Source: Spirochaetia bacterium (GTDB lineage: Bacteria > Spirochaetota > Spirochaetia > WTKD01 > G963693115). From it: a stretch of 64,000 nucleotides of DNA. The stretch covers positions 809,651 through 873,650 of the forward strand of contig OZ245332.1 in NCBI GenBank assembly GCA_965226065.1. The letters run 5' to 3'. How positions within the stretch are numbered: position 1 is the first letter of the stretch; each line of letters begins with the position of its first letter. Shown here piece after piece: positions 1 through 64,000 of this stretch. The position numbers and the translations under genes are program-made. Under the pieces are notes generated by a model. It was not told the DNA's origin. It made no database searches and was given only the letters and a program-made list of their open reading frames with translations.

Positions 1-1362
1 TTCTGCAAGTCCGTCTGGTAACTGTTTTTCTTCGATTTTTGAAAAACTATACAGCGCAAGAAATCCGGGAAAACTAAGCGTAGAACCACTTGCCGTAAAC
101 ACATAATTTTGTATGTGAAATTCAACACTTGTCGTTGCTTTTACCGCGTGTGCCATTTGCGAGGCTATAGTTCTTTCCCATATCAATTTGTACAAGTGCG
201 CCTCACGCCCTGTTAATCCCGTATTAGCAGGCGCTACGAATTGTGTTCCTGTAGGACGAATAGCTTCGTGCGCTTCTTGTGCATTTTTACTTTTAGAAGA
301 AAAAATTCTCGGTTTTTCCGGGAGATATGCTGCATCAAAATGCGTGCTAATATATTCGCGAGACGCTTGTATTGCCTGCGCTGAGAGCATCGGTGAATCT
401 GTTCTCATATACGTTATAAAACCCTGTTCATATATTGTTTGTGCCACACGCATAGTCTCACGTGCAGAAAGGTGTAGTTTTCTATTTGCCTCTTGCTGCA
501 GCGTCGATGTGGTAAACGGTATAGGTGGTAAAACTTTTTGTGGATTTTTCTCTACTGAGCTAATGGTAAAAGCTTTTCCTTTTGTAGCATGTACGACTTT
601 TTCTGCCAATGCATGTGAAAGGTGCACTGCATTTTGTTTTGTAAGTACTCCAGTGTTATCAAAATCAGATCCTATCGCTATGCGTTGCCCTTCAATAGAA
701 ATGAGTTTTGCATTAAATTTTATATCAGAGTGCTCAAATAAAACACCGACACTGCTATAACGCACTTTCTTAAATATATACCGCTCACGTTCGCGCTCAA
801 CTAAAAGCCGCAAACCGGGTGACTGTACGCGTCCTGAAGAAAGCTTGTACGTTATTTTTTTCCACAACAAGCCTGAAACCTCATATCCAAATAACCTATC
901 AAGTATTCGCCGCGTCTCTTGTGCCTTTACTAAGTTATTATCAATATCTCGAAACGACTCAAGTGCCTGCAAAATAGCATCTTTAGTAATTTCATGAAAT
1001 ACCATGCGCTTTACAGGAATTGATGGTTTCACAAGCTGCGTGATGTGATATGCTATGCTTTCTCCTTCTCTGTCTTCGTCTGTGGCGAGAATAAGCGAAT
1101 CTGCAGTTTTCACTTTCTTTTTCATCTCATTTATCACTTTTCCTTTACCCTTGATAGTGATATACAACGGTGTAAAGTCATTTTCAACATCTATGCCCAA
1201 TCGAGACCATGGCAATACTTTGTATTTTTCTGGAATATCAGAAGCATTTTGTGGCAAATCTCGTACGTGTCCTATACTTGCAATAATTTCATATTCTTTT
1301 GGAAGAAACTTTGCGACTGTTTTCGCTTTTGTAGGCGACTCTACTATAACAATGTGACTCAT
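1..1362 (-). CDS. topA: DNA topoisomerase I, N-terminal part; 3' end lies outside the window
   Basis: Minus-strand reading from ATG (reverse complement of 1360-1362) gives MSHIVIVESPTKAKTVAKFLPKEYEIIASIGHVRDLP..., a Toprim start. Further in it gives ...LILATDEDREGESIAYHIT, the acidic Toprim motif. It is absent from the ORF track because its stop is outside the window. The plus-strand ORFs 188-760 and 1045-1377 are antisense artefacts. Confidence 0.8.
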   Translation of the reverse strand, partial: MSHIVIVESPTKAKTVAKFLPKEYEIIASIGHVRDLPQNASDIPEKYKVLPWSRLGIDVENDFTPLYITIKGKGKVINEMKKKVKTADSLILATDEDREGESIAYHITQLVKPSIPVKRMVFHEITKDAILQALESFRDIDNNLVKAQETRRILDRLFGYEVSGLLWKKITYKLSSGRVQSPGLRLLVERERERYIFKKVRYSSVGVLFEHSDIKFNAKLISIEGQRIAIGSDFDNTGVLTKQNAVHLSHALAEKVVHATKGKAFTISSVEKNPQKVLPPIPFTTSTLQQEANRKLHLSARETMRVAQTIYEQGFITYMRTDSPMLSAQAIQASREYISTHFDAAYLPEKPRIFSSKSKNAQEAHEAIRPTGTQFVAPANTGLTGREAHLYKLIWERTIASQMAHAVKATTSVEFHIQNYVFTASGSTLSFPGFLALYSFSKIEEKQLPDGLAE

Positions 1363-1556
1363 ACGCTTATTTTATAAAGTTATGCCTTAGCTTGTATAGG
1401 AATTATAAAATAATACACAATGAAATTTTCTTAATCTTTAAAGTTCTCATCAATTTGTATTGTATTTATAAAATTTCACATATGCATTGGCAAGTTTTTC
1501 GTAATATGAAGTTTTTTTCTTGACATTATTAGTCTCGGCTAACTATTATAAAAGCT

Positions 1557-2579
1557 ATGAAAAATTTTATATGGAAAATCGTAATAGTAGTGATCTTACT
1601 TTCTCTAAGTGTGAATATTTCGTATTCTTCTGGGTCAAATGCATCTGATAAAGAAAATATATCGTCCGATGGAAAGTTAAAAGAACTGACTTTGTATACT
1701 CCACCTGCAGGTGTTGGTGTCTTAATGGTAGATGTAGTAAACTCTCAAGCACTAAATAAATACGTCGAGAAACTAAACGTAGTTCGTTGGAACAATCCTG
1801 ACCAATTACGTGCAGGTATTATAAATGGTTCTATGAATATTACATTTTTGCCAAGCTATGTCGGAGCAAAGCTATATAACAAAGGCATTACATTCCAGCT
1901 TTTGAATATCGTAACAGGTGGGTTACTCTACGTAATTAGCCGCGATCCTTCTCTTAAAACCATTGATGATCTAAGAGGTAAGCGCATCGTTGTACCTTTT
2001 AAAAACGATATGCCTGACTTAGTATTGCGTTCTTTACTGACAAAAATAAGTATAAAGACAAGTAAGGATATTACCATTGAATACGTCGCTACTCCAGAAA
2101 TAGCGGCGAAAATGGCAATTGCAGGCAAGGCAGATACCGTGTTGTTACCAGAAGTAGCAGCAACCAAAGTTACACTTATGTCGAAAAAGGAACAAAACAT
2201 CCCGTTTCAATATGCCATTGATATTCAAAAAGAATGGGGTCGTCTTATGCAAACGAAAAACTATATACCGCAAGCAGGTGTTGCCGTCCGAAAATCTTTT
2301 GCCGAAAAAAATCCTAAACTTGTAAAAGCGTTACATAAAGCTTTACAAGAAGCTTCTACAAGACTCATGAAAAATGAAAAACACCTGAAAGCAATGGTGG
2401 AAAAACTATGGCCAAATCAAGGTGTGATTTTTACAAAATCTATTGGAAAATGGAACATGAATGTTCAAAGTAGCGTTGTAATAAGATCTGATTTAGAACA
2501 TTTTTTTAAAACCTTGAAAGCACTAAACCCATCTATCATTGGAGGTAAACTTCCCAACGATGGATTTTACTATCAATAA
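1557..2579 (+). CDS. ABC transporter periplasmic substrate-binding protein (NitT/TauT, NMT1/THI5-like family)
   Basis: N-terminal signal peptide MKNFIWKIVIVVILLSLSVNISYSS. Size is about 340 aa. It is followed by a permease and an ATPase of the same transporter class. Confidence 0.6.
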   Translation: MKNFIWKIVIVVILLSLSVNISYSSGSNASDKENISSDGKLKELTLYTPPAGVGVLMVDVVNSQALNKYVEKLNVVRWNNPDQLRAGIINGSMNITFLPSYVGAKLYNKGITFQLLNIVTGGLLYVISRDPSLKTIDDLRGKRIVVPFKNDMPDLVLRSLLTKISIKTSKDITIEYVATPEIAAKMAIAGKADTVLLPEVAATKVTLMSKKEQNIPFQYAIDIQKEWGRLMQTKNYIPQAGVAVRKSFAEKNPKLVKALHKALQEASTRLMKNEKHLKAMVEKLWPNQGVIFTKSIGKWNMNVQSSVVIRSDLEHFFKTLKALNPSIIGGKLPNDGFYYQ

Positions 2580-2628
2580 ACTGATGAATGTAGTGTAGCT
2601 TTCAAAAAATTCTGCAAAGGATACAATT

Positions 2629-3375
2629 GTGTACTCTCGTAAATATGCGGGAAAAGTTTTAGGAATTATTCTCCTTCTTAGTTTGTGGTCTTTAGGTAGT
2701 ACCCGTTATTCCAATTTAGTACTTCCATCGCCCTTAGAAACTCTACAGCGATTGTATGAAATTTTTTTTATGGAAAGCGGCTTGAAACAACTAGGCATTA
2801 CCATTGTGCGTGCTTTAGTGGGATTTGTGCTTTCTATAATAGGAGCTATGACATGTGGCATTATCGCAGGTATTGTACCCTTCTTACGTTACATGCTCTA
2901 TCCACTTGAACGTATTATGATTTCTGTACCACCCATAGCGTGGGTAGTTTTGACTATTTTGTGGTTTGGGGGTACAGGTATTGGTAGTGCTGTACTTACA
3001 ATTTTTATAGCATCTTTTTCTGTAATTTACATTTCTACTATACAGGGCGTAAAAACATTGGACACGCGTCTTCTAGACATGGGGCGCAGCTTTGGTATGT
3101 CGCATACAAAATCTGTATTAAAAATCGGCTTCATTCACATATTGTCGGTGACCTTCCCTGCCATAAGAGTGGCTTTTGGGCAAAGCTGGAAAGTAGGTGT
3201 CATGGCAGAAGTGCTCGGAGCTTCAAACGGCATAGGTGCAAAAATCGCCACAGCCCGCGCTCACTTAGAAACACCTGATGTCTTCGCATGGATAGCGGTC
3301 GCAGTTATTTTGTTTATAACAACTGATGAGTTATTCATTGCTCCAATAAATAAGTACACCATGAAATGGAGATGA
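2629..3375 (+). CDS. ABC transporter permease (binding-protein-dependent inner-membrane component, SsuC/TauC-like)
   Basis: Polytopic hydrophobic 248-aa protein lying between the SBP and ATPase genes. Confidence 0.65.
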   Translation: MYSRKYAGKVLGIILLLSLWSLGSTRYSNLVLPSPLETLQRLYEIFFMESGLKQLGITIVRALVGFVLSIIGAMTCGIIAGIVPFLRYMLYPLERIMISVPPIAWVVLTILWFGGTGIGSAVLTIFIASFSVIYISTIQGVKTLDTRLLDMGRSFGMSHTKSVLKIGFIHILSVTFPAIRVAFGQSWKVGVMAEVLGASNGIGAKIATARAHLETPDVFAWIAVAVILFITTDELFIAPINKYTMKWR

Positions 3376-3386
3376 GGATTTAACAC

Positions 3387-5099
3387 ATGATAGAGTGTAA
3401 AAACATTCATTTTTCTTATGGAAGTAATCGCGAGAAAATATTCTCAGAGCTTAATTTCTGTATTGAAACTGGGCAATTTGTTACCTTTATGGGATGCTCA
3501 GGATGTGGAAAAACCACTTTGCTTAACATTATGAATGGACTACTATCTCCTTATAAAGGACAAATAACAAACCTTGCAAAATCCTCTGTTACTCTTTTTC
3601 AAGATACACGTTTGATACCGTGGATGACCATTAGCAATAATGTGAAATTTGGAGCGCGAGAAAAAAACATTCTCATTTCAGATGAAGATGTGAACGAAAT
3701 GCTGCAAAGTGTTGGCATACCTACTCATATCAAAGACGCATACCCTAAAATTTTAAGTGGAGGCATGGAGCAAAGGGTGGCGTTTGCCCGAGCCTTGGCA
3801 TGTCAACCAGACATGCTTTTTATGGATGAACCTTTTTCTGCACTCGACATGATAACAAGAAAAGACTTAGCATATCGCGTCGCATGCTATGTCCAAGAAA
3901 AAAAGGCAACTGCTATTTTCGTGACACACGATGTAACAGAAGCTTGCTTTTTATCAGATATACTGTACGAAATGCGCGGTGTACCTGCAAAAATTAAAAA
4001 ATTAACAAGTATTTCAAAACCTACGCTACAAAGGAATGAGACTATGATACAAACTATTGTAAATACGGTGATGCACAAAAAACGCCAAAAAAATTCGGTA
4101 GAATTTGAACGAATGGCAACATGTAAAATGGGAGAAAATTTAGAAAAATTTATACAGTTCATGGAAGCGCGTATGTGGCGCATTATCCATGTGAAACAAA
4201 AAAGATGCCCATCTATAAAAAAAATACCCGATTGTATTGTTATAGATGGAAAACATCCCGATGCTCAAAAACTTATACGCATATACGAAAAGGAGCATAC
4301 GCGTTTTTTGTATCTTAATACAACACCAAAAGACATAAAAGTTTCTCGTATACCGTGTGAATTTGATGCGATAAAAAATTGGTGGGGCTGGGAAAACCTC
4401 TATGCCGATTTAATTGAAGGTGCGACTAAAAGCCGAGTACGACACATAACTATTGGACATAACTGGTCTTATGTCGAAACAGATAAAGGCGCAGGGCTAG
4501 GACGCACTCCGTGTCGTGGCACAGAAGGAGCGCGCACCATAGCAAACGCAGGTTCACTTGAGGGAAAAACTGTACGTGATTTAGCACAAGGCTTGCTCAG
4601 TGACGATGATCTCTTGCGCTCCCTTGCCATAGCGGCAATACAATGTGTCTATAACACCGCAGATAAGGGACGTACGGGCGAATCTCAATGGGGGTTTTCT
4701 TTGTTCAAGCATAGCGTAGGAAAGAAGGCATGCATTGGCTATTGTCCCTGCTCGCAACACATTATCCCCGATATGAAAATTATAGAAAGAGAACCTAAAG
4801 AAGGACATTATACCGTAGAAGAAGGAGAAACCTTGCTCCGCAGTGTCGATTCTCTTGTAGTGACGGCCCAAACTTTGATGAATGGTTCACTTCCTAGAAT
4901 TTTATTTTTAGCACAAGGTGCAGATATCATGCTCTACGGACCTACCTGTCCTTTATCTTCTGTATGGGATAAATACGGAATTCGTTACGCCTGTGGAGTA
5001 CGAGTTACAAATAAAACTGCCATGCGTCAATTTGTTTCTCAAGCAGGCACCATGTTAATGCAAGATAAAATGGCAGAAAAAATTACAATGGAGTTTTAA
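3387..5099 (+). CDS. ABC transporter ATP-binding protein with an extra ~340-aa C-terminal domain of unknown function
   Basis: Walker A GCSGCGKTT, ABC signature LSGGMEQRVAFARAL and Walker B LFMDEPFSALD lie in the first ~230 aa. The continuous ORF carries on for ~340 aa. That extension is Cys-containing and possibly a DUF4213/DUF364-like Rossmann domain, but this cannot be confirmed without an HMM search. Confidence 0.6.
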   Translation: MIECKNIHFSYGSNREKIFSELNFCIETGQFVTFMGCSGCGKTTLLNIMNGLLSPYKGQITNLAKSSVTLFQDTRLIPWMTISNNVKFGAREKNILISDEDVNEMLQSVGIPTHIKDAYPKILSGGMEQRVAFARALACQPDMLFMDEPFSALDMITRKDLAYRVACYVQEKKATAIFVTHDVTEACFLSDILYEMRGVPAKIKKLTSISKPTLQRNETMIQTIVNTVMHKKRQKNSVEFERMATCKMGENLEKFIQFMEARMWRIIHVKQKRCPSIKKIPDCIVIDGKHPDAQKLIRIYEKEHTRFLYLNTTPKDIKVSRIPCEFDAIKNWWGWENLYADLIEGATKSRVRHITIGHNWSYVETDKGAGLGRTPCRGTEGARTIANAGSLEGKTVRDLAQGLLSDDDLLRSLAIAAIQCVYNTADKGRTGESQWGFSLFKHSVGKKACIGYCPCSQHIIPDMKIIEREPKEGHYTVEEGETLLRSVDSLVVTAQTLMNGSLPRILFLAQGADIMLYGPTCPLSSVWDKYGIRYACGVRVTNKTAMRQFVSQAGTMLMQDKMAEKITMEF

Positions 5100-5118
5100 A
5101 TATGAGAGTGTTTCTTCT

Positions 5119-5424
5119 ATGCATGTAGCGAGAATTTTACCTAAAAACGCTAGTGTATACAAAACTGTAGGACCATGGAAAGGTGAGGTAATTCCCCATG
5201 AATTATTCTCACGGCACAATATTGATACAGGTTTCTGGGGAGAATTACACATCCTCTCTGGGAGCGTCCAATATATTTCGTACGACAGTGCAGAAAAGTT
5301 TCTTTTAGGCGCAGGCGATACTCACATCATCATTTCTCAAGAGTGGCATTATCTATCTGTGCCTGAGGGTTTTCAAAAATCGAACTTAGAAATACGCATT
5401 ACTTTTTACAAGGTATTTCCATAG
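5119..5424 (+). CDS. small hypothetical protein, 101 aa (possibly cupin/DUF1971-like)
   Basis: Clean ORF directly downstream of the ABC ATPase. No recognisable catalytic motif. Confidence 0.3.
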   Translation: MHVARILPKNASVYKTVGPWKGEVIPHELFSRHNIDTGFWGELHILSGSVQYISYDSAEKFLLGAGDTHIIISQEWHYLSVPEGFQKSNLEIRITFYKVFP

Positions 5425-5650
5425 TCTCATTCCTTTGAGGTTATTATTTACCAGCATGATAGCTTGCGTATCAATCTGTTTTTCACATCAGATTGATGGA
5501 GCAAAGAATACCTAGCGTTTTCTAGAACGCTTTCATCACCTCTCTATGTTTGGTATTCCTTAAGATGTTTTATACTTACATTAAGAGGTATTGTTACTCC
5601 ATTTTTTTAACTTACTTTTGGCACAGCATAAACAATACAGAAAAAAGATT

Positions 5651-6757
5651 ATGAATGTAAAATATCATTACAGTAAATTTCCACCAAAAATTGATGAAGA
5701 TAAACAATTAACATCACTAATATGTGAAGCGAGAACAGAGCTTGGAAAATATGAGGGGTTTTTATCTTCTATGGAAAATAACAAAGTCTTATTATCTCCT
5801 TTATTTACTCAAGAAGCTGTCTTGTCTTCAAGAATAGAAGGTACTCAATCAACCTTAACAGAAGTATTAGAATTTGAAGCTCATGAAGGAAAACAAAAAA
5901 TTTCAGAAGAAAAAAAAGAAGATATAAAAGAAATAGTAAACTATCGTCATGCTATGAAAAGAGCAGAAAAATTATTAGAAAAAAAACCATTACATCAGAA
6001 AATTTTATTAGAGGCACACAAAGCGCTCATGCAAGGGGTAAAAGGGAAAAATGAATCACCGGGACAATATAGAAAGATTCCCGTTTGGATTGGTCCTGAT
6101 AAAACCAATATAAAAAATGCTCGTTTTATACCTATAGAAGCACAACACATTTCAGATGCAATGTCTAACTTTGAAAAATATATTCATAACAATGAAGATT
6201 ATGATGATTTGATAAAGATAGCTATCTTACACGCAGAATTTGAAGCAATACATCCCTTCTTAGACGGAAATGGAAGGGTAGGAAGGCTCTTTATACCTTT
6301 GTATTTATGGTATAAAAAACTTCTTAGTAGTCCATCTTTTTATATAAGTACCTATTTTGAAAAAAATAAAGATACTTACTACGATTTGTTGCTAAATATT
6401 TCAAAGAAAAACGACTGGAAAACTTGGATTATATTTTTTGCGCAAGGTATAGTTGAGCAATCAAAAGATAACTTTACGAGAGCAAAAAAGATTGTAGATT
6501 TTTATAAAGAATTAAAAAGCAAAATCCCTACAATGAGCAAGTCTCCTTATGGAATTACCGCTTTAGATTTTATATTTCAAAATACCTATTTTAATACCGC
6601 TTCTTTTTATCAAGAATCAGGTGTTCCCAAAGCAATAGCAAAAAGACTTCTTAGTACTTTTGAAAAAGAGGATCTTTTACTTTGCATAAAAGGTCAAGGA
6701 AGAACCCCCAATTTTTATGTCTTTAAAAAACTTATTGATATTGCTGACGGAAAATAA
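5651..6757 (+). CDS. Fic family protein (Fido domain, likely AMPylator or toxin)
   Basis: Canonical Fic motif HPFLDGNGRVGRLF. Probable start is the internal ATG (MNVKYHY...) at 5651 rather than the track start at 5591. The gene is AT-rich relative to its neighbours. Confidence 0.8.
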   Translation: MNVKYHYSKFPPKIDEDKQLTSLICEARTELGKYEGFLSSMENNKVLLSPLFTQEAVLSSRIEGTQSTLTEVLEFEAHEGKQKISEEKKEDIKEIVNYRHAMKRAEKLLEKKPLHQKILLEAHKALMQGVKGKNESPGQYRKIPVWIGPDKTNIKNARFIPIEAQHISDAMSNFEKYIHNNEDYDDLIKIAILHAEFEAIHPFLDGNGRVGRLFIPLYLWYKKLLSSPSFYISTYFEKNKDTYYDLLLNISKKNDWKTWIIFFAQGIVEQSKDNFTRAKKIVDFYKELKSKIPTMSKSPYGITALDFIFQNTYFNTASFYQESGVPKAIAKRLLSTFEKEDLLLCIKGQGRTPNFYVFKKLIDIADGK

Positions 6758-6767
6758 CTAGTAGTCC

Positions 6768-7440
6768 ACTTTCGCACCACAAATAGTTTTGTAGCCCACT
6801 TTTGCACCACAAATAGTTTTGTAGCCCACTTTTGCACCACAAATAGTTTTGTAGCCCACTTTTGCACCACAAATAATTTTGTAGCCCACTTTCGCACCAC
6901 AAATAGTTTTGTAGCCCACTTTTGCACCACAAATAATTTTGTAGCCCACTTTCGCACCACAAATAATTTTGTAGCCCACTTTCGCACCACAAATAGTTTT
7001 GTAGCCCACTTTTGTACCACAAATAGTTTTGTAGCCCACTTTCGCACCACAAATAATTTTGTAGCCCACTTTTGCACCACAAATAATTTTGTAGCCCACT
7101 TTCGCACCACAAATAGTTTTGTAGCCCACTCTTGCACCACAAATAGTTTTGTAGCCCACTTTTGCACCACAAATAGTTTTGTAGCCCACTTTTGCACCAC
7201 AAATAGTTTTGTAGCCCACTTTTGCACCACAAATAATTTTGTAGCCCACTTTCGCACCACAAATAGTTTTGTAGCCCACTTTTGCACCACAAATAATTTT
7301 GTAGCCCACTTTCGCACCACAAATAGTTTTGTAGCCCACTTTTGCACCACAAATAGTTTTGTAACCCACTTTTGCACCACAAATAGTTTTGTAACCCACT
7401 TTTGCACCACAAATAGTTTTGTAGCCCACTTTTGTACTTA
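6768..7440. repeat. Tandem array of ~22 copies of a 30-bp unit (CCCACTTTTGCACCACAAATAGTTTTGTAG) with point variants
   Basis: The direct repeat is read straight from the sequence. Variants are TTTCGC/TTTTGC, ATAGTTT/ATAATTT and GTAGCCC/GTAACCC. Units abut with no unique spacers. Each unit contains a short inverted repeat, ACAAA-tagt-TTTGT. Confidence 0.9.
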
Positions 7441-7612
7441 CTCAACGTGAATGTTTCCCTAAGTTATTTATGAACTTTTATGTCTTTATATATTTTTCTA
7501 AATATATTACAAATTATTATCTCAAAAGATTATCAAATTATCACAAAATTAATTGATGTTAATTTTTATATATAGTAAAATTAAAGAAATTACAAAAAAT
7601 AAAGAGGTTTCC

Positions 7613-8323
7613 ATGTATTTATTTGAATTTATCGGTACTGCCGTTTTAGTGCTTTTAGGTTGTGGTGCAATTGCTAACAATCATTTACCAAAAACAGGGG
7701 GAAATAATACCGGTACTATGTTTATTAACACAGGCTGGGGCTTTGCAGTGTTTGTCGCAGTACTTATGACTGGCTGGAAAAGCGGTGCTCATATTAACCC
7801 TGCAGTTACTATTGCTGTTGCCGTCCGTGGTAGTTTCGATTGGAACTTAGTACCATTCTACATTCTTGCACAGTGTGCAGGTGCTTTCTTTGGTGCCTTT
7901 ATAGTGTGGTGTGCATATAAAAAGCACTACGACGAATCCGAGGACTCTGCAAAAATTTTAGGTACGTTTTCAACTGGTGCTAGTATTTGTAATGGTTTTT
8001 GGAACATTGTTACAGAAATCATCGCTACATTTGTGTTAGTCCTTGGTATTATATTATTTGGAGTAACAGAAAATGCCATGCCTCCATGGGCAGCTGCACT
8101 TACGGTAGGTTTTTTGGTATGGGCAATTGGCATATCTTTAGGTGGACCTACGGGCTATGCAATTAACCCCGCGCGCGACTTAGGACCACGCATGTTTCAC
8201 GCAGTAGCGTTCATTCCTAATAAAGGCAGTTCTAACTGGAAATATGGCTTAACTGTCCCCATCATTGGTCCAATTATTGGCGGAATTTTAGCAGCAATAA
8301 CAAGCACCGCACTAGGTGTGTAG
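7613..8323 (+). CDS. glpF: Glycerol uptake facilitator / aquaglyceroporin (MIP family)
   Basis: Two NPA boxes (HINPAVT and AINPARD) and six TM segments. Start taken at MYLFEFIGTAVLV (7613). Confidence 0.85.
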   Translation: MYLFEFIGTAVLVLLGCGAIANNHLPKTGGNNTGTMFINTGWGFAVFVAVLMTGWKSGAHINPAVTIAVAVRGSFDWNLVPFYILAQCAGAFFGAFIVWCAYKKHYDESEDSAKILGTFSTGASICNGFWNIVTEIIATFVLVLGIILFGVTENAMPPWAAALTVGFLVWAIGISLGGPTGYAINPARDLGPRMFHAVAFIPNKGSSNWKYGLTVPIIGPIIGGILAAITSTALGV

Positions 8324-8610
8324 CACTGAGTATAAGAGTAAGTAGTAAAACTATTACATACTTCCTCCAAGCGTTTAGTAATCCTCTTACTTTTATTCAC
8401 ACCTTTGAAGAGTAAGAGGATACAAAATATCCCTTGTGCGTATTTCAGAATATCAATAATCCGCGCCTTTAAGGAAGTGTGTTTCACTTCTAAGATATAA
8501 AAAACACCTATTGATACAGATTGTTTTAGTTGAGCACACGGGTGATGAATGCTAAAAAAGCACATGGATTATAATTATCGTTTCTCTATAGATTAGAGGC
8601 TATTGCGCGT

Positions 8611-10743
8611 ATGTTAAAATATAGTATGGATAGTGTATTTCCTCGCTTTATACATTGCATAGGGATAAAAGGAAGTGGACTCGCTGCATTTGCAGTACTA
8701 CTAAAGCAATCCCACCATCACGTAAGTGGTTCAGATAAATCTGATGTATTTTACACTGATGCAGTCTTGCAAAATGCAGGTATTACATGGAACACAGGGT
8801 TTTATCCACAAAATATTCCGAAAGAAACAGAACTTGTCATATATTCCGCAGCATACACGCAAGAAAACAATGAAGAACTTGCCTATGCACAGAAAAATGC
8901 TATTCCTTGCCTTTCATACCCTGAAGCACTGGGTATGTTTTCATGTAATAAACCATCTTGGGCTGTTATAGGCACGCATGGAAAAACAACAACGACAGGG
9001 TTTATCGGCATTTTGTGCAAATCCCAAAACATTTCCGCGTCAGTACTAACCGGAAGTTCACTTCCAGATTTTGAAAACAATGCTGTATTGTATAAAGGTG
9101 ATGATGTGTTTTTTGCAGAAGTATGCGAATATAAAAATCACTTTACACATTTTTCACCAAAGGCTGCGGTGTTCACCAGTGCAGAGTGGGATCATCCTGA
9201 TTACTTTCGCTCGGCAGATGATGTGTATCAACACTTTGCATCATTTCTAAACAAATTACCACAAAATGCACCATTGATAGCATGCGCAGACGATGAAGGA
9301 GTACAAAAAGTCTTACATCAGGCAAGACTAAAACTAGCTTCTCAACAAATGTATTTATACACCCGTGCATCATCACATATTTCGAAAACACTTCAAAACT
9401 TTGACGCACACATTATCCGTATTCACGAGCAAGATTTTACTACTTATGAAGGTAAAAAAGTACAATCATTTACCATAGAAGGATTAAACTCTGACGCGAA
9501 TGCAAACATATGGTATTTGCCCATGCCTTCCGTAGTCTTAATATATAATGCCACCGCTGCAATCATAAGCGTTGTGACATATATGAAAAGTCGTGGCCTT
9601 ACGATAAACTGGCATGCTATGCAAAAAGCATTAGCGCAATGCAAGGGTATTTCTAGACGAAGCGAGGTATTATATCATGATGCCTGCTATACCATTATGG
9701 ATGATTATGCACACCATCCCACAGCCATAAAAAAAACACTTGCAGGCATCGTTGCATTTTATCAACCTAAACGCTTGAGAGTAAATTTTATGCCTCACAC
9801 TCATACAAGAACTGAAAAATTATGGAACGACTTTCTTTCTTGTTTTACCGATGCAGATGAAGTTATCATAAACGATGTGTACGCTTCTGTCAGAGAAGGA
9901 AATATCAGAGAAAAAGATATTAAAGAAAGTACGGAAGAAACAAAAAATAATAATACATCACACACTGCAAAGAATCTCGCACACGCAATAGCAGCAAAAA
10001 ATAGCAAGCTGCACATTCAGTACATGTCAACCGTAGAGCAGACGATACCATACATACGCTCATCCTTACAATGCGGAGATTTATTTCTAAGCATGGGTGC
10101 AGGAGATAATTTTCGCATATCGCATGCAATAGCACAGGAAATAAACCACAAACACAAAATATCCATAGCACGTAGCCCTCTATGCATTGCTATATCTGGA
10201 AAAAGTGGCTGTGGGAACACTTCTATTAGTTCTATGCTTGCAAAGAAACTTTCAATTATGCTTATCAATTATACGTTTCGTTCTGTAGCAAAAGAAAAAA
10301 ACATGTCGTTTGAAGATGTATGTAAAAAGGCTAAAAATGATCCGTGGTGGGATAAATACGTCGATGAAAAACAACGCGCATTGTCAAAAGAACAATCATG
10401 CGTTGTCGGATCGCGTCTTGCAATATGGTTTTTAGAACATGCAAATATCAAAATATATTTACATGCTGATGATCGTGTTCGCGCACACAATATACAACAA
10501 CGCGAAGGCGGTTCATTTGAACAATCTTTAAAAGAAACGACAAAAAGAGATCTAAGCGATGCCGAACGCTACAAAAACTTATACAATATAGACATTTCAG
10601 ACTATAAAAAAGCATGCGACGTTATTGTCGAAACACAAAACAAAGACAAAAATACCATAGTAGAAGAAATACTTCAACATTTATTACAACGAGGATTAAT
10701 CAAAATTTTGAAAAATACATCTCCTTGTAAGTGTAGTAGATAA
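8611..10743 (+). CDS. Mur ligase family protein (MurC/Mpl-like) fused to a C-terminal cytidylate-kinase-like P-loop domain
   Basis: N-terminal Mur ligase catalytic region with the ATP site AVIGTHGKTTTTGFIG and a MurC-like N-terminus IGIKGSGLAAFAVLL. The last ~200 aa carry a second P-loop, ISGKSGCGNTSISSMLAKKL, typical of CMP kinase. Confidence 0.6.
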   Translation: MLKYSMDSVFPRFIHCIGIKGSGLAAFAVLLKQSHHHVSGSDKSDVFYTDAVLQNAGITWNTGFYPQNIPKETELVIYSAAYTQENNEELAYAQKNAIPCLSYPEALGMFSCNKPSWAVIGTHGKTTTTGFIGILCKSQNISASVLTGSSLPDFENNAVLYKGDDVFFAEVCEYKNHFTHFSPKAAVFTSAEWDHPDYFRSADDVYQHFASFLNKLPQNAPLIACADDEGVQKVLHQARLKLASQQMYLYTRASSHISKTLQNFDAHIIRIHEQDFTTYEGKKVQSFTIEGLNSDANANIWYLPMPSVVLIYNATAAIISVVTYMKSRGLTINWHAMQKALAQCKGISRRSEVLYHDACYTIMDDYAHHPTAIKKTLAGIVAFYQPKRLRVNFMPHTHTRTEKLWNDFLSCFTDADEVIINDVYASVREGNIREKDIKESTEETKNNNTSHTAKNLAHAIAAKNSKLHIQYMSTVEQTIPYIRSSLQCGDLFLSMGAGDNFRISHAIAQEINHKHKISIARSPLCIAISGKSGCGNTSISSMLAKKLSIMLINYTFRSVAKEKNMSFEDVCKKAKNDPWWDKYVDEKQRALSKEQSCVVGSRLAIWFLEHANIKIYLHADDRVRAHNIQQREGGSFEQSLKETTKRDLSDAERYKNLYNIDISDYKKACDVIVETQNKDKNTIVEEILQHLLQRGLIKILKNTSPCKCSR

Positions 10744-10748
10744 GTACT

Positions 10749-11747
10749 TTATTCGTCCCAGCTAAGCGTACCACCAACCTGATATTCAGTAACCCGAGTC
10801 TCAAAAAAGTTTTTCTCTTTTGCCAAATCCACAGATTGGCTCATCCATGGAAAAGGGTTTTCTCTGTGATACTGTGCAGGAAGATTGATGCGTTCTAAAC
10901 GTCTATCAGCAATATACTCTACATAATGTGCAAACTGATCTGCATTAATACCAAGTATACCTTCAGGACATGCTTCATACGCGTATTTTTTTTCAAGTTC
11001 AACACCATACTTAATTAAGGTTAATATGTCACTTTGAAATTCATCTGTCCATATTTTAGGATGTTCTTTAACAATGGTGTTAGTAAGATCAGCTCCAAAA
11101 GCTAAATGCAAACTTTCATCACGCATAATGTACTCAAATTGCTCGCCGATACCCACCATCAAATTTTTTCTTTTTAATGCAAGCATCATAGCAAAACCTG
11201 CATAAAAATAAATACCTTCCATAATTATGTAATATCCAATTAAATCATGTACAAACTTTCTTACATTATCTATCCCTTCAGTGGAAAAAGTAGGGTCAGC
11301 TACATTTTTAGTAAGTTCGACAACAAAATCATCTTTTTCTTTTATCGCAGGTACCGTATTATACATGGGGTATATTTCATCGGGATCAAGTCCGAGCGAG
11401 TCACAACAGTAAATAAAACAATCGGTATGTATTGCCTCTTCAAAAGCTTGACGAAGCAGATATTGTCGACACTCTGGATTAGTAACATGGCTGTAAACAG
11501 CGAGTACTATGTTATTTGCAGTAAGCGATTCTGCAGTAGAAAAAAAACCTAAATTCCACAATATAAGACGCCGTTCGGTATCACTTAAAGCATCGATCGA
11601 TTTCCACTGCTCTATATCTTGCTGCATGGGAATTTCTTCAGGAGTCCAGTTATTCGCAACGCCATCTTTATAATGCTCTCGTGCCCAATGATATGTCATA
11701 GGCAATATTTTGTTTGGGTCTGTTTTATTGTTGTTAATAACAGGCAT
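10749..11747 (-). CDS. nrdB: Ribonucleotide reductase class Ia beta subunit
   Basis: Di-iron ligand region MEGIYFYAGF...RDESLHLAFG. Length is 332 aa. It lies directly downstream of nrdA on the same strand. Confidence 0.85.
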   Translation of the reverse strand: MPVINNNKTDPNKILPMTYHWAREHYKDGVANNWTPEEIPMQQDIEQWKSIDALSDTERRLILWNLGFFSTAESLTANNIVLAVYSHVTNPECRQYLLRQAFEEAIHTDCFIYCCDSLGLDPDEIYPMYNTVPAIKEKDDFVVELTKNVADPTFSTEGIDNVRKFVHDLIGYYIIMEGIYFYAGFAMMLALKRKNLMVGIGEQFEYIMRDESLHLAFGADLTNTIVKEHPKIWTDEFQSDILTLIKYGVELEKKYAYEACPEGILGINADQFAHYVEYIADRRLERINLPAQYHRENPFPWMSQSVDLAKEKNFFETRVTEYQVGGTLSWDE

Positions 11748-11788
11748 TATGAATTCTCCTAATTTTATGTATGTAATCTATTGTATAC

Positions 11789-14602
11789 TTATTGGCATGC
11801 TTCACAGTCAGAGCCAAGTTCGCAGGCTTGTCCTACTTCCGTAGCCGGTACTTCTTTGTATTTAATGTTTGCAACAGATGTATCTAAGGTCACCATATCG
11901 TCATTTTGTCTTTTTTTATACTCGCGTTTTTGTGTAAATCCATATTCTTTAGCATTTAAGGTTGACTTTTCTATTTGAGATGCGCCAAGTGAACGTAAAT
12001 AATACGTCGTTTTCAAGCCCATGTTCCACGCTGCAAAATAAATGTCATGAAGTTTCTTACCTGAAACGCCCTTCATAAACACATTGTGTGATTGGCTTTG
12101 ATCTATCCACTTTGCACGTACAGCAGTAAGCCGCACGAGTACTATGGGATCAATTTCAAAAGTTTCTTTATACAAGGACTTGATATCATCGCCAATCTCT
12201 TCTATGTAGTCTATGTTTCCATCGTAATATTTAATACGCTCTAGCATCTTCCTTGACCATAGACCCTGTGCTTTTAAATCTTGCACCAAGTACTTATTGA
12301 TAATCGTAAATTCTCCACTCATGTTAGATTTCACGTATATGTTTTTATAAATTGGTTCTATGCATGGAAAACAACCTGCTACATTAGAAATAGTAGCGGT
12401 GGGAGCTATTGCCATAGTGTTGCTATTACGCATGCCGTGTTCTTGTATAGACTGTCGCACCGGATCCCAGTTCAAGCGCATTTTTCTATTCACCTCTATC
12501 TTTCGTCCACGCTCTTTCTCAAGCAAATCTACCGTATCAAGAGGTAATATGCCTCTATCCCATTTTGAATTTGGAAAAGACTGATATTTACCACGTTCCT
12601 TCGCCAACTCTGAAGAAGCTAAAATAGCATGATACGATATAAACTCCATAGTAGTATCCACAAATTCTGTAGTTCTTGCATCAGCAAAAGGAAATCGTAA
12701 AATAAATAAGGCATCTTGCAAGCCCATAAGTCCAAGCCCTACCGGGCGATGCTTAAAGTTGCTTTCCTTTGCTTCTTTTGTGGGATAGAAATTAATATCA
12801 ATAACATTGTCTAACATGCGCATAGCGGTTTTTATTGTTTGCGACAATAAATACTGATTTAGTCCATCTTCCGTAACATGACGTGCTATGTTAATAGAAC
12901 CAAGGTTACATACTGCTATTTCATCAATATTGTTATTAAGTGTTATTTCCGTACAAAGGTTGCTACTATGTACAACACCTATGTGGTCTTGTGGACTTCG
13001 TATGTTACACGGATCTTTGAATGTCATCCACGGATGTCCTGTTTCAAATAAACGCGTTATCATCTTACGCCATAGCTTTAGTGCTTCAACTTTCTTAAAA
13101 GGATGAATACTTCCCTCATCTGCCATTCGCTCATATTCTTCGTATCGTTTTTCAAATGCACTACCGTACAAGTCATGAAGGTCAGGCACTTGGTCAGGTG
13201 AAAAAAGCGTCCAATTTTTCCCATCATTGACGCGCTTCATAAACAAATCAGGTATCCAGTTCGCCGTATTCATATCATGCGTGCGGCGTCTGTCATCGCC
13301 TGTATTGCGGCGTAAATCCAAAAAGTCTTCTATATCTAGATGCCATGTCTCTAAATAAGCACAGGTAGCACCTCTGCGTTTCCCACTACGGTTAATAGCG
13401 AGTGTCGTATCATTCGCTATTTTCAAAAATGGAATAACGCCCTGACTTTCGACATTGGTACTTTTAATAAGCGCATTCGTAGCTCGTACTGGTGTCCAGT
13501 CGTTACCTATACCACCTGACCATTTTGCCATCTGTGCGTTATCACCGATGCATTTAAAAATATTCTGCAAGTCGTCCGAAATAGTACTGATATAACACGA
13601 GCTTAGTTGCGGATGTACAAGAGCAGAATGAAAAAGCGTAGGAGTTGAAGGAATATAACGAAACGATGATATAAGATCATAAAACTCTTTTGCGCATGCA
13701 TTCTTATCTTTTTCTCTTACAGCAAGTCCCATTGAAACACGCATCCAAAAAGCTTGAGGCGTTTCTATGATTTGTCCCTTATGTTTAATAAAGTACCTAT
13801 CGCACAAGGTACGTAATCCTATAAATGAAAACTCATCATCGCGTGTACAATCTAAATACTTAGCTAATTCTTCAAGATTAAAAGAATTCAATTCATCCGT
13901 AAAAATATTTTCTTGCATTCCAAACTTTAAAGATTTTACAAAGGTTTCCTTATATTTTTTTGTAAGCTCTTCTGAGCTTTTAACACTTTCTGTAATAACT
14001 TCTTTATAGAGCTTTTGACGTAATAATCTTGTAGAAATTTTTTCATAATCGGGGTCTCTTTCCAAAAATGAAATAGTAGACAAGATCATCGCTTCTTCTA
14101 TTTCTTTTGTTTGTATTCCATTAAAAATATTTTTTTCAAGCTCTGTGATAATAGGACCTAAAGGAACCGATTGGGTATTGATATCACTACTCGCGCGTCG
14201 AAGATTGACAAGCATCTTTCCTTGATTAAACGCCACAACATCTCCATTGCGTTTTGTAACTTCAAGGGTATTTATTTTCTTTTGCGTAGCTAAAATGCGC
14301 GAAAGTCTCTCTTCCGCACGTTTTTGCCTGTAAATAATATAACGTTTCGCAATGTGCGGATAGGCGCTTTTCATAAGCACCTGCTCTACCGTATCTTGTA
14401 TTCGCTCTATATGGACAAAATCGCGAGCATTATCGCTTAGTTTCGCTTCAATTTGCTCTATGAAACCTTGTAATTCTTCTTCGGAAATAATCTGATTAGC
14501 AGAATCAAACGCCTTTTTTATAGCGATACTAATTCTTTGTGCATTATATGGGACTTTCTCACCCATTCGTTTTATAACAGTTGTAAGTTCAACTCTGAGC
14601 AA
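11789..14602 (-). CDS. nrdA: Ribonucleotide reductase class Ia alpha subunit with N-terminal ATP-cone
   Basis: 937 aa. ATP-cone N-terminus. C-terminal Cys pair ...SDCEACQ. Overall RNR large-subunit architecture. Confidence 0.9.
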   Translation of the reverse strand: MLRVELTTVIKRMGEKVPYNAQRISIAIKKAFDSANQIISEEELQGFIEQIEAKLSDNARDFVHIERIQDTVEQVLMKSAYPHIAKRYIIYRQKRAEERLSRILATQKKINTLEVTKRNGDVVAFNQGKMLVNLRRASSDINTQSVPLGPIITELEKNIFNGIQTKEIEEAMILSTISFLERDPDYEKISTRLLRQKLYKEVITESVKSSEELTKKYKETFVKSLKFGMQENIFTDELNSFNLEELAKYLDCTRDDEFSFIGLRTLCDRYFIKHKGQIIETPQAFWMRVSMGLAVREKDKNACAKEFYDLISSFRYIPSTPTLFHSALVHPQLSSCYISTISDDLQNIFKCIGDNAQMAKWSGGIGNDWTPVRATNALIKSTNVESQGVIPFLKIANDTTLAINRSGKRRGATCAYLETWHLDIEDFLDLRRNTGDDRRRTHDMNTANWIPDLFMKRVNDGKNWTLFSPDQVPDLHDLYGSAFEKRYEEYERMADEGSIHPFKKVEALKLWRKMITRLFETGHPWMTFKDPCNIRSPQDHIGVVHSSNLCTEITLNNNIDEIAVCNLGSINIARHVTEDGLNQYLLSQTIKTAMRMLDNVIDINFYPTKEAKESNFKHRPVGLGLMGLQDALFILRFPFADARTTEFVDTTMEFISYHAILASSELAKERGKYQSFPNSKWDRGILPLDTVDLLEKERGRKIEVNRKMRLNWDPVRQSIQEHGMRNSNTMAIAPTATISNVAGCFPCIEPIYKNIYVKSNMSGEFTIINKYLVQDLKAQGLWSRKMLERIKYYDGNIDYIEEIGDDIKSLYKETFEIDPIVLVRLTAVRAKWIDQSQSHNVFMKGVSGKKLHDIYFAAWNMGLKTTYYLRSLGASQIEKSTLNAKEYGFTQKREYKKRQNDDMVTLDTSVANIKYKEVPATEVGQACELGSDCEACQ

Positions 14603-14962
14603 AACATCCCTCCCCCAGCTTTATACAAAATTACTCGTAATTTGTTTGTATTCTAAAATTATAAAAACATTGGACAAATTGTACAACAGAACAATTTTTT
14701 AAGAAGTAAAAATTATAAAAACAAGAGTATTAAGATAAGCAAATAAATACTCACTAAAAGATAAAACAACCATGAAAAACATCGAACTTACGCATGAATA
14801 CTCAATACTAAAGGCAAAAACGGCTCTTAAAAGTTAGATCAATACCTATTCTGTGGCAAACTGTAACTTACATTACTTTAATGTAATTTCAGTAGTAAGA
14901 TATGCTCATCCTGCTTTTTTCGCAGTAATGAACTAAGTAAGCTATTTACAAACTCGCCATAA

Positions 14963-17014
14963 TCAATGAAGAGATTTTTTTCTGCCGCGCAAGAGTTTCA
15001 AAAATGCCTGATAATCTAGGAGTTCAGTACCATATTCTTTCGCTTTTTTGCTTTTTACAGAAAGTGCTTGTACATCTTCGGTAACTAAATATCGTAAGTC
15101 TTTTGTAACTGATGTTTTTACATCGCCCCCTGCATTACGTACCATGCTATGCGCTTCTTTACGCGATATAGTTTTGCCTTCGTGTATTAAAGTGCCCGTA
15201 AAACAAAATGACATACCTTGAAGTAAAGTTGATTCTTTTTCACTGCGTTTGAAAATATGTACAAATTGTAATACATCTTCAAGCTCTTCGCGTAAGCGAT
15301 GCACCGTATCAAAGATAGTACGCGCGATAATAGGACCGATGCCATCTATTGTAGCAAGTACATCTTCTTCTGTAGCTAACAGCGAATTCCAATTTTTTAT
15401 GCCCGCTGCGACAAGTTTTTCTCCTGTTAGCATAGCAACATTTTCAAGCCCTATGGATGCAAGAAATTTTTCAAATGGTATTGTCGTATTTTTGCGAAGC
15501 GATGTATAAAGTTTTTTCGCAAGCGGTTCGCCTATCCTTTCTAAAGATGCAAGATCTTTTTCAGAAAGCCGATATATATCTCCAAGTTTACCTATGAGTT
15601 TTTCTTCAAGTACAAGTCTGCGTAAAAGCAATTGTCCCCAATGATCTATTTCATTTACTGCAATCCATCTCTCTACACGAAAAAGAAGTCGCCTTGCACA
15701 GGCGAGGTTTGGACAATAAACTCGAGTGCCTTCGTTGATAAGCTCTGTCTTGCATGTGTTGCAATACGAAGGTATGGCTATTACCTTCGTATCATCGGGA
15801 GTATAGATAAGCTTTTCAATTTTTGGGATTATTTCCCCACGCTTTGATATCATTACATGAGATCCAAGACGAAGCTGTAAATCTTCTATGTGCTGCGGAT
15901 GTACAAGGTTTGCACGTTTAACTATTGTGCCTGCAATTCGCACAGGTTCAAGCACAGCTATGGGCGTATGTAAATGCCCTGACTCACTCCATAACACATC
16001 GCGCAACACAGTAACCGCATGCTCCAACGGAAACTTAAATGCTATTTGTCCTTTCGGACGCGTAAGAAGCATGTCATCTTTATCGGCATAAGATATTTTT
16101 ACTACAAGGCCATCTATGTCGTACGCAAGTTTCTCTCGAGTTTCTGTCATCGCATTTCTGTGCTCGCAGACTTCCGTATCACTCTTGCATAGGTGATATG
16201 GAACAACTAAAAACTCGCAAATCTGCAAAAAGCGTAACTTTTCTTCTTCAGAAAATCTATAATTTTCGCGTACATTTTTTACAGATTTATCAACTTCATC
16301 TATTGTGTTTTTTTTCTGCGATACATCATCACGCAAAAACTGAAAAACCATTTTAGAAGCCTCTTCATCGTAAAGCCATATGTCATAACATCGCACGCAT
16401 AAATGCTGAACGCCTACTCCATCTTTTTTTTTCATAAGCCCATTTGCTGCGTTACGACAATTCGCCTTATTGCGAAAATATTTTTTATGTACCGCATGCG
16501 TCATAATAACCTCGCCGCGTACCGCACAAGTAATGGGCACAGCGAGTTCAATTGGCACGCCTTGCATTTTACGCGCATTTATGAAAATATTATCACCTAC
16601 AATACCATTGCCACGTGTAACTGCCGCATGTAAAATGCCGTCTCTATACTGTAATTCCAAACTCGCACCATCGAGTTTGTGTTGGACTATGTATTCCTCT
16701 GCATCGTTACTCTTTGCCCACATATAAAATTCTGTTTCATTTGCAGCTTTTTCCAAGCTACCCATTGGCATAATGTGCGCCATTTTAGGAAAAAAACCAT
16801 CATCAGATCCAAGCTTCGTAAGTACAGAATGATTAGGATCAAGTTCGCGCAGTCTGTCCCACAATGCATCAAATTCGCCATCGCTTATGGCAGGAGTTTT
16901 GTTGTAGTACAAATCTTGATGATGCACTATTTGCTGCGCAAGAGACGCAATAAGTTTTGTTTGAGCTTCTTTTTCGCTGTTTCGCTTTGAAGAAGACATC
17001 TTTATCTTAGACAT
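14963..17014 (-). CDS. ligA: NAD-dependent DNA ligase
   Basis: Adenylation motif KLDGAS, Zn-finger cysteines and C-terminal BRCT. Length is 683 aa. Confidence 0.9.
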   Translation of the reverse strand: MSKIKMSSSKRNSEKEAQTKLIASLAQQIVHHQDLYYNKTPAISDGEFDALWDRLRELDPNHSVLTKLGSDDGFFPKMAHIMPMGSLEKAANETEFYMWAKSNDAEEYIVQHKLDGASLELQYRDGILHAAVTRGNGIVGDNIFINARKMQGVPIELAVPITCAVRGEVIMTHAVHKKYFRNKANCRNAANGLMKKKDGVGVQHLCVRCYDIWLYDEEASKMVFQFLRDDVSQKKNTIDEVDKSVKNVRENYRFSEEEKLRFLQICEFLVVPYHLCKSDTEVCEHRNAMTETREKLAYDIDGLVVKISYADKDDMLLTRPKGQIAFKFPLEHAVTVLRDVLWSESGHLHTPIAVLEPVRIAGTIVKRANLVHPQHIEDLQLRLGSHVMISKRGEIIPKIEKLIYTPDDTKVIAIPSYCNTCKTELINEGTRVYCPNLACARRLLFRVERWIAVNEIDHWGQLLLRRLVLEEKLIGKLGDIYRLSEKDLASLERIGEPLAKKLYTSLRKNTTIPFEKFLASIGLENVAMLTGEKLVAAGIKNWNSLLATEEDVLATIDGIGPIIARTIFDTVHRLREELEDVLQFVHIFKRSEKESTLLQGMSFCFTGTLIHEGKTISRKEAHSMVRNAGGDVKTSVTKDLRYLVTEDVQALSVKSKKAKEYGTELLDYQAFLKLLRGRKKSLH

Positions 17015-17037
17015 AACTTACAGGTAAGACAAATGAA

Positions 17038-17982
17038 TCATTGACTTGCGTAGAGCGGATGAAGTTTCTGTCGTATATGTTCATAATCAAGACCCGCATG
17101 ATAGCTAGAACGCACTAAGGGCGCAGCCTCGCAATGTATAAATCCTCGTTCAAGTGCTTTTCCTTTTAATGAGTCGAACTCTTCAGGGCTGACGTAGCGC
17201 TTTACTGGTAGGTGTTGTTTCGTCGGCTGAAGGTACTGTCCCATGTTCACAATACTCACATGGTTTGCGCGTAGATCATCTAATGTCTGCAAAATTTCTG
17301 TTTGCTCTTCTCCAAGCCCAAGCATAATACTAGATTTTACCGGTATTTCTGGTGCGTATTCATAAGACATCCTCAGCACATCCAAAGACCGTTTGTAATC
17401 AGAGCGCGAACGCACTAAGGGCGTAAGTCTGCGTACTGTCTCAATGTTATGACTCATCACCGCAGGTTTGGAATCTAAGACAGTATGAATGGCTTTTTCA
17501 CTACCCATAAAGTCGGATGTCAAAAGCTCCACCGTGCATGATGGAATGGCGTTTCGTATCGCATGCACAGTCGCTGCTACTACCGCAGAGCCTCCATCAG
17601 TAAGTTCGTCTCTATTTACCATCGTAATTACTACATGAGAAAGCTTAAGTTCTGCGACTGAGTCGGCAACCCTCTGTGGCTCTTTGATGTCAAGTATTTT
17701 TGGCAAGCCTGTCTTCACCGCACAAAAGCGACAACGCCTCGTGCAAGTATCTCCTAATATCATAAAAGTAGCAGTTTTATGCTGCGCCCAACATTCATGA
17801 ATATTAGGACAACGTGCCTCTTCGCACACCGTTGCAAGCCGCTTTTCGCGTACCAAGGACTTTATGAATTTAAAGTTCTCATTGGTATTATGCGCTATCT
17901 TAAGCCATGGTGGTTTTCGCATGTTTCCACGAGACAATGTTTTATACTCAGTAGTTTTTGTTAAATGTATATTTTCTTCCAT
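17038..17982 (-). CDS. lipA: Lipoyl synthase (radical SAM)
   Basis: N-terminal cluster [12 protein letters not shown] plus the radical-SAM motif CTRRCRFC. Confidence 0.9.
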
Positions 17983-18018
17983 TGCAGTAAACGAGTGTAG
18001 CTATTACGTATAGCTATA

Positions 18019-19092
18019 ATGGTATCATACATGTCATACGAAAAATTAAAGCTAAAAATAGAAAAAGAACTTTCACGAATGCCCGAAATAGAAAAGGCAA
18101 TGTCCGACCCCGAGCTTCCTAAAAGACATGCAGATTATAAACACGTCATGCAAGAACACAGCAAATTAAGCAAACTCACTGAATGCAAAAAGACGTATGA
18201 AAACATGCTCAACGCTATAAACGAAGCACAGGGAATGAAAGAATCAGAAGATGCAGAAATGGCATCTCTTGCAGAAGAAGAAATAGCAGAACTAAAACCA
18301 AAACTTGAAAAACTACTTACACAACTGAAAGAACTTATTATTCCTACAGATAAGCTAGATAGTAAAAACATCATCATGGAAATACGTGCAGGTACGGGAG
18401 GGGATGAGGCAGCGCTTTTTGTTGCCGATTTATTCCGAATGTATACACGCTTTGCAGAAACACAAAACTGGTCGGTAAACATACTCGACTCAAACCAAAC
18501 AGGTATAGGTGGCTACAAGGAAATTGTGTGTTCTATAAGCGGCTCATCATACGGCGTACTGAAATACGAAAGTGGAACGCATCGTGTGCAGCGCATTCCT
18601 ACAACTGAAAGCGGTGGTAGAATACACACATCTGCTGTTACTGTTGCCGTACTTCCCGAAGCTGAAGAAACCGAAATTGAAATTGCCCCCGATGAAATTA
18701 GAATAGATGTTTTTCGTTCTTCGGGCCCGGGTGGACAAAGCGTCAATACCACAGATTCTGCGGTAAGAATAACTCATGTACCAACGGGACTTATCGTATC
18801 ATGTCAAGACGAAAAAAGCCAACACAAAAATCGCGCAAAAGCATTACGCGTCTTACGCGCGCGCCTTGTGGCACTTGAAGAAGAACGTAAGAATGCAGAA
18901 ATATCTAAAACTAGAAAAACACAAATAGGTAGCGGAGATAGAAGCGAACGCATACGCACATATAATTTTCCGCAAAATAGAGTTACCGACCATAGAGTAA
19001 ATATAACCTTGTATCAACTCGATAGAATTATGGAAGGCGATGTTTCAAATCTTATAAGCACCGTAAGAATAGGCATGAGTAATATAGAATAA
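18019..19092 (+). CDS. prfA: Peptide chain release factor 1
   Basis: GGQ motif [23 protein letters not shown]. Length is 357 aa. Confidence 0.95.
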
Positions 19093-19172
19093 CAGTATCT
19101 CTTATCATTCTCATGTGCATATATATAAAAATATGTGTTTTATTAATAAAGTTATAAGGCTATACTATAAGT

Positions 19173-20105
19173 GTGAGCGAACATACAAATACACCTGAGA
19201 TTTTGTATGAAACAATAGAAACAATTGCAAAGTATCATGAAAATTCAAAAAACTTTTTAGTCATTAATGGATATATCTCAAATTTTCTATTTATGAGATT
19301 ATACGATGAATTAAAAAATATACAAGATGTAGGAAAAAAACAAGATGTTTACGTAATTATTAATTCCTTTGGAGGTACACCTGAAGGAGCGTATAAAATT
19401 ATAAAGCAAATAAGACAATCATTTGATAAGGTTTTAGGAATTATACCACTATGTGCAAATAGTGCTGCAACATTGATAAGCCTAGGATTTGATAAGATTT
19501 ATTTTTCAAGGCTAGGAGAGATGAGCCCTCTGGATATGCAAATATTAAAAAAATCCGAAGGTGATAAACCCGTTCATCGATCAGCATTAGATCATACTTC
19601 AGCTATAACAGAAATATTAAAGCTTGCTTTTGATACCTATAACATTCATTATAAGAGTCTTCCTGACTTAAAAGAAGTTGATAAAATAAAACTAGCTTCA
19701 GACTATTCCAGTAAAATGGTTGAAGCATTGTTAAACCAAGTAAACCCTTTAGAATTAGGAAATGTTGCAAGATCTAACAAAGTAGCTTTAGATTATGGAA
19801 AGAGAATATTAATAAGATATAAAAAATGGAAAGAAGAAGACGCTGAAAAATTTATGCAAAACGTAATACATTATTACCCGTCTCATTCTAGTATTATTGA
19901 TGAAGAAGAGCTAAAAAAGCTTAAGTTTTCAGATGTAGAAACAATTGATTATCGCGATGTAAATTTTGATATATTTCCTAGAATGTTATATTATGAAGAT
20001 GATTTTGTAAAATATTATTCTATAAAGCCTAGTGCTAAAGAAACAAATAAAAAAGCTAACACGGCTATAAAAAATGCCGATGAAAAGAAACAACGAGGAG
20101 ATTAA
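19173..20105 (+). CDS. ClpP/crotonase-fold serine protease of the SDH (serine dehydrogenase proteinase) family, putative
   Basis: The region VYVIINSFGGTPEGAYKI...IIPLCANSAATLISLGFDKIYFSRLGEMSPLDMQ matches the SDH/S49-type pattern. The gene is AT-rich and inserted between prfA and prmC. Confidence 0.45.
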   Translation: MSEHTNTPEILYETIETIAKYHENSKNFLVINGYISNFLFMRLYDELKNIQDVGKKQDVYVIINSFGGTPEGAYKIIKQIRQSFDKVLGIIPLCANSAATLISLGFDKIYFSRLGEMSPLDMQILKKSEGDKPVHRSALDHTSAITEILKLAFDTYNIHYKSLPDLKEVDKIKLASDYSSKMVEALLNQVNPLELGNVARSNKVALDYGKRILIRYKKWKEEDAEKFMQNVIHYYPSHSSIIDEEELKKLKFSDVETIDYRDVNFDIFPRMLYYEDDFVKYYSIKPSAKETNKKANTAIKNADEKKQRGD

Positions 20106-20313
20106 CGACATGTCAACTATACATGATTATTTATTGGATAAACCCACAAAAAGTGCGGATAACAATGCATCAAGTAATAGCACATCTTCACTCGTGCCAA
20201 CGCTTAAAGATTATGAATATTTATCTGACAGTAAAAATATAAACAATAAGCGAACAATAGATTACACCGAAGGCATAAGAAATCGTAGAAATATTCAACA
20301 CTCTCACAATTAG
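20074..20313 (+). CDS. small N/S-rich hypothetical protein (79 aa), doubtful
   Basis: Low-complexity ORF that overlaps the end of the preceding gene. Confidence 0.2.
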   Translation: MPMKRNNEEINDMSTIHDYLLDKPTKSADNNASSNSTSSLVPTLKDYEYLSDSKNINNKRTIDYTEGIRNRRNIQHSHN

Positions 20314-20412
20314 GTATATAAAGCAACACAGTGCATCGCAAACTATATGCATTGATGTATCTGATACAATTTTTGAGTAACGAGTTATCTAGTTTTTACG
20401 CACACTTAATTT

Positions 20413-21387
20413 TTGCTTTGTAATATTATGATACAAAGTTTTTCAAATAAGAATAGCAACTTACAAACTACAAAAACCATCAATACATTACTCAAAGAAT
20501 GTAGCACACAGCTTTATCCACATGTTCACGCAGCTACCTTAGAAGCGCGCATATTAGTAGGACACGCACTTAAGATGAGTGAAACAGAACTCATTCTCCA
20601 TCATGAGCAAGCGGTTGATACAAAAACACAGCATAGAATTTACAGCTCTGTGGAACAAAGAGTACAAGGTATCCCCCTCGCATACATTACAGGATACAAA
20701 GAATTTTATGGAAGAAATTTTTTCGTAAATAGCGATGTACTTATTCCACGTCCAGAAACAGAATTACTAGTAGAAGAGGTGCTTTTGTATTCAAAGAAAC
20801 ACGAACAAATCATACTTGATGTTGGCACAGGTAGTGGATGCATCGGAATTACACTTGCTGCAGAGCTTGGAAATTTGCAAGAGACAAAAAAACAATATAC
20901 AGTGCTGCTTAGCGATACTAGCACAGATGCCTTAAGCCTCGCTGAAAAAAACGCTCGGGAAATTCTGGGTATAGAACAGATGAAAAAATTCATCCGCCTC
21001 TATCACTGGGATCTAAGAAATCCTTTGGAAAACATGAAACCATTTTTACATGAAGAAACATTCTCCGAAAATGACATAGGCATAGTAGTGGCAAATTTGC
21101 CCTACGTTACACCACATCACTATAAGTATGCACATCGTAATCTGAAGCACGAGCCTTACGAAACTCTTGTTGGCGATAGTAATGACAATACGACTGATGG
21201 ATTTTTTTTCATCCAAAGACTTTTACGCACTACTACGCAGTTTCAGCATGCACACTCTCTCGTCTTAGAATGCGACCCATTGCAAATTGATATGATACTA
21301 AAAGAAGCGTGTCTTAGCTGCTATAAATCTGTGCGTATCATCCACGATATACGAGGCTATCCTCGAATTTGCGCTTTGCACACTTAA
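20413..21387 (+). CDS. prmC: Release factor glutamine N5-methyltransferase (PrmC/HemK)
   Basis: SAM-binding region DVGTGSGCIG and NPPY-type motif VVANLPYV. Lies downstream of prfA. Confidence 0.8.
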   Translation: MLCNIMIQSFSNKNSNLQTTKTINTLLKECSTQLYPHVHAATLEARILVGHALKMSETELILHHEQAVDTKTQHRIYSSVEQRVQGIPLAYITGYKEFYGRNFFVNSDVLIPRPETELLVEEVLLYSKKHEQIILDVGTGSGCIGITLAAELGNLQETKKQYTVLLSDTSTDALSLAEKNAREILGIEQMKKFIRLYHWDLRNPLENMKPFLHEETFSENDIGIVVANLPYVTPHHYKYAHRNLKHEPYETLVGDSNDNTTDGFFFIQRLLRTTTQFQHAHSLVLECDPLQIDMILKEACLSCYKSVRIIHDIRGYPRICALHT

Positions 21388-21431
21388 GAATAAATATTGA
21401 CACTATCAAAAAAGCACCATACAATCTTATC

Positions 21432-21926
21432 ATGGGAATTATTACATTCAGAAACAACACGATTCACACATCAGGAGAATTACCCAGCGTCAATAACATT
21501 GCTCCTGACTTCAAACTCATTTCTCAATCTTTAGAGCACGTTATAGGACTCTCTTCATATGAAGGTAAGAAAAAACTCTTGAACATAGTTCCTAGTTTTG
21601 ATACATCTATATGTGCAAAAAGCGCACAGTCATTTGAACAACGCGTCGCAGACTCCTTTGTCGTTATCGGTATTAGTCGCGATACTCCGTTTGCACAAGA
21701 TCGCTTTTGTAAAGAAAGTGAAATTTCACATACCGTAATGCTCTCGGACATAGAACACACATTCGGTAAAGCATATGGTGTGGAAATAGTCGATGGTCCA
21801 CTTGCGGGACTATTAGCTCGTGCAGTTGTGGTTTTAAATGAAAGTAATAAGGTACTTTATACCGAACTCGTTTCTGACATAGCACATGAGCCGAATTACG
21901 AAAAAGCATTAGAATGTCTGCAATAA
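21432..21926 (+). CDS. tpx: Thiol peroxidase (atypical 2-Cys peroxiredoxin)
   Basis: Peroxidatic Cys context SFDTSICAK. Length is ~164 aa from MGIITF. Confidence 0.75.
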   Translation: MGIITFRNNTIHTSGELPSVNNIAPDFKLISQSLEHVIGLSSYEGKKKLLNIVPSFDTSICAKSAQSFEQRVADSFVVIGISRDTPFAQDRFCKESEISHTVMLSDIEHTFGKAYGVEIVDGPLAGLLARAVVVLNESNKVLYTELVSDIAHEPNYEKALECLQ

Positions 21927-22093
21927 CTTGCAATACGCAAAGTAAAACCCAACCGCATATTTTCAACAGGCTTTCTTCCATCCTTCTATATGCGGTGCAA
22001 AATTGAGGAGTTAATTTTTCTTTAGAGAAAGTAATTTATTCTATTTTTTCTTTTTCAATCAATAGAAGGTATTTAAGTCAAGGTAATGCGTTT

Positions 22094-22894
22094 TTGAAAT
22101 TAGAAAAATACGAAGAGGCAATTGTAAATTTTGATAAAAGAATAGAATTAAAAAATAACTGTGCAGCGGCTTACAAAAACCGAGGAGACGATAAAGCAAA
22201 TCTAGGAATGTACGATAAAGCAATTTTAGATTACACAAAGTCTTTAGAATTAAATCCCGAAAACGCGGACACATACAACAATAGGAGCAACCTTTGTAAG
22301 GCAAAAGGAAAGTATGAAGAAGCAGAGAAAGATTATAACAAAACTATAAAATTAAAACCCAGGTATAAAGAAGCATACCACAATTTAGGAGTGGTAAAAA
22401 TAAAATTATCAAAATTCACAAACGCAATTTATTATTTTACACTTGCAATTAGTATCGAAAAAAAATGTGTAGCTACATTTCTCAATAGAGCAAACCCTAA
22501 AACAAAACCCGAGTACATTGAAAATCTCAAGCCGAAAAACGACCTAGTGGTGGCATATTTTAGAAGAGGGCTTGCAAAAAACAAATTTAAAAACTACAAA
22601 GGAGCGATAGAAGACTTTGATGAGTCAGTGAAGGCAATGCCCGGATTTGCCCACGCTCTTATGTGTAGAGACGATACTTTTAAGTTTTTAGAAAAACAAA
22701 GCAAGGAACGCAAACTACCGCCCGACCCTACAGTCGAAAAGCGCGAAAATCTTAAGGGATGGAATCCGATAGAGGCAACTTGTAGCTTTATAACAAAGAC
22801 AAAAGAAGAAATAAAAATTGTATCAGAAGAATACTTGAGACAAAGACTCAAAGGAAAGGATCCCGGTGAATGCGGAGCACTTCCATTTGATTAG
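22094..22894 (+). CDS. TPR-repeat protein (possibly truncated; TTG start in ORF track)
   Basis: Multiple 34-aa TPR units (AYKNRGDDKANLGMYDKAILDYTKSLELNPENADTYNNRS...). Confidence 0.55.
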   Translation: MKLEKYEEAIVNFDKRIELKNNCAAAYKNRGDDKANLGMYDKAILDYTKSLELNPENADTYNNRSNLCKAKGKYEEAEKDYNKTIKLKPRYKEAYHNLGVVKIKLSKFTNAIYYFTLAISIEKKCVATFLNRANPKTKPEYIENLKPKNDLVVAYFRRGLAKNKFKNYKGAIEDFDESVKAMPGFAHALMCRDDTFKFLEKQSKERKLPPDPTVEKRENLKGWNPIEATCSFITKTKEEIKIVSEEYLRQRLKGKDPGECGALPFD

Positions 22895-23052
22895 AGATAT
22901 ATACCTACAGAAATTACATTTCCACTTGAGCGATATCACACTTACGAGGTGGAGGGAGATACAAACAACGTTGTAACTCTTGACATCTCTGATGGCACGC
23001 TCTATGTCGCTGATTATGGAAATCATATCATTCGTAAACTAGAGTATAGATA
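22895..23052 (+). pseudogene. NHL-repeat fragment in the same frame as the TPR ORF, separated from it by a single TAG
   Basis: Translation RYIPTEITFPLERYHTYEVEGDTNNVVTLDISDGTLYVADYGNHIIRKLEYR* contains the NHL signature YVADxGNHxIRK. The offset from 22094 is 801 nt, so the two ORFs are in frame. Confidence 0.45.
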
Positions 23053-23066
23053 ACATACAGGCTGTA

Positions 23067-23110
23067 CAAAAGGGAAGCGCTTTTTTTTTATGCGCTTCCC
23101 TTTTTCTTAT
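23067..23110. terminator. Rho-independent terminator hairpin
   Basis: AAAGGGAAGCGC-ttttttttttat-GCGCTTCCCTTT with a T-run. Confidence 0.7.
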
Positions 23111-23151
23111 TAAAAAAAAGTAGCATAGTCTTACCCACCACCCCACAGCCC

Positions 23152-23306
23152 GTTTTAAGCACTAAAACACCATGTAATACATGACAAAATTGTAATGTAT
23201 TTTAGGTGAGAAAAGGCTTGAAAAAAAGAGTAAATGTACCATTATGTATATAGGTAGAAGTTTGTTTTAATCCTTAAAAAACTTTTACGTAGTACAGGAG
23301 TAATTC
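23152..23306 (+). promoter_or_regulatory. Conserved 5' expression module, copy A (promoter, inverted repeat, RBS) of the variable lipoprotein family
   Basis: The ~155-bp block CACTAAAACACCATGTAATACATGACAAAATTGTAATGTATTTTAGGTGAGAAAAGGCTTGAAAAAAAGAGTAAATGTACCATTATGTATATAGG...ACAGGAGTAATTC-ATG recurs about 5 times in the window. It carries TTGAAA/TATGTA-like hexamers, a 7-bp inverted repeat AATACAT-N14-ATGTATT, and AGGAG 8 nt before the ATG. Confidence 0.55.
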
Positions 23307-23925
23307 ATGACACATAAGAAACCTATATATATATATATATATATATATACTCATTACGATAGCATTAGTAAGCTGTGAACCCGACAAAGTACTATACAAA
23401 GTAATTCCACAAAAAGCAAAAATTATAAAGTCCTCCTTTGAAAAAGAAGCAGTATTCCTGAAATGGGATGTAAAGAAGCTAAAAGAAGAGAAGGTAGCAG
23501 CCTATGGAATATCGTATGGCATCGTGAATGGAAAGACGCTTAAAAAGCGAGAGGTAGTACCAAAGTTCATGGAAGCAGAAGGGTTCACGATACGCAAACT
23601 AGAAGAAGGAATACAGTATTGGTTTAAGGTGCAGGCAATCTACGAAGAATTTTCAGGACCGTGGTCAGAGAAAGCAGAAGGGATAACGGGTAAGCCACAG
23701 CCACCGGTAAATTTTAAGGTAAAGAAAAACACGGAAAAGGCAAAATGGTTTGTCAATGTATCATGGGAAAATAACCCATTGAATGATGAAAGAAAATTAA
23801 ATATAGAAGAATATAGGGTAAAGTGCTGGGACAGCAATAACCCTACAAGTAAATATGAAAAGACATTTTCATCTTTACTGTGGATAATGTACTATTCTGT
23901 ATACTTATCAATCAATAAAACATAA
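23307..23925 (+). CDS. Variable surface lipoprotein, N-terminal module copy A (phase-OFF at the TA tract; truncated after FN3-like domain)
   Basis: After the TA tract the frame ...ILITIALVSCEPDKVLYKVIPQKAKII...EVVPKFMEAEGFTIRKLEEGIQYWFKVQAIYEEFSGPWSEKAEG... is open to 23925. It diverges from the full-length paralogue after KYEKTFS and runs into the upstream region of the next gene. Confidence 0.55.
23324..23349 (+). repeat. (TA)13 tract inside codons 6-14 of lipoprotein copy A
   Basis: Counted directly. ATG at 23307, CCT at 23322-23324, then 26 nt of TA, then CTCATTACGATAGCATTAGTAAGCTGT. The signal peptide frame is +1 relative to the ATG, so this copy is OFF. Confidence 0.9.
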
Positions 23926-23957
23926 ATAAATATAATTAAAAAACAAGGAGAAATACT

Positions 23958-24734
23958 ATGAAAAAAATATATACAACAATACTAATTATTGCCTTAGCTT
24001 TATTCATCTCATGCGATGAGAAGAAAGCCGAAGATGATATTAAAAAAGCATTTACAAAGATTACCGATAAAGCGGGAGATGTAATAGACGCCGTAGACAA
24101 GACAACACCGAAGCCGAAAGGAAGCGGAACGCTTACGAATACCGAAGGTGAAGAAGCAGAAGACGAAGAGGCAGAAAGTGAAGGAGTTGAAGAGCCAGAA
24201 GACACACTAACACTAATAAAACCCGTACTAAACCGTGAAAATGCACCGTGGAGCAGAAGAATTGTATTTGCGAAAATAGCACAGCATACCTACAGATTAA
24301 AAGAAGAAAAAACAGGAGTAGCACTTACGGAGTATAACAGGGATATAATGCAAGTAACCGCCACGCAGTCCGCACAAAATGTAATCGTAGTCGCCACGTT
24401 TGACGGTAAGACTTCAGAAAGTAACCCTATTGAGTTTACAAGAATACCAGGCAATACCCTAAGCTTTGCACAGGCAAAACGAACAGAAAACGCATATACT
24501 ACCGAAAGCTATACCCAAGCAGCTACTAAAGGTGATACAGTTGCAGGAGATACCAGAAATATACAATATAGCATAAACCCTACAGGTGAAGGTGTTACCA
24601 TCGATAGCAGTAGCGGAGAGGTTACCATTCAAAGAGGCTCGGACCCAGCGGGAGACTATACTATTACCGCAGAACTTCCAGAAGATGAAAAATATACAAG
24701 AGCCACCGCAACATACAGCCTTACCGTTGAGTAG
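23958..24734 (+). CDS. Small surface lipoprotein paralogue (signal peptide, acidic linker, one Ig-like repeat, conserved C-terminal domain)
   Basis: MKKIYTTILIIALALFISC lipobox. Repeat core ATQSAQNVIVVATFDGKTSESNPIEF. C-terminal GDTRNIQYSINPTG...SSSGEVTI...YTITAELP..EKYTRATATYSLTV is shared with the 25645, 40429 and 41292 genes. Confidence 0.75.
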   Translation: MKKIYTTILIIALALFISCDEKKAEDDIKKAFTKITDKAGDVIDAVDKTTPKPKGSGTLTNTEGEEAEDEEAESEGVEEPEDTLTLIKPVLNRENAPWSRRIVFAKIAQHTYRLKEEKTGVALTEYNRDIMQVTATQSAQNVIVVATFDGKTSESNPIEFTRIPGNTLSFAQAKRTENAYTTESYTQAATKGDTVAGDTRNIQYSINPTGEGVTIDSSSGEVTIQRGSDPAGDYTITAELPEDEKYTRATATYSLTVE

Positions 24735-24846
24735 CGTAACACATGAAAAGCAAAGACATGAAAGGCTTAGAGGCAGATTACAAAATACATAAACGACTTG
24801 AAAAAAAGAAAGTAAAAGACTTAAAAAACTTGGCTAAAGAGGAAAG

Positions 24847-25005
24847 GAAAGCAAAAGACGCTAAAACACCATGTAATACATGACAAAATTGTAATGTATT
24901 TTAAGTAGAAAAAAGCTTGAAAAAAAGAGTAAATGTACCATTATGTATATAGGTAGAAGTTTATTTTTATCCTTAGAAAACTTTTACGTAGTACAGGAGT
25001 AATTC
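24847..25005 (+). promoter_or_regulatory. Conserved 5' expression module, copy B
   Basis: Near-identical to 23152-23306. Confidence 0.55.
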
Positions 25006-25622
25006 ATGATATATAAGAAACCTATATATATATATATATATATACCCTAATTACGATAGCATTAGTAAGCTGTGAACCCGACAAAGTACTATACACAGTA
25101 ATTCCACAAAAAGCAAAAATTATAAAGTCCTCCTTTGAAAAAGAAGCAGTATTTCTGAAATGGGATGTAAAGAAGCTAAAAGAAGAGAAAATAGCAGCCT
25201 ATGGAATATCGTATGGCATCGTAAATGGAAAGACACTTAACAAGCGAGAGGTAGTACCAAAGTTCATGGAAGCAGAAGGGTTTACGATACGCAAACTAGA
25301 AGAAGGAATACAGTATTGGTTTAAGGTGCAGGCAATCTACGAAGAATTTTCAGGACCGTGGTCAGAGAAAGCAGAAGGGACAACGGGCAAGCCACAGCCA
25401 CCGGTAAATTTTAAGGTAAAGAAAAACACGCTAGGGACAAAATGGTTTGTAGATGTATCGTGGGAAAATAACCCATTGAATGATGAAAGAAAATTAAATA
25501 TAGAGGAATATAGGGTAAAGTGCTGGGATAGCAATAACCCTACAAGTAAATATGAAAAGACATTTTCATCTTTACTGTGGATAATGTACCATTCTGTCTA
25601 CTTATCAATCGATAAAGTATAA
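25006..25622 (+). CDS. Variable surface lipoprotein, N-terminal module copy B (phase-OFF; truncated)
   Basis: Downstream frame TLITIALVSCEPDKVLYTVIPQKAKII...MEAEGFTIRKLEEGIQYWFKVQ... is open to 25622. It has the same truncation junction as copy A. Confidence 0.55.
25023..25044 (+). repeat. (TA)11 tract in lipoprotein copy B
   Basis: ATG at 25006. 22 nt of TA follow, then CCCTAATTACG, which is 2 nt longer than the CTCATTACG of the other copies. The lipoprotein frame is therefore +2, so this copy is OFF despite the same n as the ON copy. Confidence 0.9.
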
Positions 25623-25644
25623 GTAAAACAAAGGGAGAAATACT

Positions 25645-27006
25645 ATGAAGAAACTATATACAACAATACTAATTATTGCCTTAGCTTTGTTCATTTCATG
25701 CGATGAAAAGAAAGCAAAAGATGAAATTACAAAGGCACTTGATAAAGCGGTGGACGCGGTAGATAAGACAACACCGAAACTAACTAAACCCGTACTAAAT
25801 GCTACCCGTGTGAGAGTAGGAACAGCGGCTACATTCCCTAAAGTAGCAGGGTATACCTACACCTTAAAAGAGAAAAAAAGAGGAGTCAGAATAAGCGAAG
25901 GTACAAGTAACACAATGCAAGTCACCGCTACACAAGCAGCTAGCGGTGTTGTTGTAGTTGCGACTAAGGACGGTAATAGCATAGATAGCGAGCCTATAGA
26001 ATTTGTTATTATTGAGTTAACGAAACCCGCAGTAAGTAGCTACCGTGTGAGAACGGTACAAGTGGCTACATTCCCGAAAGTGTTAGGACATACTTATGAA
26101 TTGAAACAAGCTATAAGCGGTGTAAGCCTTGAGGTATCAGATGAGAGCATGGGACGAGTAACCGCTACACAAGCAGCAAGCAATGTAATCATAGTAGCAA
26201 CGCTTGACGGTAACACCGAGGAAAGCGACCCTATAGAATTTGTACTTATTGAGTTAATAAAGCCAGCAGTAAGTAGCAACCGTGTAAAAGTAGGAACACC
26301 GATTATACTTACAAAAGTAGAAGCACATACCTATAAATTGAAAGAAGAGGTAAGCGGCGTAAGTCTTGAGGTATCAGATGAGAGCACGGGAGAACTCACA
26401 GCCACGCAGTCCGCACAAAATGTAATTATAGTAGCCACGCTTGATGGTAATACCGAAGAAAGCGACCCTATAAATTTTATTGAGGTAATAAAACCCGCAG
26501 TAAGCGAAATTTCAGCACCCTGGGATACAGTAATTACATTCCCGAAAGAACCAGAGCATACTTATGAACTGAAAGAAGAAAAAACAGGAGTCACATTAAG
26601 CGAGGCTACCAGTGACACAATGCAAATCACCGCTACACAGTCCGCACAAAATGTAATTATAATTGCAACGGTTGACGGCTTAACTGAAGAAAGCGACCGT
26701 ATTGAGTTTAGAAGAAAGCAGGGTAATGCTTTAAGCTTTGCACAACCAAGACGATCGGAAAAACGAAGAACTACTTTTACGCAAACCGCTAGTAAAAGCG
26801 GAGCAGTTGCAGGAGATACCCGAGACATAACATATAGCGTATATCCTAGTGTTTTCGGTGTTAGTGTTGATAGCAGTAGCGGAGAAGTTGCAGTAAATTT
26901 TATTGCCGACTATAGACGGTATACTATTACCGCACAACTTCCAAGAACCGCAAAGTACGAAAGAAGCACCGCAACATATACACTTGTAGTCCCGAGATCG
27001 AAATAA
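25645..27006 (+). CDS. Surface lipoprotein paralogue with four tandem ~78-aa Ig-like repeats plus conserved C-terminal domain
   Basis: MKKLYTTILIIALALFISC. Repeats KPAVSS.RV..G....TKV..HTY.LK....GVSLEVSDES.G..TATQ.A.NVIIVATLDGNTEESDPIEF occur four times. C-terminal YTITAQLP..AKYERSTATYTLVV. Confidence 0.75.
   Translation: MKKLYTTILIIALALFISCDEKKAKDEITKALDKAVDAVDKTTPKLTKPVLNATRVRVGTAATFPKVAGYTYTLKEKKRGVRISEGTSNTMQVTATQAASGVVVVATKDGNSIDSEPIEFVIIELTKPAVSSYRVRTVQVATFPKVLGHTYELKQAISGVSLEVSDESMGRVTATQAASNVIIVATLDGNTEESDPIEFVLIELIKPAVSSNRVKVGTPIILTKVEAHTYKLKEEVSGVSLEVSDESTGELTATQSAQNVIIVATLDGNTEESDPINFIEVIKPAVSEISAPWDTVITFPKEPEHTYELKEEKTGVTLSEATSDTMQITATQSAQNVIIIATVDGLTEESDRIEFRRKQGNALSFAQPRRSEKRRTTFTQTASKSGAVAGDTRDITYSVYPSVFGVSVDSSSGEVAVNFIADYRRYTITAQLPRTAKYERSTATYTLVVPRSK
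25780..26725 (+). repeat. Intragenic tandem repeats (~234 bp x4) encoding Ig-like modules
   Basis: Seen as repeated peptide blocks in the 453-aa product and as repeated antisense ORF fragments. Confidence 0.7.
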
Positions 27007-27140
27007 TTAAAAGAAAAGCGAAGACATGAAAGACTTAAAGGCAGAAAATCAATCACAAAATGTAATGTAAGGACGAAAAAAAACAACCTTTTTACTGTGA
27101 ATAATCTACCATTCTGTCTACTTATCATAAGTAAATATAA

Positions 27141-27760
27141 TTGAAACACGCAGAGGAACGCGAAGAATATGAATTACGCGTGAAAGCAAGCACAAACACG
27201 GGAGATATTGTGAAGCCGACATTCAGACCTAGTAAAAGTGAGCCATGGGGAACGGATATAAGCTTTGAAAAGCTTGAGGGCTATACGTATGAATTGAAAG
27301 ACGACAAAGGTGGAGCAGTGAGCTTAGACACAAGCAGTGACCCTGCGAGAATAAGTGCGACAGAGTCTGTGAGCGCAGTAGTGATAGAAGTGAGACGTTC
27401 GGGATATAGTGGGAAAGTAGAAAGCGACCCGATTGAGTTTACGAAAAAAGCGGGCAACGGCTTGAGCTTTGTGAGCTCTTCAGAAGAGAAAAGAGTTAGC
27501 ACTGCTTCCGCAACATTTACGCAGAGCGCTACTAACGATAGAGCAGTTACAGGAGATGACAGATCCGTAGTGTACAGCATAAGCCCTACGGGACAAGGTG
27601 CCACGATAAACCCTAGTAGCGGTGAGGTGACAATAACACCAGCGGCCGCAATCAATGGCTTTACCGTTACCGCAACATTACCCGCAAACGCAAAGTATAC
27701 CGCTTCTAACACGGCAACATATACGCTTAATGTAGTGGCTCCACCGGGAACAAGAAAGGT
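27141..27760 (+). pseudogene. Promoterless mosaic fragment of the variable lipoprotein family (internal part of the 718-aa paralogue joined to a C-terminal-domain variant)
   Basis: Begins abruptly at AEEREEYELRVKASTNTGDIVKPTFRPSKSEPWGTDISFEKLEGYTYELKD... This block is nearly identical over ~100 aa to the middle of the minus-strand gene at 34593-36934. It then switches to ...GLSFVSS..ATFTQSATNDRAVTGDDRSVVYSISPTG..SSGEVTIT...YTLNV. It has no signal peptide or module upstream, only the family junction sequence at 27081-27130. Confidence 0.6.
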
Positions 27761-28418
27761 ACGCGTATTGGTATCGTTTAATTATCTTAACTTAATAAAA
27801 GGTAACAAAGGACAAATCTTGTGGATAAAAACAAGTATTATAAATGCGCATGCAGGGTACAGGGTCAGGGTATTCAAAATTATTCAATAATTACAGTGTC
27901 ATATACATGTATGATTATTTATTGTTATTAAAAACTTTATGCTTTAGCTTCGGCTTATAGCAGCTCCGGTATCTAGTCGTGCCGGCAGTATGGAATGCAT
28001 GTAATTTGCAAAATTATTTGCTTTGATTGTCTTTACTTACCCCTTATGAATTTTATAAGATGTGTATTGTATGTCCTAGTATTTTACCACGGTATTATAC
28101 ATGGTGTTTTTTATAGAAAAGGAGCAAAAGTATCGTTGCAAGTGAAAGAGAAATAATACTTACAAAGTTGAGACCTTTTCAATTTCTAACGGCGGAAGAG
28201 GAATTTTGATTTGAACCAATACTTTAACAGATACTATATCTTGAGTAGCACCATGTAAATATTTACTAATAAAATTAGTTAGAATTAACTTTAAATATTT
28301 TAAGGATAATAATTCAATCATTGTATTCAATTGTACTTTTCATCAGACGCTATTAAAGTGTGCATACAATATAATAAAATTACCTTATTTCTAAATAATA
28401 CAAGAGCGGAGTTATTAT

Positions 28419-29714
28419 ATGCTTGATATTAAATACATCGTAAAGAATGCATCTCGTTTTAGTACATCTGCACAGCAGAGAAATGTACGCGACTTCGTAC
28501 CAGAGCTCGTAGGCTTGTACGAAAAGAGTCTCATCATACAACAAGAATTAGAAACACTCTCTCAAGAACGAAACCATGTAGCAAAAGAAATTTCACAAAA
28601 AAAGGACGATGGACGCGCACGCCTTGTAGCACGCGGCAAAGAACTGAAAATGCAAATATCCGAGCATGACGCAGAACTGAAAAAGCTACAAAACGATATT
28701 CAATCGCTTGCCTTACAAATTCCAAACATACACCATCCGTCTGCACCACTTGGAAAAGAAGAAAAAGATAATCTCGTCATAAAAACGCATGGCACTGCAC
28801 GACAATTTTCTTTCACACCTAAAAGCCATATAGATTTGTGTACTGAACTCAATATTGTAGATTTTACCAACGCGACAAAAGTATCAGGACCGAAATTTTA
28901 CTACTTGAAAAATGAAGCGGTGTTATTAGAACTCGCACTTATACGCTTTGGAATTGACATACTACGCGAACATGGCTTTACAATTTTTGAAACACCTGAC
29001 ATTGCGCGCACTTCTATTGTCGAAAGTATCGGGTTTCTTCCGAGAGGAAATGAAAGTAACATTTACAACATTGAAGATGAAGGTACATCTCTTATCGGTA
29101 CGGCAGAAATAACCCTCGGTGGCTATTATGCAGATAGCATTATACCGTTGGAGTTACTGCCTATAAAAATGGCAGGAATTTCGCATTGCTTTCGCCGAGA
29201 ATCAGGTGCAGCAGGACAATATTCAAAAGGACTGTATCGTGTACATCAGTTTACGAAACTGGAAATGTTTGTTTTTTGCCATCCTGATAAATCAGAAACA
29301 ATGCATGAGGAATTATTGACGATAGAAGAACAACTGTATCAAAAGTTAGAAATCCCATACAGAATCGTAGATACCTGCACGGGAGATTTAGGAGCATCCG
29401 CCTACAGAAAATTTGACATAGAGGCGTGGATGCCAGGACGCGGAAAAACCGGCGAGTACGGCGAAATTACAAGTGTATCAAATTGTACCGATTATCAATC
29501 GCATAGGCTTAGTATACGCACACAAGACGAAGATTCCTCACACAATAAAATAAGGATATTTCCTCACACGTTAAACGGCACGGCACTTGCCATACCTCGA
29601 ACGCTTATTGCGATTGTAGAAAATTTTCAAAACGAGGATGGAAGTATACGTATACCCGATGTACTTATTCCTTATTGTGGTTTTTCATCTGTGAAGAAAA
29701 GCCACAATTCGTAA
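28419..29714 (+). CDS. serS: Seryl-tRNA synthetase
   Basis: 431 aa. N-terminal coiled-coil arm plus class II core (motif 2 region FRRESGAAG, motif 3 region). Confidence 0.9.
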   Translation: MLDIKYIVKNASRFSTSAQQRNVRDFVPELVGLYEKSLIIQQELETLSQERNHVAKEISQKKDDGRARLVARGKELKMQISEHDAELKKLQNDIQSLALQIPNIHHPSAPLGKEEKDNLVIKTHGTARQFSFTPKSHIDLCTELNIVDFTNATKVSGPKFYYLKNEAVLLELALIRFGIDILREHGFTIFETPDIARTSIVESIGFLPRGNESNIYNIEDEGTSLIGTAEITLGGYYADSIIPLELLPIKMAGISHCFRRESGAAGQYSKGLYRVHQFTKLEMFVFCHPDKSETMHEELLTIEEQLYQKLEIPYRIVDTCTGDLGASAYRKFDIEAWMPGRGKTGEYGEITSVSNCTDYQSHRLSIRTQDEDSSHNKIRIFPHTLNGTALAIPRTLIAIVENFQNEDGSIRIPDVLIPYCGFSSVKKSHNS

Positions 29715-29728
29715 TATTTCACAAACCG

Positions 29729-30835
29729 ATGCACGAATTTATAGCAGAGATAGGCACTTCGCATCTCGGATCTTTTGAAAAAGCAAAATGCATGATAGAT
29801 GCAGCGCGTAAGGCAGGTGCAACAACTGCAAAGTTTCAATGGGTTATAGCCGATGAAATAATTTCAAAGCATGCGGGTATTATTACCCTACCTAATGGAG
29901 ATACAAACATCTACGAGTATTTTTTGTCAGTGGAAAAAGATAAAGATTTTTACGCAAAACTTAAATCTTACACAGAGAAATGCGGCTTAGAATTTTTATG
30001 CAGTGTCTTTGGGCTAAAATCTCTGCATCTATTGCTACAACTAAACCCAAAGAGAATAAAAATAGCCTCACCCGAAATAAACCATAGAGAACTCTTACAG
30101 TCCCTTGCACAACATAAAGTCGCAGTAGTGCTCTCAAGTGGTGTATCAACTTTGATAGATTTATTACGAGCGGTCAATATTCTACGTGCAGGCAAAATAG
30201 AAGATATTGCTATATTACGCTGCGTTACAGAATATCCTGCTTCACCTTATTCGTACGCACTACAATTACTGGAAAAATACCAAACACTCTTTCAATGCCA
30301 ATGCGGAATATCTGACCACACGCAAGAAACTTCAATACTTCCTACTATCGCAGCAGCATATGGAAGCACGATGGTAGAAAAACATTTTTTTCTCCCTAAT
30401 GAACACGACGAGGTAACACGCTGTCCTGATGATCCTATTGCATTATCACCTCATGCATTTTCTGAAATGGTAAAATCTACTACAAACATCGCAACAATAT
30501 ACAAAACAAAAGGCCATCGCGCTGCAAAAACTGCGGTTAAAAAATGCTATGGTGAGAAGACCGTTCACGCAGTTATAGGTACTAGACAATCTTCAAAAAA
30601 ACAAAAACATAGCGCTGCATTGTTACCTCATTACTTTACTACGCGAAGAAGTCTTTTTGCGCGTACAAACATAGCAAAAGGGAATATACTCACACCACAA
30701 AATTGTATATTGCAGCGTAGTGAACACAACACAAGGCCGGGTATACCCACTGAAGCATATACCACAATTTTGGGTAAAAAAGTACATTCGAAAATAGCAA
30801 AAGGCATGCCAATAACATTTGAACATTTCCTGTAG
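29729..30835 (+). CDS. NeuB-family nonulosonic-acid (sialic/pseudaminic/legionaminic acid) synthase-like protein with SAF domain
   Basis: N-terminus FIAEIGTSHLGSFEKAKCMIDAARKAGATTAKFQ matches the NeuB TIM-barrel signature (IAEIG.NH.G....A..MI..A...GA...KFQ). The C-terminal ~60 aa are SAF/antifreeze-like. Start taken at MHEFIAE. Confidence 0.65.
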   Translation: MHEFIAEIGTSHLGSFEKAKCMIDAARKAGATTAKFQWVIADEIISKHAGIITLPNGDTNIYEYFLSVEKDKDFYAKLKSYTEKCGLEFLCSVFGLKSLHLLLQLNPKRIKIASPEINHRELLQSLAQHKVAVVLSSGVSTLIDLLRAVNILRAGKIEDIAILRCVTEYPASPYSYALQLLEKYQTLFQCQCGISDHTQETSILPTIAAAYGSTMVEKHFFLPNEHDEVTRCPDDPIALSPHAFSEMVKSTTNIATIYKTKGHRAAKTAVKKCYGEKTVHAVIGTRQSSKKQKHSAALLPHYFTTRRSLFARTNIAKGNILTPQNCILQRSEHNTRPGIPTEAYTTILGKKVHSKIAKGMPITFEHFL

Positions 30836-30917
30836 GAGTAATTGAGAAAAAGCATTGAGACTATGCAGAAAACTCTAAATCTCATCAAGGTTATTTTCAA
30901 TATATTTGATTATATTT

Positions 30918-31626
30918 AGAAGAAGGAGAACCACTAAAAGAAGGTATCAGAGAAGTAGAAAGAGCAGGAAGGTTTTTTCACTATTTCGCTGCAGAAGCAT
31001 TGAGAAACATCGGCGATTTTGTAGACTCAGTTCGTACAGAAGTACAAATAGAAGTATTTAGAGTGCCGGTAGGTACCGTACTTGTTATCACGCCATGGAA
31101 TTTTCCTGTTGCACTCCCTGCATGGAAAATAGCTCCTGCACTTGCCTTTGGTAACAGCGTTATCTTAAAACCTGCTTCCACTACTCCAGCTAGTGCCTGT
31201 GCCTTGGCAAAAATAATTCACGAAGCAGGAGTGCCTGAAGCTGTGTTTCAAATGCTACTCAGCGACTCTGTACTCGGAGAAACATTGGTAAAAAATCCCG
31301 CATTTGATGCAGTAAGCTTTAGAGGATCCTTTGCCGTAGGACGCAATATTGCAAGACTCTCAGGTGAGCTACTACGCCACTTCCAATTAGAAATGGGCAG
31401 CAAAAACGCACTCATCATCCTTGATGATGCCGACATTGATATTGCAGTAGCCTGTGCAATCAATGGTGCCTTTGGTGGTACAGGGCAAAAATGCACTGCA
31501 TCCTCTCGCATCATTGTAAGCGAAGGAATATACAAAACCTTTCTCGAAAAATTCACAGAAGCGGCTTCACAATTTAGGCTATTCGGGAGGTATGTTAGGA
31601 CTAAGCCTATATCCTTTTCATCTTAA
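30918..31626 (+). pseudogene. Aldehyde dehydrogenase family gene remnant (central ~230 aa only)
   Basis: Open frame ...[23 protein letters not shown]...[32 protein letters not shown]...ELGGKNA-like LEMGSKNALII...GQKCTASSR. It lacks the first ~100 aa and the C-terminal catalytic Cys domain end. Confidence 0.6.
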
Positions 31627-31654
31627 AAATACCTCTGATTGTCAGATATCTGAC

Positions 31655-31756
31655 ATGATGGACGAAATAAAACGTATAGTTGATTTGGTGGGAATAGATC
31701 ATGTCGCATTAGGTACAGATATTTGTCAAGGTCGCTCTGTGCAAGAATTAGAATAA
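31655..31756 (+). pseudogene. Fragment resembling the C-terminal end of a membrane dipeptidase (M19)
   Basis: The 34 codons MMDEIKRIVDLVGIDHVALGTDICQGRSVQELE* resemble the IDHVGIGSDFDG region of M19 dipeptidases. Very short, so the call is tentative. Confidence 0.35.
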
Positions 31757-31766
31757 CTGAAGCGGT

Positions 31767-32997
31767 GTGTTTTGGGCAGCAGGAGAACCTATCGCACATT
31801 TTCTCAATCCTCCTCCACTTTTTGGTGTAGAAGGCAAAACGGCAGAAGCTGTTGCCCCCTGCATTAGCACAAAGTTTTATGCACTGGGGATTTTTAGCAT
31901 GGGCTATTGCAGGAACTCTTACTGCCATCGTCATGATGTACTACTGTTACAACAAAAAGTTACCTTTCAAACCACGGACACTTCTCTATCCCATATTTAA
32001 AGAAAAAATAATGACAGGACCCTTAAGTATACTTGTCAATGCAAGTTGTATTATTGCAGTGGTAGCAGGTACCGTAGGTCCAATTGGATTTTTAGGATTA
32101 CAGGTAGGCTATGGCTTGAATAAAATGCTCAATATTCCTAATAATGCTATAACACAATCTGCCATTATATTATTACTCATGATAATTTATGTAAGTTCAG
32201 CCGTCTCAGGAGTTTCAAAAGGTATACAATTACTTAGTAGGATCAATGTTATTATTGCAATTGGATTGACGATTTTCATTGTCTTCTTTGGTAAGGTAGA
32301 ATTTATCGTAGATTCATATTTACAATCCTTCGGATTATATATTTCTGAATTTCTTTCTATGTCGCTTTATAGAGGTGACAGTACATGGTTAAGTTGGTGG
32401 ACAGTTTTTTTCTGGGGATGGTTTTTAGGATACGGACCTTTGATGGCAATTTTTATAGCGCGTATATCAAAAGGTAGAACTATACGAAATGTTATTATTA
32501 CAACTTCTATAATTGGTCCATTGATTATGACATTTTGGTTCACTATTGTAGGCGGAAGTGGTATATTCTTTGAACTTAACAATCCCAATTCTATTGCAGG
32601 AGCATTTGAAGGATTTAATCTTCCTGCGGCACTAATTGCCATAACCACGCAACTTCCATTTGGTACATTACTTACCTATATTTTTATTATTCTCACATTC
32701 ATTTTTGTTGCTACTACTGGCAACTCCATGACATTGAGCATACCCATATGCATGACAGGAGATGAGAATCTTAGCACACTTACTCAAGTATTTTGGGGCG
32801 TTTTTATGTGACTCATGGCAATTGTTCTTGTGCTGATGGGAGCAGGCAGCATATCTGCTTTGCAATCGTTTATTGTTATTACCGCGATACCTGTTTCTTT
32901 GATACTTCTACCTTCGCTATTGCAGAATAATATTTACACCCTATCTTTACTTAATTTCAAAGTAATCAAAATACCAAATACTCGCGGTGATACATAG
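31767..32997 (+). pseudogene. BCCT-family (betaine/carnitine/choline) transporter gene disrupted by frameshifts
   Basis: Three consecutive ORFs in different frames (31767-32000, 31852-32811, 32815-32997) together carry BCCT sequence. This includes the family signature WTVFFWGWFLGYGPLMAIFIARISKGRTIR. Confidence 0.65.
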
Positions 32998-33006
32998 CAT
33001 ATATAA

Positions 33007-34464
33007 CTAATACGCTTTGGCAAACACCGCGAAATATTGTGCCTTGCAGCCTGTGTATATGCACCTATGCGTGTCTTTTGGTACTTCTTCATGCAGTATA
33101 CGAATGGTCGCCTTGGTTTTTTCCTTAATGGCAATTTCAGTTTGTGAAGTACCATCCCATGGAGCGATAACATAGCCCGAAACATCACTTTGCATATGCG
33201 AAACTAACTCATCAAAAGTAAAAACACGCCGTGTATGCGCATCTACAAAATTACGCGCTTTGTTCAACAAGTCGCCTTGCATAGTATTAAGGGTAATACC
33301 TACGTATTCATGCGCCTTTTCTAAGGGTAGAAAAACCTTCTCACCTGTATCACGACGCACCACAACACATTGATTTTTTTCTAAATCTTTCGGACCGATT
33401 TCAATGCGTATGCAGGCACCGCGCAACTCCCACTCTGCAAATTTCCACCCCGGTGAGGTAGTATCATCGCTATCACATGTTACCCTATAATCAGTAGAAA
33501 GCGTTTTTGTAAGAGACTGCGCCATCTCTTCTATAGCGCGCTTATCTGTGCCTTTTTTATAAATAGGAATTACCACAACATGAGTAGGCGCAATTTTTGG
33601 CGGAACAACCAAGCCCTTATCATCAGAATGTGTCATGATAACCGCGCCTATAAGGCGTGTAGAAACTCCCCACGATGTTGCCCACACGTAGTCAAGTTTC
33701 AAATCACGCGTTTGATATTGAACCTCAAAAGCTTTTGCAAAATTCTGTCCAAGAAAATGAGATGTGCCTGCCTGTAAAGATTTACCATCCTGCATTAGCG
33801 CTTCTATACCATATGTTTCTACCGCGCCTGCAAATTTTTCTTCCTCAGATTTTCTGCCATAGAGAATAGGCAAAGCAAGTACATCTTGTGCAAATTGCTT
33901 GTAAATTTCAAAGATGCGCAAGGTCTCTTCTCGTGCTTCTGCTTCACTTTCATGTGCCGTATGCCCTTCTTGCCACAAAAATTCCGTTGTACGCAAAAAA
34001 GGACGAGTGCGTTTTTCCCATCGCACCGCATTTGCCCATTGATTTATCAAAATTGGCAGGTCTCTATAAGACTGTATCCATTTTTTGTACATGCTCCAAA
34101 TTATCGTTTCAGATGTCGGTCGCACTATAAGTGGCTCTTCCAATGTGTCTCCCCCACCGTGTGTCACAACCGCAAGCTCGGGAGCAAAACCATCTACATG
34201 CTCACGCTCTTTGGCAATAAAACTCTGCGGTATAAAAAGAGGAAAATACGCATTCACATGTCCCGTCTCCTTCAAACGAGCATCAAGATGTTCTTTCAAA
34301 AGCTCCCACATAACATAGCCACGTGGACGAATGACCATACATCCTTTGATAGAGCTGTAATCAGCGAGCTCAGCACGCGTTACAATGTCTAAATACCATT
34401 GCGAGTAATCATCTTTTTGAGAAGTAATTTTTTTCTCCATCTTTCTTAGTATAGCAAAGCGCAT
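33007..34464 (-). CDS. proS: Prolyl-tRNA synthetase, archaeal/eukaryotic-type
   Basis: 485 aa. N-terminus ...[18 protein letters not shown]. Class II motifs. No bacterial-type insertion domain. Confidence 0.9.
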
Positions 34465-34592
34465 GATGCAACTAAAATGTAAATTTTCGAGAGTAAAAAT
34501 CTGATTTTTGAAAGAATATTTTGATGTGTAATAAATACTTAACTACTACAAAATAAAAAGTAAAATGTTATCCCCTAAGGCGGACTTGCAAG

Positions 34593-36934
34593 TTAATTGT
34601 ATTTTCTTATGCGATAACAAAGACCCTTTTTCCAATTCCCGTCTCTATGTGTCCCAGTTGCACTGCAGTGATATTCATGCAGTTTTACTGTTATTTTATA
34701 AGATGCTGTACTTTCCGTATACTTCTCATTTTGTTCTTTTTTCGCAGTAATTGTTTCTGTTTTTGATCCTCTAAAAATTATAAGTCGATCCATATCAATT
34801 CTAGAAGATGATGCTGTGTATATAATTCTTCTTTTGTCGCCGGGGATATCTCTGCTTACACGCACCTTTTGAAGCCTTGCTCGTCCAAAAGCGTTTCTGA
34901 TTTTCCCAAACTTTGGCACATTAACTGTTAGCATAAAAGGTCCTGTTTTTGTAAAGAAAAGCGTATCGCCCGTTTGCCTCGTAAACGTTATCGGGACACT
35001 GTCTATGACAGCTTCTTCGTATTTCGAATCTCCAGGTAGTATCGCTTGTACAATTACATTTTCAGCAAACTGATTAGCGGTAATTTTTCCATTGCCTAGT
35101 GTCACTCCAGTATGACGGTTTTTCAATTTATACCTATGCAGCGGTGCAGGGGTAAATGTAATAGCTGTTCCCCACGGCACACTCGTTTTACTGAATATAG
35201 GCTTTGTCGCAGGTCTCGTCTGCTTCGTAAACTCAATCGGGACACTGTCTATGACAGCTTCTTCGTATTTCGAATCTCCAGGTAGTATCGCTTGTACAAT
35301 TATATTTTTAGCAAACTGATTAGCGGTAATTTTTCCATTGCCTAGTGTCACTCCAGTATGACGGTTTTTCAATTTATACCTATGCAACGGTGCAGGGGTA
35401 AATGTAATAGCTGTTCCCCACGGCACACTCGTTCTACTGAATATAGGCTTTGTCGCAGGTCTCGTCTGCTTCGTAAACTCAATCGGGTCGCTTTCTACTT
35501 TCCCACTATATCCCGCACGTCTCACTTCTATCACTACTGCGCTCACAGACTCTGTCGCACTTATTCTCGCAGGGTCACTGCTTGTGTCTAAGCTCACTAC
35601 TCCGCCTTTGCTGTCTTTCAATTCATACGTATAGCCCTCAAGCTTTTCAAAGCTTATATCCGTTCCCCATGGCTCACTTTTACTAGGTCTGAATGTCGGC
35701 TTCACAATATCTCCCGTGTTTGTGCTTGCTTTCACGCGTAATTCATATTCTTCGCGTTCCTCTGCGTATTTATCATCCGCTGCCTTCCTCGCTGTTATCG
35801 TAAATGTATTGCCTACCGCTGCTGCCTCAATGCTCACTTCACCACTACTGCCGTCTATTCTCGCTCCACTGCTACTCGGATTTATGCTGTATCGCACGGG
35901 TGTGTCTTCAGGGTCAGTTTCTGTAATTACATGCGTATATTTGTTTTCATTTGTGTTAAACATGAAATCATGACTTGCACTTTCAAACTTAAATCTATCT
36001 CCCGCTTGCCTCGTAAATGCTATTTCTGCACTTTCTTCTTTTCCCTCATATTCTGTGTGTGTCACTTCTATCACTACTGCACTCACAGACTCTGTCGCAC
36101 TTATTCTCGCAGGGTTATTGCTTATGTCTAAGCTCACTACTCCGCCTTTGCTGTCTTTCAATCTATACTTATGACCTTCAAGCATTCCAAAGGTAATGTC
36201 TGTTCCCCACTGCACACTCGTTTGACTGAATGCTGGCGCTTCTATCGCCTTTGCTGTGGTGCTTCTCCTCTCTACCGTGCTTCTTACTCCTTTGTCTGTC
36301 TCTATGTACAATTCACATATATACTCTTTTCCCGCTTTTAGCGCTAACTCATTCATCTTCATAGAAACTTCTTCTTGTGACGCTTCTTTCTCTTTAGCTA
36401 CCCCTCCTGTCTCATTACACTTCACTTTGTAGCTGTAACGTATCTCTAAGTCTTCGTTCACCTCGTTCTTTTTCCAGCGTAACTCAAGACTTCGTTTGCC
36501 ATCTTTTGTGGGCTGCTTTATTATCTTAAAATCTGTAGGTGGTTCTGGTTGCCCCGTTGTCCCTTCTGCTTTCTCTGACCACGGTCCTGAAAATTCTTCG
36601 TAGATTGCCTGCACCTTAAACCAATACTGTATTCCTTCTTCTAGTTTGCGTATCGTAAACCCTTCTGCTTCCATGAACTTAGGGACTACCTCTCGTTTGT
36701 TAAGAGTCTTGCCGTCTACTATGCCATATGATATTCCATAGGCTGCCACCTTCTCTTCTTTTAGCTTCTTTACATCCCATTTCAGAAATACTGCTTCTTT
36801 TTCAAAGGATGCTTTTATAATTTTTGCTTTTTGTGGAATTACTGTGTATAGTACTTTGTCGGGTTCACAGCTTACTAATGCTATCGTAATGAGTATATAT
36901 ATATATATATATATATAGGTTTCTTATGTGTCAT
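34593..36934 (-). CDS. Variable surface lipoprotein copy C (~780 aa if in frame; phase-OFF at TA tract)
   Basis: ATG at 36934 (MTHKKP...), (TA)12 at 36894-36917, then the signal peptide frame is shifted (offset 41 nt, not divisible by 3). The downstream frame is open to 34593. It carries the FN3-like N-module, Ig-like domains and an internal 83-aa duplication. Confidence 0.6.
34985..35482 (-). repeat. Intragenic ~249-bp direct duplication in copy C
   Basis: TKQTRPATKPIFS(R/K)TSVPWGTAITFTPAPLHRYKLKNRHTGVTLGNGKITANQFA.N.IVQAILPGDSKYEEAVIDSVPI.F occurs twice. The DNA is near-identical. Confidence 0.75.
36894..36917 (-). repeat. (TA)12 tract in copy C
   Basis: Counted on the plus strand between GAG (36891-36893) and GG (36918-36919). 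Confidence 0.9.
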
Positions 36935-37088
36935 AAATTACTCTTGTACTGTGTAAAAGTTTTCTAAGAATTAAAACAAACTTTTACCTACATATATAAT
37001 GGTACATTTACTCTTTTTTTCAAGCCTTTTTTTACCTAAAATACATTACAATTTTGTCATGTATTACATGGTGTTTTAGCGTCTTTAG
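36935..37088 (-). promoter_or_regulatory. Conserved 5' expression module, copy C
   Basis: Reverse complement matches the copy A/B module. Confidence 0.55.
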
Positions 37089-37248
37089 ACATACTGCTTA
37101 TGCTTTTGCCTCTATCATGTCACGGCTGATAGGTAGACAGAATAGGGTATTATCCACAGTAAAATAATACTGAAATATAACACGCTTACATTACATTTTA
37201 CGCTTGCACCTCATCGATGTTTGGACATTCTTTGTCGCTTGTTTTCTT

Positions 37249-40158
37249 TTACCATGCCCATTTCGGCTTATTTGATTTCTGCATTGCGGTTGCACTCATG
37301 AATATGTATTGGGCGTTTCTTCCGCTTTTGTCTACCCAAGCGGTTAAGTCTTGATTGAATGAAGTAGCAAAGTAGAACATATAGCTCATGGCTGTTACAC
37401 TTGATACATCCCAATTATTAAGCGACTGATTGAATGAAGTAGCCTCTCTGAACATATGGCTCATTTCTGTTACACTCGATACAGTCCAATTATTAAGCGG
37501 CTTATTGAATGAGGTAGCATTTTGAAACATACTCCACATTTCTGTTACACTCGATACAGTCCAATTATTAAGCGGCTGATTGAATGAAGCAGCATTGTCA
37601 AACATATGGCTCATGGTTGCTACACTCGATACATCCCAATTATTAAGCGGCTGATTGAATGAAGTAGCATTGTAAAACATACCGCTCATGTCTGTTACGC
37701 TTGAGGTGTTCCATTTGCTAATGTCACCGTTAAAAGTAGCATTGTTATAAAAAAGCTCGCTCATATCGGTTATGTCTGAAGTATCGATGTAGTTTAGATC
37801 TACTTCGTTGCCGTGTGCTCTTATGGCTTGCTTAATTTCGTATATCAATTCTGCTTTAGTTGGGGTTTTGAATTTTGCCACTGTTAGCTGGTATGATGCT
37901 CTTTGTGCTTCGTATTTTGCACTTTGTGCCTTTCTTGCTGTTATTGTAAATGTATTGCCTATCGCTGCTACTGTAAAGTCTACTTTACCGCTTACGCTAT
38001 CTATGCTCGCAACTGCTCCCGTGGGACTGATGCTATATTCGATGTCCCTAGTATCACCGCTTACGCTTCTATCATTAGTAGCAACCTGTGTATAAGTATT
38101 TCCACCTGTTGCATACATGGTATTCTTATTCACGGTTGCAAAGCGGATCGTACTACCTGCCTGCCTTCTAAACTCAATAGGATCACTTTCTACGCTTCCC
38201 GTATAACCTCTACGCTTTGCAACAATAATAATATTTGCTGCTGGCTGTGTTGCTGTTATTTGCCCGGTACTCTTATCAAACGCTACCCCGGTTATAGCTT
38301 GTTTCAATTCATAGCTATGATCCACTACTTTTGTAAGTCTGATAGGTGTACCCCACCTCTCGCTTCTTTTGCTTACCGCTGGTTTTGTAATATCTCCTGT
38401 GTTTGTATTTGCTTGCACTCTTAGCTGGTATGATGCTCTTTGTGCTTCGTATTTTGCACTCTGTGCCTTTCTTGCTGTTATCGTAAATGTTGTCCCTATC
38501 GCTGCTAGTGTAAAGTCTACTTTACCGCTTCCCGTATCGATGCTTGCACCTACTCCCGTGGGACTGATGCTATACGATACGACTCCCGTATCTCCTGCTA
38601 CTACTCTATCGTTAGTAACCGTCTGTGTATGAGTATTTCCCTTGCCGTATTGTACCGCTACATCGATGTTTGCAAAGCGGAGCGTACTACCTGCTTGTCT
38701 TGTAAACTCAATAGGATCGCTTTCTACGCTTCCCGTATAACCTCTACGCTTTGCCACAATAATAATCCTTGCTGCTGGCTGTGTTGCTGTTATTTGCCCG
38801 GTACTCTTATCAAACACTACCCCGGTTATAGCTTGTTTCAATTCATAGCTATGATCCGCTACTTTTGTAAGTCTGATAGGTGTACCCCAGCTCTCGCTTC
38901 TTTTGCTTACCGCTGGTTTTGTAATATCTCCTGTGTTTGTATTCGCTTGCACTCTTAGCTGGTATGATGCTCTTTGTGCTTCGTATTTTGCACTTTGTGC
39001 CTTTCTTGCTGTTATCGTAAATGTCTTGCCGACTGCTCCTAGCGTAAAGTCTACTTTACCGCTTCCCGTATCTACGCTTGTACCTGCTCCCGTGGGACTG
39101 ATGCTATACGATACGACTCCGGTATCTCCTGCTACTACTTTATCGTTAGTAACAGTTTGTGTATGAGTATTTCCGCTTTTTCCATATTCTATCGGTACAT
39201 CAATGTTTACAAAGCGAAGCGTATTGCCTGCTTGTCTCGTAAACTCAATAAGTTCACTTTCTGCACTCCCTGTATAGCCTGTGCGTTTTGCAACAATAAT
39301 AATCCCTGTTACCGGCTGTGTTGCTGTTACTTGCCCGGTGCTCTCATCAAACACTACCCCGCTTATAGCTTGTTTCAATGCGTAGCTATGATCTACTACT
39401 TTTGTAAGTGTAATCGGTGTTCCCCACCTTTCGCTTCTTTTACTTACCGCTGGTTTCTCTATATCATCAAACGCAAGTACTCCGCTTTGCTTTACTTCGC
39501 TTAGCGTTCCTTTATCTGTTTTTACCTGCACACTACAAACATAGTTCACCTTCCCGCTTGTCTCCAGTACTCCTTTTGTAGATACCTTTGTAGGTGCTGA
39601 AAATGTCTTTTCATATTTACTTGTAGGGTTATTGCTATCCCAGCACTTTACCCTATATTCTTCTATATTTAATTTTCTTTCATCATTCAATGGGTTATTT
39701 TCCCACGATACATCTACAAACCATTTTGTCCCTAGCGTGTTTTTATCTACCTTAAAGTCTACCGGTGGCTCTGGCTTACCCGTTGTTCCTTCTGCTTTCT
39801 CAGACCAGGGTCCCGCAAACTCTTCATAGATTGCCTGCACCTTAAACCAATATTGAGTCCCTTCTTTTAGCTTGCGTATTGTAAAGCCTTCTTTTTCCAT
39901 GAACTTAGGCACTACTTCTCGTTTGTTAAGAGTCTTGCCGTCTACTATGCCATATGATATTCCATAGGCTGCCACCTTCTCCTCTTTTAGCTTCTTTACA
40001 TTCCATTTTAGAAATACTGCTTCTTTCTTAAAGGAGGACTCTATAATTTTCGCTTTTTGTGGAATTACTGTATATAGTACTTTGTCGGGTTCACAGCTTA
40101 CTAATGCTATCGTAATGAGTATATATATATATATATATATAGGCTTTTTATGTCTCAT
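37249..40158 (-). CDS. Variable surface lipoprotein copy D, full length and in frame (969 aa): FN3-like N-module, 3x178-aa Ig-like repeats, C-terminal DUF285/BspA-like repeat array
   Basis: ATG at 40158. MRHKKPIYIYIYILITIALVSCEPD... with lipobox LVSC. (TA)11 is in frame. The ORF is continuous to 37249. Confidence 0.85.
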   Translation of the reverse strand: MRHKKPIYIYIYILITIALVSCEPDKVLYTVIPQKAKIIESSFKKEAVFLKWNVKKLKEEKVAAYGISYGIVDGKTLNKREVVPKFMEKEGFTIRKLKEGTQYWFKVQAIYEEFAGPWSEKAEGTTGKPEPPVDFKVDKNTLGTKWFVDVSWENNPLNDERKLNIEEYRVKCWDSNNPTSKYEKTFSAPTKVSTKGVLETSGKVNYVCSVQVKTDKGTLSEVKQSGVLAFDDIEKPAVSKRSERWGTPITLTKVVDHSYALKQAISGVVFDESTGQVTATQPVTGIIIVAKRTGYTGSAESELIEFTRQAGNTLRFVNIDVPIEYGKSGNTHTQTVTNDKVVAGDTGVVSYSISPTGAGTSVDTGSGKVDFTLGAVGKTFTITARKAQSAKYEAQRASYQLRVQANTNTGDITKPAVSKRSESWGTPIRLTKVADHSYELKQAITGVVFDKSTGQITATQPAARIIIVAKRRGYTGSVESDPIEFTRQAGSTLRFANIDVAVQYGKGNTHTQTVTNDRVVAGDTGVVSYSISPTGVGASIDTGSGKVDFTLAAIGTTFTITARKAQSAKYEAQRASYQLRVQANTNTGDITKPAVSKRSERWGTPIRLTKVVDHSYELKQAITGVAFDKSTGQITATQPAANIIIVAKRRGYTGSVESDPIEFRRQAGSTIRFATVNKNTMYATGGNTYTQVATNDRSVSGDTRDIEYSISPTGAVASIDSVSGKVDFTVAAIGNTFTITARKAQSAKYEAQRASYQLTVAKFKTPTKAELIYEIKQAIRAHGNEVDLNYIDTSDITDMSELFYNNATFNGDISKWNTSSVTDMSGMFYNATSFNQPLNNWDVSSVATMSHMFDNAASFNQPLNNWTVSSVTEMWSMFQNATSFNKPLNNWTVSSVTEMSHMFREATSFNQSLNNWDVSSVTAMSYMFYFATSFNQDLTAWVDKSGRNAQYIFMSATAMQKSNKPKWAW
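37280..37770 (-). repeat. C-terminal array of ~6 x 27-aa repeats (FNQPLNNWDVSSVT.MS.MF.NATS), DUF285 / BspA-like LRR type
   Basis: Repeated peptide DISKWNTSSVTDMSGMFYNATSFNQPLNNWDVSSVATMSHMFDNAASFNQPLNNWTVSSVTEMWSMFQNATSFNKPLNNW... Period is 81 bp. Confidence 0.7.
37860..39470 (-). repeat. Three near-identical ~534-bp intragenic tandem repeats (178 aa each)
   Basis: Protein blocks KPAVSKRSE.WGTPI.LTKV.DHSY.LKQAI.GV.FD.STGQ.TATQP...IIIVAKR.GYTGS.ES.PIEF.RQAG.T.RF......TITARKAQSAKYEAQRASYQL.VQANTNTGDIT occur three times. The antisense ORFs 37808-38095, 38369-38632 and 38903-39166 are almost identical. Confidence 0.85.
40120..40141 (-). repeat. (TA)11 tract in copy D (in-frame, ON)
   Basis: ATG first base at 40158. 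First base of CTC (Leu) at 40119. Offset is 39 nt, so in frame. Confidence 0.9.
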
Positions 40159-40307
40159 GCATTACTCCTGTACTATGTAAAAGTTTTCTAAGGATTAAAA
40201 CAAACTTTTACCTATGTACATAATGGTACATTTATTCTTTTTTTCAAGCCTTTTTTCACCTAAAATACATTACAATTTTGTCATGTATTACATGGTGTTT
40301 TAGCGTC
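40159..40307 (-). promoter_or_regulatory. Conserved 5' expression module, copy D
   Basis: Reverse complement matches the module, including AGGAG 8 nt before the ATG. Confidence 0.55.
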
Positions 40308-40428
40308 TTTTTCTTTCCTTTCCTCTTTAGCCAAGTTTTTTAAGTCTTTTGCGTTCTTTCTTTTCAAGTCGTTTATGCATTTTGTAATCTGCCTCTAAGC
40401 CTTTCATGTCTTCGCTTTTCATATTCCG

Positions 40429-41133
40429 TCACCTAGCAAAGTCGTCACTTACAAGTAGTTTGTATGTTGCGGTACTTCGTTCGTATTTCTCGTTTTGCTG
40501 AAGTTCTGCGGTAATAGTATAGTCTCCAGTGTCTGCCTTATCTGCAACTCTAACCTTACCGCTACTGCTGTCAATAATAACACCGTGGTCGGCGGGACTG
40601 ATGCTATATTTTATATTGCGGGTATCTCCTGCAACTGTTCCGCTTTTACTAGCGGTTTGCGTAAAAGTAGCTCTTCGTCTTTCTGTGCGGCTTGCCTGTG
40701 CAAAGCTCAAGGTATTGCCTTGCTTTCTTGTGAACTCAATAGGATCGCTTTCTGAAGTTTTGCCGTCAAGGGTTGCGACTATGATTACATTTTGCGCGGA
40801 CTGTGTAGCGGTGAGTTGCATTGTCTCGCTGCTGTACTCTGTAATTGCTACTCCTGTTTTTTTCTCTTTCAAGGTGTAGGTATGGTCTGGTATTTTTGGG
40901 AATAAAATAGGTTCACTCCACGGTACAAGCTTACCGCTTAGTGCGGGTTTTCGTGCTATATTCGTAAGCGTTCCGCTTCCTTGTTTCTTCGGTGTTGCTT
41001 TATCTGCCACGTCCTCCGCTTTATCCTCTATTTTCTCAATGGCTTTAGTAATATCATCTTCGGCTTTCTTTTCATCGCAAGAGATGAATAAAACCAATGA
41101 AATAATTAGTATTGCGGTATATAGTTTCTTCAT
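40429..41133 (-). CDS. Small surface lipoprotein paralogue (234 aa)
   Basis: MKKLYTAILIISLVLFISC. One Ig-like repeat (ATQSAQNVIIVATLDGKTSESDPIEF). Conserved C-terminal domain (..YTITAELQQNEKYERSTATYKLLV). Confidence 0.75.
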   Translation of the reverse strand: MKKLYTAILIISLVLFISCDEKKAEDDITKAIEKIEDKAEDVADKATPKKQGSGTLTNIARKPALSGKLVPWSEPILFPKIPDHTYTLKEKKTGVAITEYSSETMQLTATQSAQNVIIVATLDGKTSESDPIEFTRKQGNTLSFAQASRTERRRATFTQTASKSGTVAGDTRNIKYSISPADHGVIIDSSSGKVRVADKADTGDYTITAELQQNEKYERSTATYKLLVSDDFAR

Positions 41134-41291
41134 AGTATTTCTCCCTTTGTTTTAATTATACTTTATCGGCTGATAGGTAGATACAATACTACATTATGCA
41201 TAGTAAAATGTTATTGCAACATAACACGCTTACATTACATTGTCTGTCTGCTTTTAAGTCTTCGCTTTTCATATTTTTTTGAGTTTTGCCA

Positions 41292-42092
41292 TTAACTGCA
41301 TGGCCTGTCTCCCGCAAGGTGATGACACACCGCTAGCGTATAGGTTGCGGTAGCTCTTCTATATTTTTCGGTTTGTGGAAGTTCTGCCGTTACGGTAAAC
41401 TTTACATTAGCTGCGCTTTGTGTAAGTGTTACTTCTCCGCTAGCGGAGTCAATTGTTCCACCTCTTCCCGTAGGGTTTATGCTATATGTTACACCTCGGT
41501 TGTCTCCTCTTACCGATGTAGTATGTACTCTAATCGCTTGCGTGTATTTTGATTCTCCGCTTCTTTTTAGAGTTATTCCATTGGCATTGTTAGCAAAGCT
41601 CAAGGTATTACCCTGTATTCTCGTAAACTCAATAGGGTTACTTTCAATGCTCTCACCGTTAAGCGTTGCGACTATGATTACATTTTGTGCGGACTGCGTG
41701 GCGGTGATTTGCATTCTGTTACCGGTAACCTCTGTAAGTTCTACTCCTGTTTTTTCTTCTTTCAATTCATAGGTATGCTCCGCTATTTTCGCAAATATAA
41801 TTATTACGTTCCATGGTGCACTCTCACGGCTTAGTGCGGGCTTTATTAGTGCTTGCGGTGATGTGTCTTCTGGTTCTTCAACTCCTTCACCTCCTGCGTC
41901 TTCACCTTCGGCATTTTTAGGCGTACCGCTTCCTTGTGGCTTTGGGGTTGCTTTGTCCACTACATCTGCCGCTTTATCGGTAATCTCTGTAAATGCTTTT
42001 TTTATATCGTCTTCGGCTTTAGCTTTCTGCTCATCGCATGAGACAAACAAAGCCAATGCAATAATTAGTATTGCTGTGTATATTTTATTCAT
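41292..42092 (-). CDS. Small surface lipoprotein paralogue (266 aa)
   Basis: MNKIYTAILIIALALFVSC. Same architecture (ATQSAQNVIIVATLNGESIESNPIEF ... YRRATATYTLAV). Confidence 0.75.
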   Translation of the reverse strand: MNKIYTAILIIALALFVSCDEQKAKAEDDIKKAFTEITDKAADVVDKATPKPQGSGTPKNAEGEDAGGEGVEEPEDTSPQALIKPALSRESAPWNVIIIFAKIAEHTYELKEEKTGVELTEVTGNRMQITATQSAQNVIIVATLNGESIESNPIEFTRIQGNTLSFANNANGITLKRSGESKYTQAIRVHTTSVRGDNRGVTYSINPTGRGGTIDSASGEVTLTQSAANVKFTVTAELPQTEKYRRATATYTLAVCHHLAGDRPCS

Positions 42093-42120
42093 AGTATTTC
42101 TCCTTGTGTTTTAATTATCT

Positions 42121-42500
42121 TGTTGTTCCTTCTATTTTCTCCGACCAGGGTCCTGAAAATTCTTCGTAGATTGCCTGCACCTTAAACCAATACTGTATTC
42201 CTTCTTCTAGTTTGCGTATCGTGAACCCTTCTGCTTCCATGAACTTTGGCACTACCTCTCGCTTTTTAAGCGTCTTTCCATTCACGATGCCATACGATAT
42301 TCCATAGGCTGCTATTTTCTCTTCTTTTAGCTTCTTTACATCCCATTTCAGGAATACTGCTTCTTTTTCAAAGGAGGACTTTATAATTTTTGCTTTTTGT
42401 GGAATTACTTTGTATAGTACTTTGTCGGGTTCACAGCTTACTAATGCTATCGTAATGAGTATATATATATATATATATATATAGGCTTTTTATGTATCAT
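42121..42500 (-). pseudogene. Truncated N-terminal module copy E (phase-OFF, ~125 codons) fused directly to the upstream region of the 41292-42092 lipoprotein gene
   Basis: ATG at 42500 (MIHKKP...), (TA)12 at 42460-42483 (offset 41, so OFF). The FN3-like sequence runs down to ...EKAEGTTG at ~42125. The conserved upstream element of the small lipoprotein gene follows immediately. Confidence 0.55.
42460..42483 (-). repeat. (TA)12 tract in copy E
   Basis: Counted on the plus strand between GAG (42457-42459) and GG (42484-42485). Confidence 0.9.
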
Positions 42501-42628
42501 GAATTACTCCTGTACCACGTAAAAGTTTTGTAAGGATTAAAAAAAACTTCTACCTATATACATAATGGTACATTTACTCTTTTTTTCAAGTGTTTTTTCA
42601 CCTAAAACACATTACAATTTTGTCATTG
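42501..42628 (-). promoter_or_regulatory. Conserved 5' expression module, copy E (distal end diverges)
   Basis: Matches the module up to ...TTTTGTCAT and then diverges. Confidence 0.45.
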
Positions 42629-42731
42629 TATACACCTTCTGTATTGTTTGATGAATAAATCTAGGATTACTTCAGTGGCTATCTTAATAGAACCATACTT
42701 GAAAACATGACTGAAGTTATAATAAAGATAC

Positions 42732-45700
42732 ATGCGAACACATAGAATTTTTGTTGAAAAACATAGCATTCATGCCTCTGAACGCACTGCATTGTTGCGT
42801 GAAATTCGGGAAGTGCTAAATATTACAGAACTTAAGTGTGTACGACACGTGCTATATTACAACGTTTTTGACATCACGCGTGAAAAATTAAACACATCTT
42901 TACACAGCGTATTTGCAGAAGTACCGAGAACTTGGGTTTATTACTCTCTTGCAGAATGTCTTTCAAATACGCAAGAACTACCCAATACAGTAGAATACTT
43001 CGACTACATTGCAATAGAGCCTTTACCCACGCAATATGACCAGCGCGCAGATGCTGCAGAGCAAGGAATGCATTTACTTGGATATAACGACTGCAGGATA
43101 ACAACAGGGGAAATTCTACTGCTCTATCACAGTACAGCAGAACAAGAACGAAAGCTTAATGATGAAACGATAGATAAAATCACTTCATACATCATAAACC
43201 CCATAGAGATGCGCTTAAGCCAAATTGAGAATTTACCGACACGCAAACTACTACAAGCGCCTCAAGTACAAACATCTACTTTGTACGACTTTGTTTCTTA
43301 TACAGAAGAAGACATGCGTAGCATGCAAAAAAATCTTGGACTTTCCTTGTGCATAGAAGATCTGCAGCACATTCAAAATTACTATAAAAATGAAGAAAAA
43401 CGTCCGCCCACGCTTACCGAACTGCGATTTTTAGACACGTACTGGTCTGATCATTGTAGGCACACAACATTTTTAACACAAATAGAAAAGATAGTATTCT
43501 CCAATATAGAAGATGAAGCTATACAAAGTGCATGGCATAGATATATGCAAACTAGGAACTATGTGTATCAAAAACACAATGCACAACAAAAGCCTATAAC
43601 GCTTATGGATATCGCAACCATTGCAACACAAGCCCTTGCACTACGCGGTGTAATTGATGACGTAGAATTTAGCGAAGAAGTAAACGCCTGCTCTATTAAG
43701 GTAAATGTTACCGTAAACGGTAAAAGCGATCCATGGTTACTTATGTTCAAAAACGAAACACACAACCATCCTACAGAAATTGAACCTTATGGCGGATCCT
43801 CAACCTGCTTAGGCGGTGCAATACGAGACCCTCTTTCAGGGCGTTCATATGTATTCTCTGCCATGCGAATAACAGGTAGTGCCGATCCTCGCGAAAAAAT
43901 TGAAAAAACTTACAAAGGAAAATTGCCACAACGACTTATCACCCAAAAAGCTGCAGCAGGTTTCAGCGCATATGGAAATCAAATAGGGCTTGCCTGTCCC
44001 TATGTACGCGAATTATACCATCCGGGGTATAAAGCAAAGCGTTTAGAAGCAGGCTTTGTAATGGGGGCAACTCCTATAGAAAATGTATGTCGCTCCCTAC
44101 CGACAAATGGTGATATCATCATGCTTGTAGGCGGAAGAACAGGAAGAGATGGTATAGGCGGTGCAGTCGGATCATCAAAAGGACATAATGCCACATCATT
44201 AGAAAACGCCGCAGCTGAAGTACAAAAAGGTAATGCAATAGAAGAGAGAAAAATACAACGCCTTTTCAAAAACCCTCATGTATCGCGACTTATAAAACGA
44301 TGTAATGACCTTGGTGCAGGGGGGCTAAGTGTGGCAGTAAGCGAAATTGCAGATGGCGTTTATATAAAACTTGATGCAGTACGGCTTAAATATCAAGGAC
44401 TTACACCTACTGAAATTGCTTTATCCGAATCGCAAGAACGAATGGCGGTGGTAATTTCTGCAGAAAATTATAAAAAATTTTCTCAGTATGCAAGACGTGA
44501 AAATGTAGAAGCATACCCTATAGCAAAAGTAACCGATAGGGCACGCGTGGTCATGATGTACGAAGATAAGACCATTGTTAATATCGCGCGTTCTTTTTTA
44601 GAAAGCAAAGGAGCTACAAAAAAAACCACTGCCGTAATTACGCATCCGAAACATATGTATGCCATATCTTCACCATGGCATAATCCTCGCTCCATAAAAT
44701 CAGAGCAATTTTGGCACGAGATAGAGCAGTCATTTACATCATTAGAATATGCATCGCACATAGGTTTACAAGAAATGTTTGACAGCACCGTTGGTGCTGG
44801 TACGGTACTTATGCCGTACGGCGGTAGTACACAAACAGGACAAGAAGAAGGAAGCGCCGTACTCTTTCCTATAACATCTGCTTCATATGATGAAACTAAT
44901 ACAAGCAAACAAGAACATAAGTACACGAATAGAACGAGTTCTTCTACCGTTGCGATATCGACCGCTTCTTGCCCTCTCGCTCTCTTAGAACAAAGTCCAT
45001 TTCACGGTGCAAGCTACGCGGTAGTCGATTCTTTAAACAAAATTGCCGTCATGGGTGCAAACCCTTTAAAAGCACGCCTGTCATTTCAAGAATATTTCAA
45101 ATGCATGGAAAATCCAGACGATTGGGGACAAAGCCTCTCAGCAATGCTTGGCGCATTTGATGCACAAATGCAATTACAAATTCCTGCAATAGGAGGAAAA
45201 GACAGCATGAGTGGTAGCTTTGATACGATGCATGTACCTCCTACCTTTATATCATTTGCTGTAGCAACAGAAGAACAAGAACGCGTGCGTTCTACCCAAA
45301 TAGTACATAAAAACATGAAACTCTATCTTTTGTTACACATTCCAAAATCAGATGGTTCTCCAAATTATTCATCTCTTACAAATATGTGGAAGTGGTTGTA
45401 CAATCAAGGATCCTACATACCTTATGCTGCTGCAGTAGGAGAGAGAAATATTCTGCATACAATTATAAACATGTGTGCAGGAAATAACATAGGGTGCGAC
45501 TTAAAATTTTCGCAAACGCTTTTAGACAGTACAAGATACGGATCTATCATCTTAGCCTCACATATATCGATACATGAAGCAACTGAAAACATGCAGTGCA
45601 TACCAATCGGTAAAACAAAGGCACAGCCATACCTCAAGTGGAAAACAGAACACGGAGTACGCATGTGGAAAATACGCGATATAGTTACAAAAATGCAAAA

Positions 45701-46619
45701 TGTTTTACAAGATGCATTTCCATATCGCACAACAAAAAATACAATACTGAAAAAAAATACTACACCTTCACCGATACAAGGTGTCTATAAAAATCATACT
45801 CCCATAAAACAATTTACAAAATCGCGTCCGCGTGTATGTATACCTGTATTTCCCGGTACAAATTGCGAATACGATACAGCATATGCATTTGAGTCTGTAG
45901 GTGCGGTGTGCTATATGCCTGTTTTTTGTAACAAAACCAAAGAAGATATTTCACACTCTTTATATGAACTTGCGAAGAGCATTGGAAAAAGCAATATACT
46001 CGCATGTGCAGGTGGTTTTTCTGCCGCAGATGAACCAGATGGTGCGGGAAAATTTATATCACTCATATTACAAAACGTTATCATAAAAAATGCTATCACA
46101 AACTTGCTTAATCGCGATGGGCTTATCATAGGAATTTGCAATGGATTTCAAGCACTCATCAAATCAGGATTACTGCCATTCAATTCGCTACATACAACTT
46201 CCAACGATGTGCAAGAATTGCAACACAGTCTTCTAAGCTCAACGCTTACTACAAACACCTTAGGAAAACACATATCACGTATGGTAAAAACACAAGTAGT
46301 AAATACTACCATATCACCGTGGCTGTCTTTGTGCAAAGTAAAAGAACATTACTGGATACCAATATCACATGGTGAAGGACGTTTTGTCATCGACGATACA
46401 ACACTGGCAATGTTGCAAAATAACAAACAAATTGTTTCCATATACGCTGAGGAGAATCCTAACGGTTCTATGCAAGAAATAGAAGGGTTAGTCAGTGAAG
46501 ATGGTCGAATATTAGGACGCATGGGACACGTAGAACGAGTAAGAAATGGCATATATAAAAACATACCGGGATTTAAGATACAACCTATAATCGAATCGGG
46601 TGTGACGTATTTCTTATAA
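42732..46619 (+). CDS. purL: Phosphoribosylformylglycinamidine synthase, large single-chain form
   Basis: 1295 aa. FGAM-synthetase ATP-grasp-like domains. C-terminal class I glutamine amidotransferase with nucleophile elbow GICNGFQAL. Confidence 0.9.
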   Translation: MRTHRIFVEKHSIHASERTALLREIREVLNITELKCVRHVLYYNVFDITREKLNTSLHSVFAEVPRTWVYYSLAECLSNTQELPNTVEYFDYIAIEPLPTQYDQRADAAEQGMHLLGYNDCRITTGEILLLYHSTAEQERKLNDETIDKITSYIINPIEMRLSQIENLPTRKLLQAPQVQTSTLYDFVSYTEEDMRSMQKNLGLSLCIEDLQHIQNYYKNEEKRPPTLTELRFLDTYWSDHCRHTTFLTQIEKIVFSNIEDEAIQSAWHRYMQTRNYVYQKHNAQQKPITLMDIATIATQALALRGVIDDVEFSEEVNACSIKVNVTVNGKSDPWLLMFKNETHNHPTEIEPYGGSSTCLGGAIRDPLSGRSYVFSAMRITGSADPREKIEKTYKGKLPQRLITQKAAAGFSAYGNQIGLACPYVRELYHPGYKAKRLEAGFVMGATPIENVCRSLPTNGDIIMLVGGRTGRDGIGGAVGSSKGHNATSLENAAAEVQKGNAIEERKIQRLFKNPHVSRLIKRCNDLGAGGLSVAVSEIADGVYIKLDAVRLKYQGLTPTEIALSESQERMAVVISAENYKKFSQYARRENVEAYPIAKVTDRARVVMMYEDKTIVNIARSFLESKGATKKTTAVITHPKHMYAISSPWHNPRSIKSEQFWHEIEQSFTSLEYASHIGLQEMFDSTVGAGTVLMPYGGSTQTGQEEGSAVLFPITSASYDETNTSKQEHKYTNRTSSSTVAISTASCPLALLEQSPFHGASYAVVDSLNKIAVMGANPLKARLSFQEYFKCMENPDDWGQSLSAMLGAFDAQMQLQIPAIGGKDSMSGSFDTMHVPPTFISFAVATEEQERVRSTQIVHKNMKLYLLLHIPKSDGSPNYSSLTNMWKWLYNQGSYIPYAAAVGERNILHTIINMCAGNNIGCDLKFSQTLLDSTRYGSIILASHISIHEATENMQCIPIGKTKAQPYLKWKTEHGVRMWKIRDIVTKMQNVLQDAFPYRTTKNTILKKNTTPSPIQGVYKNHTPIKQFTKSRPRVCIPVFPGTNCEYDTAYAFESVGAVCYMPVFCNKTKEDISHSLYELAKSIGKSNILACAGGFSAADEPDGAGKFISLILQNVIIKNAITNLLNRDGLIIGICNGFQALIKSGLLPFNSLHTTSNDVQELQHSLLSSTLTTNTLGKHISRMVKTQVVNTTISPWLSLCKVKEHYWIPISHGEGRFVIDDTTLAMLQNNKQIVSIYAEENPNGSMQEIEGLVSEDGRILGRMGHVERVRNGIYKNIPGFKIQPIIESGVTYFL

Positions 46620-46655
46620 ATACATGTAGAAAATTTACAACACTTATCTATAAAG

Positions 46656-46970
46656 CTATATACACATAATATGGTACGATTGACCATTGTATAAGATATC
46701 CGTATGAACTCCAAAACGTCTGAGTAGCATAGTAAAATTATCAATGTGCAAATGCTCACAGAGTATCTTTTGTCCTTCTAACAAATTGTCAGACAACATA
46801 TCGAAAAACGCAGCGGATATCGCTTGAGACAAAAAATTTTTTGTAATAAGGTTTTTTACGGTTTCGTTCTTCACATGTGATGCAAGCTTTTTATCGACTA
46901 ATGCGACATTACTATAAAAGCCTACAATCGACATAAAATATTCTCTTTTTATTCCAATATTCTGTGCCAT
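46656..46970 (-). CDS. hypothetical protein (104 aa)
   Basis: Clean ORF between purL and groEL. No motif recognised. The overlapping ORF 46349-46759 is antisense to the purL 3' end and was ignored. Confidence 0.3.
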   Translation of the reverse strand: MAQNIGIKREYFMSIVGFYSNVALVDKKLASHVKNETVKNLITKNFLSQAISAAFFDMLSDNLLEGQKILCEHLHIDNFTMLLRRFGVHTDILYNGQSYHIMCI

Positions 46971-47094
46971 TCATTTACCTCACATATTATATTATAGTAA
47001 CACACAAAAGATACACGATAAAAAAAAGAGAAGCTTACAAGTAAACTTCTCTTTGTTATGTAAATATTATTTATAATTTCACGCGTAACGATGC

Positions 47095-48789
<1,695 letters not shown>

Positions 48790-48925
48790 CTAAGACATAG
48801 GATACATGCCTTAAGTACTATGATAAATAAAAACTATTTCATTCGCAAGTACATACAGAAATTTTTTACTCTTAATCTTCCATAGCGAGGTAGTAAGATA
48901 TGATATGATTATGTTCATTCCTGCG

Positions 48926-49228
48926 TTATTGATTATCTGTAGTGGACACGACTCGTGAGGTAAACATAATCAATGCATTCATAGTGTTTTGCGATCTCAT
49001 AACATCGCAAATACGCGTAATTTCTACCGTATCTTCAGTATTATCGACGAACATTAAACATACAAAATTTCTTTCCATCCAAACATCATCACCATTTGCT
49101 TTTTCTTCTCTCCCTTTAGCACGTAATACTGGCAATACGGTATAACATTGCTGAGGCAGCTTTTGTTCAACAGCATCTAGAAGATCTTGTAACAATACTT
49201 GGTTGCCTATAATTTCTACGCGAAACAT
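48926..49228 (-). CDS. small hypothetical protein (100 aa), possibly P-II-like/DUF190 family
   Basis: Clean ORF with about the right size for that family. This is not GroES: it has no GroES mobile-loop or roof motifs. Confidence 0.3.
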   Translation of the reverse strand: MFRVEIIGNQVLLQDLLDAVEQKLPQQCYTVLPVLRAKGREEKANGDDVWMERNFVCLMFVDNTEDTVEITRICDVMRSQNTMNALIMFTSRVVSTTDNQ

Positions 49229-49237
49229 TCTTTACCT

Positions 49238-50209
49238 CTATTTCTTTACTTTATCTGTAAATTCAAATATGCGTACTTTTGCTTTATCTGCAAGCGCACT
49301 ATATCCTTTGACAATTATCACTTCATTTATCGCAAGTCCTGTAATCACCTCTACTACTTTTTTCGTTTTATCCGAAATATCGTGTGATTCTACTCCAAAC
49401 TCTAATGGTCGAAAAGAAACATTGCTTAGCTCACTCTTATCATCGTTAAGAACAAATACTCCATATTTAAACTCTCCATCAAAAAATCGTTGAACGATAA
49501 TATCCTTAGAAATAACAATTACATTTTTTCTCGCTTCTAATATAAGATTCAATACGCCAACCGTGCCACTTCTTATATGCGACGCAGATTCAGAAAGCGC
49601 AACAAGAACACGAATTTTTCTTGATTTATCAGAAAGTACTTTATTGATAGAAAGAACGCGTATATCAAGATTGCTTTGTAATGCATCATTGACAGATAGC
49701 ATAAGCATTCCCCGTGTATTCTTTGTAATAAAGGGCAAATTTTCTTCAGACACCGATACGCGAAGTTCCAAACTTGCGTTATCAATAATTTCCATAATGC
49801 TTTTTACCGAAGAAACTTCATTTCCCACATTCGCCATTATTTCTGAGACTTGACCAGAGACAGGTGCAATGATAGGACTCGTAAGAAATGTACTTCCCGC
49901 TTTTGATGCGTTAATTATGGCAAGTGTTTGTCCTTTTACTACGGTATCGCCCGTACGTACTTTTACGTTAATAAGGGTGCCTTGCTTATCAGGTATAACA
50001 CTCGCAATTACCGAAGATTGCACAACGGCACTTACAGAAATTTCTCTTTGAATATTTGTAGGGATAATTGTTTTTCCCTCAACGCTAAATACCGTTTCAT
50101 CGTCAAGCTCAGAATTTGCTGCAGGCTTTTTATTTTTTTGACATGCGCTTATAACGCTTATAAAAATACTACATATACAGATAAAAATAACAGCGCGACT
50201 TCCGTTCAT
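49238..50209 (-). CDS. Efflux pump periplasmic adaptor (membrane fusion protein, HlyD/RND-MFP family) lipoprotein
   Basis: Lipobox ...FISVISAC. Beta-barrel/lipoyl-like hairpin architecture. Lies directly downstream of a TolC-like gene, and the two coding regions abut. Confidence 0.65.
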   Translation of the reverse strand: MNGSRAVIFICICSIFISVISACQKNKKPAANSELDDETVFSVEGKTIIPTNIQREISVSAVVQSSVIASVIPDKQGTLINVKVRTGDTVVKGQTLAIINASKAGSTFLTSPIIAPVSGQVSEIMANVGNEVSSVKSIMEIIDNASLELRVSVSEENLPFITKNTRGMLMLSVNDALQSNLDIRVLSINKVLSDKSRKIRVLVALSESASHIRSGTVGVLNLILEARKNVIVISKDIIVQRFFDGEFKYGVFVLNDDKSELSNVSFRPLEFGVESHDISDKTKKVVEVITGLAINEVIIVKGYSALADKAKVRIFEFTDKVKK

Positions 50210-51562
50210 CTAATACACCCCGCTACTATTGGTTAAGGCTTTAATATCCAGAATAAGCTTCACTACTTCAGCTTTTTGCGTAATACGCTTTATGTGCTCG
50301 TCATGCAACTCTGCTTTTGTAGCAAGATAATCTTTCGCGGTAATAAGCCCGTTTTTATATCCTTCTTGTGCAAGGTCATAAGAACGTTGCGCAACGCGAA
50401 CTGTTGTTTCGTTGTCTTGAAGTGATTTCAAAAGAAACTGTAATTTTGATTGAAAAGCTGTTAAAGAATTTCTCTTTGAAATTGAAGATTGCATAATTTC
50501 AATATTTTTTGCCTTTATTGATGCATTTAATTTTCGTAAAGTAACAGATGGTGTAGACCACGGAAGATATTTTGTAACATCTATAGACACTCTAAACGTA
50601 AGTGATGTATCATCATTTCTTTTCCAGTTTTTTGAGTCAAACCAGTTTTTTTCATCCGCATTTTGCAAAGAAGTGCCTCCAAAAAATGAATAACCTAGAG
50701 ACAATGAAGGCAAATAACTAAACGCTGCATTCCAACGCTTCAACTGTAATGATCGTAAAGAAGAATATTGAGCTGCAATGTCAACATTGTTTGCACTCTG
50801 TAATGCAAGAATTGATTTAATATCAAATTGCGATACATCAGGAATATCATCTGCAAGAGAAATTTGATATTCCATATCTTCATACCCCATAGTCACAAGC
50901 AAAGATCGACGAGCCTTTGCTTCTGCATTGACTTGTTTATCGTAATCGTTTTGTGATTTTAAAAATGCAAGTTTCGTTTTTAACATTGCGTATTCATCTT
51001 TCAATCCTGCTTTGTAGGCACGCTCTGCTTCTTGTAAATCAATTTTAGCAACAGATCGTTGCTCCCGTAACAATTGCAGTTTCTTTCGAGAAATAAGTAA
51101 ATCCAGATACAATTTCTGCGTTTCTACAACGATATCAAAAGTAAGTTTTTCAAACGTTATTTTTTCAGCTTTGTAAGCTTCGACAGATTGCAAAATACTA
51201 ATGATACTTTTGCTTAGCATGCCAGTAATACTAATTGAAATACTAGAAACTCCAGCAGTGAGTAATGTTTGTGAAGCCGAAGGATTTTGTAAACTTCGCT
51301 GTGGTTTTTTATCATGTCTTACATACGAAGCAGAAAGAGAGAGTTTTGGAACAAACACAAACCACGATGAATTGCGATCTATGCGTTTTTTTTCCAATGA
51401 ATATTGTTTTATGTTTAATTTTAAATTTGCTTTTAGTGCCGTTTGCACCGCCTCTTTAATACTTACTTGCAGTATCTTATCATTCTCTGCAAAAACTAAA
51501 GAAGAAGAGTAGGCAAGCATCACCACAAATATAGGTAAACTAAATCGATGTAATATACACAT
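50210..51562 (-). CDS. TolC-like outer-membrane efflux protein
   Basis: 450 aa. Signal peptide. Two repeated coiled-coil/beta halves typical of the OEP family (…QAERAYKAGLKDEYAMLKTKLAFLKSQ…). Confidence 0.7.
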   Translation of the reverse strand: MCILHRFSLPIFVVMLAYSSSLVFAENDKILQVSIKEAVQTALKANLKLNIKQYSLEKKRIDRNSSWFVFVPKLSLSASYVRHDKKPQRSLQNPSASQTLLTAGVSSISISITGMLSKSIISILQSVEAYKAEKITFEKLTFDIVVETQKLYLDLLISRKKLQLLREQRSVAKIDLQEAERAYKAGLKDEYAMLKTKLAFLKSQNDYDKQVNAEAKARRSLLVTMGYEDMEYQISLADDIPDVSQFDIKSILALQSANNVDIAAQYSSLRSLQLKRWNAAFSYLPSLSLGYSFFGGTSLQNADEKNWFDSKNWKRNDDTSLTFRVSIDVTKYLPWSTPSVTLRKLNASIKAKNIEIMQSSISKRNSLTAFQSKLQFLLKSLQDNETTVRVAQRSYDLAQEGYKNGLITAKDYLATKAELHDEHIKRITQKAEVVKLILDIKALTNSSGVY

Positions 51563-51719
51563 ATATTATAAAATACTTCACTTAATTTTAATTATCTTCA
51601 CGCAGTTATATTATAGTAAATATATCGTCATAGCAAATATGCAGGAGAAAAAAATAATATTCGTTTGTGAAAAGTGTAATTTTATATCATTTACATATCC
51701 ATCATTGCTCTATGGTGTT

Positions 51720-53030
51720 TTATATATAGGTATTGACTAACGCTTCTAAAAGTTCTTGATTGCCCGAAGACGGAAGAAATTCTGGTTCAGAATGAGCAAT
51801 AGTAGCGAGTTCAGAGAAATTTGTCGCACCTTGTACGATTTTTTCACCAATACCGGAAGTGTAACCTTCGTATCGATATGCAACAACATCTTCTAAGGCA
51901 CCATCTTTAAGTATTTTTTCTGCAATAAGAAGTCCACGAGCAAAGGTATCCATGCCTGCAATATGCGCGTAGATCATATCTTCAAGCGTATATGAACCAC
52001 GACGCAGCTTTGCATCAAAATTAAGTCCACCATTTCCAAGTCCATTATTTTTTAGTATTTCGTACATCACAAAAATTGATGTATAGATATCTGTAGGAAA
52101 TTGATCGGTATCCCAGCCTAATAAGAGATCGCCTTGGTTTGCATCGACACTGCCTAACAGCCCGTGAATACGAGCATGATATAACTCATGCTGCATACTA
52201 TGCCCACTAAGCGTGGCATGGTTTGTCTCTATGTTCAGCTTTACATGTTGTATAAGATCGTAGTGATGCAAAAACCCAATAACCGCTGCAACATCAAAAT
52301 CATACTGATGTTTAGTTGGCTCTTTTGGCTTAGGCTCAACAAGCAACTGTCCCGTAAAATTAATTTCTTTTGCATATTCTTTCGCCATGTGCATAAAGCG
52401 TGCAAGATTATCGCGCTCTAATTGCATGTCGGTATTTAGCAAAGTCTCATAACCTTCACGTCCGCCCCAAAACACATAATTACTGCCACCGAGTTCTTTT
52501 GTAATTTCCATTGCTTTTTTTACTTGCGCAGCGGCGTGTGCAAATACACGCGGGTCAGGCGAAGTCGCAGCACCGTGCATGTAGCGCGGATGAGAAAACA
52601 AATTCGCCGTTCCCCACAGAAGTTTCACCGAGCTGTCTTTCATTCTCTTCTTTATAACACGTACCACAGAATCAAGTGCTTTATTACTTTGAGAAAGCGT
52701 ATCCATCTCTGGCGCGAGGTCTCTATCGTGAAAACAAAAAAATGGAACAGCAAGTTTCTCGGCAAAATCAAACATAGCATGCACACGAGATGCAGCTTTC
52801 TTCAACGGATCTTGTACGTCATTCCACGGACGTTGCCATGTTGCAAGTCCAAAGGGATCTGTGCCACCTGCGCAAAAGCTATGCCAATAGGCAAGCGAAA
52901 AACGCAAATGTTCTTCCATGGTTTTTGCACTTACTTTTCTCTGTGCATTGTAGTACTTAAATGCAAAGGGATTTTTCGATTTTACACCTTCGTACAATAT
53001 TTCGGGTATATGTGAAAAGGAATTTTTCAT
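51720..53030 (-). CDS. xylA: Xylose isomerase
   Basis: Motifs FCFHDRDLAP and VFWGGREGYETLLNTD. ~436 aa from MKNSFSHIPE. Confidence 0.9.
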   Translation of the reverse strand: MKNSFSHIPEILYEGVKSKNPFAFKYYNAQRKVSAKTMEEHLRFSLAYWHSFCAGGTDPFGLATWQRPWNDVQDPLKKAASRVHAMFDFAEKLAVPFFCFHDRDLAPEMDTLSQSNKALDSVVRVIKKRMKDSSVKLLWGTANLFSHPRYMHGAATSPDPRVFAHAAAQVKKAMEITKELGGSNYVFWGGREGYETLLNTDMQLERDNLARFMHMAKEYAKEINFTGQLLVEPKPKEPTKHQYDFDVAAVIGFLHHYDLIQHVKLNIETNHATLSGHSMQHELYHARIHGLLGSVDANQGDLLLGWDTDQFPTDIYTSIFVMYEILKNNGLGNGGLNFDAKLRRGSYTLEDMIYAHIAGMDTFARGLLIAEKILKDGALEDVVAYRYEGYTSGIGEKIVQGATNFSELATIAHSEPEFLPSSGNQELLEALVNTYI

Positions 53031-53676
53031 TCTTGCCTCCATAGTCTATAGTATCTATCTTGCGCACAAGGAAAACATTACTTTTTTGATAATGCATCAT
53101 AACTTTACAGAAAATTACATAGCATAAGTATGATTATAATAATTGTATTATTTCAATTGTAGCGGTATATCAGAAAGCTATTGAAAATACAAAAATATCT
53201 TATTTAAAAATGGAAAAATTCTTATGTCAATAATAAATGTAAAAGCTGTTTATTTTCAATACTGTTTACAAAAGCAATCTGATGGAAGTTAGGTTATTTT
53301 AAATAGAAATTATAAATCTGTAGGTTTTAACACTACTAATTTTGTAAATTATAAAAACTACCCAATATCAATGAATATGCAAGAGGCGGGGAATAACGAC
53401 TTTACAAAAACTATCTTATAAAGGCGAAGCAGAATCATCAGACAGTAATATTTATTTATACAATGATAGCTGTACACCAACTAGCAGTGCAGTTTCAATG
53501 AAGGCATATATTACTCAAGCTTGAATAGCGAGCTCATCGTAGAACATAAGCAAACGCGTGATACAGTTTAGAGAATATCATAGTAAAATGACATCATCTT
53601 GTAAAGCACGAGTAGTTACGTTAAGAAGATAGTATTTAGAAATAGTCCAATGCTAAAACAGATTTAGCACAAACTC

Positions 53677-54408
53677 TTAGAATATCTGTGCTTTGCTAGA
53701 AAGATAATTGAGAATGCGATTGTAATCATCATAGTAATCTATCTCACTCCAAAACGAATTGCCAATATCCATTACATGAACAGGTAACTCATCGTTATAC
53801 ACAATTGCAGATTCCCACCATGTATTGTAGTCTTTTTGTTCAAGTAATAATGCCACTTGTTGTGCGACAATTTGCACATGTTCCTTTGCTACTTTCACCA
53901 CATCAAGACTTTCTGCCTGAGACTCTTTAATATCTTTTCCATATGCAATTATTTTATTATCAGATGAGTACCTAACACGCACATCTGCAACTTCGGCTCT
54001 ATGAGAGTCTATAAGCAATAAGGGGCTCTCATGTGTTTTTGTACATATTTGCTCGTATATCTCATGTGATAAGAAAGTATCGCCATTGATAATAAGCATA
54101 TCATCATTAGCATCAAACTCAGATAAGGCAAACCACAATGATCCTAAAGAATTCATAAGATAATAAAAGGGATTATGATAGTGCTTTACCTGCTGACCAA
54201 CAACATTGATAATATCACGATAGTGATACCCGGTGACTATACTGATATCTGATACCTGATATTTCTGAAGCATCTTTATACTATATTCAATAAGCGGTAT
54301 AGTTTCTGTTTTATCCTTGTTGTACAAGGGCAGCAAACTCTTAGGTGTCTTACCAATGTTCTTTGCTATTCTTTCCCCTATACCTGCGACCAGTATGATT
54401 GCTTTCAT
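53677..54408 (-). CDS. Sugar/alcohol-phosphate nucleotidyltransferase, LicC-like (e.g. choline-phosphate cytidylyltransferase family)
   Basis: N-terminus MKAIILVAGIGERIAKNIGKTPKSLLPL matches the NTP-transferase G-x-G-x-R loop and resembles LicC (MKAIILAAGLGTRL...PK.L). Length is 243 aa. Confidence 0.55.
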   Translation of the reverse strand: MKAIILVAGIGERIAKNIGKTPKSLLPLYNKDKTETIPLIEYSIKMLQKYQVSDISIVTGYHYRDIINVVGQQVKHYHNPFYYLMNSLGSLWFALSEFDANDDMLIINGDTFLSHEIYEQICTKTHESPLLLIDSHRAEVADVRVRYSSDNKIIAYGKDIKESQAESLDVVKVAKEHVQIVAQQVALLLEQKDYNTWWESAIVYNDELPVHVMDIGNSFWSEIDYYDDYNRILNYLSSKAQIF

Positions 54409-55739
54409 ATATCTCCTTGTAATTCGATTAGTGTATTAGCTGCGACAATTCCCGCATGCCCAAAATTATAAAGGCTGCTATCGCGTAAAGATGGTATAAC
54501 ACTTTTTTCCTGATACCTTGAAAGTAACCTTTTCACATGCAAAGGCAGTTCATGAATATGCTCTGGTTTTACGTTATAAGCTATTTCTGAAAAATGCGTT
54601 TGCTCCCACGATGGCCAATCGCAATCTCTTCCTTCCATACCCAAATAATCATACGATGACGCGTCACTTATAACAATTGGTTTTTCAAAAACAAATGCGT
54701 AATCGAAGATAATGCCGCTTCTATCCGATATCATAAGCGAAGATCGTGAAAGTGCAGGAAAGTTATCTGCATTCGTATCCCACTCTATAGTATCAAATGT
54801 TTGAAGATCAGATTTTAATTGTTCTATCATGTGTTTTTCGCTGATATAACTTTGAGGATGAAGACGTAGAATGATACGATATCCCTCTTCTAACAACATG
54901 CGCAATGGCGCACTGCCGTAACAACTGACAAAGCTAACATCTCCCCATGTAGGAGCTACAAGAATCGTGTTCTTTTCCTCAGGAAATTCAAAAGACAGTT
55001 CTTGTTTCTTTTTTACAAGTTCATCCATATATGTACAGCCAACATTGATAATACGTTTCTGCGTAAGTTTTCTTTTAGACTCTATTTTTCTCAGAGAGCG
55101 TTCTTGATGCACGCCGCTTACCATAACTGTATCGTAAAAATCAAAAGAAAATACTTTATAAAGATGTATGTCTGTTGGCGCGTGCATTACATGTACATAC
55201 TGCTTTACGCCCTTAGATCTACGTATCTGCAAGACGTCAAGTCCGGGAGTAGTCAGTACGCATACTTCTGCCTCAAGTAAATTGAGATAAGTAAACGCTT
55301 TGTTGCCGGTGCCAATATATCGCGCTGTATAACACACAGGAACATTCGTGTCGATACTGCGAGATAAGTAGCTAAGGCCAGGATCCTGTTCGTCTGATGT
55401 CAGATATTCAAACGATATCTTTTTATCTATCAAAACATCAATAATAGGTTTGAAACAAAACCAATACTGTCTACCTTCGCAATAGAACACGAATGCAGGC
55501 TTATCTTTTATCTTTGTTTTCAAACGAAATAATCTAAAGATACTTGTATGAAGCTTGTACCATATTGTCTTTAAAGAAAATAATATTGCCGACGCTATTC
55601 CTAGTAATGCAGCGAGCAACATGCTTCCCGTACCGGGATCAAGATACGCATAAAGCGGATGCGTATACACAAGTGCAAATGCAAGAACTATGAATAATTT
55701 TTTATAAGAAAAATTATTCTTATGTTTTCCTTGTATCAC
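54405..55739 (-). CDS. CDP-glycerol glycerophosphotransferase (TagB/TagF family)
   Basis: N-terminal TM segment. TagF-type motifs ..NTILVAPTWGD.. and ..IILRLHPQSY... Its stop overlaps the start of the downstream gene. Confidence 0.65.
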   Translation of the reverse strand: MIQGKHKNNFSYKKLFIVLAFALVYTHPLYAYLDPGTGSMLLAALLGIASAILFSLKTIWYKLHTSIFRLFRLKTKIKDKPAFVFYCEGRQYWFCFKPIIDVLIDKKISFEYLTSDEQDPGLSYLSRSIDTNVPVCYTARYIGTGNKAFTYLNLLEAEVCVLTTPGLDVLQIRRSKGVKQYVHVMHAPTDIHLYKVFSFDFYDTVMVSGVHQERSLRKIESKRKLTQKRIINVGCTYMDELVKKKQELSFEFPEEKNTILVAPTWGDVSFVSCYGSAPLRMLLEEGYRIILRLHPQSYISEKHMIEQLKSDLQTFDTIEWDTNADNFPALSRSSLMISDRSGIIFDYAFVFEKPIVISDASSYDYLGMEGRDCDWPSWEQTHFSEIAYNVKPEHIHELPLHVKRLLSRYQEKSVIPSLRDSSLYNFGHAGIVAANTLIELQGDI

Positions 55740-58700
55740 TTCACACGTCTCCAGTTTTCTTTTTTAAAAATACTATCAGTTACTTCATAGTGCACTTTAA
55801 TGGTAAATTTTTTATCACTCACAAGATCTCGCCAACCATAAAATGTAGTATGATATATTGGCAAAGTACGTACAGGTGCAGGATTTATTCGAAGTGGTGA
55901 TTTTGGAATTCCATTACAATTCTCCAGTCCATCGCACATAACCGCAGGAAGATCGACATTACTTACCAACCGCTCATCAGTTTTGAACATTCCACGACTA
56001 TGAAAATCTTTTACCATAAACAGAATGTGTGCCCGCGAAAAATTCTTTGTGTTAGTTTGTCCAAAAAAATCAAGTGCAATTCCGTTACCATTCATTTCAT
56101 CTTCAATTCTTTCAAATCCATGGTCAGATATTATGATGATTTTTGTGTTATCATAAATACCATTTTCTTTCAGCCATGTCACCCACCTTCCAATGGCACG
56201 CATAGCACAGCGCGCTGAATAGTACGAATTCTTCCCTGCCATGTTATCGCCAGCGCTAGGGTCAGGAAATTCATCTTTTACAAGAGTGCAAGATGAATCT
56301 AGTCCGTATGGCATATGGGTAATATCATTATGAAAAAACTTAAAGGTATTTTTATCACTACCAACATACGATAAATTCACAAGAGAATCTATAAAAGACC
56401 ACTGTTCCAACGCTGCTTTATATCCCCAAAAGTTTTTTAACATTCGAGAATTAAATATATTCCATACGCCATCGTCATATATAAATCGTTTCATAAAAAA
56501 CGGAAATGCACGAATAAATCCTACTGCTGCAAGTAAATACGATTGCCGTAGAACAGCCATGTTTTGTGCCTTATTGCTTTGTACCTTATTGTTTTTAATC
56601 CAATATCCTACCGTACTAATATCGGGTGGAGATAAACATGATACATCGCGTTCTTCTATCAATTTGCATTGATCACCATCTCCCACATAATAAATAAGCC
56701 CGCTTGTAGCAACTGCATAATTGTGCGATTGATATAACTCAAACATAGCATCGTATGCACGAGCAAATTTTTCTGCTAAATTTATTCCGTCCATCTTATT
56801 GATATTTTCAGGAGTATAATCCCAACCGCTCATCATTGCAGCTTTACTCGTTGCAGTGTAAGTTGAAATACTTAGTGCATTCGGATACCACGTAAAACCA
56901 TTATAGATACGCTTTAGCTCAGGCTCAGATGCTAAAATAGGCTTCATAAGTCCACCTGAAAACATATCGAGCAGAAATACTACAATATTTTTACCATCTT
57001 TTGAAAACTCAAATATGTCACCATACACTTCTTTAGATGTATCAGATGTAGAGAGCTTCGTGTTTTTCGTCTTTTGCGATAACGATGCCTGAAAGTTTGA
57101 GTTATAATACCACATCTCTGTACTTGCAAATCGTAGCAGTGTAAATATAGTACATCCTATAATACAAAGTAAAAATGCATTCTGTTTCTTGGAAATATAA
57201 TGTATTACCAATAACAATACGCTAATGAGTGCTATACCTTCAACAATAAATAAAGCTGTTTTAAGCACTATGCTGCGTGGATTTACCAAGATAAAGTTAT
57301 CTACAGCCCCATAGTCAAACGGTAATAAATACGTATATGCAAACACCGTAATAGCAATGGTATAAAACACCGCGCTCACATAGTGTTTGTACGCTTTAGG
57401 CGTAAGTAAATAGAGAAGAAAAAGCAGTACCGCAACAACAAGAGTAAATAAAAACAAAACACCCTGCAATGCTTCAAGCGGTTTTCCTATAGCACTAGGA
57501 TCGCTTGTATATACTTCTGTAGGAAGTGCTATGAGTAAGAGAAATGGAATAAAAATCACAGTACATATGACAATATACCTATACACGGAACTATGAGGCT
57601 TCTTTACATAAGAAATAGACGTAATAGGCACGCGTAAATAACAGCGCAACCACAGAAACAACATGGCGTGTAGCAGTATCAATACGAAGCAAATAGCAAT
57701 CTTGCGTATGGTAAAAGGAAGATCAATAGAATGTACAGGAGTATACATGTTATAGATAACTACTGCCACGCAAATCATCAGTCCTAACAGAACGCTATAT
57801 TTTGTTAGCATGTACCAGAGCTTGTACTTCGGCGTATGTTTTAAGAACATAATAAATAAGAACACCGTTTGTACAAATCCAAGAAATGCAGTGGTATTAA
57901 GCAATTGAAGCGGAGTAGTTCCCCTCGCCCTATTACTATTAAAAAGAAAATAGGCAGCAAACAAATATAATATAAGCAATTCTATTGCTATTACGATTAT
58001 TCTCACTCTCTGTTTATTACGTAAAAACTTCGCGTACGATGCCTTTAATAGTTGAAATGTTGATGGCACACTCTGTACATTTTTCTTCTTATGTTTCATA
58101 AGTAGTAGTACATTTTTAAGCCATGAATACGCATTATTCACCGTCCAATAAAGCACCAATGCCGATGGAGCATTATACAGCAATATGAGAAACACAAACG
58201 CTAATCCCCAAATATGAACAAGTGCCTTAGGATTCGTTCGTCTTGTATACATATCTGCAGCAAGAAGATTAACCGCCGTCATAACAAAAGGCAATACATT
58301 TATCGGTACATGCCCTATAGTAAATAAAGCATCGGGCTGTAGTAAATCGGAAACGATGAAGAAAGGTATTTGTTTGAATAATTCATAATGCCCAAGCAAC
58401 TGATATGCAGCGATAAAAAACGGAACCTGAACAACTAATCCACCAAGTGAACGCAAGCCCATAATAGGATGATATTGATGAATGCGATAGAGTGTTCGCA
58501 TATACATAAAGCGCGTCATACCGCTAAATGCCGTATTAAATTCATCAATCTTATGCTGCATACGATTACGAACACGCAACTCTTGAGACTGTAATAACTC
58601 CGCAAGCATATATGCAGGAATAAGTATTGTATTAATTACAAAGCTCATCACGATAATAGCAATGCCATAGCTCTGAGTATAACCATACACTGCTTCAAGT

Positions 58701-58753
58701 ATGGTACGCATAAGCCACGTAATTGGATACAGTATTGATTCAAATATATTCAT
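55736..58753 (-). CDS. Fusion protein: YidC/Oxa1-type membrane insertase domain + polytopic membrane region + C-terminal LtaS-like sulfatase/phosphoglycerol-transferase domain (1005 aa)
   Basis: The first ~230 aa carry the YidC/SpoIIIJ landmarks (YGIAIIVMSFVINTILIPA; LRSLGGLVVQVPFFIAAYQLL; FFIVSDLLQPD; APSALVLYWTVNNAYSWLKN). About 10 further TM helices follow. The C-terminal ~350 aa have the alkaline-phosphatase/sulfatase fold with ISDHGFE. Confidence 0.6.
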   Translation of the reverse strand: MNIFESILYPITWLMRTILEAVYGYTQSYGIAIIVMSFVINTILIPAYMLAELLQSQELRVRNRMQHKIDEFNTAFSGMTRFMYMRTLYRIHQYHPIMGLRSLGGLVVQVPFFIAAYQLLGHYELFKQIPFFIVSDLLQPDALFTIGHVPINVLPFVMTAVNLLAADMYTRRTNPKALVHIWGLAFVFLILLYNAPSALVLYWTVNNAYSWLKNVLLLMKHKKKNVQSVPSTFQLLKASYAKFLRNKQRVRIIVIAIELLILYLFAAYFLFNSNRARGTTPLQLLNTTAFLGFVQTVFLFIMFLKHTPKYKLWYMLTKYSVLLGLMICVAVVIYNMYTPVHSIDLPFTIRKIAICFVLILLHAMLFLWLRCYLRVPITSISYVKKPHSSVYRYIVICTVIFIPFLLLIALPTEVYTSDPSAIGKPLEALQGVLFLFTLVVAVLLFLLYLLTPKAYKHYVSAVFYTIAITVFAYTYLLPFDYGAVDNFILVNPRSIVLKTALFIVEGIALISVLLLVIHYISKKQNAFLLCIIGCTIFTLLRFASTEMWYYNSNFQASLSQKTKNTKLSTSDTSKEVYGDIFEFSKDGKNIVVFLLDMFSGGLMKPILASEPELKRIYNGFTWYPNALSISTYTATSKAAMMSGWDYTPENINKMDGINLAEKFARAYDAMFELYQSHNYAVATSGLIYYVGDGDQCKLIEERDVSCLSPPDISTVGYWIKNNKVQSNKAQNMAVLRQSYLLAAVGFIRAFPFFMKRFIYDDGVWNIFNSRMLKNFWGYKAALEQWSFIDSLVNLSYVGSDKNTFKFFHNDITHMPYGLDSSCTLVKDEFPDPSAGDNMAGKNSYYSARCAMRAIGRWVTWLKENGIYDNTKIIIISDHGFERIEDEMNGNGIALDFFGQTNTKNFSRAHILFMVKDFHSRGMFKTDERLVSNVDLPAVMCDGLENCNGIPKSPLRINPAPVRTLPIYHTTFYGWRDLVSDKKFTIKVHYEVTDSIFKKENWRRVK

Positions 58754-59056
58754 GTTATGATTATGTCGTGTATATCAACACACCTTCACTTTTTGTTCAT
58801 TCATTATTGTTACGTTGTATAATTATTATATTTCTTAAGACAGTATACCAATATTACGAATTATACTAAATAATAACAAAACAGCCAGAAATACCACGGT
58901 AATTAGCACATAGAAATCTGGTGAACAAAGCACCAATAACAAACAAATGAGAAAAAAATACTCTATATTTTCTAGCTAAAAATGCTATTCTAAACTTATA
59001 GCTTTCAGACTATACCGTCCATTCATAAAAATTAAGGACAGCTGTAGGAGTATCTT

Positions 59057-60685
59057 ATGAAAAAATCAATTATTACACAAATCATGTACGTAGTGCTTTT
59101 TATAGCACTCGTTTCTTCATGTGGTTTTGAGAAGAAAACATGGCAGAAAGATAAAGAATATCATATCACGGTGCTACATACCAATGATCACCATGGAAGA
59201 TTTTGGAAAAACCGCAATGGTGAATATGGTATGGCAGCGAGAAAAACATTGATTGACCGCATTAGGAATGAAGTAGAAGCAAACAATAGCATTGTACTAC
59301 TACTTTCTGGAGGCGATATAAATACCGGGGTACCCGAAAGCGACTTACAAGATGCCGAACCTGATTTTAGAGGCATGAGTGCAATTGGATACGATGCTAT
59401 GGCACTTGGTAATCATGAATTTGATAACCCATTAGAAGTACTTCAAAAACAAGAAACGTGGGCAAATTTTCCATTTCTCTCGGCAAATATTTACGACAAA
59501 ACAACAGGAAAAAGACTCTTTAGTCCGTACAAAATATTTCAAAAGCAAGACTTACGCATAGCAGTAGTAGGACTTACCACACAAGACACTGCTGTTATCG
59601 GTAACCCACAGTTCTTACACAACATTGAATTTCGCGATCCTATCGCAGAATCAACGCCTCTTCTAAATACATTAAAAACCAAAGCCGATATCATTATTGC
59701 GGTAACTCATATGGGACACTACCCTGATGCAAACCACAAAACAAATGCACCCGGTGATGTATCGCTGGCAAGAAAAACAAAAGGATATAACGCAATCATC
59801 GGCGGACACTCACAAGCGGTTGTTTGTATAACAGAAGAAAACAAGATCGTAGAGCGCTATCTACCGAACCAAGAATGCACCCCCGATTATCAAAATGGCA
59901 GCTATATTATGCAAGCAGGAGAATGGGGAAAATATGTAGGACGCGCTGACTTCACTTTCAAAAATGGTGATTTTACACTTCTACGCTATATGCTTATTCC
60001 CGTAAACTTGAAAAAAACGATAAAAGAAAATGGCAAAAAAGTGCGAGTGCTTATCGGAGATGAAATAACAGAAGATGCCTCAATGCTTCAGTTATTACGC
60101 CCATTTCAAGAAAAAGGGTCAGAAAACCTCAACGTGAAAATTGCTCAGACCAACGGAAAACTTGAAGGCGATAGAGCAATAGTAAGGAGCAAGCCTACAA
60201 ATCTTGGAACTATCATTGCCTATGCGCAAATGCAATCAGTAGGTGCTGACATCGCTGTCATAAATAGCGGTGGCATCCGTGCAAGCATTGAGAAAGGCGA
60301 CATTACCTACAAAGATGTACTAACCGTACAACCCTTTGGTAACACCGTTACGTACGTTGATTTAGGTGGCAGTGATTTACAAGAGTATCTTACTACCATA
60401 GCAAACATTCCTGAAGGTACCGGCGGATATGCGCAGTTTGCAGGACTTGCCTTTACTATGGTAGAGGAAAAACTCACCATCTCCATAAACAACAAACCCT
60501 TAGATGAAAATGCCACATATCGGCTTGCAATTAATTCTTATATCGCGTCTGGAGGCGATAAATACCCTATCCTTACAGAAAAACCAAGCTTTGTTGATAG
60601 CGGATACGTCGATGCTGAAGTACTAAAGTCGTACATGGAAGAAAAAGGTATCATAGACGCACATGGATATACTCCCGCAAGATAA
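59057..60685 (+). CDS. Bifunctional metallophosphatase / 5'-nucleotidase (UshA family) lipoprotein
   Basis: Lipobox LVSSC. Metallophosphatase motifs HTNDHHG, GGD and GNHEFD. C-terminal nucleotidase domain. Confidence 0.8.
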   Translation: MKKSIITQIMYVVLFIALVSSCGFEKKTWQKDKEYHITVLHTNDHHGRFWKNRNGEYGMAARKTLIDRIRNEVEANNSIVLLLSGGDINTGVPESDLQDAEPDFRGMSAIGYDAMALGNHEFDNPLEVLQKQETWANFPFLSANIYDKTTGKRLFSPYKIFQKQDLRIAVVGLTTQDTAVIGNPQFLHNIEFRDPIAESTPLLNTLKTKADIIIAVTHMGHYPDANHKTNAPGDVSLARKTKGYNAIIGGHSQAVVCITEENKIVERYLPNQECTPDYQNGSYIMQAGEWGKYVGRADFTFKNGDFTLLRYMLIPVNLKKTIKENGKKVRVLIGDEITEDASMLQLLRPFQEKGSENLNVKIAQTNGKLEGDRAIVRSKPTNLGTIIAYAQMQSVGADIAVINSGGIRASIEKGDITYKDVLTVQPFGNTVTYVDLGGSDLQEYLTTIANIPEGTGGYAQFAGLAFTMVEEKLTISINNKPLDENATYRLAINSYIASGGDKYPILTEKPSFVDSGYVDAEVLKSYMEEKGIIDAHGYTPAR

Positions 60686-60695
60686 ATAAAACTTC

Positions 60696-60735
60696 AGTTC
60701 TGTACGATGTGCAACATTCAAAGTTTGAATGTTGC
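60696..60735. terminator. Perfect 20-bp-arm palindrome, likely bidirectional terminator
   Basis: TACGATGTGCAACATTCAAAG/TTTGAATGTTGCACATCGTA lies between two convergent genes. Confidence 0.6.
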
Positions 60736-60749
60736 ACATCGTACGTTAC

Positions 60750-62270
60750 TTACTGTAAAAACAACGGTATTAAGGTCATTGCCGTTGCTGTTACCAAAAT
60801 TACAGATACGATATTCAAGATAATTCCCACACATGCCATATCACGTATTGTTATCTTTCCCGTACTAAATACAATTGCATTAGGTGGCGTTGCTACGGGA
60901 AACATAAATGCACACGAAGCAGCAATTGCAGCAGTTGCCATAATCACCACAGGACTAAAATTTAACGTACTTGCAAACGCTGCCATAATCGGCATCAAGA
61001 GTGTAGCAGATGCAGTATTAGACGTAATCTCTGTAAGAAAGGTAACCAACAATACTATAGACGCCACCACAATAATGATAGGAGCACCTGCAAGTCCTGT
61101 TAATTGTTCTCCTATCCACAAACTGAGCTCTGATTTCGTAAAAGCTTTTGCTAGTGAAAATCCACCTCCAAACAATAGCACAATACCCCACGGAAGTTTT
61201 ACCGCCGAAGCCCAATCCATAATAAAAAGTCCTTGCTCATTTCGTGTATCTTTACTTACAGGAATAACAAACAAAAGCACAGCTCCTATCAATGCAATTA
61301 CCGAGTCATTAACCTTTGGCAATAAAGGTTGAATAAGCCATTTGCGAGTAATCCACGATAGTGCAGTAATAATGAACACTATCAATACCATTGTTTCATT
61401 TGCACTTATAGGTCCTAGCTCTTTTCTTTTTTGCGCAATAACTACATCTGCTCCGGGAATATCCTTTGAACTAAGCTTAAATATTTTAACGAACAATATC
61501 CAGACTAAAAAGATAAATACCACCGCTAAAGGAACACCTATCATCATCCAATTGATAAAATTTAGTTCATATTGAAGCAATTCTTTCAAAGCTCCTGCTA
61601 ATACTAAATTAGGAGGAGTACCTATAATAGTACCCATTCCCCCTATTGAAGCAGCATATGCTATCCCCAGCATAATTGCCGTACCAATACGCTTATGTGA
61701 AAGCGATGTCTCCGATACTTCTGATTGAGAGTATTCTTTATGAATTAAATTTGGAAATTGAGAGATAACCGCAGAAGCAATAGGCAACATCATCATAGTA
61801 GTCGCAGTATTAGATATCCACATTGATACAAAACCCGTAGCAAGCATAAAGCCTAAGAGTATGCGTCTTGAACTCGTACCTAATGCTGCAAGAATTGCCC
61901 ACGCAATTCTCTTGTGAACATTCCATCGCTCTAATGCAAGAGCAATAACAAATCCACCCAAGAACAAGAAAATCAAATGACTTGAATATCCACCTGCAGC
62001 TTCCGCAATACTACTAAAGCCCACAAGAGGTAACATTATTAAAGGAAGCAATGCCGTTACTGCGATAGGAACTGCTTCAGTAATCCACCACACTACCATC
62101 ATCAAAGCAACCGCCGCTACCTTCGTTGCTTCAGGAGTCATTCCTGCAGGTGAGGGCAGTATCAACATGAGCATGCACAGTACAGGACCTGTAATAATAA
62201 AAATGTATTTTCTCCCAAGCGCATGTTTCATGCCTTGAGAAGTACCATGTGATGAAGTAATACTTTCCAT
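60750..62270 (-). CDS. Divalent anion:Na+ symporter (DASS/SLC13-type) permease
   Basis: 506 aa, about 14 TM segments, ArsB/NhaD-superfamily architecture with a central hydrophilic loop. Confidence 0.65.
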   Translation of the reverse strand: MESITSSHGTSQGMKHALGRKYIFIITGPVLCMLMLILPSPAGMTPEATKVAAVALMMVVWWITEAVPIAVTALLPLIMLPLVGFSSIAEAAGGYSSHLIFLFLGGFVIALALERWNVHKRIAWAILAALGTSSRRILLGFMLATGFVSMWISNTATTMMMLPIASAVISQFPNLIHKEYSQSEVSETSLSHKRIGTAIMLGIAYAASIGGMGTIIGTPPNLVLAGALKELLQYELNFINWMMIGVPLAVVFIFLVWILFVKIFKLSSKDIPGADVVIAQKRKELGPISANETMVLIVFIITALSWITRKWLIQPLLPKVNDSVIALIGAVLLFVIPVSKDTRNEQGLFIMDWASAVKLPWGIVLLFGGGFSLAKAFTKSELSLWIGEQLTGLAGAPIIIVVASIVLLVTFLTEITSNTASATLLMPIMAAFASTLNFSPVVIMATAAIAASCAFMFPVATPPNAIVFSTGKITIRDMACVGIILNIVSVILVTATAMTLIPLFLQ

Positions 62271-62545
62271 AATAATTCCCCCTATTAAATATAAAATACC
62301 ATTGCTATAACAGCATTATTATTATACAACACATGGATTTTCACATAAAATACTCCCACTATAAAGGAACAGTAACACATGCTTTTCTCATATTCATGCT
62401 CTGTGAATTTACTTCCTCCGCGCATTCCTTTCCTGCAAAATAAGATGTTCCATATCGTTATATACAGAGCGCATTAATTCATATTTGAATACTAAATTCT
62501 CCATTTGAAATATAATGGAATAAAAAAGAGAATCATGAGGAAAGT

Positions 62546-63616
62546 ATGAATATGAAAAAACAGAATGTATATATAAGCATGGTACTGATACTTGCACTAA
62601 TTGTATTTGTAGGATGTGGATCACCAAAGAATGAACAGACGAATGCATCTACTGATGAAGGTAACACCTCACAATATGAGTGGACCTTTCAATCATCGGA
62701 TCAACCTGGTGACGTTGCTTTTAAAATTCAAGAAGCATGGGCAACACTCGTAAAAAAAGCATCGGGAGGAAGAATAGAAATTACTATTGCAGCGGCAGGT
62801 TCTCTCGTCGAGCACAATCAAACGCTTGATGCAGTAGGAACGAATATCATACAAGGGGACATAACCGATCCCTCTTATTTTGCAGGAAAGGACGCAGCAT
62901 TTGCACTCTATGGAAATATGATAGGTGCGTGGGAAAAACCCGAGGATATGCTGAGATTTATATATTTTGGCGGTGGCTTTGAGGTTGTAAACGAGCTTTT
63001 AAATACCTATGGCGTGGAGCTCTTGGGTATAAGTACTGTGGGAACTGAAGCGTTTGTCTCAAAGATTCCCATTAGAAATATTGACGATCTGAAGGGAGTA
63101 AAACTTCGTGCTCCTGAAGGATTGGTGCAAGACTTATTCAAGGCACTTGGGGCTTCGCCTGTAAACCTTCCTGGCTCTGAGGTATACACTTCTTTAGAAA
63201 AAGGTGTGATAGATGCTTCGGACTACAGTATCTTCGCACGTAATCAAGCACAGGGTATGAACGACATTGGCAAGTATCCTATCTATCCAGGATGGCACTC
63301 TACGCCTGCTAATCAACTGACCATCAACAAGGAGATATACGATTCCCTGCCCGAAGATTTACAAGGGATATTACAAGCATCTGCAGCCTATTACAGCGAG
63401 TTCTTTTTGATGAAACATACAGACATTGACCGCATATCAATAAAAGAAGCGTACGATAAGAATACCACAATCATTTCTTGGAGTCCTACAGAAATTCAGA
63501 AAGTACGAGAGACCGCATCGAAACTATGGGTAAAGTGGGCAAAGAAATCTCCCCTTGCTCAAAAGTACTACGACACGGTGATACGATATCTCAAAGCACA
63601 GGGTATGCTCAGGTAA
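62546..63616 (+). CDS. TRAP transporter substrate-binding protein (DctP family) lipoprotein
   Basis: Lipobox LIVFVGCG. DctP-type region DLKGVKLRAPEGLVQDLFKALGASPVNLPGSEVYTSLEKGVIDASDYS. Confidence 0.65.
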   Translation: MNMKKQNVYISMVLILALIVFVGCGSPKNEQTNASTDEGNTSQYEWTFQSSDQPGDVAFKIQEAWATLVKKASGGRIEITIAAAGSLVEHNQTLDAVGTNIIQGDITDPSYFAGKDAAFALYGNMIGAWEKPEDMLRFIYFGGGFEVVNELLNTYGVELLGISTVGTEAFVSKIPIRNIDDLKGVKLRAPEGLVQDLFKALGASPVNLPGSEVYTSLEKGVIDASDYSIFARNQAQGMNDIGKYPIYPGWHSTPANQLTINKEIYDSLPEDLQGILQASAAYYSEFFLMKHTDIDRISIKEAYDKNTTIISWSPTEIQKVRETASKLWVKWAKKSPLAQKYYDTVIRYLKAQGMLR

Positions 63617-63619
63617 GAC

Positions 63620-64000
63620 ATGCAGCGTATCGGTGCTTTTTCACGCTCTTTTGATAAGGGGATTATCAAAGGGGGTGAATGCTTATCGTGGGTATATCTT
63701 TTCATTGTAGGCATTTCTGTATATGAAGTGTTCATGCGTTATGTGTTTCATCGTCCTACTACGTGGGTACACGAAACGAGCATCGCTCTTGCAGGAGTAT
63801 GCATGATCTATGGTGGCTTGTACGCATATGCGAAGGACAAACACATAAGCATTACCATACTCACCGATGTGATGAGTACGGTATGGCAACGAGTATTCAT
63901 ATTATTTTCCGATGTCGTTGGCTTGTGTTATATTGCAATCTTAACAATTGCAAGCGTGTTTATGGCAAAGCAAGCGGTGTTCGCTCCTGACGGAAGTATA
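63620..64000 (+). CDS. TRAP transporter small permease (DctQ-like), 5' part; continues beyond window
   Basis: ATG at 63620. MQRIGAFSRSFDKGIIKGGECLSWVYLFIVGISVYEVFMRYVF... Four-TM small permease pattern directly after the SBP gene. Confidence 0.6.
   Translation, partial: MQRIGAFSRSFDKGIIKGGECLSWVYLFIVGISVYEVFMRYVFHRPTTWVHETSIALAGVCMIYGGLYAYAKDKHISITILTDVMSTVWQRVFILFSDVVGLCYIAILTIASVFMAKQAVFAPDGSI

Follow-up and report, generated by a model that had tools for sequence, protein, structure and literature searches.

Why should a Fic gene be followed, from its stop codon onward, by more than twenty near-identical 30-bp units? The question arises in the 64-kb stretch of DNA analysed here (the window), where TRF reported one such array between Fic and glpF at 6761-7434 (period 30, 22.5 copies, 95% matches, 0% indels). 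Counted from the first arm of each unit, the array occupies 6758..7437 on the + strand, as delimited by TRF, a mismatch search and the covariance model R1 described below, and consists of 22 full 30-bp units (6758-7417) and a partial 23rd (7418-7437). Unit 1 is degenerate, and its first base lies directly 3' of the Fic stop TAA (6755-6757). The 30-mer, allowing up to three mismatches, gave 22 matches, all within the array (shuffles 0/100); a search for the unit elsewhere had been suggested, and at this threshold it was found nowhere in the rest of the 64-kb window. The ~22 tandem copies between Fic and glpF reported in the first-pass annotation are therefore borne out by TRF and the mismatch search, and so is its view that this is not a CRISPR array, since the units adjoin one another with no spacers; among ten ORFs scanned around the array on both sides (188-14602), none matched a Cas family. 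The units vary at six positions, as found by comparing them, and not at the three first reported. Two of these polymorphisms are common, T/C at CACTTT[T/C]GC and G/A at ATA[G/A]TT, and their variants combine freely (TG 5, TA 5, CG 5 and CA 2 when exact-unit classes are counted), while the other four each occur in one or two units only. The 25-26-nt junction pattern of the window has no exact match in the genome, metagenome and viral contig collections, and the clade-consensus core gave only 3 single matches, none in an array, on viral contigs. The window holds further tandem repeats at 25969-26477 (237 bp x 2.2), 34971-35487 (246 bp x 2.1, 96%) and 37352-37698 (75 bp x 4.6), the last two inside large - strand ORFs (34593-36749 and 37249-40158) that probably encode repeat-domain proteins.

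The gene preceding the array (5651..6757, + strand) has the Pfam domains Fic_N and Fic and matches the PADLOC SoFic model PDLC03963 (E=2.8e-109), with residues 5-365 aligned to model positions 9-358 of 361. Its best solved relatives in the PDB are SoFic (E ~1e-33) and EcSofic (E ~1e-28). Because it scores 169 bits against an NCBIfam equivalog cut-off of 550 bits, it is to be regarded as a member of the SoFic family and not as an ortholog of SoFic proper. The class II inhibitory motif (S/T)xxxE(G/N) and the catalytic motif HPFxxGNGR read SSRIEG and HPFLDGNGR in this protein, both invariant across a 25-member alignment, and judged by these signatures the protein is a full-length SoFic-type defence AMPylase. 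The gene is AT-richer than its surroundings (GC 29-31% vs 36-46% in neighbouring genes). Phage protection and AMPylation of EF-Tu are established for the E. coli and Shewanella homologues only (PMC12249575; bioRxiv 10.64898/2026.07.09.737422). SoFic AMPylates EF-Tu in a dimer-dependent manner (bioRxiv 10.64898/2026.07.09.737422), and E. coli Sofic is neutralised by AS1, the product of a 47-codon gene immediately downstream; how the toxicity of Sofic is restrained and then released is a question posed in the same study (PMC12249575).

One answer would be that the array is itself a gene for a repeat protein, or what is left of one, whether on the - strand (ORFs 6715-7410, 6732-7445 and 6758-7429) or as an extension of Fic by read-through. 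All three - strand frames run uninterrupted across the window array, as noted at first pass; the + strand, however, is not uniformly stop-rich as had been thought, the frame in phase with Fic having 0 stops, and no start codon. Across 8 homologous arrays (see below) no reading frame is conserved, stops falling in different frames in different arrays, and in L015 and L096 every unit carries a stop in the frame in phase with Fic. Pfam matches on the array translations are low-complexity or below cut-off and indicate no credible family, and conservation across units follows the pattern of a dyad, not that of codons. Nor did the unit prove to be part of a repeat-protein gene family, so the suggestion of a repeat-gene remnant is abandoned; the repeat-protein reading is effectively refuted and we give it almost no credence, and the earlier judgement that coding is unlikely holds, with no open frame shared by the homologous arrays and the Pfam matches artefactual. 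Gene callers have made hypothetical ORFs out of such arrays (L015:6109-7039, L097:5109-5324 and L014:6132-6362; 205, 107, 71 and 76 aa), and the Fic of L015 has been called as 409 aa, compared with 374 aa from the ATG aligned with other clade members. Such calls are artefacts of annotation and will reappear in databases.

Another answer would involve the gene downstream. The glpF gene (7613..8323, + strand, MIP family by Pfam MIP) is a bystander of the Fic module, separated from the array by a unique AT-rich spacer (7438..7612, + strand), identical in the sister strain, that lies outside the repeat and contains a promoter-like site and an RBS for glpF. The promoter-like site is a sigma-70-like sequence at 7553-7581 (+), a consensus match only, and there is no terminator-like site between 6757 and 7613. 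The proposal that the array modulates divergent promoters of Fic and glpF fails, as both genes are on the + strand and divergent promoters do not exist here. A link between array and glpF was also considered and ruled out by the closest GlpF relative (85% identical), in the Spirochaetia MAG locus L001, which has topA upstream and neither Fic nor array. A second sigma-70-like site, on the - strand of the spacer (7544-7516, with an extended -10 TG, likewise a consensus match only), is directed into the array, and antisense transcription from it through the array into the 3' end of Fic is conceivable. About 5 kb from the L001 glpF there is a 66-bp x 29.1 tandem array of a different unit with 100% matches (L001:2974-4895), and these genomes may in general contain tandem arrays that are long and perfect. 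Two other genes of the window are fusions: a single 710-aa ORF (8611-10743) comprises a complete MurC-type Mur ligase and a cytidylate kinase domain, likewise called as a single 700-aa gene in L104, the sister strain, and the gene at 3387-5099 joins an ABC-transporter ATPase to the domains DUF4213 and DUF364 ('putative heavy-metal chelation') and has a TehB-like DUF1971 gene after it.

The comparison of Fic relatives in other genomes indicates to which gene the array belongs. Eight distinct loci with Fic proteins 55-78% identical to that of the window were examined (L013, L014, L015, L096, L097, L100, L101 and L188, the L097 locus being identical in L098 and L099). Fic is intact in seven of the eight, and all seven have a ~30-bp tandem array of 2.8-17 copies that begins at or within the stop codon, with the shared core TTTGTG.CTCACTTATGC.ACACAA. 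Over the whole range of 55-100% Fic identity, and setting the frameshifted L188 aside, a homologous stop-codon array of 2.8-22.5 copies is present in 9/9 distinct loci. The neighbourhoods of these relatives are unrelated to that of the window and are mostly Type I restriction-modification (R-M) operons (hsdM/S/R, RhuM, DUF3800); the window's own copy of Fic and array sits outside any R-M operon. Since the array accompanies Fic into unrelated neighbourhoods, it belongs to Fic and not to glpF. In L188, where Fic is frameshifted, the downstream element is cut down to ~1 unit; the split gene (L188:3750-4867, 84 aa with Fic_N and 288 aa with Fic) lies within an hsdM-Fic-hsdS operon. Other peculiarities of these loci include a tRNA-like sequence directly upstream of the Fic and array module, recognised by eye and fitting an island integration site (L015:4870-4970), and two different Fic genes in tandem in L014, each with a separate array. 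Between hsdM and the first Fic of L014 there is also an 18-bp x 28.6 tandem repeat (L014:3152-3665, 97% matches) inside a 718-aa ORF that has no Pfam match.

Copy number varies between close relatives. The sister strain L104 has 5.5 copies vs 22.5 in the window; the two share their synteny and the first and last units, and identity in the flanks is 99.3-99.4% over 6.9 and 8.0 kb. Such a difference at a near-identical locus makes the array a true VNTR, as had been conjectured, and it can be used as a strain-typing marker; the L097-type locus has 3.1 copies in all three samples. Units across 8 arrays show a mean identity of 75%, with 14/30 positions invariant, while the Fic proteins of the same loci are 63% identical and the fourfold-degenerate sites of their genes, 43% identical, are saturated. 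The sequence of the array is under constraint.

More distant relatives of Fic, from 80 metagenome loci and 80 viral-contig loci, reveal what preceded the arrays. By TRF, an array follows Fic in only 2/76 metagenome loci with Fic 30-48% identical, and both cases are marginal. Where Fic is 41-48% identical, there is a ~95-nt element composed of three non-identical dyad units that runs from the stop codon onward. Its first unit, U1, contains the last codon and the TGA stop within arm 1 and has a 4-nt centre, the centre of U2 is ~15 nt, and that of U3 is again 4 nt. This element is found in both GC-rich and AT-rich genomes, often with hsdR as the next gene, and L108 has its own 30-nt tandem version. 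The covariance model R1, trained only on 12 three-unit elements, all from other loci, recovers every tandem array (E <= 5e-4), that of the window included, as well as two untrained loci, and has no match in ~138 loci with Fic below 41% identity. In a tally over distinct loci with Fic at least 41% identical, the element is downstream of Fic in 24/28 and on either side in 26/28. The element is older than the tandem arrays, and the window array is an amplified, homogenised form of this conserved dyad element. The dyad element is thus physically tied to one SoFic-type Fic clade in very different genomes, usually within Type I R-M operons.

The element is not confined to the 3' side. Model R1 detects copies on the immediate 5' side of Fic in L022, L024 and L026, which in L024 and L026 reach the start codon, and the upstream copy of L024 scores better in reverse orientation. 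In L096, both Fic and the neighbouring RhuM gene have a solitary unit upstream, at -48 to -18. There, a ~35-nt leader (AATGAGGGA.AATGT.ATAAAAAATAAAAGTTTTAA) and one dyad unit stand ahead of RhuM and of Fic (L096:2440-2520 and 3900-3990), which suggests a common control cassette for two different toxin-like genes. Upstream of the window's own Fic there is no unit-like motif with up to 4 mismatches.

What is then the unit? Comparison of 9 arrays and covariation in the homologous three-unit element define it as an imperfect inverted repeat in which two 11-bp arms flank a 4-nt centre and a 4-nt linker completes the 30 bp. In a representative unit of the window (6788..6817, + strand) these are arm 1 TTTGTAGCCCA (6788-6798), centre CTTT (6799-6802), arm 2 TGCACCACAAA (6803-6813) and linker TAGT (6814-6817). 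In the window strain 8/11 arm pairs are Watson-Crick, and two of the other three are A.C or C.A, that is, G.U on the - strand. In the alignment of three-unit elements, the two arms of the same unit show 26 doubly changed cells vs 16.3 +/- 2.9 in shuffles, and 38 extra pair types vs 29.4, values that 0/500 shuffles reach in either case; the U2 helix is 84% paired. This covariation is confined to the arms of one unit and absent between neighbouring units, from which follows the arm, centre and arm structure given above. The dyad ACAAA-N4-TTTGT first noticed is present in the sequence, yet covariation favours the register TTTGTAGCCCA-CTTT-TGCACCACAAA; the same dyad, read as an operator register CACAAA-N4-TTTGTG across the linker, was tried and rejected, its pairing being at the level of shuffles, with no covariation beyond them.

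Whether the unit acts as DNA or RNA is less easily read from these signals. Arms retain their complementarity while the centre varies from 4 to ~15 nt, and non-pairing mismatches occupy 23% of arm cells. Counts of G.U vs A.C are 29:19 in three-unit elements and 3:7 in tandem units, with no significant excess of G.U. In fold predictions for the window array, z is -0.1, at background, on the sense strand and -6.3 on the antisense strand, and z-scores favour different strands in different loci, so strand-specific RNA structure is not supported. Rfam has no match to the whole window at gathering thresholds, and permissive settings returned only a spurious sub-threshold miRNA family (20.8 vs 100 bits).

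The reading we put first, though with somewhat less than even confidence, is that the units are cognate sites for the C-terminal winged-helix (wHTH) domain, at about residues 280-368, of the adjacent Fic, which would act as a dimer, and that the array is a cis-linked bank of such sites at the end of the gene. The bank could capture or titrate the potentially toxic Fic, block read-through into downstream genes as a roadblock, or both, and replication slippage, by altering copy number (5.5 vs 22.5), would change its capacity. We infer from the sequences that Fic binds the array, that double-stranded DNA is the relevant form, and that binding affects the activity or expression of Fic. The proposal of a protein-binding array made at first pass is the best supported of its suggestions, but Fic's own wHTH is a likelier partner than the partition or nucleoid protein then envisaged.

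There is precedent for DNA binding in this family. Through its wHTH, SoFic binds the 100 bp that precede its own start codon (bioRxiv 10.64898/2026.07.09.737422), and the upstream elements of L022, L024, L026 and L096 occupy this same region, which supports the DNA-binding reading. The CccR dimer binds inverted 10-bp boxes through its wHTH (PMC9755527), and CbFic2 is driven to dimerise by DNA binding, which also switches its enzyme activity (PMC10628234). The SoFic fragment that is best bound, F1, carries ATGTCGAT/ATCGACAT boxes, and the same box recurs in a Salmonella EcSofic-type gene, at -26 and -56, in the promoter position that it has in SoFic. A separate SoFic-type gene in L014 (E=1e-74 to SoFic) has a 40-bp x 5.2 tandem array from its stop codon, with arms GTGTCGAA/TTCGACATG. 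The SoFic box and this array have the 8-mer CATGTCGA in common; since a repeated 7-mer is shared by ~5% of shuffled units, the match is supportive but not decisive. The TGTCGA box of SoFic is not enriched near other Fic subfamilies (0.39 vs 0.40 per kb). Within the window clade, arms reading GTG[GT]CTCA always go with a recognition helix that begins IPKPTAxR(L/I)L, and the three related lineages with GTAGCCCA arms have other residues there (KAIAK, PTITK, RAVAQ), a correspondence compatible with co-evolution of helix and arms, albeit phylogenetically confounded. The sofic genes of Salmonella (L103:2395-2461) and Shewanella have almost the same 35 bp ahead of the start codon (ATGTCGATAAAA..GG.TTTTTTAAAC ATG), and a second dyad family (GTGTATAGATA...TATCTATACAC) lies upstream of SoFic in the weaker-binding fragment F3 (preprint Table S2).

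The lack of strand asymmetry, in G.U and A.C counts as in fold z-scores, also argues for DNA. Other features argue against it. Covariation within units only is what base pairing predicts, either in RNA or in single-stranded DNA; a protein that reads half-sites predicts no covariation between arms, except where template switching preserves arm symmetry through quasi-palindrome correction. For a 3'-end binding site there is no standard regulatory logic, the position of the element always permits co-transcription with Fic, and the window's Fic has no unit-like motif upstream. The covariation within units favours the alternative in which the array forms part of an RNA, either in the 3' UTR of the Fic mRNA or between cistrons of a Type I R-M operon, and folds into a string of hairpins acting as an RNA antidote or regulator, or as an element of mRNA stability or translation. 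As an antidote it would follow the logic of type III toxin-antitoxin systems, in which a labile repeat RNA vanishes once the phage shuts off host transcription. Such a transcript would account for the well-paired U2 helix, for complementarity maintained around centres of different length, for the contact of the element with the stop codon (the TGA even lying inside arm 1 of U1 in the three-unit form), for upstream copies that extend to the start codon and RBS region, and for its location inside operons without a terminator-like site; in addition, the slot directly 3' of sofic in E. coli is that of the antidote AS1 (PMC12249575). On the other hand, the sense strand has no excess of G.U over A.C and in the window is predicted to be unstructured, with the opposite strand preference in other loci, nearly a quarter of arm cells do not pair, the upstream copy of L024 scores better reversed, no Rfam family matches, and Fic is not an RNase, which leaves no obvious route for processing the repeats. 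We regard an RNA role as the main rival, less likely than the site bank but a serious one.

A further possibility is that function resides only in the ancestral one to three units and that the 22 copies are products of slippage tolerated in non-coding DNA. With a range of 2.8-22.5 in the clade and a fourfold difference between 99.4%-identical flanks, copy number is not tightly constrained, the near-identity of units within an array is as predicted by recent expansion and concerted evolution, and all three L097-type samples have the same 3.1 copies. Yet 9/9 loci with Fic 55-100% identical retain at least 2.8 copies despite synonymous saturation of Fic, the unrelated SoFic-type gene of L014 has acquired an independent 5-copy array and L108 a 30-nt tandem version of its own, and it is the locus with a frameshifted Fic that is down to ~1 unit. 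Neutral expansion has, in our opinion, a small chance of being the whole explanation. A more speculative proposal, which we would rate as improbable, goes further: SoFic-type defence in this clade would not be single-gene, the array being a nucleic-acid antidote or sensor for a toxin that is not a nuclease, either a DNA sponge that catches the AMPylase in cis during its synthesis or a repeat RNA antitoxin, and the toxin would be freed when a phage destroys the repeats, competes for them or stops their synthesis, with copy number tuning the threshold.

We found no published description of the dyad element in the literature searched or in Rfam. In catalogues of anti-phage systems SoFic figures as a single gene, and the element is a testable candidate for its missing regulatory partner; it is in line with recent reports of DNA binding by these enzymes and of a switch in their activity upon dimerisation or DNA binding. 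The systems most similar to a site bank are the Fic-wHTH operators of CccR in Yersinia pseudotuberculosis and SoFic in Shewanella oneidensis. Both proteins have the same architecture, a class II Fic with a C-terminal wHTH acting as a dimer, and both have inverted boxes beside their own gene, as is the case here, where the boxes are promoter-proximal in L096, L024, L026 and L022; the ATGTCGA box of the SoFic promoter is, moreover, reused in the SoFic-type array of L014. However, the known operators consist of one or a few upstream boxes, whereas the units described here usually start from the stop codon and number 3-22, as perfect tandem repeats of variable copy number, and the window-clade box TTTGTG.CTCA, a candidate site as read from sequence, differs from the known ones.

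Type III toxin-antitoxin systems (ToxIN, CptIN, TenpIN) resemble the locus in that an anti-phage or abortive-infection toxin lies beside non-coding repeats of ~30-36 nt, on the same strand and in variable copies. Their array, however, is upstream of the toxin with a terminator in between, while here it is downstream, from the stop codon, with no terminator-like site. Their toxin is an endoRNase (of the ToxN/AbiQ, CptN and TenpN families) that cuts the repeats into units, here it is an AMPylase, and their units are pseudoknots, those of the array dyads. Sofic-AS1 of E. coli H397 (PMC12249575) belongs to the same toxin family and has its antidote in the slot directly 3' of sofic, like the array; AS1 is, though, reported to be a 47-aa protein, and the array is non-coding. 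The idea that AS1 could itself be a repeat array was rejected, as the homologous Salmonella locus L103 has in this slot a genuine ORF with an RBS and no tandem repeat. The array is therefore not a homologue of AS1, and only its position is analogous.

REP and BIME sequences, too, are imperfect palindromes (~30-40 nt) that follow stop codons in operons, often clustered and in variable copies. Unlike the unit described here, which is seen only beside Fic, with none in the rest of the 64-kb window or in the three collections scanned, and is conserved with Fic across very different genomes, REPs have hundreds of copies dispersed through the genome and no tie to a gene family. Finally, the circuits of C proteins and C-boxes in R-M systems also combine an HTH protein encoded in an R-M operon with palindromic boxes between genes, and most relatives of the window's Fic sit between hsd genes. 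The regulators in those circuits are small, dedicated proteins belonging to type II systems, whereas here the HTH is fused to an AMPylase and the systems are of type I; by analogy with them, the boxes at the end of Fic could serve to time or limit the expression of the restriction genes downstream.

Follow-up and report, generated by a model that had tools for sequence, protein, structure and literature searches.

Dinucleotide tracts in signal-peptide codons point to phase variation and reshuffling of an expanded lipoprotein gene family in an uncultured spirochete

Spirochetes are known to vary their surface proteins mainly by gene conversion (vlsE, vlp/vsp, tprK) or by promoter repeats. The Borrelia vlp/vsp and vlsE systems and tprK of Treponema pallidum use one expression site together with silent donor cassettes that lack promoters. 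The Vlp mechanism of Mycoplasma hyorhinis, described by Yogev, Citti and Wise, is a transcriptional switch based on a poly(A) tract in the promoter spacer. Helicobacter pylori possesses several outer-membrane genes of the oipA kind, further examples being sabA, hopZ and babB. The oipA gene itself carries CT repeats in its 5′ region (PMC10564699). In Neisseria, up to 11 opa loci contain CTCTT repeats in leader-peptide codons, and their diversity arises mostly by within-isolate recombination (PMC3960869, PMC3745409). Variable lipoproteins of mollicutes combine a conserved signal region with repetitive bodies (PMC12815946), and the DUF285/PARCEL domain is typical of mollicute lipoproteins (PMC2996958). 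In the lpl cluster of Staphylococcus aureus, the conserved unit that recombines reaches from the 3′ end of one gene across the intergenic region into the 5′ end of its neighbour (PMC2568036). For vpsA/vpsB of Treponema phagedenis, the locus description attributed to Mushtaq et al. 2016 in PMC13474147 mentions variable (TA)n in putative promoters and allelic variants.

We analysed a window of 64 kb, by which we mean the whole stretch of DNA presented here, located on a 1.85-Mb contig of an uncultured spirochete. The five copies of a conserved 5′ module reported in a preliminary description were found at 23.1–42.7 kb, A and B on the plus strand and C, D and E on the minus strand (Table 1). Each comprises a promoter-like site, a ribosome binding site (RBS), a lipoprotein signal peptide and an fn3 domain. 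Pairwise identity of the modules is 87–96% over the ~525 bp common to all five copies, whereas it drops downstream to 34–56% between different body types; five copies joined to divergent bodies bear out the proposal of a modular multigene family with a conserved 5′ module on different downstream sequences. The block had been given as ~750 bp in all five copies, which holds for A, B and D (~715–750 bp) but not for C and E, the part common to all five being ~530 bp long, from ~140 nt upstream of the ATG to codon ~125. As described before, A and B have one junction in common (..KYEKTFS/SLLWIMY.., here J1) and E is cut off at codon ~125. All three truncated modules were said to lead directly into the element that precedes a small lipoprotein gene; this applies to A and B, while for E just the last ~28 nt of the element, the RBS region, are left. 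Module D continues into a 969-aa protein as stated, but the ~780-aa protein attributed to C is not encoded by the sequence as assembled, because the ATG frame stops after 17 codons; what can be read there is a 718-aa ORF from an internal GTG, without signal peptide. TA tracts are absent from the preliminary description.

Table 1. Position, elements and reading state of the features of the module-bearing locus (window coordinates; ON and OFF refer to the sequence as assembled).
Feature	Coordinates	Strand	Elements	State or product
Module copy A, truncated, J1 junction	23152..23925	+	promoter-like site 23218-23245, ATG 23307, (TA)13 23324-23349, stop 23923-23925	OFF (23 aa); TA14 or TA11 gives a 206- or 204-aa fn3 lipoprotein
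Small lipoprotein gene A′	23958..24734	+	type-2 signal peptide MKKIYTTILIIALALFISC; 32 nt past module A stop codon	258 aa
Module copy B, truncated, J1 junction	24854..25622	+	promoter-like site 24917-24944, ATG 25006, (TA)11 then CC 25023-25044, stop 25620-25622	OFF (14 aa); TA10 gives 204 aa
Small lipoprotein gene B′	25645..27006	+	type-2 signal peptide, four Ig-like repeats of 237 bp	453 aa
Body fragment (3′ end of gene X) joined to type-2 upstream element	27141..27890	+	lacks RBS, ATG and signal peptide	
Gene C	34593..37105	-	module 37105-36521, promoter-like site 37023-36996, ATG 36934, (TA)12 36894-36917; 246-bp tandem repeats in body	OFF (17 aa); TA11 gives a 779-aa lipoprotein
Gene D	37249..40310	-	module 40310-39598, promoter-like site 40247-40220, ATG 40158, (TA)11 40120-40141	sole in-frame copy; 969 aa: lipoprotein signal peptide, two fn3, three 178-aa Ig-like repeat units, C-terminal DUF285/PARCEL
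Small lipoprotein gene E2	40429..41133	-	type-2 upstream element complete	234 aa
Small lipoprotein gene E′	41292..42092	-	of type-2 element, RBS region alone left upstream	266 aa
Module copy E, cut at codon ~125	42115..42652	-	J2 junction 42122, promoter-like site 42589-42562, ATG 42500, (TA)12 42460-42483, stop 42115-42117	OFF (17 aa); TA11 gives 127 aa

All five modules contain a perfect (TA)11–13 tract inside the signal-peptide codons, starting 17 nt past the ATG; outside the five modules, no (TA)≥6 tract occurs in the 64 kb. The tract, with 11, 12 or 13 units in the five paralogues, is located within the coding sequence ~80 nt downstream of the promoter-like site and codes for the Ile-Tyr run of the hydrophobic core of the signal peptide. 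As assembled, D alone is in frame (TA11, 969-aa ORF), and the reading frames of A, B, C and E end after 23, 14, 17 and 17 codons. Changing the tract by one unit restores full ORFs of 204–206 aa (A), 204 aa (B), 779 aa (C) and 127 aa (E), and no second stop or frameshift besides the tract was found in these four copies. Database proteins starting at the module ATG (P0001, P0006, P0007 and P0017) all read PIYIYIY(I/T), as expected from in-frame tracts. The contig harbours at least 17 module-bearing ORFs and ~30 small-lipoprotein paralogues; a scan of JGI metagenome contigs and GTDB representative genomes revealed no further module copies. As the TA run is present in the signal peptide of every copy, the members of the family are probably switched one by one.

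A second metagenome assembly, with flanks 98–99% identical to those of the window, represents a related strain. Its syntenic locus holds five modules, of which one is ON (742 aa) and four are OFF; one unit restores the latter to 204, 633, 1099 and 779 aa (two or one in the cC copy). The TA number differs in one of three clear orthologous pairs, namely A (TA13 in the window, TA12 in the related strain), and E has 12 units in both strains; these lengths are taken from two consensus assemblies, both of them metagenome assemblies, and at the ~8x coverage of the related contig the dinucleotide tract lengths could include consensus errors. In the C pair, the tract ends as TA12+CTCATT and TA12+CCCTAATT, respectively. 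In two paralogues of 917 and 1019 aa from the related strain, the tract is interrupted by substitutions and in frame, and they were read as locked ON.

The product of gene D matched PF03382 with E = 2.4e-63 and TIGR02167 with 61 bits (cut-off 30), its lipoprotein signal peptide has the lipobox LVSC, and its C-terminal part is an array of PARCEL repeats of ~25 residues. Tandem repeats of 534–537, 246, 237 and 75 bp were detected across D, C and B′, and the in-frame repeats vary in copy number, D having three of the 178-aa units and P0007 two. A structure model of E2 consists of a disordered tether and two Ig/cadherin-like domains. We infer that the proteins of the family are surface exposed. 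For fn3-1, dN/dS was 0.05 (13 copies, dS up to 0.8), and comparison of truncated with full-length copies gave 0.06–0.20. These ratios show the fn3 domain of the module to be under strong purifying selection; in OFF or truncated copies, a similar signal could also arise by gene conversion from functional copies.

These results are most readily summarised as a lineage-specific expanded lipoprotein family which likely combines phase variation by TA slippage with recombinational reshuffling. With its sigma-70-like promoter, AGGAG RBS, ATG and lipoprotein signal peptide, the type-1 5′ module would act as a self-contained expression unit. A TTGAAA-16-CATTAT promoter-like site, together with AGGAG RBS and ATG, is kept in all five copies, and the same is true of the five modules of the related strain; the promoter calls are consensus matches, the total number of which is not above chance. 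Slipped-strand mispairing during replication would add or remove TA units, so that a gene with n = 11 (or 8 or 14) would be translated and any other n would lead to a stop after 14–23 codons. Every copy would thereby constitute an independent ON/OFF switch, resulting in combinatorial expression, with D ON and A, B, C and E OFF in the window; on/off switching of the tracts within a population is what the sequences suggest. In the longer term, homologous recombination or gene conversion between modules and microhomology joints would reshuffle modules and bodies, and this may have placed truncated modules directly upstream of small lipoprotein genes. The bodies are assembled from fn3 domains, Ig/cadherin-like repeats and the DUF285/PARCEL domain.

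The locus resembles Neisseria opa in that many surface-protein paralogues have their own promoters, that a non-triplet repeat in signal-peptide codons would set the translation of each locus and that recombination between paralogues gives mosaics. It differs by its TA dinucleotide instead of a pentamer, its spirochete host, its fn3/Ig-like/PARCEL lipoproteins instead of beta-barrels and its many truncated ORFs upstream of a second gene, and switching is deduced here from sequence. Homology to the eight-stranded Opa beta-barrel was rejected, as Pfam/NCBIfam assigned fn3 and DUF285 and the structure model showed Ig/cadherin-like sandwiches; the resemblance to opa is one of mechanism only. With the H. 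pylori genes the locus shares a dinucleotide repeat near the 5′ end of the coding sequence and, by prediction, phase variation of a surface protein by frameshifting; those genes belong to another protein family and have neither a conserved 5′ module grafted on different bodies nor tandem arrays. Among the systems named in the preliminary description, just the Mycoplasma Vlp type proved close: a tandem gene array, a conserved 5′ region with promoter and lipoprotein signal peptide, variable repetitive bodies and a simple-repeat switch are common to both; the Borrelia vlp/vsp and T. pallidum tprK systems did not match. Unlike the promoter-spacer repeat of Vlp, which acts on transcription, the (TA)n tract within the coding sequence would act on translation, and the sequences are unrelated except for the PARCEL domain, which is also found in D. 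The T. phagedenis vpsA/vpsB locus is similar, as far as its published description goes, in its antigenic spirochete lipoproteins, variable (TA)n and strain-to-strain rearrangement; in that description the tract lies in the promoter of a small locus, whereas here it lies in the signal peptide. The organism is only a distant relative of named spirochetes, its ProRS being at most 63% identical to that of any GTDB representative (contigs of ~1.8 Mb). Conservation extends from the 3′ flank of A′ or E2 into modules B and D, giving a unit like that of the S. aureus lpl cluster; in contrast to the locus described here, no simple-repeat switch is described for lpl (PMC2568036). Since a promoter-like site and a start codon are present in every single copy, and since the flanks scanned between 15 and 50 kb contain no recombinase gene, we consider the locus to combine a switch of the opa/H. 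pylori type with a modularity of the Vlp type.

The truncated copies might serve mainly as portable phase-variable leader ORFs which control the small lipoprotein gene 22–32 nt downstream by translational coupling or Rho-dependent polarity, a tentative reading that is compatible with TA slippage and reshuffling. The distance from the stop codon to the next ATG, 32 nt for A and 22 nt for both B and E, agrees with this reading, as do the lack of terminator-like sites on the coding strand between module and downstream gene and the amplification of the J1 unit to at least 14 copies in the genome. Furthermore, E′ lacks the type-2 promoter region, so that the nearest and only promoter-like site is that of module E. 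On the other hand, A′ and B′ retain the -10-like part of their own type-2 upstream element and J1 creates a hybrid promoter-like site (AAGACA-17-GATAAT), RNA folding did not support sequestration of the downstream RBS, and the truncated ORFs are under purifying selection, which suggests a role for their protein product itself. An effect of the ON/OFF state of a truncated module on the downstream gene may nevertheless be envisaged. It is, in our view, rather unlikely that recombination grafts the type-1 module, whole or truncated, before unrelated lipoprotein genes as a portable cassette for phase variation, in which the TA state of a short leader ORF would gate the gene that follows through translational coupling or polarity.

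Comparison with the related strain showed that the arrangement has changed. In that strain, the module orthologous to E runs on past codon 125 into a full-length fn3+DUF285 gene, and gene content between the conserved flanks is unlike in the two strains. Gene C orthologues are 99–100% identical in the body and 86–95% in the module; the C module of the related strain is 99% identical to a paralogue of its own genome, and C of the window contains a D-like patch of 13 consecutive informative sites. Identities to orthologue and paralogue together with this patch indicate, at the level of sequence, conversion of modules, with a PHI-like permutation test on module recombination being not significant (p = 0.37). 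There was no sign that variable body segments had been converted into a single expressed gene. We consider it very unlikely that the locus varies antigens by a programmed cassette or expression-site system, with truncated modules and fragments as silent donors or acceptors and frequent recombination at defined junctions that brings bodies behind an expressed module. Such a system could explain the different module/body combinations of the two strains, the failure of 37% of informative site pairs in the module in the four-gamete test, and the end of fn3-1 (..AEGTTG) as a recurrent breakpoint in E, P0016, C and P0004. The start-less, promoter-bearing body fragment would fit as well: 302 bp of it (27144–27445) are 98% identical to the body of C (35470–35771), and gene X is whole in the related strain, where it has a module of its own. 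However, the presence of a promoter-like site, RBS and ATG in all copies of both strains argues against a single expression site. The tract length fully accounts for the ON/OFF state, and the Pfam scan of the flanks between 15 and 50 kb gave no recombinase, integrase or transposase genes. Flanking genes assigned by Pfam were of housekeeping type: ligA, lipA, prfA, prmC, AhpC, a TPR protein, serS, neuB, groEL and HlyD; proS and purL were identified from ORF translations and precomputed Pfam marks on genes of the related strain. The claim of defined junctions was not upheld either, since the A/B junction is a single J1, identical by descent in at least 14 copies, and not a recurrent recombination site; the remaining junctions are varied microhomology joints, which often give dead stubs. 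The locus shares with Borrelia and tprK a spirochete surface-protein multigene family diversified by recombination, and it departs from their expression-site logic in that its state would be set by a repeat tract. A site-specific inversion switch, as in M. pulmonis vsa, M. bovis vsp and M. agalactiae vpma, was rejected because no recombinase gene lies beside the locus (15–50 kb).

Static decay, in which out-of-frame copies are pseudogenes or artefacts of dinucleotide-repeat assembly and truncated modules are deletion debris without present role, fits the fragmented aldehyde dehydrogenase and BCCT transporter genes of both strains, the further frameshifts of the decayed related-strain copy L083, the truncated stubs, the truncated ORFs that end within the second fn3 domain and the low coverage of the related assembly, but it is very unlikely in view of a tract that is the sole lesion in four of four OFF copies here and four of four at the related syntenic locus (up to 1099 codons), of dN/dS values of 0.05–0.23 although dS reaches 0.8, of truncated copies that are in frame elsewhere in the same genome (P0001, P0006 and P0017), and of intact long housekeeping ORFs such as the 1295-aa purL, which argue against frequent assembly indels.

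Phase variation by TA slippage combined with reshuffling of modules and bodies is thus the reading we prefer, and it probably represents an already known strategy, here in a new gene family and a new lineage. Gene callers split the loci into fragments starting from internal GTG or ATG codons (‘MAAYGISYG..’, ‘MEAEGF..’), so that annotation and pangenome work will misread them unless the tract is recognised. If the modules, whole or truncated, did act as portable cassettes, they would form a combinatorial surface-coat switchboard, unlike Borrelia or Treponema, in a deep-branching uncultured spirochete with a small genome. Provided that the tracts switch, the surface coat of this uncultured spirochete would be varied by at least 17 dinucleotide switches, independent of one another and placed in lipoprotein signal peptides, and an opa-like contingency system would be added to the spirochetes.

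Repeat finding and alignment bore out the preliminary description of five copies of a shared 5' module at 23–43 kb (module copies A to E), the only part of the window in which the family occurs. The copies show 87–96% pairwise identity over the ~525 bp common to all, a block which runs from ~140 nt 5' of the ATG to codon ~125; similarity among A, B and D extends ~190 bases further, to codon ~188. Each copy carries a promoter-like site, TTGAAA-16-CATTAT, ~80 nt 5' of the ATG, followed by an AGGAG ribosome binding site (RBS) and the ATG; the encoded lipoprotein signal peptide is closed by the lipobox LVSC and precedes an fn3 domain designated fn3-1 (PF00041, 36 bits). Promoter assignments are consensus matches only; the total of promoter and terminator consensus matches was not above chance expectation, and among the promoter-like matches only the one site kept across all copies is informative. 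The motif AAWTGTAATGTA lies just 5' of the -35-like hexamer in type-1 upstream elements and in the type-2 elements of small lipoprotein genes alike (window positions 23188, 24887, 27058, 37042, 37187 and 40266; 6 observed, 0.06 expected) and may be a shared regulator site or a UP-type site. Rfam gave no match in 20–47 kb of the window, and no tRNA genes were found in the window.

Copies of the type-1 module, their (TA)n tracts as assembled and the reading frames reopened by a one-unit change
Copy	Position	Strand	Identified by	(TA)n units	ORF after one-unit change
A	23152-23925	+	repeat finding, alignment	13	206 aa (13 to 14)
B	24854-25622	+	repeat finding, alignment	11 (then CC)	204 aa (11 to 10)
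C	37105-36521	-	repeat finding, alignment	12	779 aa (12 to 11)
D	40310-39598	-	repeat finding, alignment	11	
E	42652-42122	-	repeat finding, alignment	12	127 aa (12 to 11)

A perfect (TA)n tract starts 17 bases 3' of every module ATG, and no tract of six or more units occurs elsewhere in the 64 kb. It encodes an Ile-Tyr run in the hydrophobic core of the signal peptide (MRHKKPIYIYIYILITIALVSC). As assembled, D alone is in frame (ON), giving a 969-aa ORF; in the OFF copies a stop is reached from the copy's own ATG after 23 (A), 14 (B) or 17 (E) codons. C, previously taken for a protein of ~780 aa, is not open either, its ATG frame ending after 17 codons. All four are reopened by a change of one unit (eleven units would give A 204 aa), and no lesion other than the tract was found in them. 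The database proteins beginning at the module ATG (P0001, P0006, P0007 and P0017) all carry PIYIYIY(I/T), as expected of in-frame tracts. Both genomes available for comparison are metagenome consensus assemblies, whose tract lengths could include consensus errors; the intact state of long housekeeping ORFs speaks against frequent indel errors.

The dN/dS ratio of fn3-1 was 0.05 across 13 copies (dS up to ~0.8), 0.06–0.20 between truncated and full-length copies and 0.23 among the three truncated copies themselves. These low values indicate that OFF and truncated copies alike keep their capacity to code, which would fit part-time expression of the genes. Part of this signal could come from gene conversion by functional copies.

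Among 5.8 billion clustered proteins, the module was found in just two genomes: the window's own (contig of 1,849,772 bp) and that of a related strain (1,800,608-bp metagenome contig, ERZ25067893 ctg27826). The former, whose other loci were seen as protein sequences only, holds at least 17 module-bearing ORFs and ~30 small-lipoprotein paralogues; it is recognised as the window's own by the exact match of one database protein, P0022, to the small lipoprotein E2. The module protein had no match in GTDB representative genomes, and the conserved module DNA had none in JGI metagenome contigs, which confined the strain comparison to two genomes. The window-encoded ProRS reaches no more than 63% identity to that of any of 185,579 GTDB species representatives, the closest being Spirochaetia MAGs (54–63%). 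Together with a GC content of ~38% and contigs of ~1.8 Mb in both strains, this points to an uncultured, deep-branching and unrepresented spirochete lineage with a small genome. Treponema phagedenis, brought into consideration by its (TA)n-regulated vps locus, was rejected as the source, given that the ProRS shares only ~60% identity with any represented spirochete. Two genes, for an aldehyde dehydrogenase (window 31000-31626, profile positions 114–297 of 461) and for a BCCT transporter (31852-32811, positions 122–440 of 485), are present as fragments; both are likewise fragmented in the related strain and are thus real pseudogenes, a sign of genome decay.

For the related strain, 39 kb of the syntenic region were put together from its loci L001 and L082, and two further loci, L083 and L084, were fetched. 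Housekeeping flanks are 98–99% identical, and five modules are present at the syntenic locus here too. One of them, at the position of D, is ON (11 units, 742 aa); the other four are OFF, and a one-unit change gives 204, 633, 1099 and 779 aa (two or one units for the cC copy). The orthologue of A has 12 units as compared to 13 in the window, the tract end of the C orthologue differs between the strains, and E has 12 units in both. In two more full-length paralogues (917 and 1019 aa), substitutions break the tract (CTTATATTATTTTACAC.., CTTACTATTATTTACAT..) with the frame kept; we read these as putative locked-ON versions. A module copy in L083 (9717-10339) is decayed, with additional frameshifts. 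No orthologue of D, E2 or E' (the small lipoprotein gene following module E) above 90% identity was present in the loci fetched.

Two genes of the related strain, outside the window, encode EcoRI_methylase-like proteins (PF13651) and sit within lipoprotein clusters. A (TA)11 tract (L001 10937-10958) and a (TA)12(TG)11 tract (L082 ~3644-3689) end 5 nt before their called starts, and the L001 gene has a type-2 lipoprotein upstream element ahead of it. The two may encode DNA methyltransferases subject to phase variation.

The type-2 5' module, which heads the small lipoprotein genes, consists of a conserved ~130-nt upstream element and the signal peptide MKKLYTTILIIA(L/V)ALFISC. At junction J1, found in A, B and at least 12 further copies, module codon ~188 is joined to the -10-like part of this element with the microhomology ACATTTT/ATTTTAC. 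The A/B junction (..KYEKTFSSLLWIMY..) is identical in at least 14 of the module-bearing ORFs of the window's genome. At J2, found in E and in the database protein P0016, the module breaks off at codon ~125 and goes straight into the RBS region, leaving E' without an upstream element of its own. In C, module homology fades after fn3-1, and database protein P0004 runs from a type-2 signal peptide through fn3-1 into an Ig-like body. The joints differ from one another, and some are dead ends: window 27141-27890 fuses the type-2 upstream element to a mid-body fragment that lacks RBS, ATG and signal peptide, at the place where the related strain has an intact gene X headed by a module of its own (633 aa when in frame), and L084 15342-15479 fuses a 45-aa type-2 stub to a type-1 promoter. 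The recombination at defined junctions proposed in the preliminary description is not supported, as J1 is identical by descent rather than a recurrent site and the other joints vary. J1 at window 23849-23878 and 25546-25575 contains a near-perfect palindrome, GTAAATATGAAAAGACATTTTCATCTTTAC, which may be a trace of the junction-forming event; RNA folding of the junctions gave weak hairpins only (z = -2.2 and -1.8) and no RBS sequestration. Two identical tandem 90-aa type-2 ORFs were also observed at L084 7696-7968 and 8086-8358.

Recombination clearly appears to act on the modules. Between the strains, the C orthologues share 99–100% identity in the body and only 86–95% in the module, and the related-strain C module is 99% identical to that of its own paralogue X. 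In C of the window, 13 consecutive informative sites form a D-like patch, and 37% of the informative site pairs in the module failed the four-gamete test. A PHI-like permutation test for within-module recombination was not significant (p = 0.37), and we relied instead on the pattern of orthologue versus paralogue identity. Across groEL-purL-module, the orthologue of module E keeps 98.95% identity as far as base 42122 exactly, where the related strain runs on into a full-length fn3+DUF285 gene. Comparison of window 42122-47271 with L084 1-5148 and L082 placed purL and groEL next to the C/D/E cluster in the window; on the related contig the purL cluster lies ~800 kb from the proS cluster, beside another family cluster in inverse orientation. 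This implies a large inversion or translocation between the genomes, which passes through the family and has its breakpoint where E is joined.

In the protein encoded by D, a lipoprotein signal peptide is followed by a pair of fn3 domains and three repeat units of 178 aa each, and the C-terminus is formed by a DUF285/PARCEL array (PF03382, E = 2.4e-63; TIGR02167 also matched). The structure model of E2 (mean pLDDT 80, both domains mostly >90) combines two beta-sandwich domains with a disordered tether, with tandem cadherin, titin Ig, SraP and LigA domains as best structural matches. By profile search, the second domain also occurs in giant multi-repeat proteins from elsewhere; strong matches are far fewer (34 at E ≤ 1e-30), and those traceable in a library without source labels appear to come from the two contigs. 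The family products fit adhesin-like lipoproteins, the surface exposure of which we infer. The truncated modules may encode short fn3 lipoproteins, as the selection data support, yet their second fn3 domain is cut short. They may also drive or gate the downstream gene, since E' itself lacks a promoter-like element and the stop codons of the truncated modules lie 22–32 nt before the next ATG.

The best-supported model combines (TA)n-gated autonomous modules with reshuffling of bodies. Each type-1 module would be expressed autonomously, its translation gated by the length of the (TA)n tract as altered by slipped-strand mispairing, giving independent ON/OFF states at many loci; recombination between paralogues and copy-number change of tandem repeats would diversify and reshuffle the bodies. 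The comparison of the two strains upholds the earlier proposal of a modular, reassorting family. The cassette or expression-site system that went with it is rejected: each copy comes with a promoter-like site and a start codon, and a scan of the flanks found no recombinase gene nearby. Two other mechanisms on (TA)n, slippage in transcription and programmed ribosomal frameshifting, were dismissed as nothing in the data indicates either, and we know of no precedent for them.

The logic proposed for (TA)n gating of the type-1 modules is the same as in Neisseria opa, with CTCTT repeats in the leader peptide at ~11 loci and diversity arising mostly by intragenomic recombination (PMC3960869), and in Helicobacter pylori oipA, with CT repeats (PMC10564699). 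Mycoplasma Vlp-type lipoproteins likewise combine a conserved 5' block with repetitive bodies. The nearest spirochete precedent is Treponema phagedenis vpsA/B, where variable (TA)n is described in the putative promoters (PMC13474147), whereas here it lies in signal-peptide codons. Phase variation by repeat tracts is known as such; what is new, and on the present sequence evidence the best-supported main finding, is a lineage-specific lipoprotein family that would carry a (TA)n translational switch in its signal peptide.

Follow-up and report, generated by a model that had tools for sequence, protein, structure and literature searches.

In the 64,000-nt stretch of spirochete DNA analysed here (hereafter the window), serS and proS are flanked by two clusters of surface-lipoprotein genes that point in opposite directions. 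The clusters probably represent a lineage-specific, SSR-switched surface-lipoprotein family, in which slippage would be the switch and the copies would exchange sequence mainly by gene conversion (probability about 0.65). The host, a spirochete that has not been cultured, has a 1.85-Mb genome; its lineage is without a cultured or named close relative, the closest named SerS being ~56–57% identical to the host SerS.

Organization of the locus

The two arrays face each other and occupy the ahpC|serS and proS|purL gaps, with a TPR gene at 22.9 kb as the left flank and purL as the conserved right flank. serS, the NeuB-like gene, the pseudogene cluster and proS, which the preliminary description had placed between the two halves, were all located there (28419–34464). 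A 5′ module of 0.5–0.75 kb is present in five copies, on the strands described earlier: A and B read rightwards (+, 23.2–25.6 kb) and C, D and E leftwards (−, 36.5–42.6 kb). The features are as follows (ON, in frame from the module ATG; OFF, frameshifted):

23162–23925, +, module A: promoter-like site 23218–23245, ATG 23307, (TA)13 23324–23349, OFF
23958–24734, +, A2, a small lipoprotein gene (258 aa): RBS of its own, signal peptide MKKIYTTILIIALALFISC
24854–25622, +, module B: promoter-like site 24917–24944, ATG 25006, (TA)11 then CC 25023–25046, OFF
25645–27006, +, B2, a lipoprotein gene of the small type (453 aa): tandem repeats of 237 nt inside the gene
27141–27890, +, 5′-truncated remnant of a C-type gene, in which 27144–27445 is 98% identical to 35771–35470
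28419–29714, +, serS (seryl-tRNA synthetase)
29729–30835, +, NeuB/SAF-domain gene, its start placed from the 368-aa orthologue in strain G2
31000–32811, +, pseudogene remnants: aldehyde-dehydrogenase fragment (31000–31626) and BCCT transporter fragment (31852–32811)
33007–34464, −, proS (archaeal-type prolyl-tRNA synthetase)
34593–37086, −, gene C with module C: promoter-like site 37023–36996, ATG 36934, (TA)12 36917–36894, OFF
37249–40310, −, gene D with module D: promoter-like site 40247–40220, ATG 40158, (TA)11 40141–40120, ON
40429–41133, −, small lipoprotein gene D2, 234 aa, with a junction element upstream
41292–42092, −, small lipoprotein gene E2, 266 aa
42122–42631, −, module E: promoter-like site 42589–42562, ATG 42500, (TA)12 42483–42460, OFF
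42732–46619, +, purL

Downstream of the tract, the modules encode a lipobox cysteine and an FN3 domain. In module A (lipobox LVSC, followed by the FN3 region), in-frame reading would stop at 23925. Gene C, which contains a 246-nt tandem duplication at 34971–35487, is open for 718 codons and would have a body of ~780 aa if in frame. Module E is truncated past ~125 codons; its orthologue in G2 continues into a D-like gene, whose 830-aa call begins at an internal start. The 969-aa product of gene D comprises an N-terminus ending in LVSC, FN3, three ~178-aa repeats and a PARCEL/DUF285 C-terminus. With scores of 211.6 bits for PF03382 (cut-off 25) and 61.1 bits for TIGR02167 (cut-off 30), it is predicted to be a PARCEL/DUF285 repeat lipoprotein that is presumably exposed at the surface. 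PARCEL repeats were found in none of the other genes of the locus. A conserved element of ~70 nt recurs at gene junctions in both orientations (23874–23944, which precedes A2; 25571–25630; 27091–27148; 37123–37197; and 41167–41241, upstream of D2).

A dinucleotide tract in the signal-peptide codons

In the alignment of the five modules, the upstream, RBS and ATG sequences are invariant and the tract is present in each copy. All five share a promoter-like TTGAAA-16-CATTAT site, a call made by consensus match, with no enrichment of such matches relative to shuffled sequence (21 observed, 16 expected). The (TA)11–13 tract begins 17 nt past the ATG, within the signal-peptide codons (the IYIYIY part), and numbers 13 units in A, 11 followed by CC in B (equivalent to 12 units), 12 in C, 11 in D and 12 in E. 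The preliminary description did not mention this tract, which every module carries.

The repeat unit is a dinucleotide, not a multiple of three, and gain or loss of a unit shifts the frame; a D-type tract is in frame only when n leaves a remainder of 2 on division by 3 (8, 11, 14). Read from the module ATG, D (n = 11) is the single copy whose frame is maintained. In the OFF copies A, C and E the protein frame is intact straight after the tract, and in B it is intact after two more bases. The (TA)n tract appears to be the visible on/off determinant, with switching itself deduced from static assemblies. Elsewhere in the host genome, in-frame family members start with MRHKKPIYIYIYILITIALVSC or MIHKKPIYIYIYILITIALVNC (P0121, P0137), and many out-of-frame members are called from internal starts. 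Altogether ~17 distinct module-derived open reading frames came from the host genome and four from G2 (four protein clusters found). At the orthologous A position the tract differs between the strains, 13 units in the window against 12 in G2, between flanks that are 96–99% identical, and the counts of C, D and E are equal in the two strains; these numbers come from metagenome assemblies of long-read contigs (G2 at ~8×), in which dinucleotide counts could include assembly errors.

Inverted repeats and exchange between the arms

Inverted repeats of ~0.7 kb, ~11–19 kb apart, had been described around serS and proS. Using a repeat search and self-BLAST, we measured 505–710 nt for the plus/minus module pairs, at 90–96% identity and with spacers of 11,101–19,112 nt, a similarity far beyond chance:

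A (23162–23871) with D (40303–39598): 710 nt, 90%
A with C: 561 nt, 92.5%
A with E: 512 nt, 95.7% (98% over 362 nt)
B (24854–25419) with C (37086–36521): 566 nt, 92%
B with D: 544 nt, 91%
B with E: 510 nt, 94%

The longest run of perfect identity in each pair is 69–167 nt, which is adequate for homologous recombination. Two further homologies were absent from the preliminary description. The innermost inverted pair, formed by the C-type remnant (27144–27445) and gene C (35771–35470), spans 302 nt at ~8 kb spacing and directly brackets serS…proS. Nor is homology between the arms confined to the modules: it takes in small lipoprotein genes as well (for instance 24218–25568 with 40951–39598; 1,367 nt, 84%).

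We compared the window with strain G2 (~99% identical backbone) and with an outgroup, L081 (79% SerS identity). Same-position modules of the two strains resemble each other less than paralogues do; window module C matches its positional counterpart in G2 at 93.7% identity, and that counterpart is 98% identical to window module B. Window module E and its G2 orthologue share 82% identity in the upstream part, beside flanks that are 99–100% identical. Along the collinear C gene, identity is 99–100% and drops to 86–93% in the final ~440 nt, which form the 5′ half of the module. Informative sites support mutually incompatible groupings (ABE|CD, ABC|DE, AE|BCD and ACD|BE), and the signals of exchange are distributed along the module. 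Copies on opposite arms have therefore recombined, mainly by gene conversion, which accounts for the mosaics without crossover; the earlier proposal that the modules act as recombination partners agrees with both this exchange and the perfect runs.

The arrays differ strongly between the two strains despite the 99% identical backbone, and the breakpoints of synteny all fall at module or array edges (~24050, 27144, 37105 and 42122). At the position of the C-type remnant, G2 has a complete module and 5′ part. The arms are mirror-ordered in both strains, and the central block of G2 is bracketed by a 2.2-kb, 92% inverted repeat. In the ~8× assembly of G2, purL (record position 661 kb) and proS (1,463 kb) lie ~0.8 Mb apart, and the breakpoint of this relocation is within the right arm. 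The displacement of purL and the array would most simply be an array-bounded inversion and could include assembly error at this coverage.

Orientation of the serS–proS block

As the preliminary description had it, the geometry of the arms is such that a crossover between a plus and a minus module would invert the block and swap gene bodies between 5′ ends. RecA-type crossovers of this kind might invert 11–19 kb, serS and proS included, at appreciable frequency, so that gene bodies would move on and off the 5′ cassettes as a working layer of variation. We regard this as unlikely. The length and identity of the inverted repeats, their perfect runs, the 98% patches shared across the arms (A/E and the inner pair), the exchange between arms and their mirrored order in both strains all fit such crossovers, as does the 0.8-Mb rearrangement in G2. 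The closest parallels are C. fetus sap and the C. jejuni Tlp-bounded element, the latter a precedent for such a flip (PMC6433261). However, the serS(+)–neuB…proS(−) orientation is identical in all three genomes, gene conversion alone explains the mosaics, and each module has its own promoter-like site and ATG, so expression does not depend on inversion. The ancestral orientation seen here would also result from an even number of inversions.

The outgroup has the order ahpC–serS(+)–neuB(+)…proS(−)–purL(+), with proS adjoining purL, and neither arrays nor inverted repeats at the corresponding region; the arrays are therefore specific to the lineage. The inverted form of the serS–proS segment was seen in none of the window, G2 and the array-free outgroup, a sample of two strains in collections plus one outgroup, taken from assemblies, in which a low-frequency or population-level inversion could go unseen. 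The idea of inversion as a route to variation hence stands in part: geometry, substrate, exchange between arms and structural breaks at module and array edges speak for it, and the constant orientation, the promoter-like site and ATG of each module, the (TA)n determinant and the lack of a recombinase gene among the 40 window open reading frames scanned speak against it. Inversion of the block is mechanistically possible and would not be the primary switch. Flipped along with whichever promoters the block contains, serS and proS should not be disrupted by the inversion as such, and there are known cases of ordinary genes in invertible blocks bounded by paralogues (PMC6433261).

A broader proposal, which we consider distinctly unlikely, is two-layer combinatorial surface variation in an undescribed, host-adapted spirochete lineage. 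In each 1.85-Mb genome, some 20 (TA)n-switched 5′ cassettes would be shuffled continually from one gene body to another through homologous exchange between mirror arrays, with reciprocal inversions ranging from ~10 kb (flipping serS and proS) to ~0.8 Mb spanning the replication origin. Selection would then favour the inverted placement around essential genes, because recombination from array to array yields harmless inversions, not deletions.

Alternative readings: decay or site-specific recombination

The locus might instead be a static relic, left by an old inverted duplication or two independent insertions, with copies that are mostly decaying pseudogenes, TA differences that are neutral or assembly noise, and no role in variation. 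Frameshifts in four of the five modules, truncation of E and of the inner-left copy, the pseudogenes within the central block and a small genome with signs of decay would all be expected of a relic. We nevertheless find this account very unlikely, as out-of-frame copies retain downstream reading frames of up to ~780 codons and every copy keeps the promoter-like site, RBS, ATG and tract. Some of the module-derived open reading frames in the host and G2 are in frame, and the divergence of the arrays between strains is accompanied by recent conversion tracts. Site-specific inversion by a dedicated recombinase encoded elsewhere, acting on a short site within modules or junction elements in the manner of Mycoplasma vsa/vpma or Ureaplasma mba/UU172 (PMC3047005, PMC4534519), would suit the two orientations of the junction element and the synteny breaks at element edges but is highly improbable, given that homology between copies extends over hundreds of nucleotides, not a short core, that each gene has its own promoter-like site, unlike single-expression-site systems, and that recombinase or integrase domains were found neither among 40 window open reading frames scanned against Pfam (most of those of at least 150 aa) nor in precomputed Pfam calls for the annotated G2 arms.

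Proposed mechanism

In the reading that we favour, switching by slippage with gene conversion among copies, a lineage-specific family would have expanded into the two intergenic gaps beside serS–neuB…proS. The repeated unit would be an expression cassette, consisting of a sigma-70-like promoter candidate, RBS, ATG, (TA)n, lipobox cysteine and FN3, and translation frame would set the expression of each copy. Because frame is kept only at n values such as 8, 11 and 14, slipped-strand mispairing at (TA)n would turn copies on and off independently. Non-reciprocal gene conversion would move 5′ cassettes (promoter, tract and N-terminus) between gene bodies, accompanied by large array-bounded rearrangements, and a reciprocal plus/minus crossover would invert 8–19 kb with serS and proS inside. 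Some of the family may be decaying, since four of the five window copies are OFF and several are truncated. We infer promoter activity, slippage in vivo, RecA dependence and surface exposure of the products.

For this spirochete lineage, the locus would provide a clear case, at the level of sequence, of surface proteins encoded by a contingency-locus family, and its multigene arrays are the sites at which otherwise 99% identical genomes rearrange. Long inverted paralogues around housekeeping genes are a recombination substrate, not evidence for a programmed inversion switch. Should reads contain mixed orientations, the locus would offer a natural system for gene conversion versus crossover between inverted repeats.

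Comparison with known systems

According to Dworkin and Blaser, the sap paralogues of C. fetus lie in opposite orientation and share a conserved 5′ region of ~600 bp; a recA-dependent inversion between these regions reportedly flips the intervening DNA, including the unrelated sapCDEF, so that the expression signals come to stand before another gene body. The invertible segment is said to carry one promoter, inversion being the switch. The oppositely oriented paralogues described here likewise have a long conserved 5′ region (arms of 505–710 nt). In contrast to the single expression site of the sap type, all five modules have a promoter-like site together with an RBS and a start codon; each also carries a (TA)n frame switch, and orientation is not polymorphic in the genomes compared.

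In C. jejuni, a ~92-kb invertible element lies between inverted Tlp paralogues, with both orientations documented among isolates (PMC6433261). There, too, inverted paralogues bracket syntenic ordinary genes, and a flip by homologous recombination has been proposed (PMC6433261); in our case the block is 8–19 kb and has one orientation in two strains and the outgroup. Mycoplasma vsa/vpma and Ureaplasma mba/UU172 use a Xer-like recombinase, short sites and usually one promoter. They resemble our locus in being clusters of variable surface-lipoprotein genes in both orientations, and inversion there connects the 5′ expression part with one gene body or another, making chimeras (PMC4534519, PMC3047005, PMC5634654); the present locus differs in having no single promoter and no dedicated recombinase among the frames scanned.

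The repeats of opa (CTCTT) and of H. pylori genes (CT) both lie in signal-peptide codons (PMC4534519, PMC4205683). Like opa, the present family is a multicopy surface-protein family of complete copies, each with its own promoter (here a promoter-like site), in which a repeat located after the ATG and ahead of the mature-protein codons would switch the frame and copies recombine with one another (PMC4534519). It differs from opa in its TA dinucleotide instead of a pentamer, in encoding lipoproteins and not beta-barrel outer-membrane proteins, in its mirror-image arrays around housekeeping genes and in having no sequence homology to opa. With H. pylori oipA/hopZ it shares a dinucleotide repeat in signal-sequence codons, which in those genes is switched by slipped-strand mispairing and varies in number among isolates (PMC4205683); the repeat is CT there and TA here, and single outer-membrane protein genes are replaced by tandem arrays with a promoter-bearing cassette of 0.5–0.75 kb. 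On its sequence, the locus would belong with the SSR-switched multigene surface-protein families of the opa and H. pylori CT-repeat type.

Inverted modules around serS and proS

Repeat finding and self-BLAST recovered a unit of 0.5-0.75 kb, the 5′ part of variable lipoprotein genes, in five copies in the window. Oppositely oriented modules around serS and proS, as claimed in the preliminary description, are present, and as repeats they are genuine and strong, with 90-96% identity in plus/minus pairs.

Repeat copies (modules) in the window, with (TA)n tract and state
23162-23925, plus strand: module A, repeat copy; tract 13; off
24854-25622, plus strand: module B, repeat copy; tract 11, then CC, giving the length of 12 units; off
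36521-37086, minus strand: module C, repeat copy; tract 12; off
39598-40310, minus strand: module D, repeat copy; tract 11; on
42122-42631, minus strand: module E, repeat copy; tract 12; off

Alignments of plus/minus module pairs span 505-710 nt with 90-96% identity (98% across 362 nt for the A/E pair), longest perfect-identity runs of 69-167 nt and spacers of 11.1-19.1 kb. The block enclosed by the arms comprises serS, a NeuB/SAF gene, an aldehyde dehydrogenase fragment, a BCCT transporter fragment and proS. Two further elements of the geometry had been missed: an inner inverted pair (27144-27445 versus 35771-35470; 302 nt, 98%, 8 kb spacing), and arm-to-arm homology that reaches the adjoining small lipoprotein genes (for example, 24218-25568 versus 40951-39598; 1367 nt, 84%).

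Cassette anatomy

A five-way alignment shows that the upstream ~140 nt are nearly invariant among the modules. In each (5/5), a site that is promoter-like by consensus match only, TTGAAA-16-CATTAT, lies ~60 nt 5′ of the start codon, and the order is promoter-like site, AGGAG, ATG, 14 nt, pure (TA)n, hydrophobic stretch, lipobox LVSC and FN3 domain. Among the five window modules the ATG is in frame only in D, where the gene product (969 aa) comprises a signal peptide, FN3, three ~178-aa repeats and a PARCEL/DUF285 C-terminus. The protein frame directly 3′ of the tract is intact in A, C and E, and in B it is intact from two bases later. The module ORFs of A and B stop at ~200 codons and are followed by a ~70-nt junction element, 3′ of which is a distinct small lipoprotein gene that has an RBS and signal peptide of its own. 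Module E is cut off earlier than A and B, and the small lipoprotein gene E2 comes next.

A near-palindrome, CATGTAATACATG then ATTGTAATGTA (23180-23200 and equivalents), sits just 5′ of the promoter-like -35 and is intact in A-D; module E has diverged across CATGTAATACATG and keeps the downstream part alone. The near-palindrome could be a regulator binding site. The related AATGTAATGTAAG forms the end of the junction element, the core of which, TTTACTGTGGATAAT...CTATTCTGT.TACCTATCA, is found at gene-unit boundaries in both arms. In the short module ORFs the C-terminal residues, SLLWIMYHSVYLSIDKV, come from this element, which also includes a promoter-like site, AAGACA-17-GATAAT. The lipoprotein genes also hold in-frame tandem repeats, a possible additional source of size variation.

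Junction elements (~70 nt, conserved) and in-frame tandem repeats
23874-23944: junction element
25571-25630: junction element
27091-27148: junction element
37123-37197: junction element
41167-41241: junction element
34971-35487: tandem repeat in gene C, 246 nt x2.1, 96%
37879-39506: tandem repeat in gene D, 534-537 nt x3
37352-37698: tandem repeat in gene D, 75-nt PARCEL units x4.6
25969-26477: tandem repeat in B2, a small lipoprotein gene, 237 nt x2.2

Host, relatives and breadth of the family

A protein encoded on one 1,849,772-bp contig matches the window SerS at 100%, and the SerS of a second strain, G2 (1,800,608-bp contig, ERZ25067893), shares its 90% cluster. Identity drops to 79% in the next relative (485-kb contig) and to ~56-57% in named spirochetes; a contig scan with SerS gave relatives of at most 57% identity among the matches listed. 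These identities and the cluster membership point to an uncultured, small-genome spirochete with two assemblies in collections.

A word-indexed search with the module protein returned matches from the window genome and G2 only, in ~21 distinct module-derived ORFs, many of them called from internal starts; those in frame include P0121 and P0137, with N-termini MRHKKPIYIYIYILITIALVSC and MIHKKPIYIYIYILITIALVNC. A full HMMER scan of gene D residues 1-770 against 1.84 billion representative proteins gave 39 hits at E <= 1e-10. The module/gene D protein family is narrow. A JGI metagenome scan with an invariant module 20-mer yielded no further strains; its sole match, a contig with no homology to the window (L086), was rejected as a chance match. 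The Rfam scan of the window gave zero matches, and the gene D repeat region found no match among PDB sequences.

Orientation of the serS-proS block

The outgroup locus (SerS 79% identical) reads ligA, lipA, prfA, prmC, ahpC, a 1.5-kb gap, serS(+), neuB(+), two unrelated genes, proS(-) and, 133 nt further, purL(+). Because it has no lipoprotein arrays or inverted repeats, the arrays are lineage-specific insertions in the ahpC|serS and proS|purL gaps, and the orientation and linkage in the window are ancestral. A 54.7-kb G2 composite, rebuilt from four overlapping loci, is collinear with the window at ~99% over 4439-24053, 27144-30916 and 30916-31755; across 31762-37105, also collinear, the overall figure is 96.6%. 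Its serS...proS block is oriented as in the window, between a plus-strand left arm and a minus-strand right arm. The bracketing inverted repeat is longer in G2 (2.2 kb, 92%), with a complete left copy, the window counterpart of which is 5′-truncated at 27144. The idea in the preliminary description, that recombination between plus/minus module pairs would invert this housekeeping block, is supported in part: the substrate does recombine, but the flipped orientation was seen in none of the three genomes (window, G2 and outgroup).

Relative to G2, the window lacks ~330 nt after the neuB gene (30916) and, from the interval separating the aldehyde-dehydrogenase and BCCT fragments (31755-31762), ~1.2 kb; in this latter interval G2 carries small ORFs and part of a peptidase M19 gene. 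Erosion of the pseudogene cluster is continuing, and takes a different course in each strain. On the left flank, a 310-aa ORF (19173-20105, plus strand) between prfA and prmC has weak ClpP/SppA-like similarity and is found in G2 and missing from the outgroup. A Fic/DOC-domain gene followed by overlapping minus-strand ORFs occupies 5591-6757 and 6715-7445, and the G2 alignment is broken around 6927-7271.

Both G2 arms contain an EcoRI_methylase-like gene that is absent from the window (G2 loci L082, 4553-5569, and L083, 3694-4716; composite positions ~26495 and ~51018). Beside an ATGAAAAAATCAC start and 5′ of each gene lies a dinucleotide tract: one copy has (TA)11, the other (CA)n(TA)12. The gene could encode a phase-variable DNA methyltransferase.

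Exchange between the arms

All synteny breaks between the window and G2 fall at module or array edges (~24050, 27144, 37105 and 42122), and the array contents between them are 70-90% alike or absent, versus 99% for the backbone. Modules that occupy corresponding positions in the two strains are not mutual nearest relatives: window C has 93.7% identity with the G2 module at its position, and that G2 module reaches 98% with both window B and its own inverted partner. The window E module shares 82% with its G2 orthologue over the upstream 160 nt, the adjoining purL-side sequence being 99-100% identical. Along the collinear gene C, identity is 99-100% until the final ~440 nt, the part with the promoter, tract and N-terminus, where it falls to 86-93%. 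Within the set of five window modules, parsimony-informative sites support mutually incompatible groupings (ABE|CD, ABC|DE, AE|BCD and ACD|BE) that combine copies of opposite arms. The repeats are a genuine, active substrate for recombination.

Position of purL in the G2 record

In G2, purL and ~14 kb of right flank, which match window 42122-56585 at 99.2% identity, lie at record position 661 kb with a minus-strand array still upstream, and proS lies at 1,463 kb. The GC-skew sign is the same on both window flanks, and these flanks have opposite orientations within the G2 record. The simplest reading would be an inversion of ~0.8 Mb that includes the replication origin and has the right arm as the site of one endpoint. 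At its far end, the right arm of G2 adjoins an FAD-binding gene and MiaB-like genes, and the partner breakpoint lies beyond the sequence covered. The G2 arrangement may instead be a mis-join through repeats, because the assembly is 8x; an artefact in the window is unlikely, because its proS-purL linkage matches the outgroup. A replication terminus behind the convergent arms was rejected, as both outer flanks have negative GC skew and the local sign change tracks the coding strand of the arrays.

Proposed mechanism

The locus is most economically explained as a contingency-locus family, with each cassette probably transcribed from a promoter of its own. Translation would depend on the (TA)n frame, and slipped-strand mispairing would therefore switch copies independently, D-type tracts being on at n = 8, 11 or 14. 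At the module A position, the orthologous tract has 13 units in the window versus 12 in G2. Homologous recombination between cassettes, visible as conversion tracts, moves the promoter, tract and N-terminus from one gene body to another. A plus/minus crossover would flip the block and exchange gene bodies. The earlier reasoning holds on this point, but evidence of such an event was not found and expression does not need it. The housekeeping-block inversion is not the primary switch; by itself it should leave serS and proS undisrupted, because any promoters inside the block move along.

Comparison with known systems

The Campylobacter fetus sap locus combines inverted-paralogue geometry with a single promoter and orientation polymorphism. 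The locus described here is like it in the inverted-paralogue geometry, but carries a promoter-like site in every module and showed one orientation in the three genomes. The geometry is also similar to that of the Tlp-bounded invertible element in Campylobacter jejuni (PMC6433261). Mycoplasma and Ureaplasma systems have a recombinase and a single expression site (PMC3047005, PMC4534519), whereas this locus has neither, the recombinase search having found no invertase or recombinase encoded in the window or the G2 arms. The locus is modestly peculiar in its TA dinucleotide and its mirror-image arms.

Follow-up and report, generated by a model that had tools for sequence, protein, structure and literature searches.

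In Neisseria, the opa genes carry CTCTT repeats in the region coding for the leader peptide, where the reading frame sets expression and the loci vary independently of one another (PMC3745409). The CTCTT unit is a pentamer, there are approximately 11 opa loci per gonococcal genome, and the opa switching rate has been measured at approximately 1e-3. In Helicobacter pylori, CT repeats in the signal-peptide region of oipA set the ON/OFF state by slipped-strand mispairing (PMC10564699). Poly-TA tracts are present at the Vmm and Vmc lipoprotein genes of Mycoplasma mycoides and M. capricolum, where they lie in the promoter and act on transcription (PMC3053259). In Treponema pallidum, poly-G phase variation of putative outer-membrane antigens has been described for tprE/G/J, tprL, and tp0126 (PMC7864442). 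In the literature searched, TA tracts were described for promoters, and no intragenic (TA)n switch came to light.

When a 64-kb window (the whole stretch of DNA analyzed) from the approximately 1.85-Mb genome of an uncultured Spirochaetia bacterium was examined, five perfect (TA)n tracts were found in the genes A to E (n = 13, 11, 12, 11, and 12, respectively), each beginning 17 nt past a near-identical start codon (Table 1). The expected number of 20-nt TA runs was 0.00 in 100 dinucleotide-preserving shuffles. Beyond the five tracts, the 64-kb window contained neither a (TA)≥5 tract nor any tract of another dinucleotide, no A/T run of 10 or more, no G/C run of 7 or more, and no further simple repeat. 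These tracts are likely slipped-strand (simple-sequence-repeat) loci of translational phase variation.

Table 1. Coordinates of the tracts, genes, and upstream elements, counted from the first nucleotide of the window
Feature	Position	Strand	Remarks
Palindrome, imperfect, AATACATGACAA/TTGTAATGTATT	23176-23201		12-nt arms, 92% complementary, 2-nt gap
Promoter-like site of A, TTGAAA-16-CATTAT	23218-23245	+	~62 nt 5' of ATG; consensus match
Gene A1	23307-23925	+	ATG 23307, AGGAG 23296-23300; OFF at n = 13; repaired, 204-aa Fn3 lipoprotein
(TA)13 tract of A	23324-23349	+	n = 13
A2 lipoprotein gene	23958-24734	+	Own AAGGAG and signal peptide MKKIYTTILIIALALFISC, no tract; Ig/cadherin-like repeat domain
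Promoter-like site of B	24917-24944	+	Consensus match
Gene B1	25006-25622	+	OFF at n = 11 (junction CCCTAATT); 204 aa repaired
(TA)11 tract of B	25023-25044	+	n = 11
B2 lipoprotein/repeat-domain ORF	25645-27006	+	3' of B1; no tract
B3 fragment, lipoprotein/repeat-domain ORF	27141-27890	+	No tract; 95% identical to part of C
Gene C1	34593-36934	-	ATG 36934; OFF at n = 12; 779 aa repaired
(TA)12 tract of C	36894-36917	-	n = 12
Promoter-like site of C	36996-37023	-	Consensus match
Gene D1	37249-40158	-	ON at n = 11; 969 aa as is
(TA)11 tract of D	40120-40141	-	n = 11
Promoter-like site of D	40220-40247	-	Consensus match
E3 lipoprotein gene	40429-41133	-	3' of E1; own signal peptide, no tract
E2 lipoprotein gene	41292-42092	-	3' of E1; own signal peptide, no tract
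Gene E1	42115-42500	-	ATG 42500; OFF at n = 12; 127 aa repaired
(TA)12 tract of E	42460-42483	-	n = 12
Promoter-like site of E	42562-42589	-	Consensus match

The five copies have in common a 5' cassette of approximately 560 bp, which in the alignment spanned approximately -175 to +390, counted from the ATG, and contained, in this order, a promoter-like site, AGGAG, ATG, Lys-Lys, the tract, the lipobox LVSC, and an Fn3 domain. The paralogy was confined to this cassette, with the first 127-190 codons in common. The initial annotation had described five paralogous surface-lipoprotein genes; the cassette is indeed common to all five, but with bodies ranging from 127 to 969 aa they are not equivalent paralogues. 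Read by eye, the in-frame leader consists of M-x-H/Y-K-K-P, then IYIYIYILITIA, then L-V-S-C, and (TA)n follows the charged n-region and precedes the hydrophobic core and lipobox of a lipoprotein signal peptide. The charged n-region, the hydrophobic core, and the lipobox ([LVI][ASTVI][GAS]C) were all recognized on reading the sequence, and the Cys of LVSC is the predicted lipidation site. The start motif reported previously was near-identical in all copies, except that the third codon of B is TAT and not CAT, and the tract does not encode (IY)n as had been proposed, since (TA)11 gives the seven residues IYIYIYI and not (IY)11. Each of the five cassettes had a promoter-like site, in an unchanged position approximately 62-90 nt 5' of the ATG; the total count of promoter-consensus matches was not above that of shuffles. 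The palindrome 5' of the A promoter-like site was invariant in sequence in all five cassettes and is a possible candidate for a regulator-binding site. Rfam and tRNA scans of the window gave no matches.

This arrangement is like opa in that a multigene, putatively surface-exposed family has a promoter per copy, a repeat that is not a multiple of 3 in the signal-peptide coding sequence and, presumably, combinatorial expression. It is unlike opa in its TA unit and in its unrelated proteins (fn3 and DUF285 here); Opa are beta-barrel outer-membrane proteins, whereas the genes described here encode lipobox lipoproteins whose bodies are very diverse in length and modules. The H. pylori genes oipA, sabA, babB, and hopZ likewise contain a dinucleotide repeat in the 5' signal-peptide coding region, but the unit is CT there and TA here, and the Hop family, from a different phylum, is unrelated and without a common 5' cassette. 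As Pfam reported fn3 and DUF285 and nothing else, Opa and Hop are analogues in mechanism and not relatives. The Vmm/Vmc systems have in common with this one (TA)n of 10-16 units at several variable lipoprotein genes per genome. In contrast to their promoter tracts, which affect transcription, the tract here lies 17 nt inside the ORF, 3' of the Shine-Dalgarno sequence and the ATG and not between -35 and -10, and would act on the frame. T. pallidum provides a spirochaete precedent for repeat length controlling putative outer-membrane antigens, but its tracts are homopolymeric G in the promoters of unrelated genes and their effect is transcriptional. Since the mechanism matches that of Neisseria opa and H. 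pylori oipA, the kind of switch is already known.

When the five genes were translated from their ATG, only D was in frame, and translation of the OFF copies ended after 23 (A), 17 (C), 17 (E), and 14 (B) codons. Because the TA unit is 2 nt long, each unit gained or lost shifts the reading frame. When n was changed in silico, n = 11 and n = 14 each gave an open frame in A, C, D, and E. In B, the junction CCCTAATT has 2 extra nt where the others have CTCATT; this copy was open at n = 10 or 13 and is OFF at its n = 11. In-silico repair showed that tract length was the only defect of A, B, C, and E. The positions and lengths of all five tracts in the initial annotation were exact on recount, and D as the one in-frame copy of 969 aa, the OFF state of the other four, and both sets of ON lengths were likewise reproduced; the strands had to be corrected to plus for A and B and minus for C, D, and E. 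The two other frames of the leader hold stop codons (TGA in ATGA and TAA in CATAAG, as read from the sequence), so that no alternative start bypasses the tract.

It is extremely improbable that the out-of-frame alleles are still expressed by recoding, be it programmed ribosomal frameshifting or slippage of transcription on (UA)n. Nothing specific points to it; a repetitive run could in principle permit slippage, and a weak pairing of the Shine-Dalgarno region with the sequence past the tract, flanking a (UA)n hairpin, was predicted. However, no recognizable frameshift signal (slippery heptamer followed by a stimulatory structure) was present, and the RNA folds predicted around the start codon and tract were not better than those of shuffles (z = -0.9 and -1.5), so that a structured regulatory or recoding element was dropped. 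Moreover, the OFF frames meet a stop codon 1-8 codons past the tract, depending on the frame, and slippage of RNA polymerase is a documented property of homopolymers that is not known from dinucleotide runs.

Downstream of each of A, B, and E lies a lipoprotein gene that has no tract. As several ORFs come after each of these starts, A, B, and E were considered as multiply frameshifted pseudogenes; this was rejected, because their frames end at true stops, and the genes that follow are separate ones, each equipped with a Shine-Dalgarno sequence and a signal peptide. In C1, the Shine-Dalgarno sequence is weakened to AAGAG. D1 encodes, in order, the lipoprotein signal peptide, Fn3, three tandem Ig/cadherin-like modules of approximately 178 aa, and C-terminal DUF285 repeats. 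In the Pfam scan, which covered A1, C, and D, DUF285 (PF03382) was found in D with E = 2.4e-63 and 211.6 bits compared to a cut-off of 25, and was not reported for A1 or C; B1 and E1 have just the cassette region in common with these genes. A 46-aa ORF 5' of the B cassette was dropped because it was not conserved 5' of D. Housekeeping genes are surrounded by cassettes of either orientation, and sialic-acid-type biosynthesis genes are located nearby.

The Fn3 region had a dN/dS of approximately 0.08 (mean dN 0.028, mean dS 0.329) over 108 codons shared by ten copies, eight of them OFF. Intact frames of 776 (C1), 204, 204, and 127 codons were found behind the OFF tracts. These values indicate that the OFF copies are under purifying selection and are not decaying pseudogenes. 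One copy in a sister genome (L005) had an additional 1-nt insertion, so some copies do decay.

The OFF copies could instead serve chiefly as a store of cassettes that are silent or partial, with diversity arising by gene conversion or recombination between the common 5' cassettes and the repeated modules, and with tract length incidental. The region is strongly mosaic, one ~560-bp cassette being joined to bodies of very different length, B3 being nearly identical to part of C, and a junction motif being found five times. Moreover, the sister genome has a B-type cassette at the C position, DUF285 coding relics lie directly 5' of several cassettes, and both cassette orientations are represented around the housekeeping genes. 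Recombination has probably shaped the family, without replacing the tract switch, and both can coexist. As an account of the OFF copies, however, such a store is unlikely: donor cassettes lack promoters, whereas every copy here has kept a promoter-like site, a Shine-Dalgarno sequence, and an ATG of its own, and the low dN/dS, the long open frames, and a defect restricted to tract length are all at odds with it.

The sister genome, a 1,800,608-bp contig, was approximately 97% identical at the A locus. At this syntenic locus n was 12 compared to 13 in the present genome, with flanks approximately 97% identical; this is the sole documented orthologous difference. The six copies of the sister genome had n = 12, 11 (B-type), 12 (B-type), 11, 12, and 12, and one of the six was ON (P0007, 742 aa). 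At the five syntenic positions the lengths were 12/11/12/11/12 in the sister and 13/11/12/11/12 here, and both genomes were ON at the D position only; the chance of such near-identical lengths with the same ON/OFF pattern was approximately 0.1. The shared pattern could reflect tracts that switch more slowly than classic contingency loci do, or selection for the product encoded at the D position. Among paralogues, the flanks were 80-97% identical while n varied from 10 to 13 (11 DNA copies and three ON products). Standard and B-type cassettes both centered on n = 11-12 despite their different ON lengths, which fits a mutational length equilibrium and not a fixed length. In a more distant relative (GroEL 83% identical), an Fn3 and DUF285 lipoprotein gene (L004) carries an intragenic G14 tract at the equivalent place.

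Alternatively, the true length could be in frame at all loci, and the extra units could be sequencing or assembly consensus errors. Judging from the contig names, both genomes appear to be metagenome assemblies, the sister one at approximately 8x coverage, and the differences amount to just one or two units. A one-unit consensus error is conceivable at any single TA tract. As an explanation for all loci it is nevertheless highly unlikely: the same kind of length spread occurred in two independent assemblies, each with in-frame copies, and the differences are all whole TA units in otherwise perfect tracts. In addition, B-type cassettes, which are in frame at 10, also center on 11-12, which a caller bias to in-frame length would not yield. 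Miscounts of dinucleotide repeats 22-26 nt long are rare in high-accuracy long reads.

Genome-wide, the family comprises approximately 20 copies, of which at least 4 are ON as judged from protein calls; for the approximately 15 copies outside the window, protein calls were the sole basis. Full-length ON products among the gene calls of the host genome (a 1,849,772-bp contig, to which the window belongs) were P0001, P0017, and P0006, and approximately 14 further protein calls start internally (5'-truncated) and are presumably OFF. The earlier statement that exactly one copy is in frame therefore holds within the window (D) and not for the genome. Across its signal peptide and lipobox, P0006 matches the B product predicted for n = 10, and the overall identity between the two is 95%. 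It was rejected as an ON orthologue of B from another strain, being a paralogue in the same genome; it has the B-type junction and is ON, and its signal peptide is precisely the one predicted for n = 10. The ON fractions (approximately 4/20 in the host and 1/6 in the sister genome) were not significantly different from the 1/3 expected for random frames, and thus give no information for or against the switch. When residues 1-230 of D were used as the query of a protein search, only four clusters were returned, all on two ~1.8-Mb contigs; the family is very narrow. Conserved stretches of the cassette, 24-29 nt long, had no exact match in the genome_contigs or metagenome_contigs collections.

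The proposal of the initial annotation that these are slipped-strand contingency loci is supported by their anatomy, the frame logic, the length differences, the low dN/dS, P0006, and the sister A locus. All features of contingency loci that can be looked for in sequence were found, namely a repeat, frame dependence, length polymorphism, and intact OFF alleles. In the proposed mechanism, each gene would be headed by a sigma-70-like promoter, AGGAG, and ATG-x-His/Tyr-Lys-Lys-Pro. Replication slippage, the presumed cause, would add or remove TA units, shifting the frame by 2 nt per unit; such a switch would presumably be reversible. In frame, the tract would code for the start of the hydrophobic core (IYIYIYI), followed by LITIALVSC and then Fn3. 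With 2 nt per unit, full translation is confined to n = 11 or 14 in standard cassettes and to 10 or 13 in B-type cassettes, and at other lengths translation would end after 14-23 codons with no lipoprotein made. As no two loci share a promoter or a tract, they should switch independently. The population would then be a mix of cells with different subsets of adhesin-like lipoproteins (Fn3, Ig/cadherin-like modules, DUF285 repeats), presumably to the benefit of the organism.

TA tracts were also found in the sister genome at orphan EcoRI-like DNA methyltransferase genes, where (TA)11 or (CA)11(TA)12 lies in a short leader ORF that is fused to the methylase at no tract length. Instead, tract length set the position of the leader stop, which was a TAA 3 nt before the methylase ATG, a TGA overlapping a second ATG, or a stop approximately 100 nt inside the gene. 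It is possible, though rather doubtful, that a genome-wide TA-repeat 'phasome' exists, in which approximately 20 lipoprotein loci would be controlled by frame and a phasevarion by translational coupling, not by frameshifting of the enzyme. If true, no family of intragenic (TA)n switches would have been documented before this one.

TA is an unusual repeat unit for a familiar bacterial trick, and the contingency strategy based on signal-peptide repeats would extend to a spirochaete lineage that lies outside the treponemes and in which such switches were not known. Most members are called as 5'-truncated fragments in annotation, which hides approximately 20 adhesin-like lipoproteins, and the tract sites are ready markers of population heterogeneity in long-read metagenomes. 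Together with the sialic-acid-type biosynthesis genes, the lipoprotein family suggests that the surface of the organism is recognized by a host, by a predator, or by phages that it encounters.

When the window was searched with (TA)10, matches were confined to five places, and zero such arrays were expected in shuffled sequence. This search and Tandem Repeats Finder reproduced the tract coordinates and the lengths 13/11/12/11/12 that the initial annotation had assigned to A-E, five lipoprotein gene copies with a (TA)n tract just after the ATG. A regular-expression census of the whole 64 kb returned no (TA)≥5 beyond the five, no other dinucleotide tract, no A/T run of 10 or more and no G/C run of 7 or more; long TA tracts are thus restricted to five sites. 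Upstream of each tract stand AGGAG (AAGAG in C), a gap of six nucleotides and ATG-x-CAT/TAT-AAR-AAR-CC; downstream comes CTC ATT ACG ATA GCA TTA GTA AGC TGT, with the junction in B reading CCCTA ATT. The in-frame N-terminus, M-x-H-K-K-P-IYIYIYI-LITIALVSC, is a predicted signal peptide with a charged n-region, a hydrophobic core encoded in part by the tract and the lipobox L-V-S-C at its end. Translation from each ATG agreed with the claim that D alone of the five is open (969 aa); stops were met early in A (23 codons), C and E (17 codons) and B (14 codons). When the tract was swapped in silico for n = 9-14, A, C, D and E were open (ON) at n = 11 and 14 and B at n = 10 and 13, exactly the ON lengths that had been proposed, and B differs because of two extra nucleotides in its junction. 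The two other frames of the leader are closed by stops (TGA within ATGA and TAA within CATAAG), so that an out-of-frame (OFF) allele could not be rescued by an upstream start. Recoding, by frameshifting or transcriptional slippage, is very improbable, as no frameshift signal was found and predicted folds were no better than those of shuffles.

Tracts and associated features in the window, in the sister genome (L001, L002, L005) and in two relatives (L003, L004); tracts A-E are perfect arrays called by Tandem Repeats Finder, and sister copies are listed by tract start
Feature	Position	Strand	TA units	Remarks
Tract A	23324-23349	+	13	
Tract B	25023-25044	+	11	
Tract C	36894-36917	-	12	
Tract D	40120-40141	-	11	
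Tract E	42460-42483	-	12	
Sister copy	L001:2800		12	standard junction, OFF
Sister copy	L001:13997		11	B-type junction (CTCTAATT), OFF
Sister copy	L002:12644		12	B-type junction, OFF
Sister copy	L002:10018		11	standard junction, ON, P0007, 742 aa
Sister copy	L002:5165		12	standard junction, OFF
Sister copy	L005:9717		12	standard junction, OFF, extra 1-nt insertion
A2	23958-24734			downstream gene, no tract
B2	25645-27006			downstream gene, no tract
E2	41292-42092			downstream gene, no tract
E3	40429-41133			downstream gene, no tract
Imperfect palindrome AATACATGACAA/TTGTAATGTATT	23176-23201 in A; equivalents in B-E			12-nt arms, invariant, upstream of promoter-like site
Second inverted repeat	23251-23291 in A; equivalents in B-E			16-nt arms, presumed 5' untranslated region
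Junction motif TTTACTGTGGATAATGTAC	23874-23892, 25571-25589, 27091-27109			
Junction motif TTTACTGTGGATAATGTAC	37145-37163, 41189-41207	-		
Tandem duplication in C	34971-35487			246 bp x 2.1, 96% identity
Tandem duplication in B2	25969-26477			237 bp x 2.2, 77% identity
C-D-E island	34593-42500			flanked by PurL and ProRS
PurL to ProRS in L003	12128-17587			
Region with G14 homopolymer in L004	18703-18860			
Methylase leader ORFs	L001 10917-10963; L002 3634-3694			
Fic-family gene	5591-6757			
30-bp array	6761-7434			unit GTAGCCCACTTTTGCACCACAAATAGTTTT x 22.5, 95% matches
MurC/(d)CMP kinase ORF	8611-10743			710 aa

An alignment of the five loci extends from about -175 to about +390, counted from the ATG. 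This shared cassette carries a Shine-Dalgarno sequence, start codon, signal peptide and Fn3 domain (Pfam E = 6e-9 to 8e-10), and a promoter-like TTGAAA-16-CATTAT stands at an identical position in all five copies. The cassette also holds two inverted repeats, of which the invariant palindrome could be an operator. Beyond the cassette the five genes diverge from one another, and the repaired products of A, B, C, D and E are 204, 204, 779, 969 and 127 aa long, respectively. A, B and E were considered as multiply frameshifted pseudogenes and rejected as such: their stops are genuine and separate genes follow, each behind an AAGGAG and encoding a lipoprotein signal peptide of its own that lacks a tract (MKKIYTTILIIALALFISC). 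Common to these second genes and the central parts of C and D is a repeat some 175 aa long, predicted as two tandem beta-sandwich domains (pLDDT 92), for which the best PDB matches were cadherin-23 EC pairs, intimin D0-D1 and SraP. The C-terminal end of D consists of DUF285 repeats (E = 2.4e-63). From this module content the products look like lipoproteins of the modular adhesin type, and they are presumably exposed on the surface. Long internal tandem duplications in C and B2 suggest that the Ig/cadherin-like modules may vary in copy number as well. With up to 3 mismatches allowed, the junction motif has five occurrences against 0.04 expected, before the tract-free ORFs A2, B2, B3 and E3 and before the C cassette; in A and B it overlaps a promoter-like AAGACA-17-GATAAT.

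The closest named GroEL relatives of the window, Salinispira, Spirochaeta and Alkalispirochaeta (77-79% identity), place the host, which is uncultured and has a genome of about 1.85 Mb, within the Spirochaetia. In a database-wide protein search, the cassette family was found in two contigs only, the window's own and a sister of 1,800,608 bp, ENA ERZ25067893 ctg27826. The window belongs to the former contig, of 1,849,772 bp, because the truncated gene calls P0008 and P0011 match A and B exactly; a GroEL on that contig is 100% identical to the one in the window. Among the other protein calls of this genome, P0001 and P0017 are full-length ON products with PIYIYIYI, which corresponds to n = 11. 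P0006, also full-length and ON (N-terminus MIYKKPIYIYIYTLITIALVSC), is a paralogue within the same genome with 95% identity overall to B, and its signal peptide is the n = 10 ON form predicted for B. Approximately 14 further products begin at internal starts, from which we infer that they are OFF copies. The claim that exactly one copy is in frame thus holds for D within the window and fails genome-wide, where 4 or more of about 20 copies, D included, are ON.

Sister-genome loci L001, L002 and L005 span the syntenic island plus one other locus, and the gene order on the A/B side matches that of the window (PrmC, AhpC, a TPR protein and a cassette copy, with SerRS and NeuB further on). At the syntenic A locus the tract has 12 units in the sister versus 13 in the window, in flanks approximately 97% identical. 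That the lengths are an assembly artefact is unlikely, since the same kind of length spread occurs in two assemblies with in-frame copies in each. Standard and B-type cassettes (the latter with the two extra junction nucleotides) alike centre on 11-12 units despite their different ON lengths, which fits a mutational length equilibrium and not a fixed length. The two genomes are near-equal in lengths and equal in ON/OFF pattern by position, the D position being the sole ON copy in both. The chance of such positional agreement is about 0.1; switching may be slower than in classic contingency loci, or there may be selection for the D-position product.

Over 108 shared post-tract codons in ten copies, eight of them OFF, mean dN was 0.028 and mean dS 0.329 (ratio 0.08), and in C a frame of 776 codons is open behind the OFF tract. 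The low ratio and the open frame in C indicate that OFF copies are kept as coding sequence, as would be expected of genes with intermittent ON states. Some of this conservation could come from gene conversion between copies, but that process cannot yield dS values up to 0.7 alongside dN of about 0.05. Recombination among cassettes is a somewhat less remote candidate than an artefact for the main source of variation, yet still improbable: the family is plainly mosaic, but every copy retains a full expression signal and purifying selection. DUF285 coding relics (...SMSSMFKDAKTPCNT*) immediately upstream of several cassettes mark old recombination joints. The comparative evidence, at the level of sequence, supports the reading of the five tracts as phase-variable, and slipped-strand translational phase variation of loci that would each have their own promoter is the best explanation, one that we consider probable.

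In a species whose GroEL is 95% identical (L003, 44.6% GC), PurL adjoins ProRS and the C-D-E island is absent between them, which marks the island as an insertion or expansion specific to the lineage; no simple repeats were found in 21.6 kb of that locus. In an Fn3+DUF285 lipoprotein gene (at least 1520 aa) of a relative at greater distance (L004, 83% GroEL identity, 2.36 Mb), a G14 homopolymer lies between the parts for the charged N-terminus and for the hydrophobic core and lipobox (LVLVGC). The gene is out of frame at this length: from the ATG a stop is reached after 33 codons, the core and lipobox lie in the +1 frame, and the ON lengths by frame would be G13 or G16. The switch logic of the TA copies thus appears to recur with another repeat in the wider lineage.

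Other features were observed as well. In the sister genome, short tract-bearing leader ORFs, with (TA)11 or (CA)11(TA)12, precede two EcoRI-like DNA methyltransferase genes (PF13651), and a relative of the junction motif precedes the leader in L001. The leader is fused to the methylase at no tract length; depending on n, its stop is a TAA that precedes the methylase ATG by 3 nt, a TGA that overlaps a second ATG, or a stop some 100 nt into the gene, and the methylase may be phase-variable through translational coupling. In the window, a near-perfect 30-bp tandem array starts directly after a Fic-family gene and is crossed by minus-strand ORFs (223-237 aa) in all three frames; it is either a decapeptide-repeat protein gene or a non-coding minisatellite. 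A single ORF joins MurC (residues 14-506) to an archaeal-type (d)CMP kinase (residues 525-688), with scores that exceed the TIGR01082 and TIGR02173 cut-offs, respectively; the fusion is unusual.

The closest analogues are the Neisseria opa genes, about 11 loci whose leader-peptide coding sequence carries CTCTT repeats (PMC3745409); in these, as in Helicobacter pylori oipA and related genes, whose signal-peptide region contains CT repeats (PMC10564699), the logic is alike and the sequence unrelated. Mycoplasma Vmm/Vmc lipoprotein genes share the (TA)n unit but place it in the promoter (PMC3053259), and Treponema pallidum has poly-G in promoters (PMC7864442). No intragenic (TA)n switch was found in the open-access literature searched, which is not proof of novelty. 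Judged from its sequence, this is a known kind of switch, not previously described in this spirochaete lineage, with an unusual repeat unit and a family of approximately 20 copies.

Follow-up and report, generated by a model that had tools for sequence, protein, structure and literature searches.

The open reading frame at 27141–27890 (+) of the window, the 64 000-nucleotide stretch of DNA from an uncultured spirochaete that was analysed here, is probably what remains of a surface-lipoprotein gene truncated at its 5′ end by microhomology recombination, in a locus whose sequence points to phase variation and gene conversion. The frame has 249 codons counted from TTG 27141, opens with ...KHAEEREEYELRVKASTNTGDIVKP and continues to a stop codon at 27888–27890, well beyond the end at 27760 given by an earlier sequence-only reading of the same DNA; it is already annotated publicly as a protein (P0001). 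TTG 27141 overlaps a TATAAT box (27136–27141) and lies just 3′ of an in-frame TAA (27138–27140). At the sequence level, the fragment offers this frame no ATG, no lipoprotein signal peptide or lipobox and no correctly spaced Shine–Dalgarno sequence, and a test for an alternative functional start or export signal at the same level found none; the sequence-only reading, in which the fragment lacks a start module, a ribosome-binding site (RBS) and a signal peptide, is borne out. The sole Shine–Dalgarno-like GAGGA (27153–27157) serves an out-of-frame ATG at 27169 that opens a four-codon frame (MNYA-stop), the TGA of which is overlapped by GTG 27180. The fragment frame itself begins within the last β-strand of an Ig-like domain.

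Segment R (27144–27445, +) encodes this last Ig-like strand (AEEREEYELRV), a linker and one β-sandwich repeat module of ∼80 residues. A BLAST search of 26950–28000 against the window matched 27144–27445 (+) to 35771–35470 (−) with 98.0% identity over 302 bp (six mismatches), an identity beyond chance. The partner (35470–35771) lies in inverted orientation within copy C, a 779-residue lipoprotein gene at 34593–36933 (−), and the near-identity of ∼300 bp to a minus-strand paralogue that had been proposed as an inverted repeat is confirmed. Pairwise alignment of the fragment with copy C shows that both ends of the match are abrupt and maps the breakpoints at 27144 and 27445/27446, the latter directly after ...PIEFTK, where the previously described switch to a variant C-terminal Ig-like domain is also seen. 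This variant, T1 (27446–27760, +), is a unique form of the second (cadherin/Ig-like) domain of the family and shares 98% amino-acid identity with its orthologue in a sister genome and 41–56% with any other retrieved copy. The fragment is 41–50% identical to nine other aligned module pairs, and to the right of 27445 the best matches in the window are only 54–84 bp long at 75–81% identity. The read-through tail (27761–27890, +) consists of 43 codons of non-family sequence up to the stop and is kept in the sister genome except for a 6 bp indel; a frameshifted family module hidden after 27760 was ruled out, since none is present in any frame. An AlphaFold model of the fragment, built on the family alignment, displays two β-sandwich domains with a pLDDT of 90, and its closest matches in the PDB are tandem cadherin/Ig-like domains.

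The sister genome, a contig of 1 800 608 bp (ENA ERZ25067893), was reached through the SerRS cluster member P0005; its SerRS clusters with that of the window at ≥90% identity. Its serS locus, L001, is 98.8% identical to the window over 27144–30916 and 96.6% over 31762–37105, and the homology between the two genomes ends exactly at window position 27143/27144. In L001 the sequence of the fragment forms the end of a 551-codon frame with the same unusual tail and the same serS flank, and upstream of this frame lie the promoter region and ATG of a large gene, (TA)11, a lipobox-bearing signal peptide and an FN3 domain. The gene would encode a 633-residue lipoprotein ending in ...AHAGYRVFKIIQ if the tract were (TA)10 or (TA)13. 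A full-length equivalent is therefore found at the orthologous position (L001 7570–9473, beside serS), in the one sister genome compared, and the window fragment is its 3′ third. Since the EFTK join lies inside this full-length gene, it is ancestral and was not created when the fragment formed, which contradicts the proposal that a segment of copy C was spliced to a C-terminal variant. The serS–proS block has the same orientation in both genomes (one sister genome compared), and collinearity is lost upstream of the breakpoint. The two genomes differ at 5 of 1296 positions in serS, 12 of 1458 in proS and 18 of 627 in the fragment (pS = 0.054, pN = 0.021). The resulting pN/pS of ∼0.38 comes from only 18 differences; together with the still open frame, it suggests either that decay is recent or that the sequence is still constrained.

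The left junction joins an upstream region, ...TATAATTGAAACAC, to internal coding sequence, GCAGAGGAACGC (KY/AEEREEY, where the slash marks the breakpoint). At a second sister locus, L082, an intact copy of the upstream cassette, termed J, reads ...TAAGTAAATATAATTGAAACAC followed by AAGGAGGGTATTAGAGATG; in copy C, as in the sister orthologue, the sequence is ...GATGATAAATAC followed by GCAGAGGAACGCGAAGAATATG. The window reads ...TAAGTAAATATAATTGAAACAC followed by GCAGAGGAACGCGAAGAATATG: it is identical to the L082 cassette up to the breakpoint (27149) and past it follows coding sequence of the copy C type (AAATAC/GCAGAGGAACGC). The crossover microhomology is AAA[C/T]AC at 27144–27149 (+), in which C27147, the mismatch at position 4 of the R repeat, is of the cassette type, and the next base, G27150, is of the coding type. 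Around the crossover, AAACACAAGGAGG (5′ UTR and RBS) and AAATACGCAGAGG (codons KYAEE) match at 9 of 13 positions. The AAA[C/T]AC junction, which stands in the fragment in place of AAGGAG-N7-ATG, is the signature of illegitimate, microhomology-mediated recombination. The sequence-only reading had put the junction at a shared element; the true junction is 20 nt downstream, inside AAA[C/T]AC. In a sister gene, P0021 (L082 7874–8000), a 5′ module that comprises (TA)6, a signal peptide and ...VIPQKA runs straight into EAQTAEYQLTVQANTNT. This places the endpoint of the deletion at the equivalent KY/EAQ position, at the end of an Ig-like domain, as in the window fragment; the shared KY endpoint could be a hotspot, or a coincidence arising from A-rich microhomology.

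The J cassette of the fragment occupies 27057–27149 (+), as aligned with the upstream regions of intact genes, and contains the box AAAATGTAATGTAAG (27057–27071), the core TTTTTACTGTGAATAAT..CCATTCTGTCTACTTATCA (27089–27127), TATAAT (27136–27141) and GAAACAC (27143–27149). The 39-mer TTTTTACTGTGAATAATCTACCATTCTGTCTACTTATCA at 27089–27127 recurs at 25569–25607 with at most three mismatches and more loosely at 23874 (+), 37163 (−) and 41207 (−); a search of shuffled sequence returned no matches. Further copies of J in the window are located at 23825–23957 and 25522–25644 (+) and at 41134–41256 and 37127–37212 (−). The alignment comprised the window copies and five more from the two sister-genome loci; in L001, J is present at 1055–1176, 3466–3590, 4384–4510, 5640–5769 and 7208–7300. 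The consensus extends over ∼100–110 nt and consists of AAAATGTAATGTAAG, a variable stretch of ∼20 nt, TTTTACTGTGRATAAT..CCATTCTGTCTACTTATCA, (ATAAAG)TATAAT, TAAAACA, AAGGAG, N7 and ATG. In the window and the sister-genome loci J stands before at least eight intact genes, at a fixed distance from AAGGAG-N7-ATG, and the genes behind it encode small lipoproteins, DUF285 proteins, an EcoRI-methylase-like protein and a 172-residue protein; it sits 36–50 nt 5′ of the ATG in intact paralogues and in unrelated genes. Two orphan copies (window 37163–37127 and L001 7256–7292) end after ...TATCA, before large-gene 5′ modules.

J is predicted to be a shared promoter-proximal/5′-UTR cassette of surface-gene families. 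A promoter function is suggested by its conservation and by the position of its TATAAT; a scan with the σ70 consensus gave no convincing score for J. The fragment keeps J through TATAAT and GAAACAC, with AAGGAG-N7-ATG and the signal peptide gone, and the retained J could drive transcription of the remnant. Calling the fragment promoterless is therefore not supported, as a TATAAT-bearing J precedes intact paralogues too. Of the 50 bp junction element that had been described in front of the fragment, the sharing stands; its length is ∼100 nt (27057–27149) and its role as a junction falls away. J was also considered as a site-specific recombination site and rejected: the breakpoint is 20 nt past the core, many intact genes carry J at a fixed distance from their ATG and no recombinase was found nearby among the 28 frames scanned.

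From these features we propose the following course of events. The starting state would be a complete large surface-lipoprotein gene, of which the fragment preserves the 3′ third (linker, repeat module and T1). Illegitimate recombination would then have joined the 5′ UTR of another family member nearby, cut immediately ahead of the RBS, to codon ∼385 of the large gene (KY/AEEREEY). In this event the large gene would have lost its promoter region and ATG, its (TA)n signal peptide, its FN3 domain and the first of its repeat/Ig pairs. The remnant may still be transcribed from the retained J; it would have no usable start or export signal and so would yield no surface protein. The 302 bp inverted repeat would let it join passively in gene conversion or inversion, and it could act as a partner for copy C in recombination. 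As genes cannot arise with a start partway through a β-strand, the headless state should be the derived one, a polarity that rests on one sister genome and on this mid-domain argument. We infer likewise the direction of the event, its single-step nature and the lack of expression. Because the upstream regions are not collinear, the event may belong to a larger rearrangement and not be a simple deletion. The sequence-only view of the fragment as a recombination by-product and not an ordinary expressed gene is supported by the missing RBS, start and signal peptide and by the mid-domain start. That reading had set against itself the case of a pseudogene of a once-complete local gene, and this is essentially what the fragment proves to be, with a rearrangement as the lesion and not the point mutation it had named.

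The window contains five large-gene 5′ modules, all with (TA)11–13 inside the signal-peptide codons (MxHKKP-(IY)n-LITIALVSC); the tracts are located at 23324–23349 and 25023–25044 (+) and at 36894–36917, 40120–40141 and 42460–42483 (−). Only the module of a 969-residue gene (37249–40158) is in frame. Copy C, with its ATG at 36933, is switched off by (TA)12 at 36894–36917, and its frame is restored by (TA)11 or (TA)14; more generally, one TA unit more or fewer restores open reading frames of 779 (copy C) or 204 residues. These tracts have the hallmarks of classic slipped-strand phase variation, here with TA as the repeated dinucleotide and the signal peptide of a spirochaete lipoprotein as its site. 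Contingency genes with simple sequence repeats are known from other bacteria, such as Neisseria opa with CTCTT repeats in its signal-peptide codons (PMC11868660, PMC4534519). The complete relatives of the fragment (copy C, the 969-residue gene and the sister orthologue) resemble opa in carrying (TA)11–13 with on/off switching by one unit, and differ from it in their repeat unit, the dinucleotide TA, which encodes (IY)n, and in being spirochaete lipoprotein genes. The fragment itself, unlike opa, has lost the tract and cannot phase-vary. In L001, (TA)11 lies between the ATG after J (∼4508) and the called EcoRI-methylase-like frame (4553–5569), and a phase-variable DNA methyltransferase (phasevarion) is a possible reading of 4508–5569.

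The neighbourhood is rich in partial and duplicated copies. Truncated large-gene 5′ modules at 23162–23871 and 24854–25568 (+) and at 42122–42631 (−) contain the promoter region, ATG, TA tract, signal peptide and part of FN3, and each immediately precedes an intact small lipoprotein gene (23958, 25645 and 42092−, respectively). One of these genes, lipoB (25645–27006, +; 453 residues), is the upstream neighbour of the fragment; it has its own J at 25571–25644, and its stop codon is 135 nt before the fragment frame. Regions 23162–24112 and 24861–25778 form a tandem duplication (90.7%). Whole repeat modules are tandemly duplicated in copy C (34971–35497, −; 281 bp, 95.7%) and in the 969-residue gene (37879–39456, −; 1.04 kb, 87.7%), and both duplications are recent. 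The serS–proS block (28419–34464) is enclosed by inverted paralogous arms at 23162–27890 (+) and 34593–42631 (−); the sister genome has an inverted repeat of 1.6 kb at 97.5% identity beside the block (L001 7399–9034 versus 20261–18623). Within the sister genome, paralogues resemble one another more closely than positional orthologues do across the two genomes, which indicates concerted evolution. Some of the fragment-specific residues recur in P0015, a further gene of the copy C type from elsewhere in the genome of the window. These patterns indicate exchange among the paralogues, in which the fragment may participate.

Between serS and proS, pieces of aldehyde dehydrogenase (Aldedh), peptidase M19 and BCCT transporter genes are found (window 31000–32811, L001 12775–16033), and segments of 334 bp and ∼1.2 kb from this pseudogene stretch of the sister genome are absent from the window. 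Fragmented genes and missing stretches fit a small (1.8 Mb) genome in reductive or deletional decay. Deletion scars appear to be common in the lineage, to judge from the P0021 fusion, the truncated 5′ modules and the 334 bp and 1.2 kb losses. Scans with Pfam and NCBIfam detected no recombinase, integrase, transposase or invertase among 28 of the window's frames of at least 150 residues, and an Rfam scan of 22800–42800 returned no RNA family. A gene for a Fic/DOC-domain protein (window 5591–6757) lies among housekeeping genes.

An exhaustive profile (HMM) search retrieved 582 proteins at E ≤ 0.001, about 25 of which match the whole two-domain module; all seven of these that were traced to their source belong to the two genomes. 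Other retrieved matches have diverged too far to count as copies of genes in the window. A word-indexed protein search gave only the query and one paralogue and, given the 582 HMM matches, evidently misses relatives. The family was not found in one scan of GTDB representative genomes or in two scans of JGI metagenomes. GroEL is at most 77% identical to any GTDB representative found; its best matches are all Spirochaetia and include termite-gut Treponema MAGs and an oligochaete endosymbiont.

A small share of the probability goes to a functional silent cassette or switch partner, with the headless fragment kept as an archive of T1. In the switch version, RecA-type recombination across the 302 bp repeat would invert the 8 kb serS–proS block and join T1 to the phase-variable module of copy C, recreating the gene type of the sister genome; alternatively, short gene-conversion tracts would carry polymorphisms between copies. 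Such a role would agree with the 98% inverted repeat, and also with the distribution of differences: R has six mismatches to copy C and five to the sister copy C, compared with 13 to its own positional orthologue, and its synonymous divergence from the orthologue is 0.078, against 0.007–0.022 in serS and proS. Among five copies of R the patches EP/VS, DK/SK/NR, AVS/VVS/VVI and RRS/RRA occur in mixed combinations, the 5′ modules are 94% identical between positional orthologues and 98% between sister-genome paralogues, and T1 occurs nowhere else among the retrieved proteins. Against this, the 64 kb hold a single fragment of this kind and no repertoire, and there is no right-hand anchor beyond 27445 for converting T1 into an expression site. 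An invertible segment would, moreover, hold essential genes and has the same orientation in both genomes, the left junction looks like a random microhomology scar and not like a recombination site, and no recombinase was found among the 28 frames scanned.

For the definitions of donor-cassette and inversion systems we relied on PMC4534519, PMC2632889, PMC8480903 and PMC3899283. Antigenic variation by gene conversion is known from Neisseria pilS, Anaplasma msp2, Mycoplasma genitalium MgPar, Treponema pallidum tprK and Borrelia vls (PMC4534519). The fragment is like the donors of these systems in copying only part of a surface-protein gene and lacking an RBS, start and signal peptide, in passing from a stretch almost identical to a complete paralogue into divergent sequence, and in belonging to a family with signs of ongoing sequence exchange. 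It is unlike them in that it is the only headless R–T1 fragment in 64 kb, among complete paralogues that each have their own start; shared sequence lies only on its left (302 bp), so that the variable segment is not bracketed on both sides; it retains the promoter-proximal J with TATAAT; and it is demonstrably left over from a gene that the sister genome has in full length. The evidence here consists of sequence patterns, whereas the donor systems are marked by unidirectional transfer into an expression site. The earlier suggestion of a silent donor cassette finds no support: the fragment is alone in the 64 kb and has recombination-grade homology to a complete gene on one side only, and neither a repertoire nor, among the 28 frames scanned, a recombinase was found.

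The 3′ ends of the phage Mu G segment and the plasmid R64 shufflon are switched by inversion. Inversion-based switching also operates in Mycoplasma pulmonis vsa (PMC4534519). An arrangement of this type, in which R–T1 and copy C would form a homology-driven inversion switch on top of TA-repeat phase variation, seems to us unlikely. A flip would swap T1 against the two modules and tail of copy C on a single phase-variable expression module. As in Mu G, the shufflon and vsa, there is a constant 5′ expression module outside the invertible segment, and alternative 3′ ends stand in opposite orientation, bounded by inverted repeats (27144–27445 versus 35771–35470). In place of short sites for a recombinase, however, the repeats here are 302 bp of ordinary coding homology; the 28 frames scanned include no gene for a recombinase, housekeeping genes lie between the repeats and a single orientation was observed in the two genomes. 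Were the switch real, the fragment would be kept as the archive of a surface domain that is otherwise unique, in an uncharacterized, genome-reduced spirochaete.

In Borrelia hermsii an intraplasmidic deletion activates a downstream vmp pseudogene (vmp7/vmp26; as summarized in PMC4534519). The present locus is similar in that the headless member lies directly downstream of an intact lipoprotein gene on the same strand, lipoB, with which it shares a short direct repeat (26688–26740 versus 27419–27471, 81%). By analogy, and purely hypothetically, a deletion across this repeat could fuse lipoB to T1; in contrast to vmp7/vmp26, the direct repeat is short and of low identity, and no fused variant was seen.

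Expression of the fragment as an ordinary gene, giving a 249-residue protein from TTG 27141 or a product from GTG 27180 by termination–reinitiation after the MNYA mini-ORF, is quite improbable. The 249 codons are open and annotated as a protein, J with its TATAAT is retained, GTG 27180 overlaps the TGA of the mini-ORF and the two-domain AlphaFold model is confident (pLDDT 90). TTG 27141, however, overlaps the −10-like box and is thus probably upstream of the transcript start, and no in-frame start has a Shine–Dalgarno sequence at a working distance. The complete relatives are all lipoproteins with a signal peptide and a lipobox, whereas the fragment frame lacks both and begins partway through a domain. 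The GTGA overlap is incidental: in copy C, as in the sister genome, these nucleotides simply belong to the interior of a coding sequence. In our view the fragment should not carry a 249-residue protein annotation.

A further candidate, a split gene with the 5′ module at 24854–25568 as its other half, parted by insertion of lipoB, was not supported: this module together with the 3′ end of lipoA is collinear at 84% with the lipo234/969-residue gene pair, and, because 5′ modules are homogenized among paralogues, its 96.5% match to the sister orthologue carries no diagnostic weight. An assembly mis-join between paralogous repeats, with a chimeric junction absent from the cell, is very improbable, for although the locus is full of 85–98% repeats and the sole comparator genome differs exactly at the junction, mis-joins normally fall inside long identical repeats and this junction shares only ∼6 identical bases, the flanks on both sides are unique and coherent and the source contig is a 1.85 Mb chromosome-scale record.

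Taken alone, the fragment is a routine gene remnant in an unusually recombination-prone family, one that combines FN3, cadherin/Ig-like and DUF285 modules on lipoproteins. Its value is that of a dated marker: genomes that are 0.4–0.8% apart in serS and proS differ here by a whole rearrangement, and their surface-protein modules differ by 3–6%. The family would thus be reshaped fast, by microhomology deletions, gene conversion between inverted arms and slippage of TA repeats, which makes the locus a candidate region of antigenic or phase variation for host-associated, genome-reduced spirochaetes.
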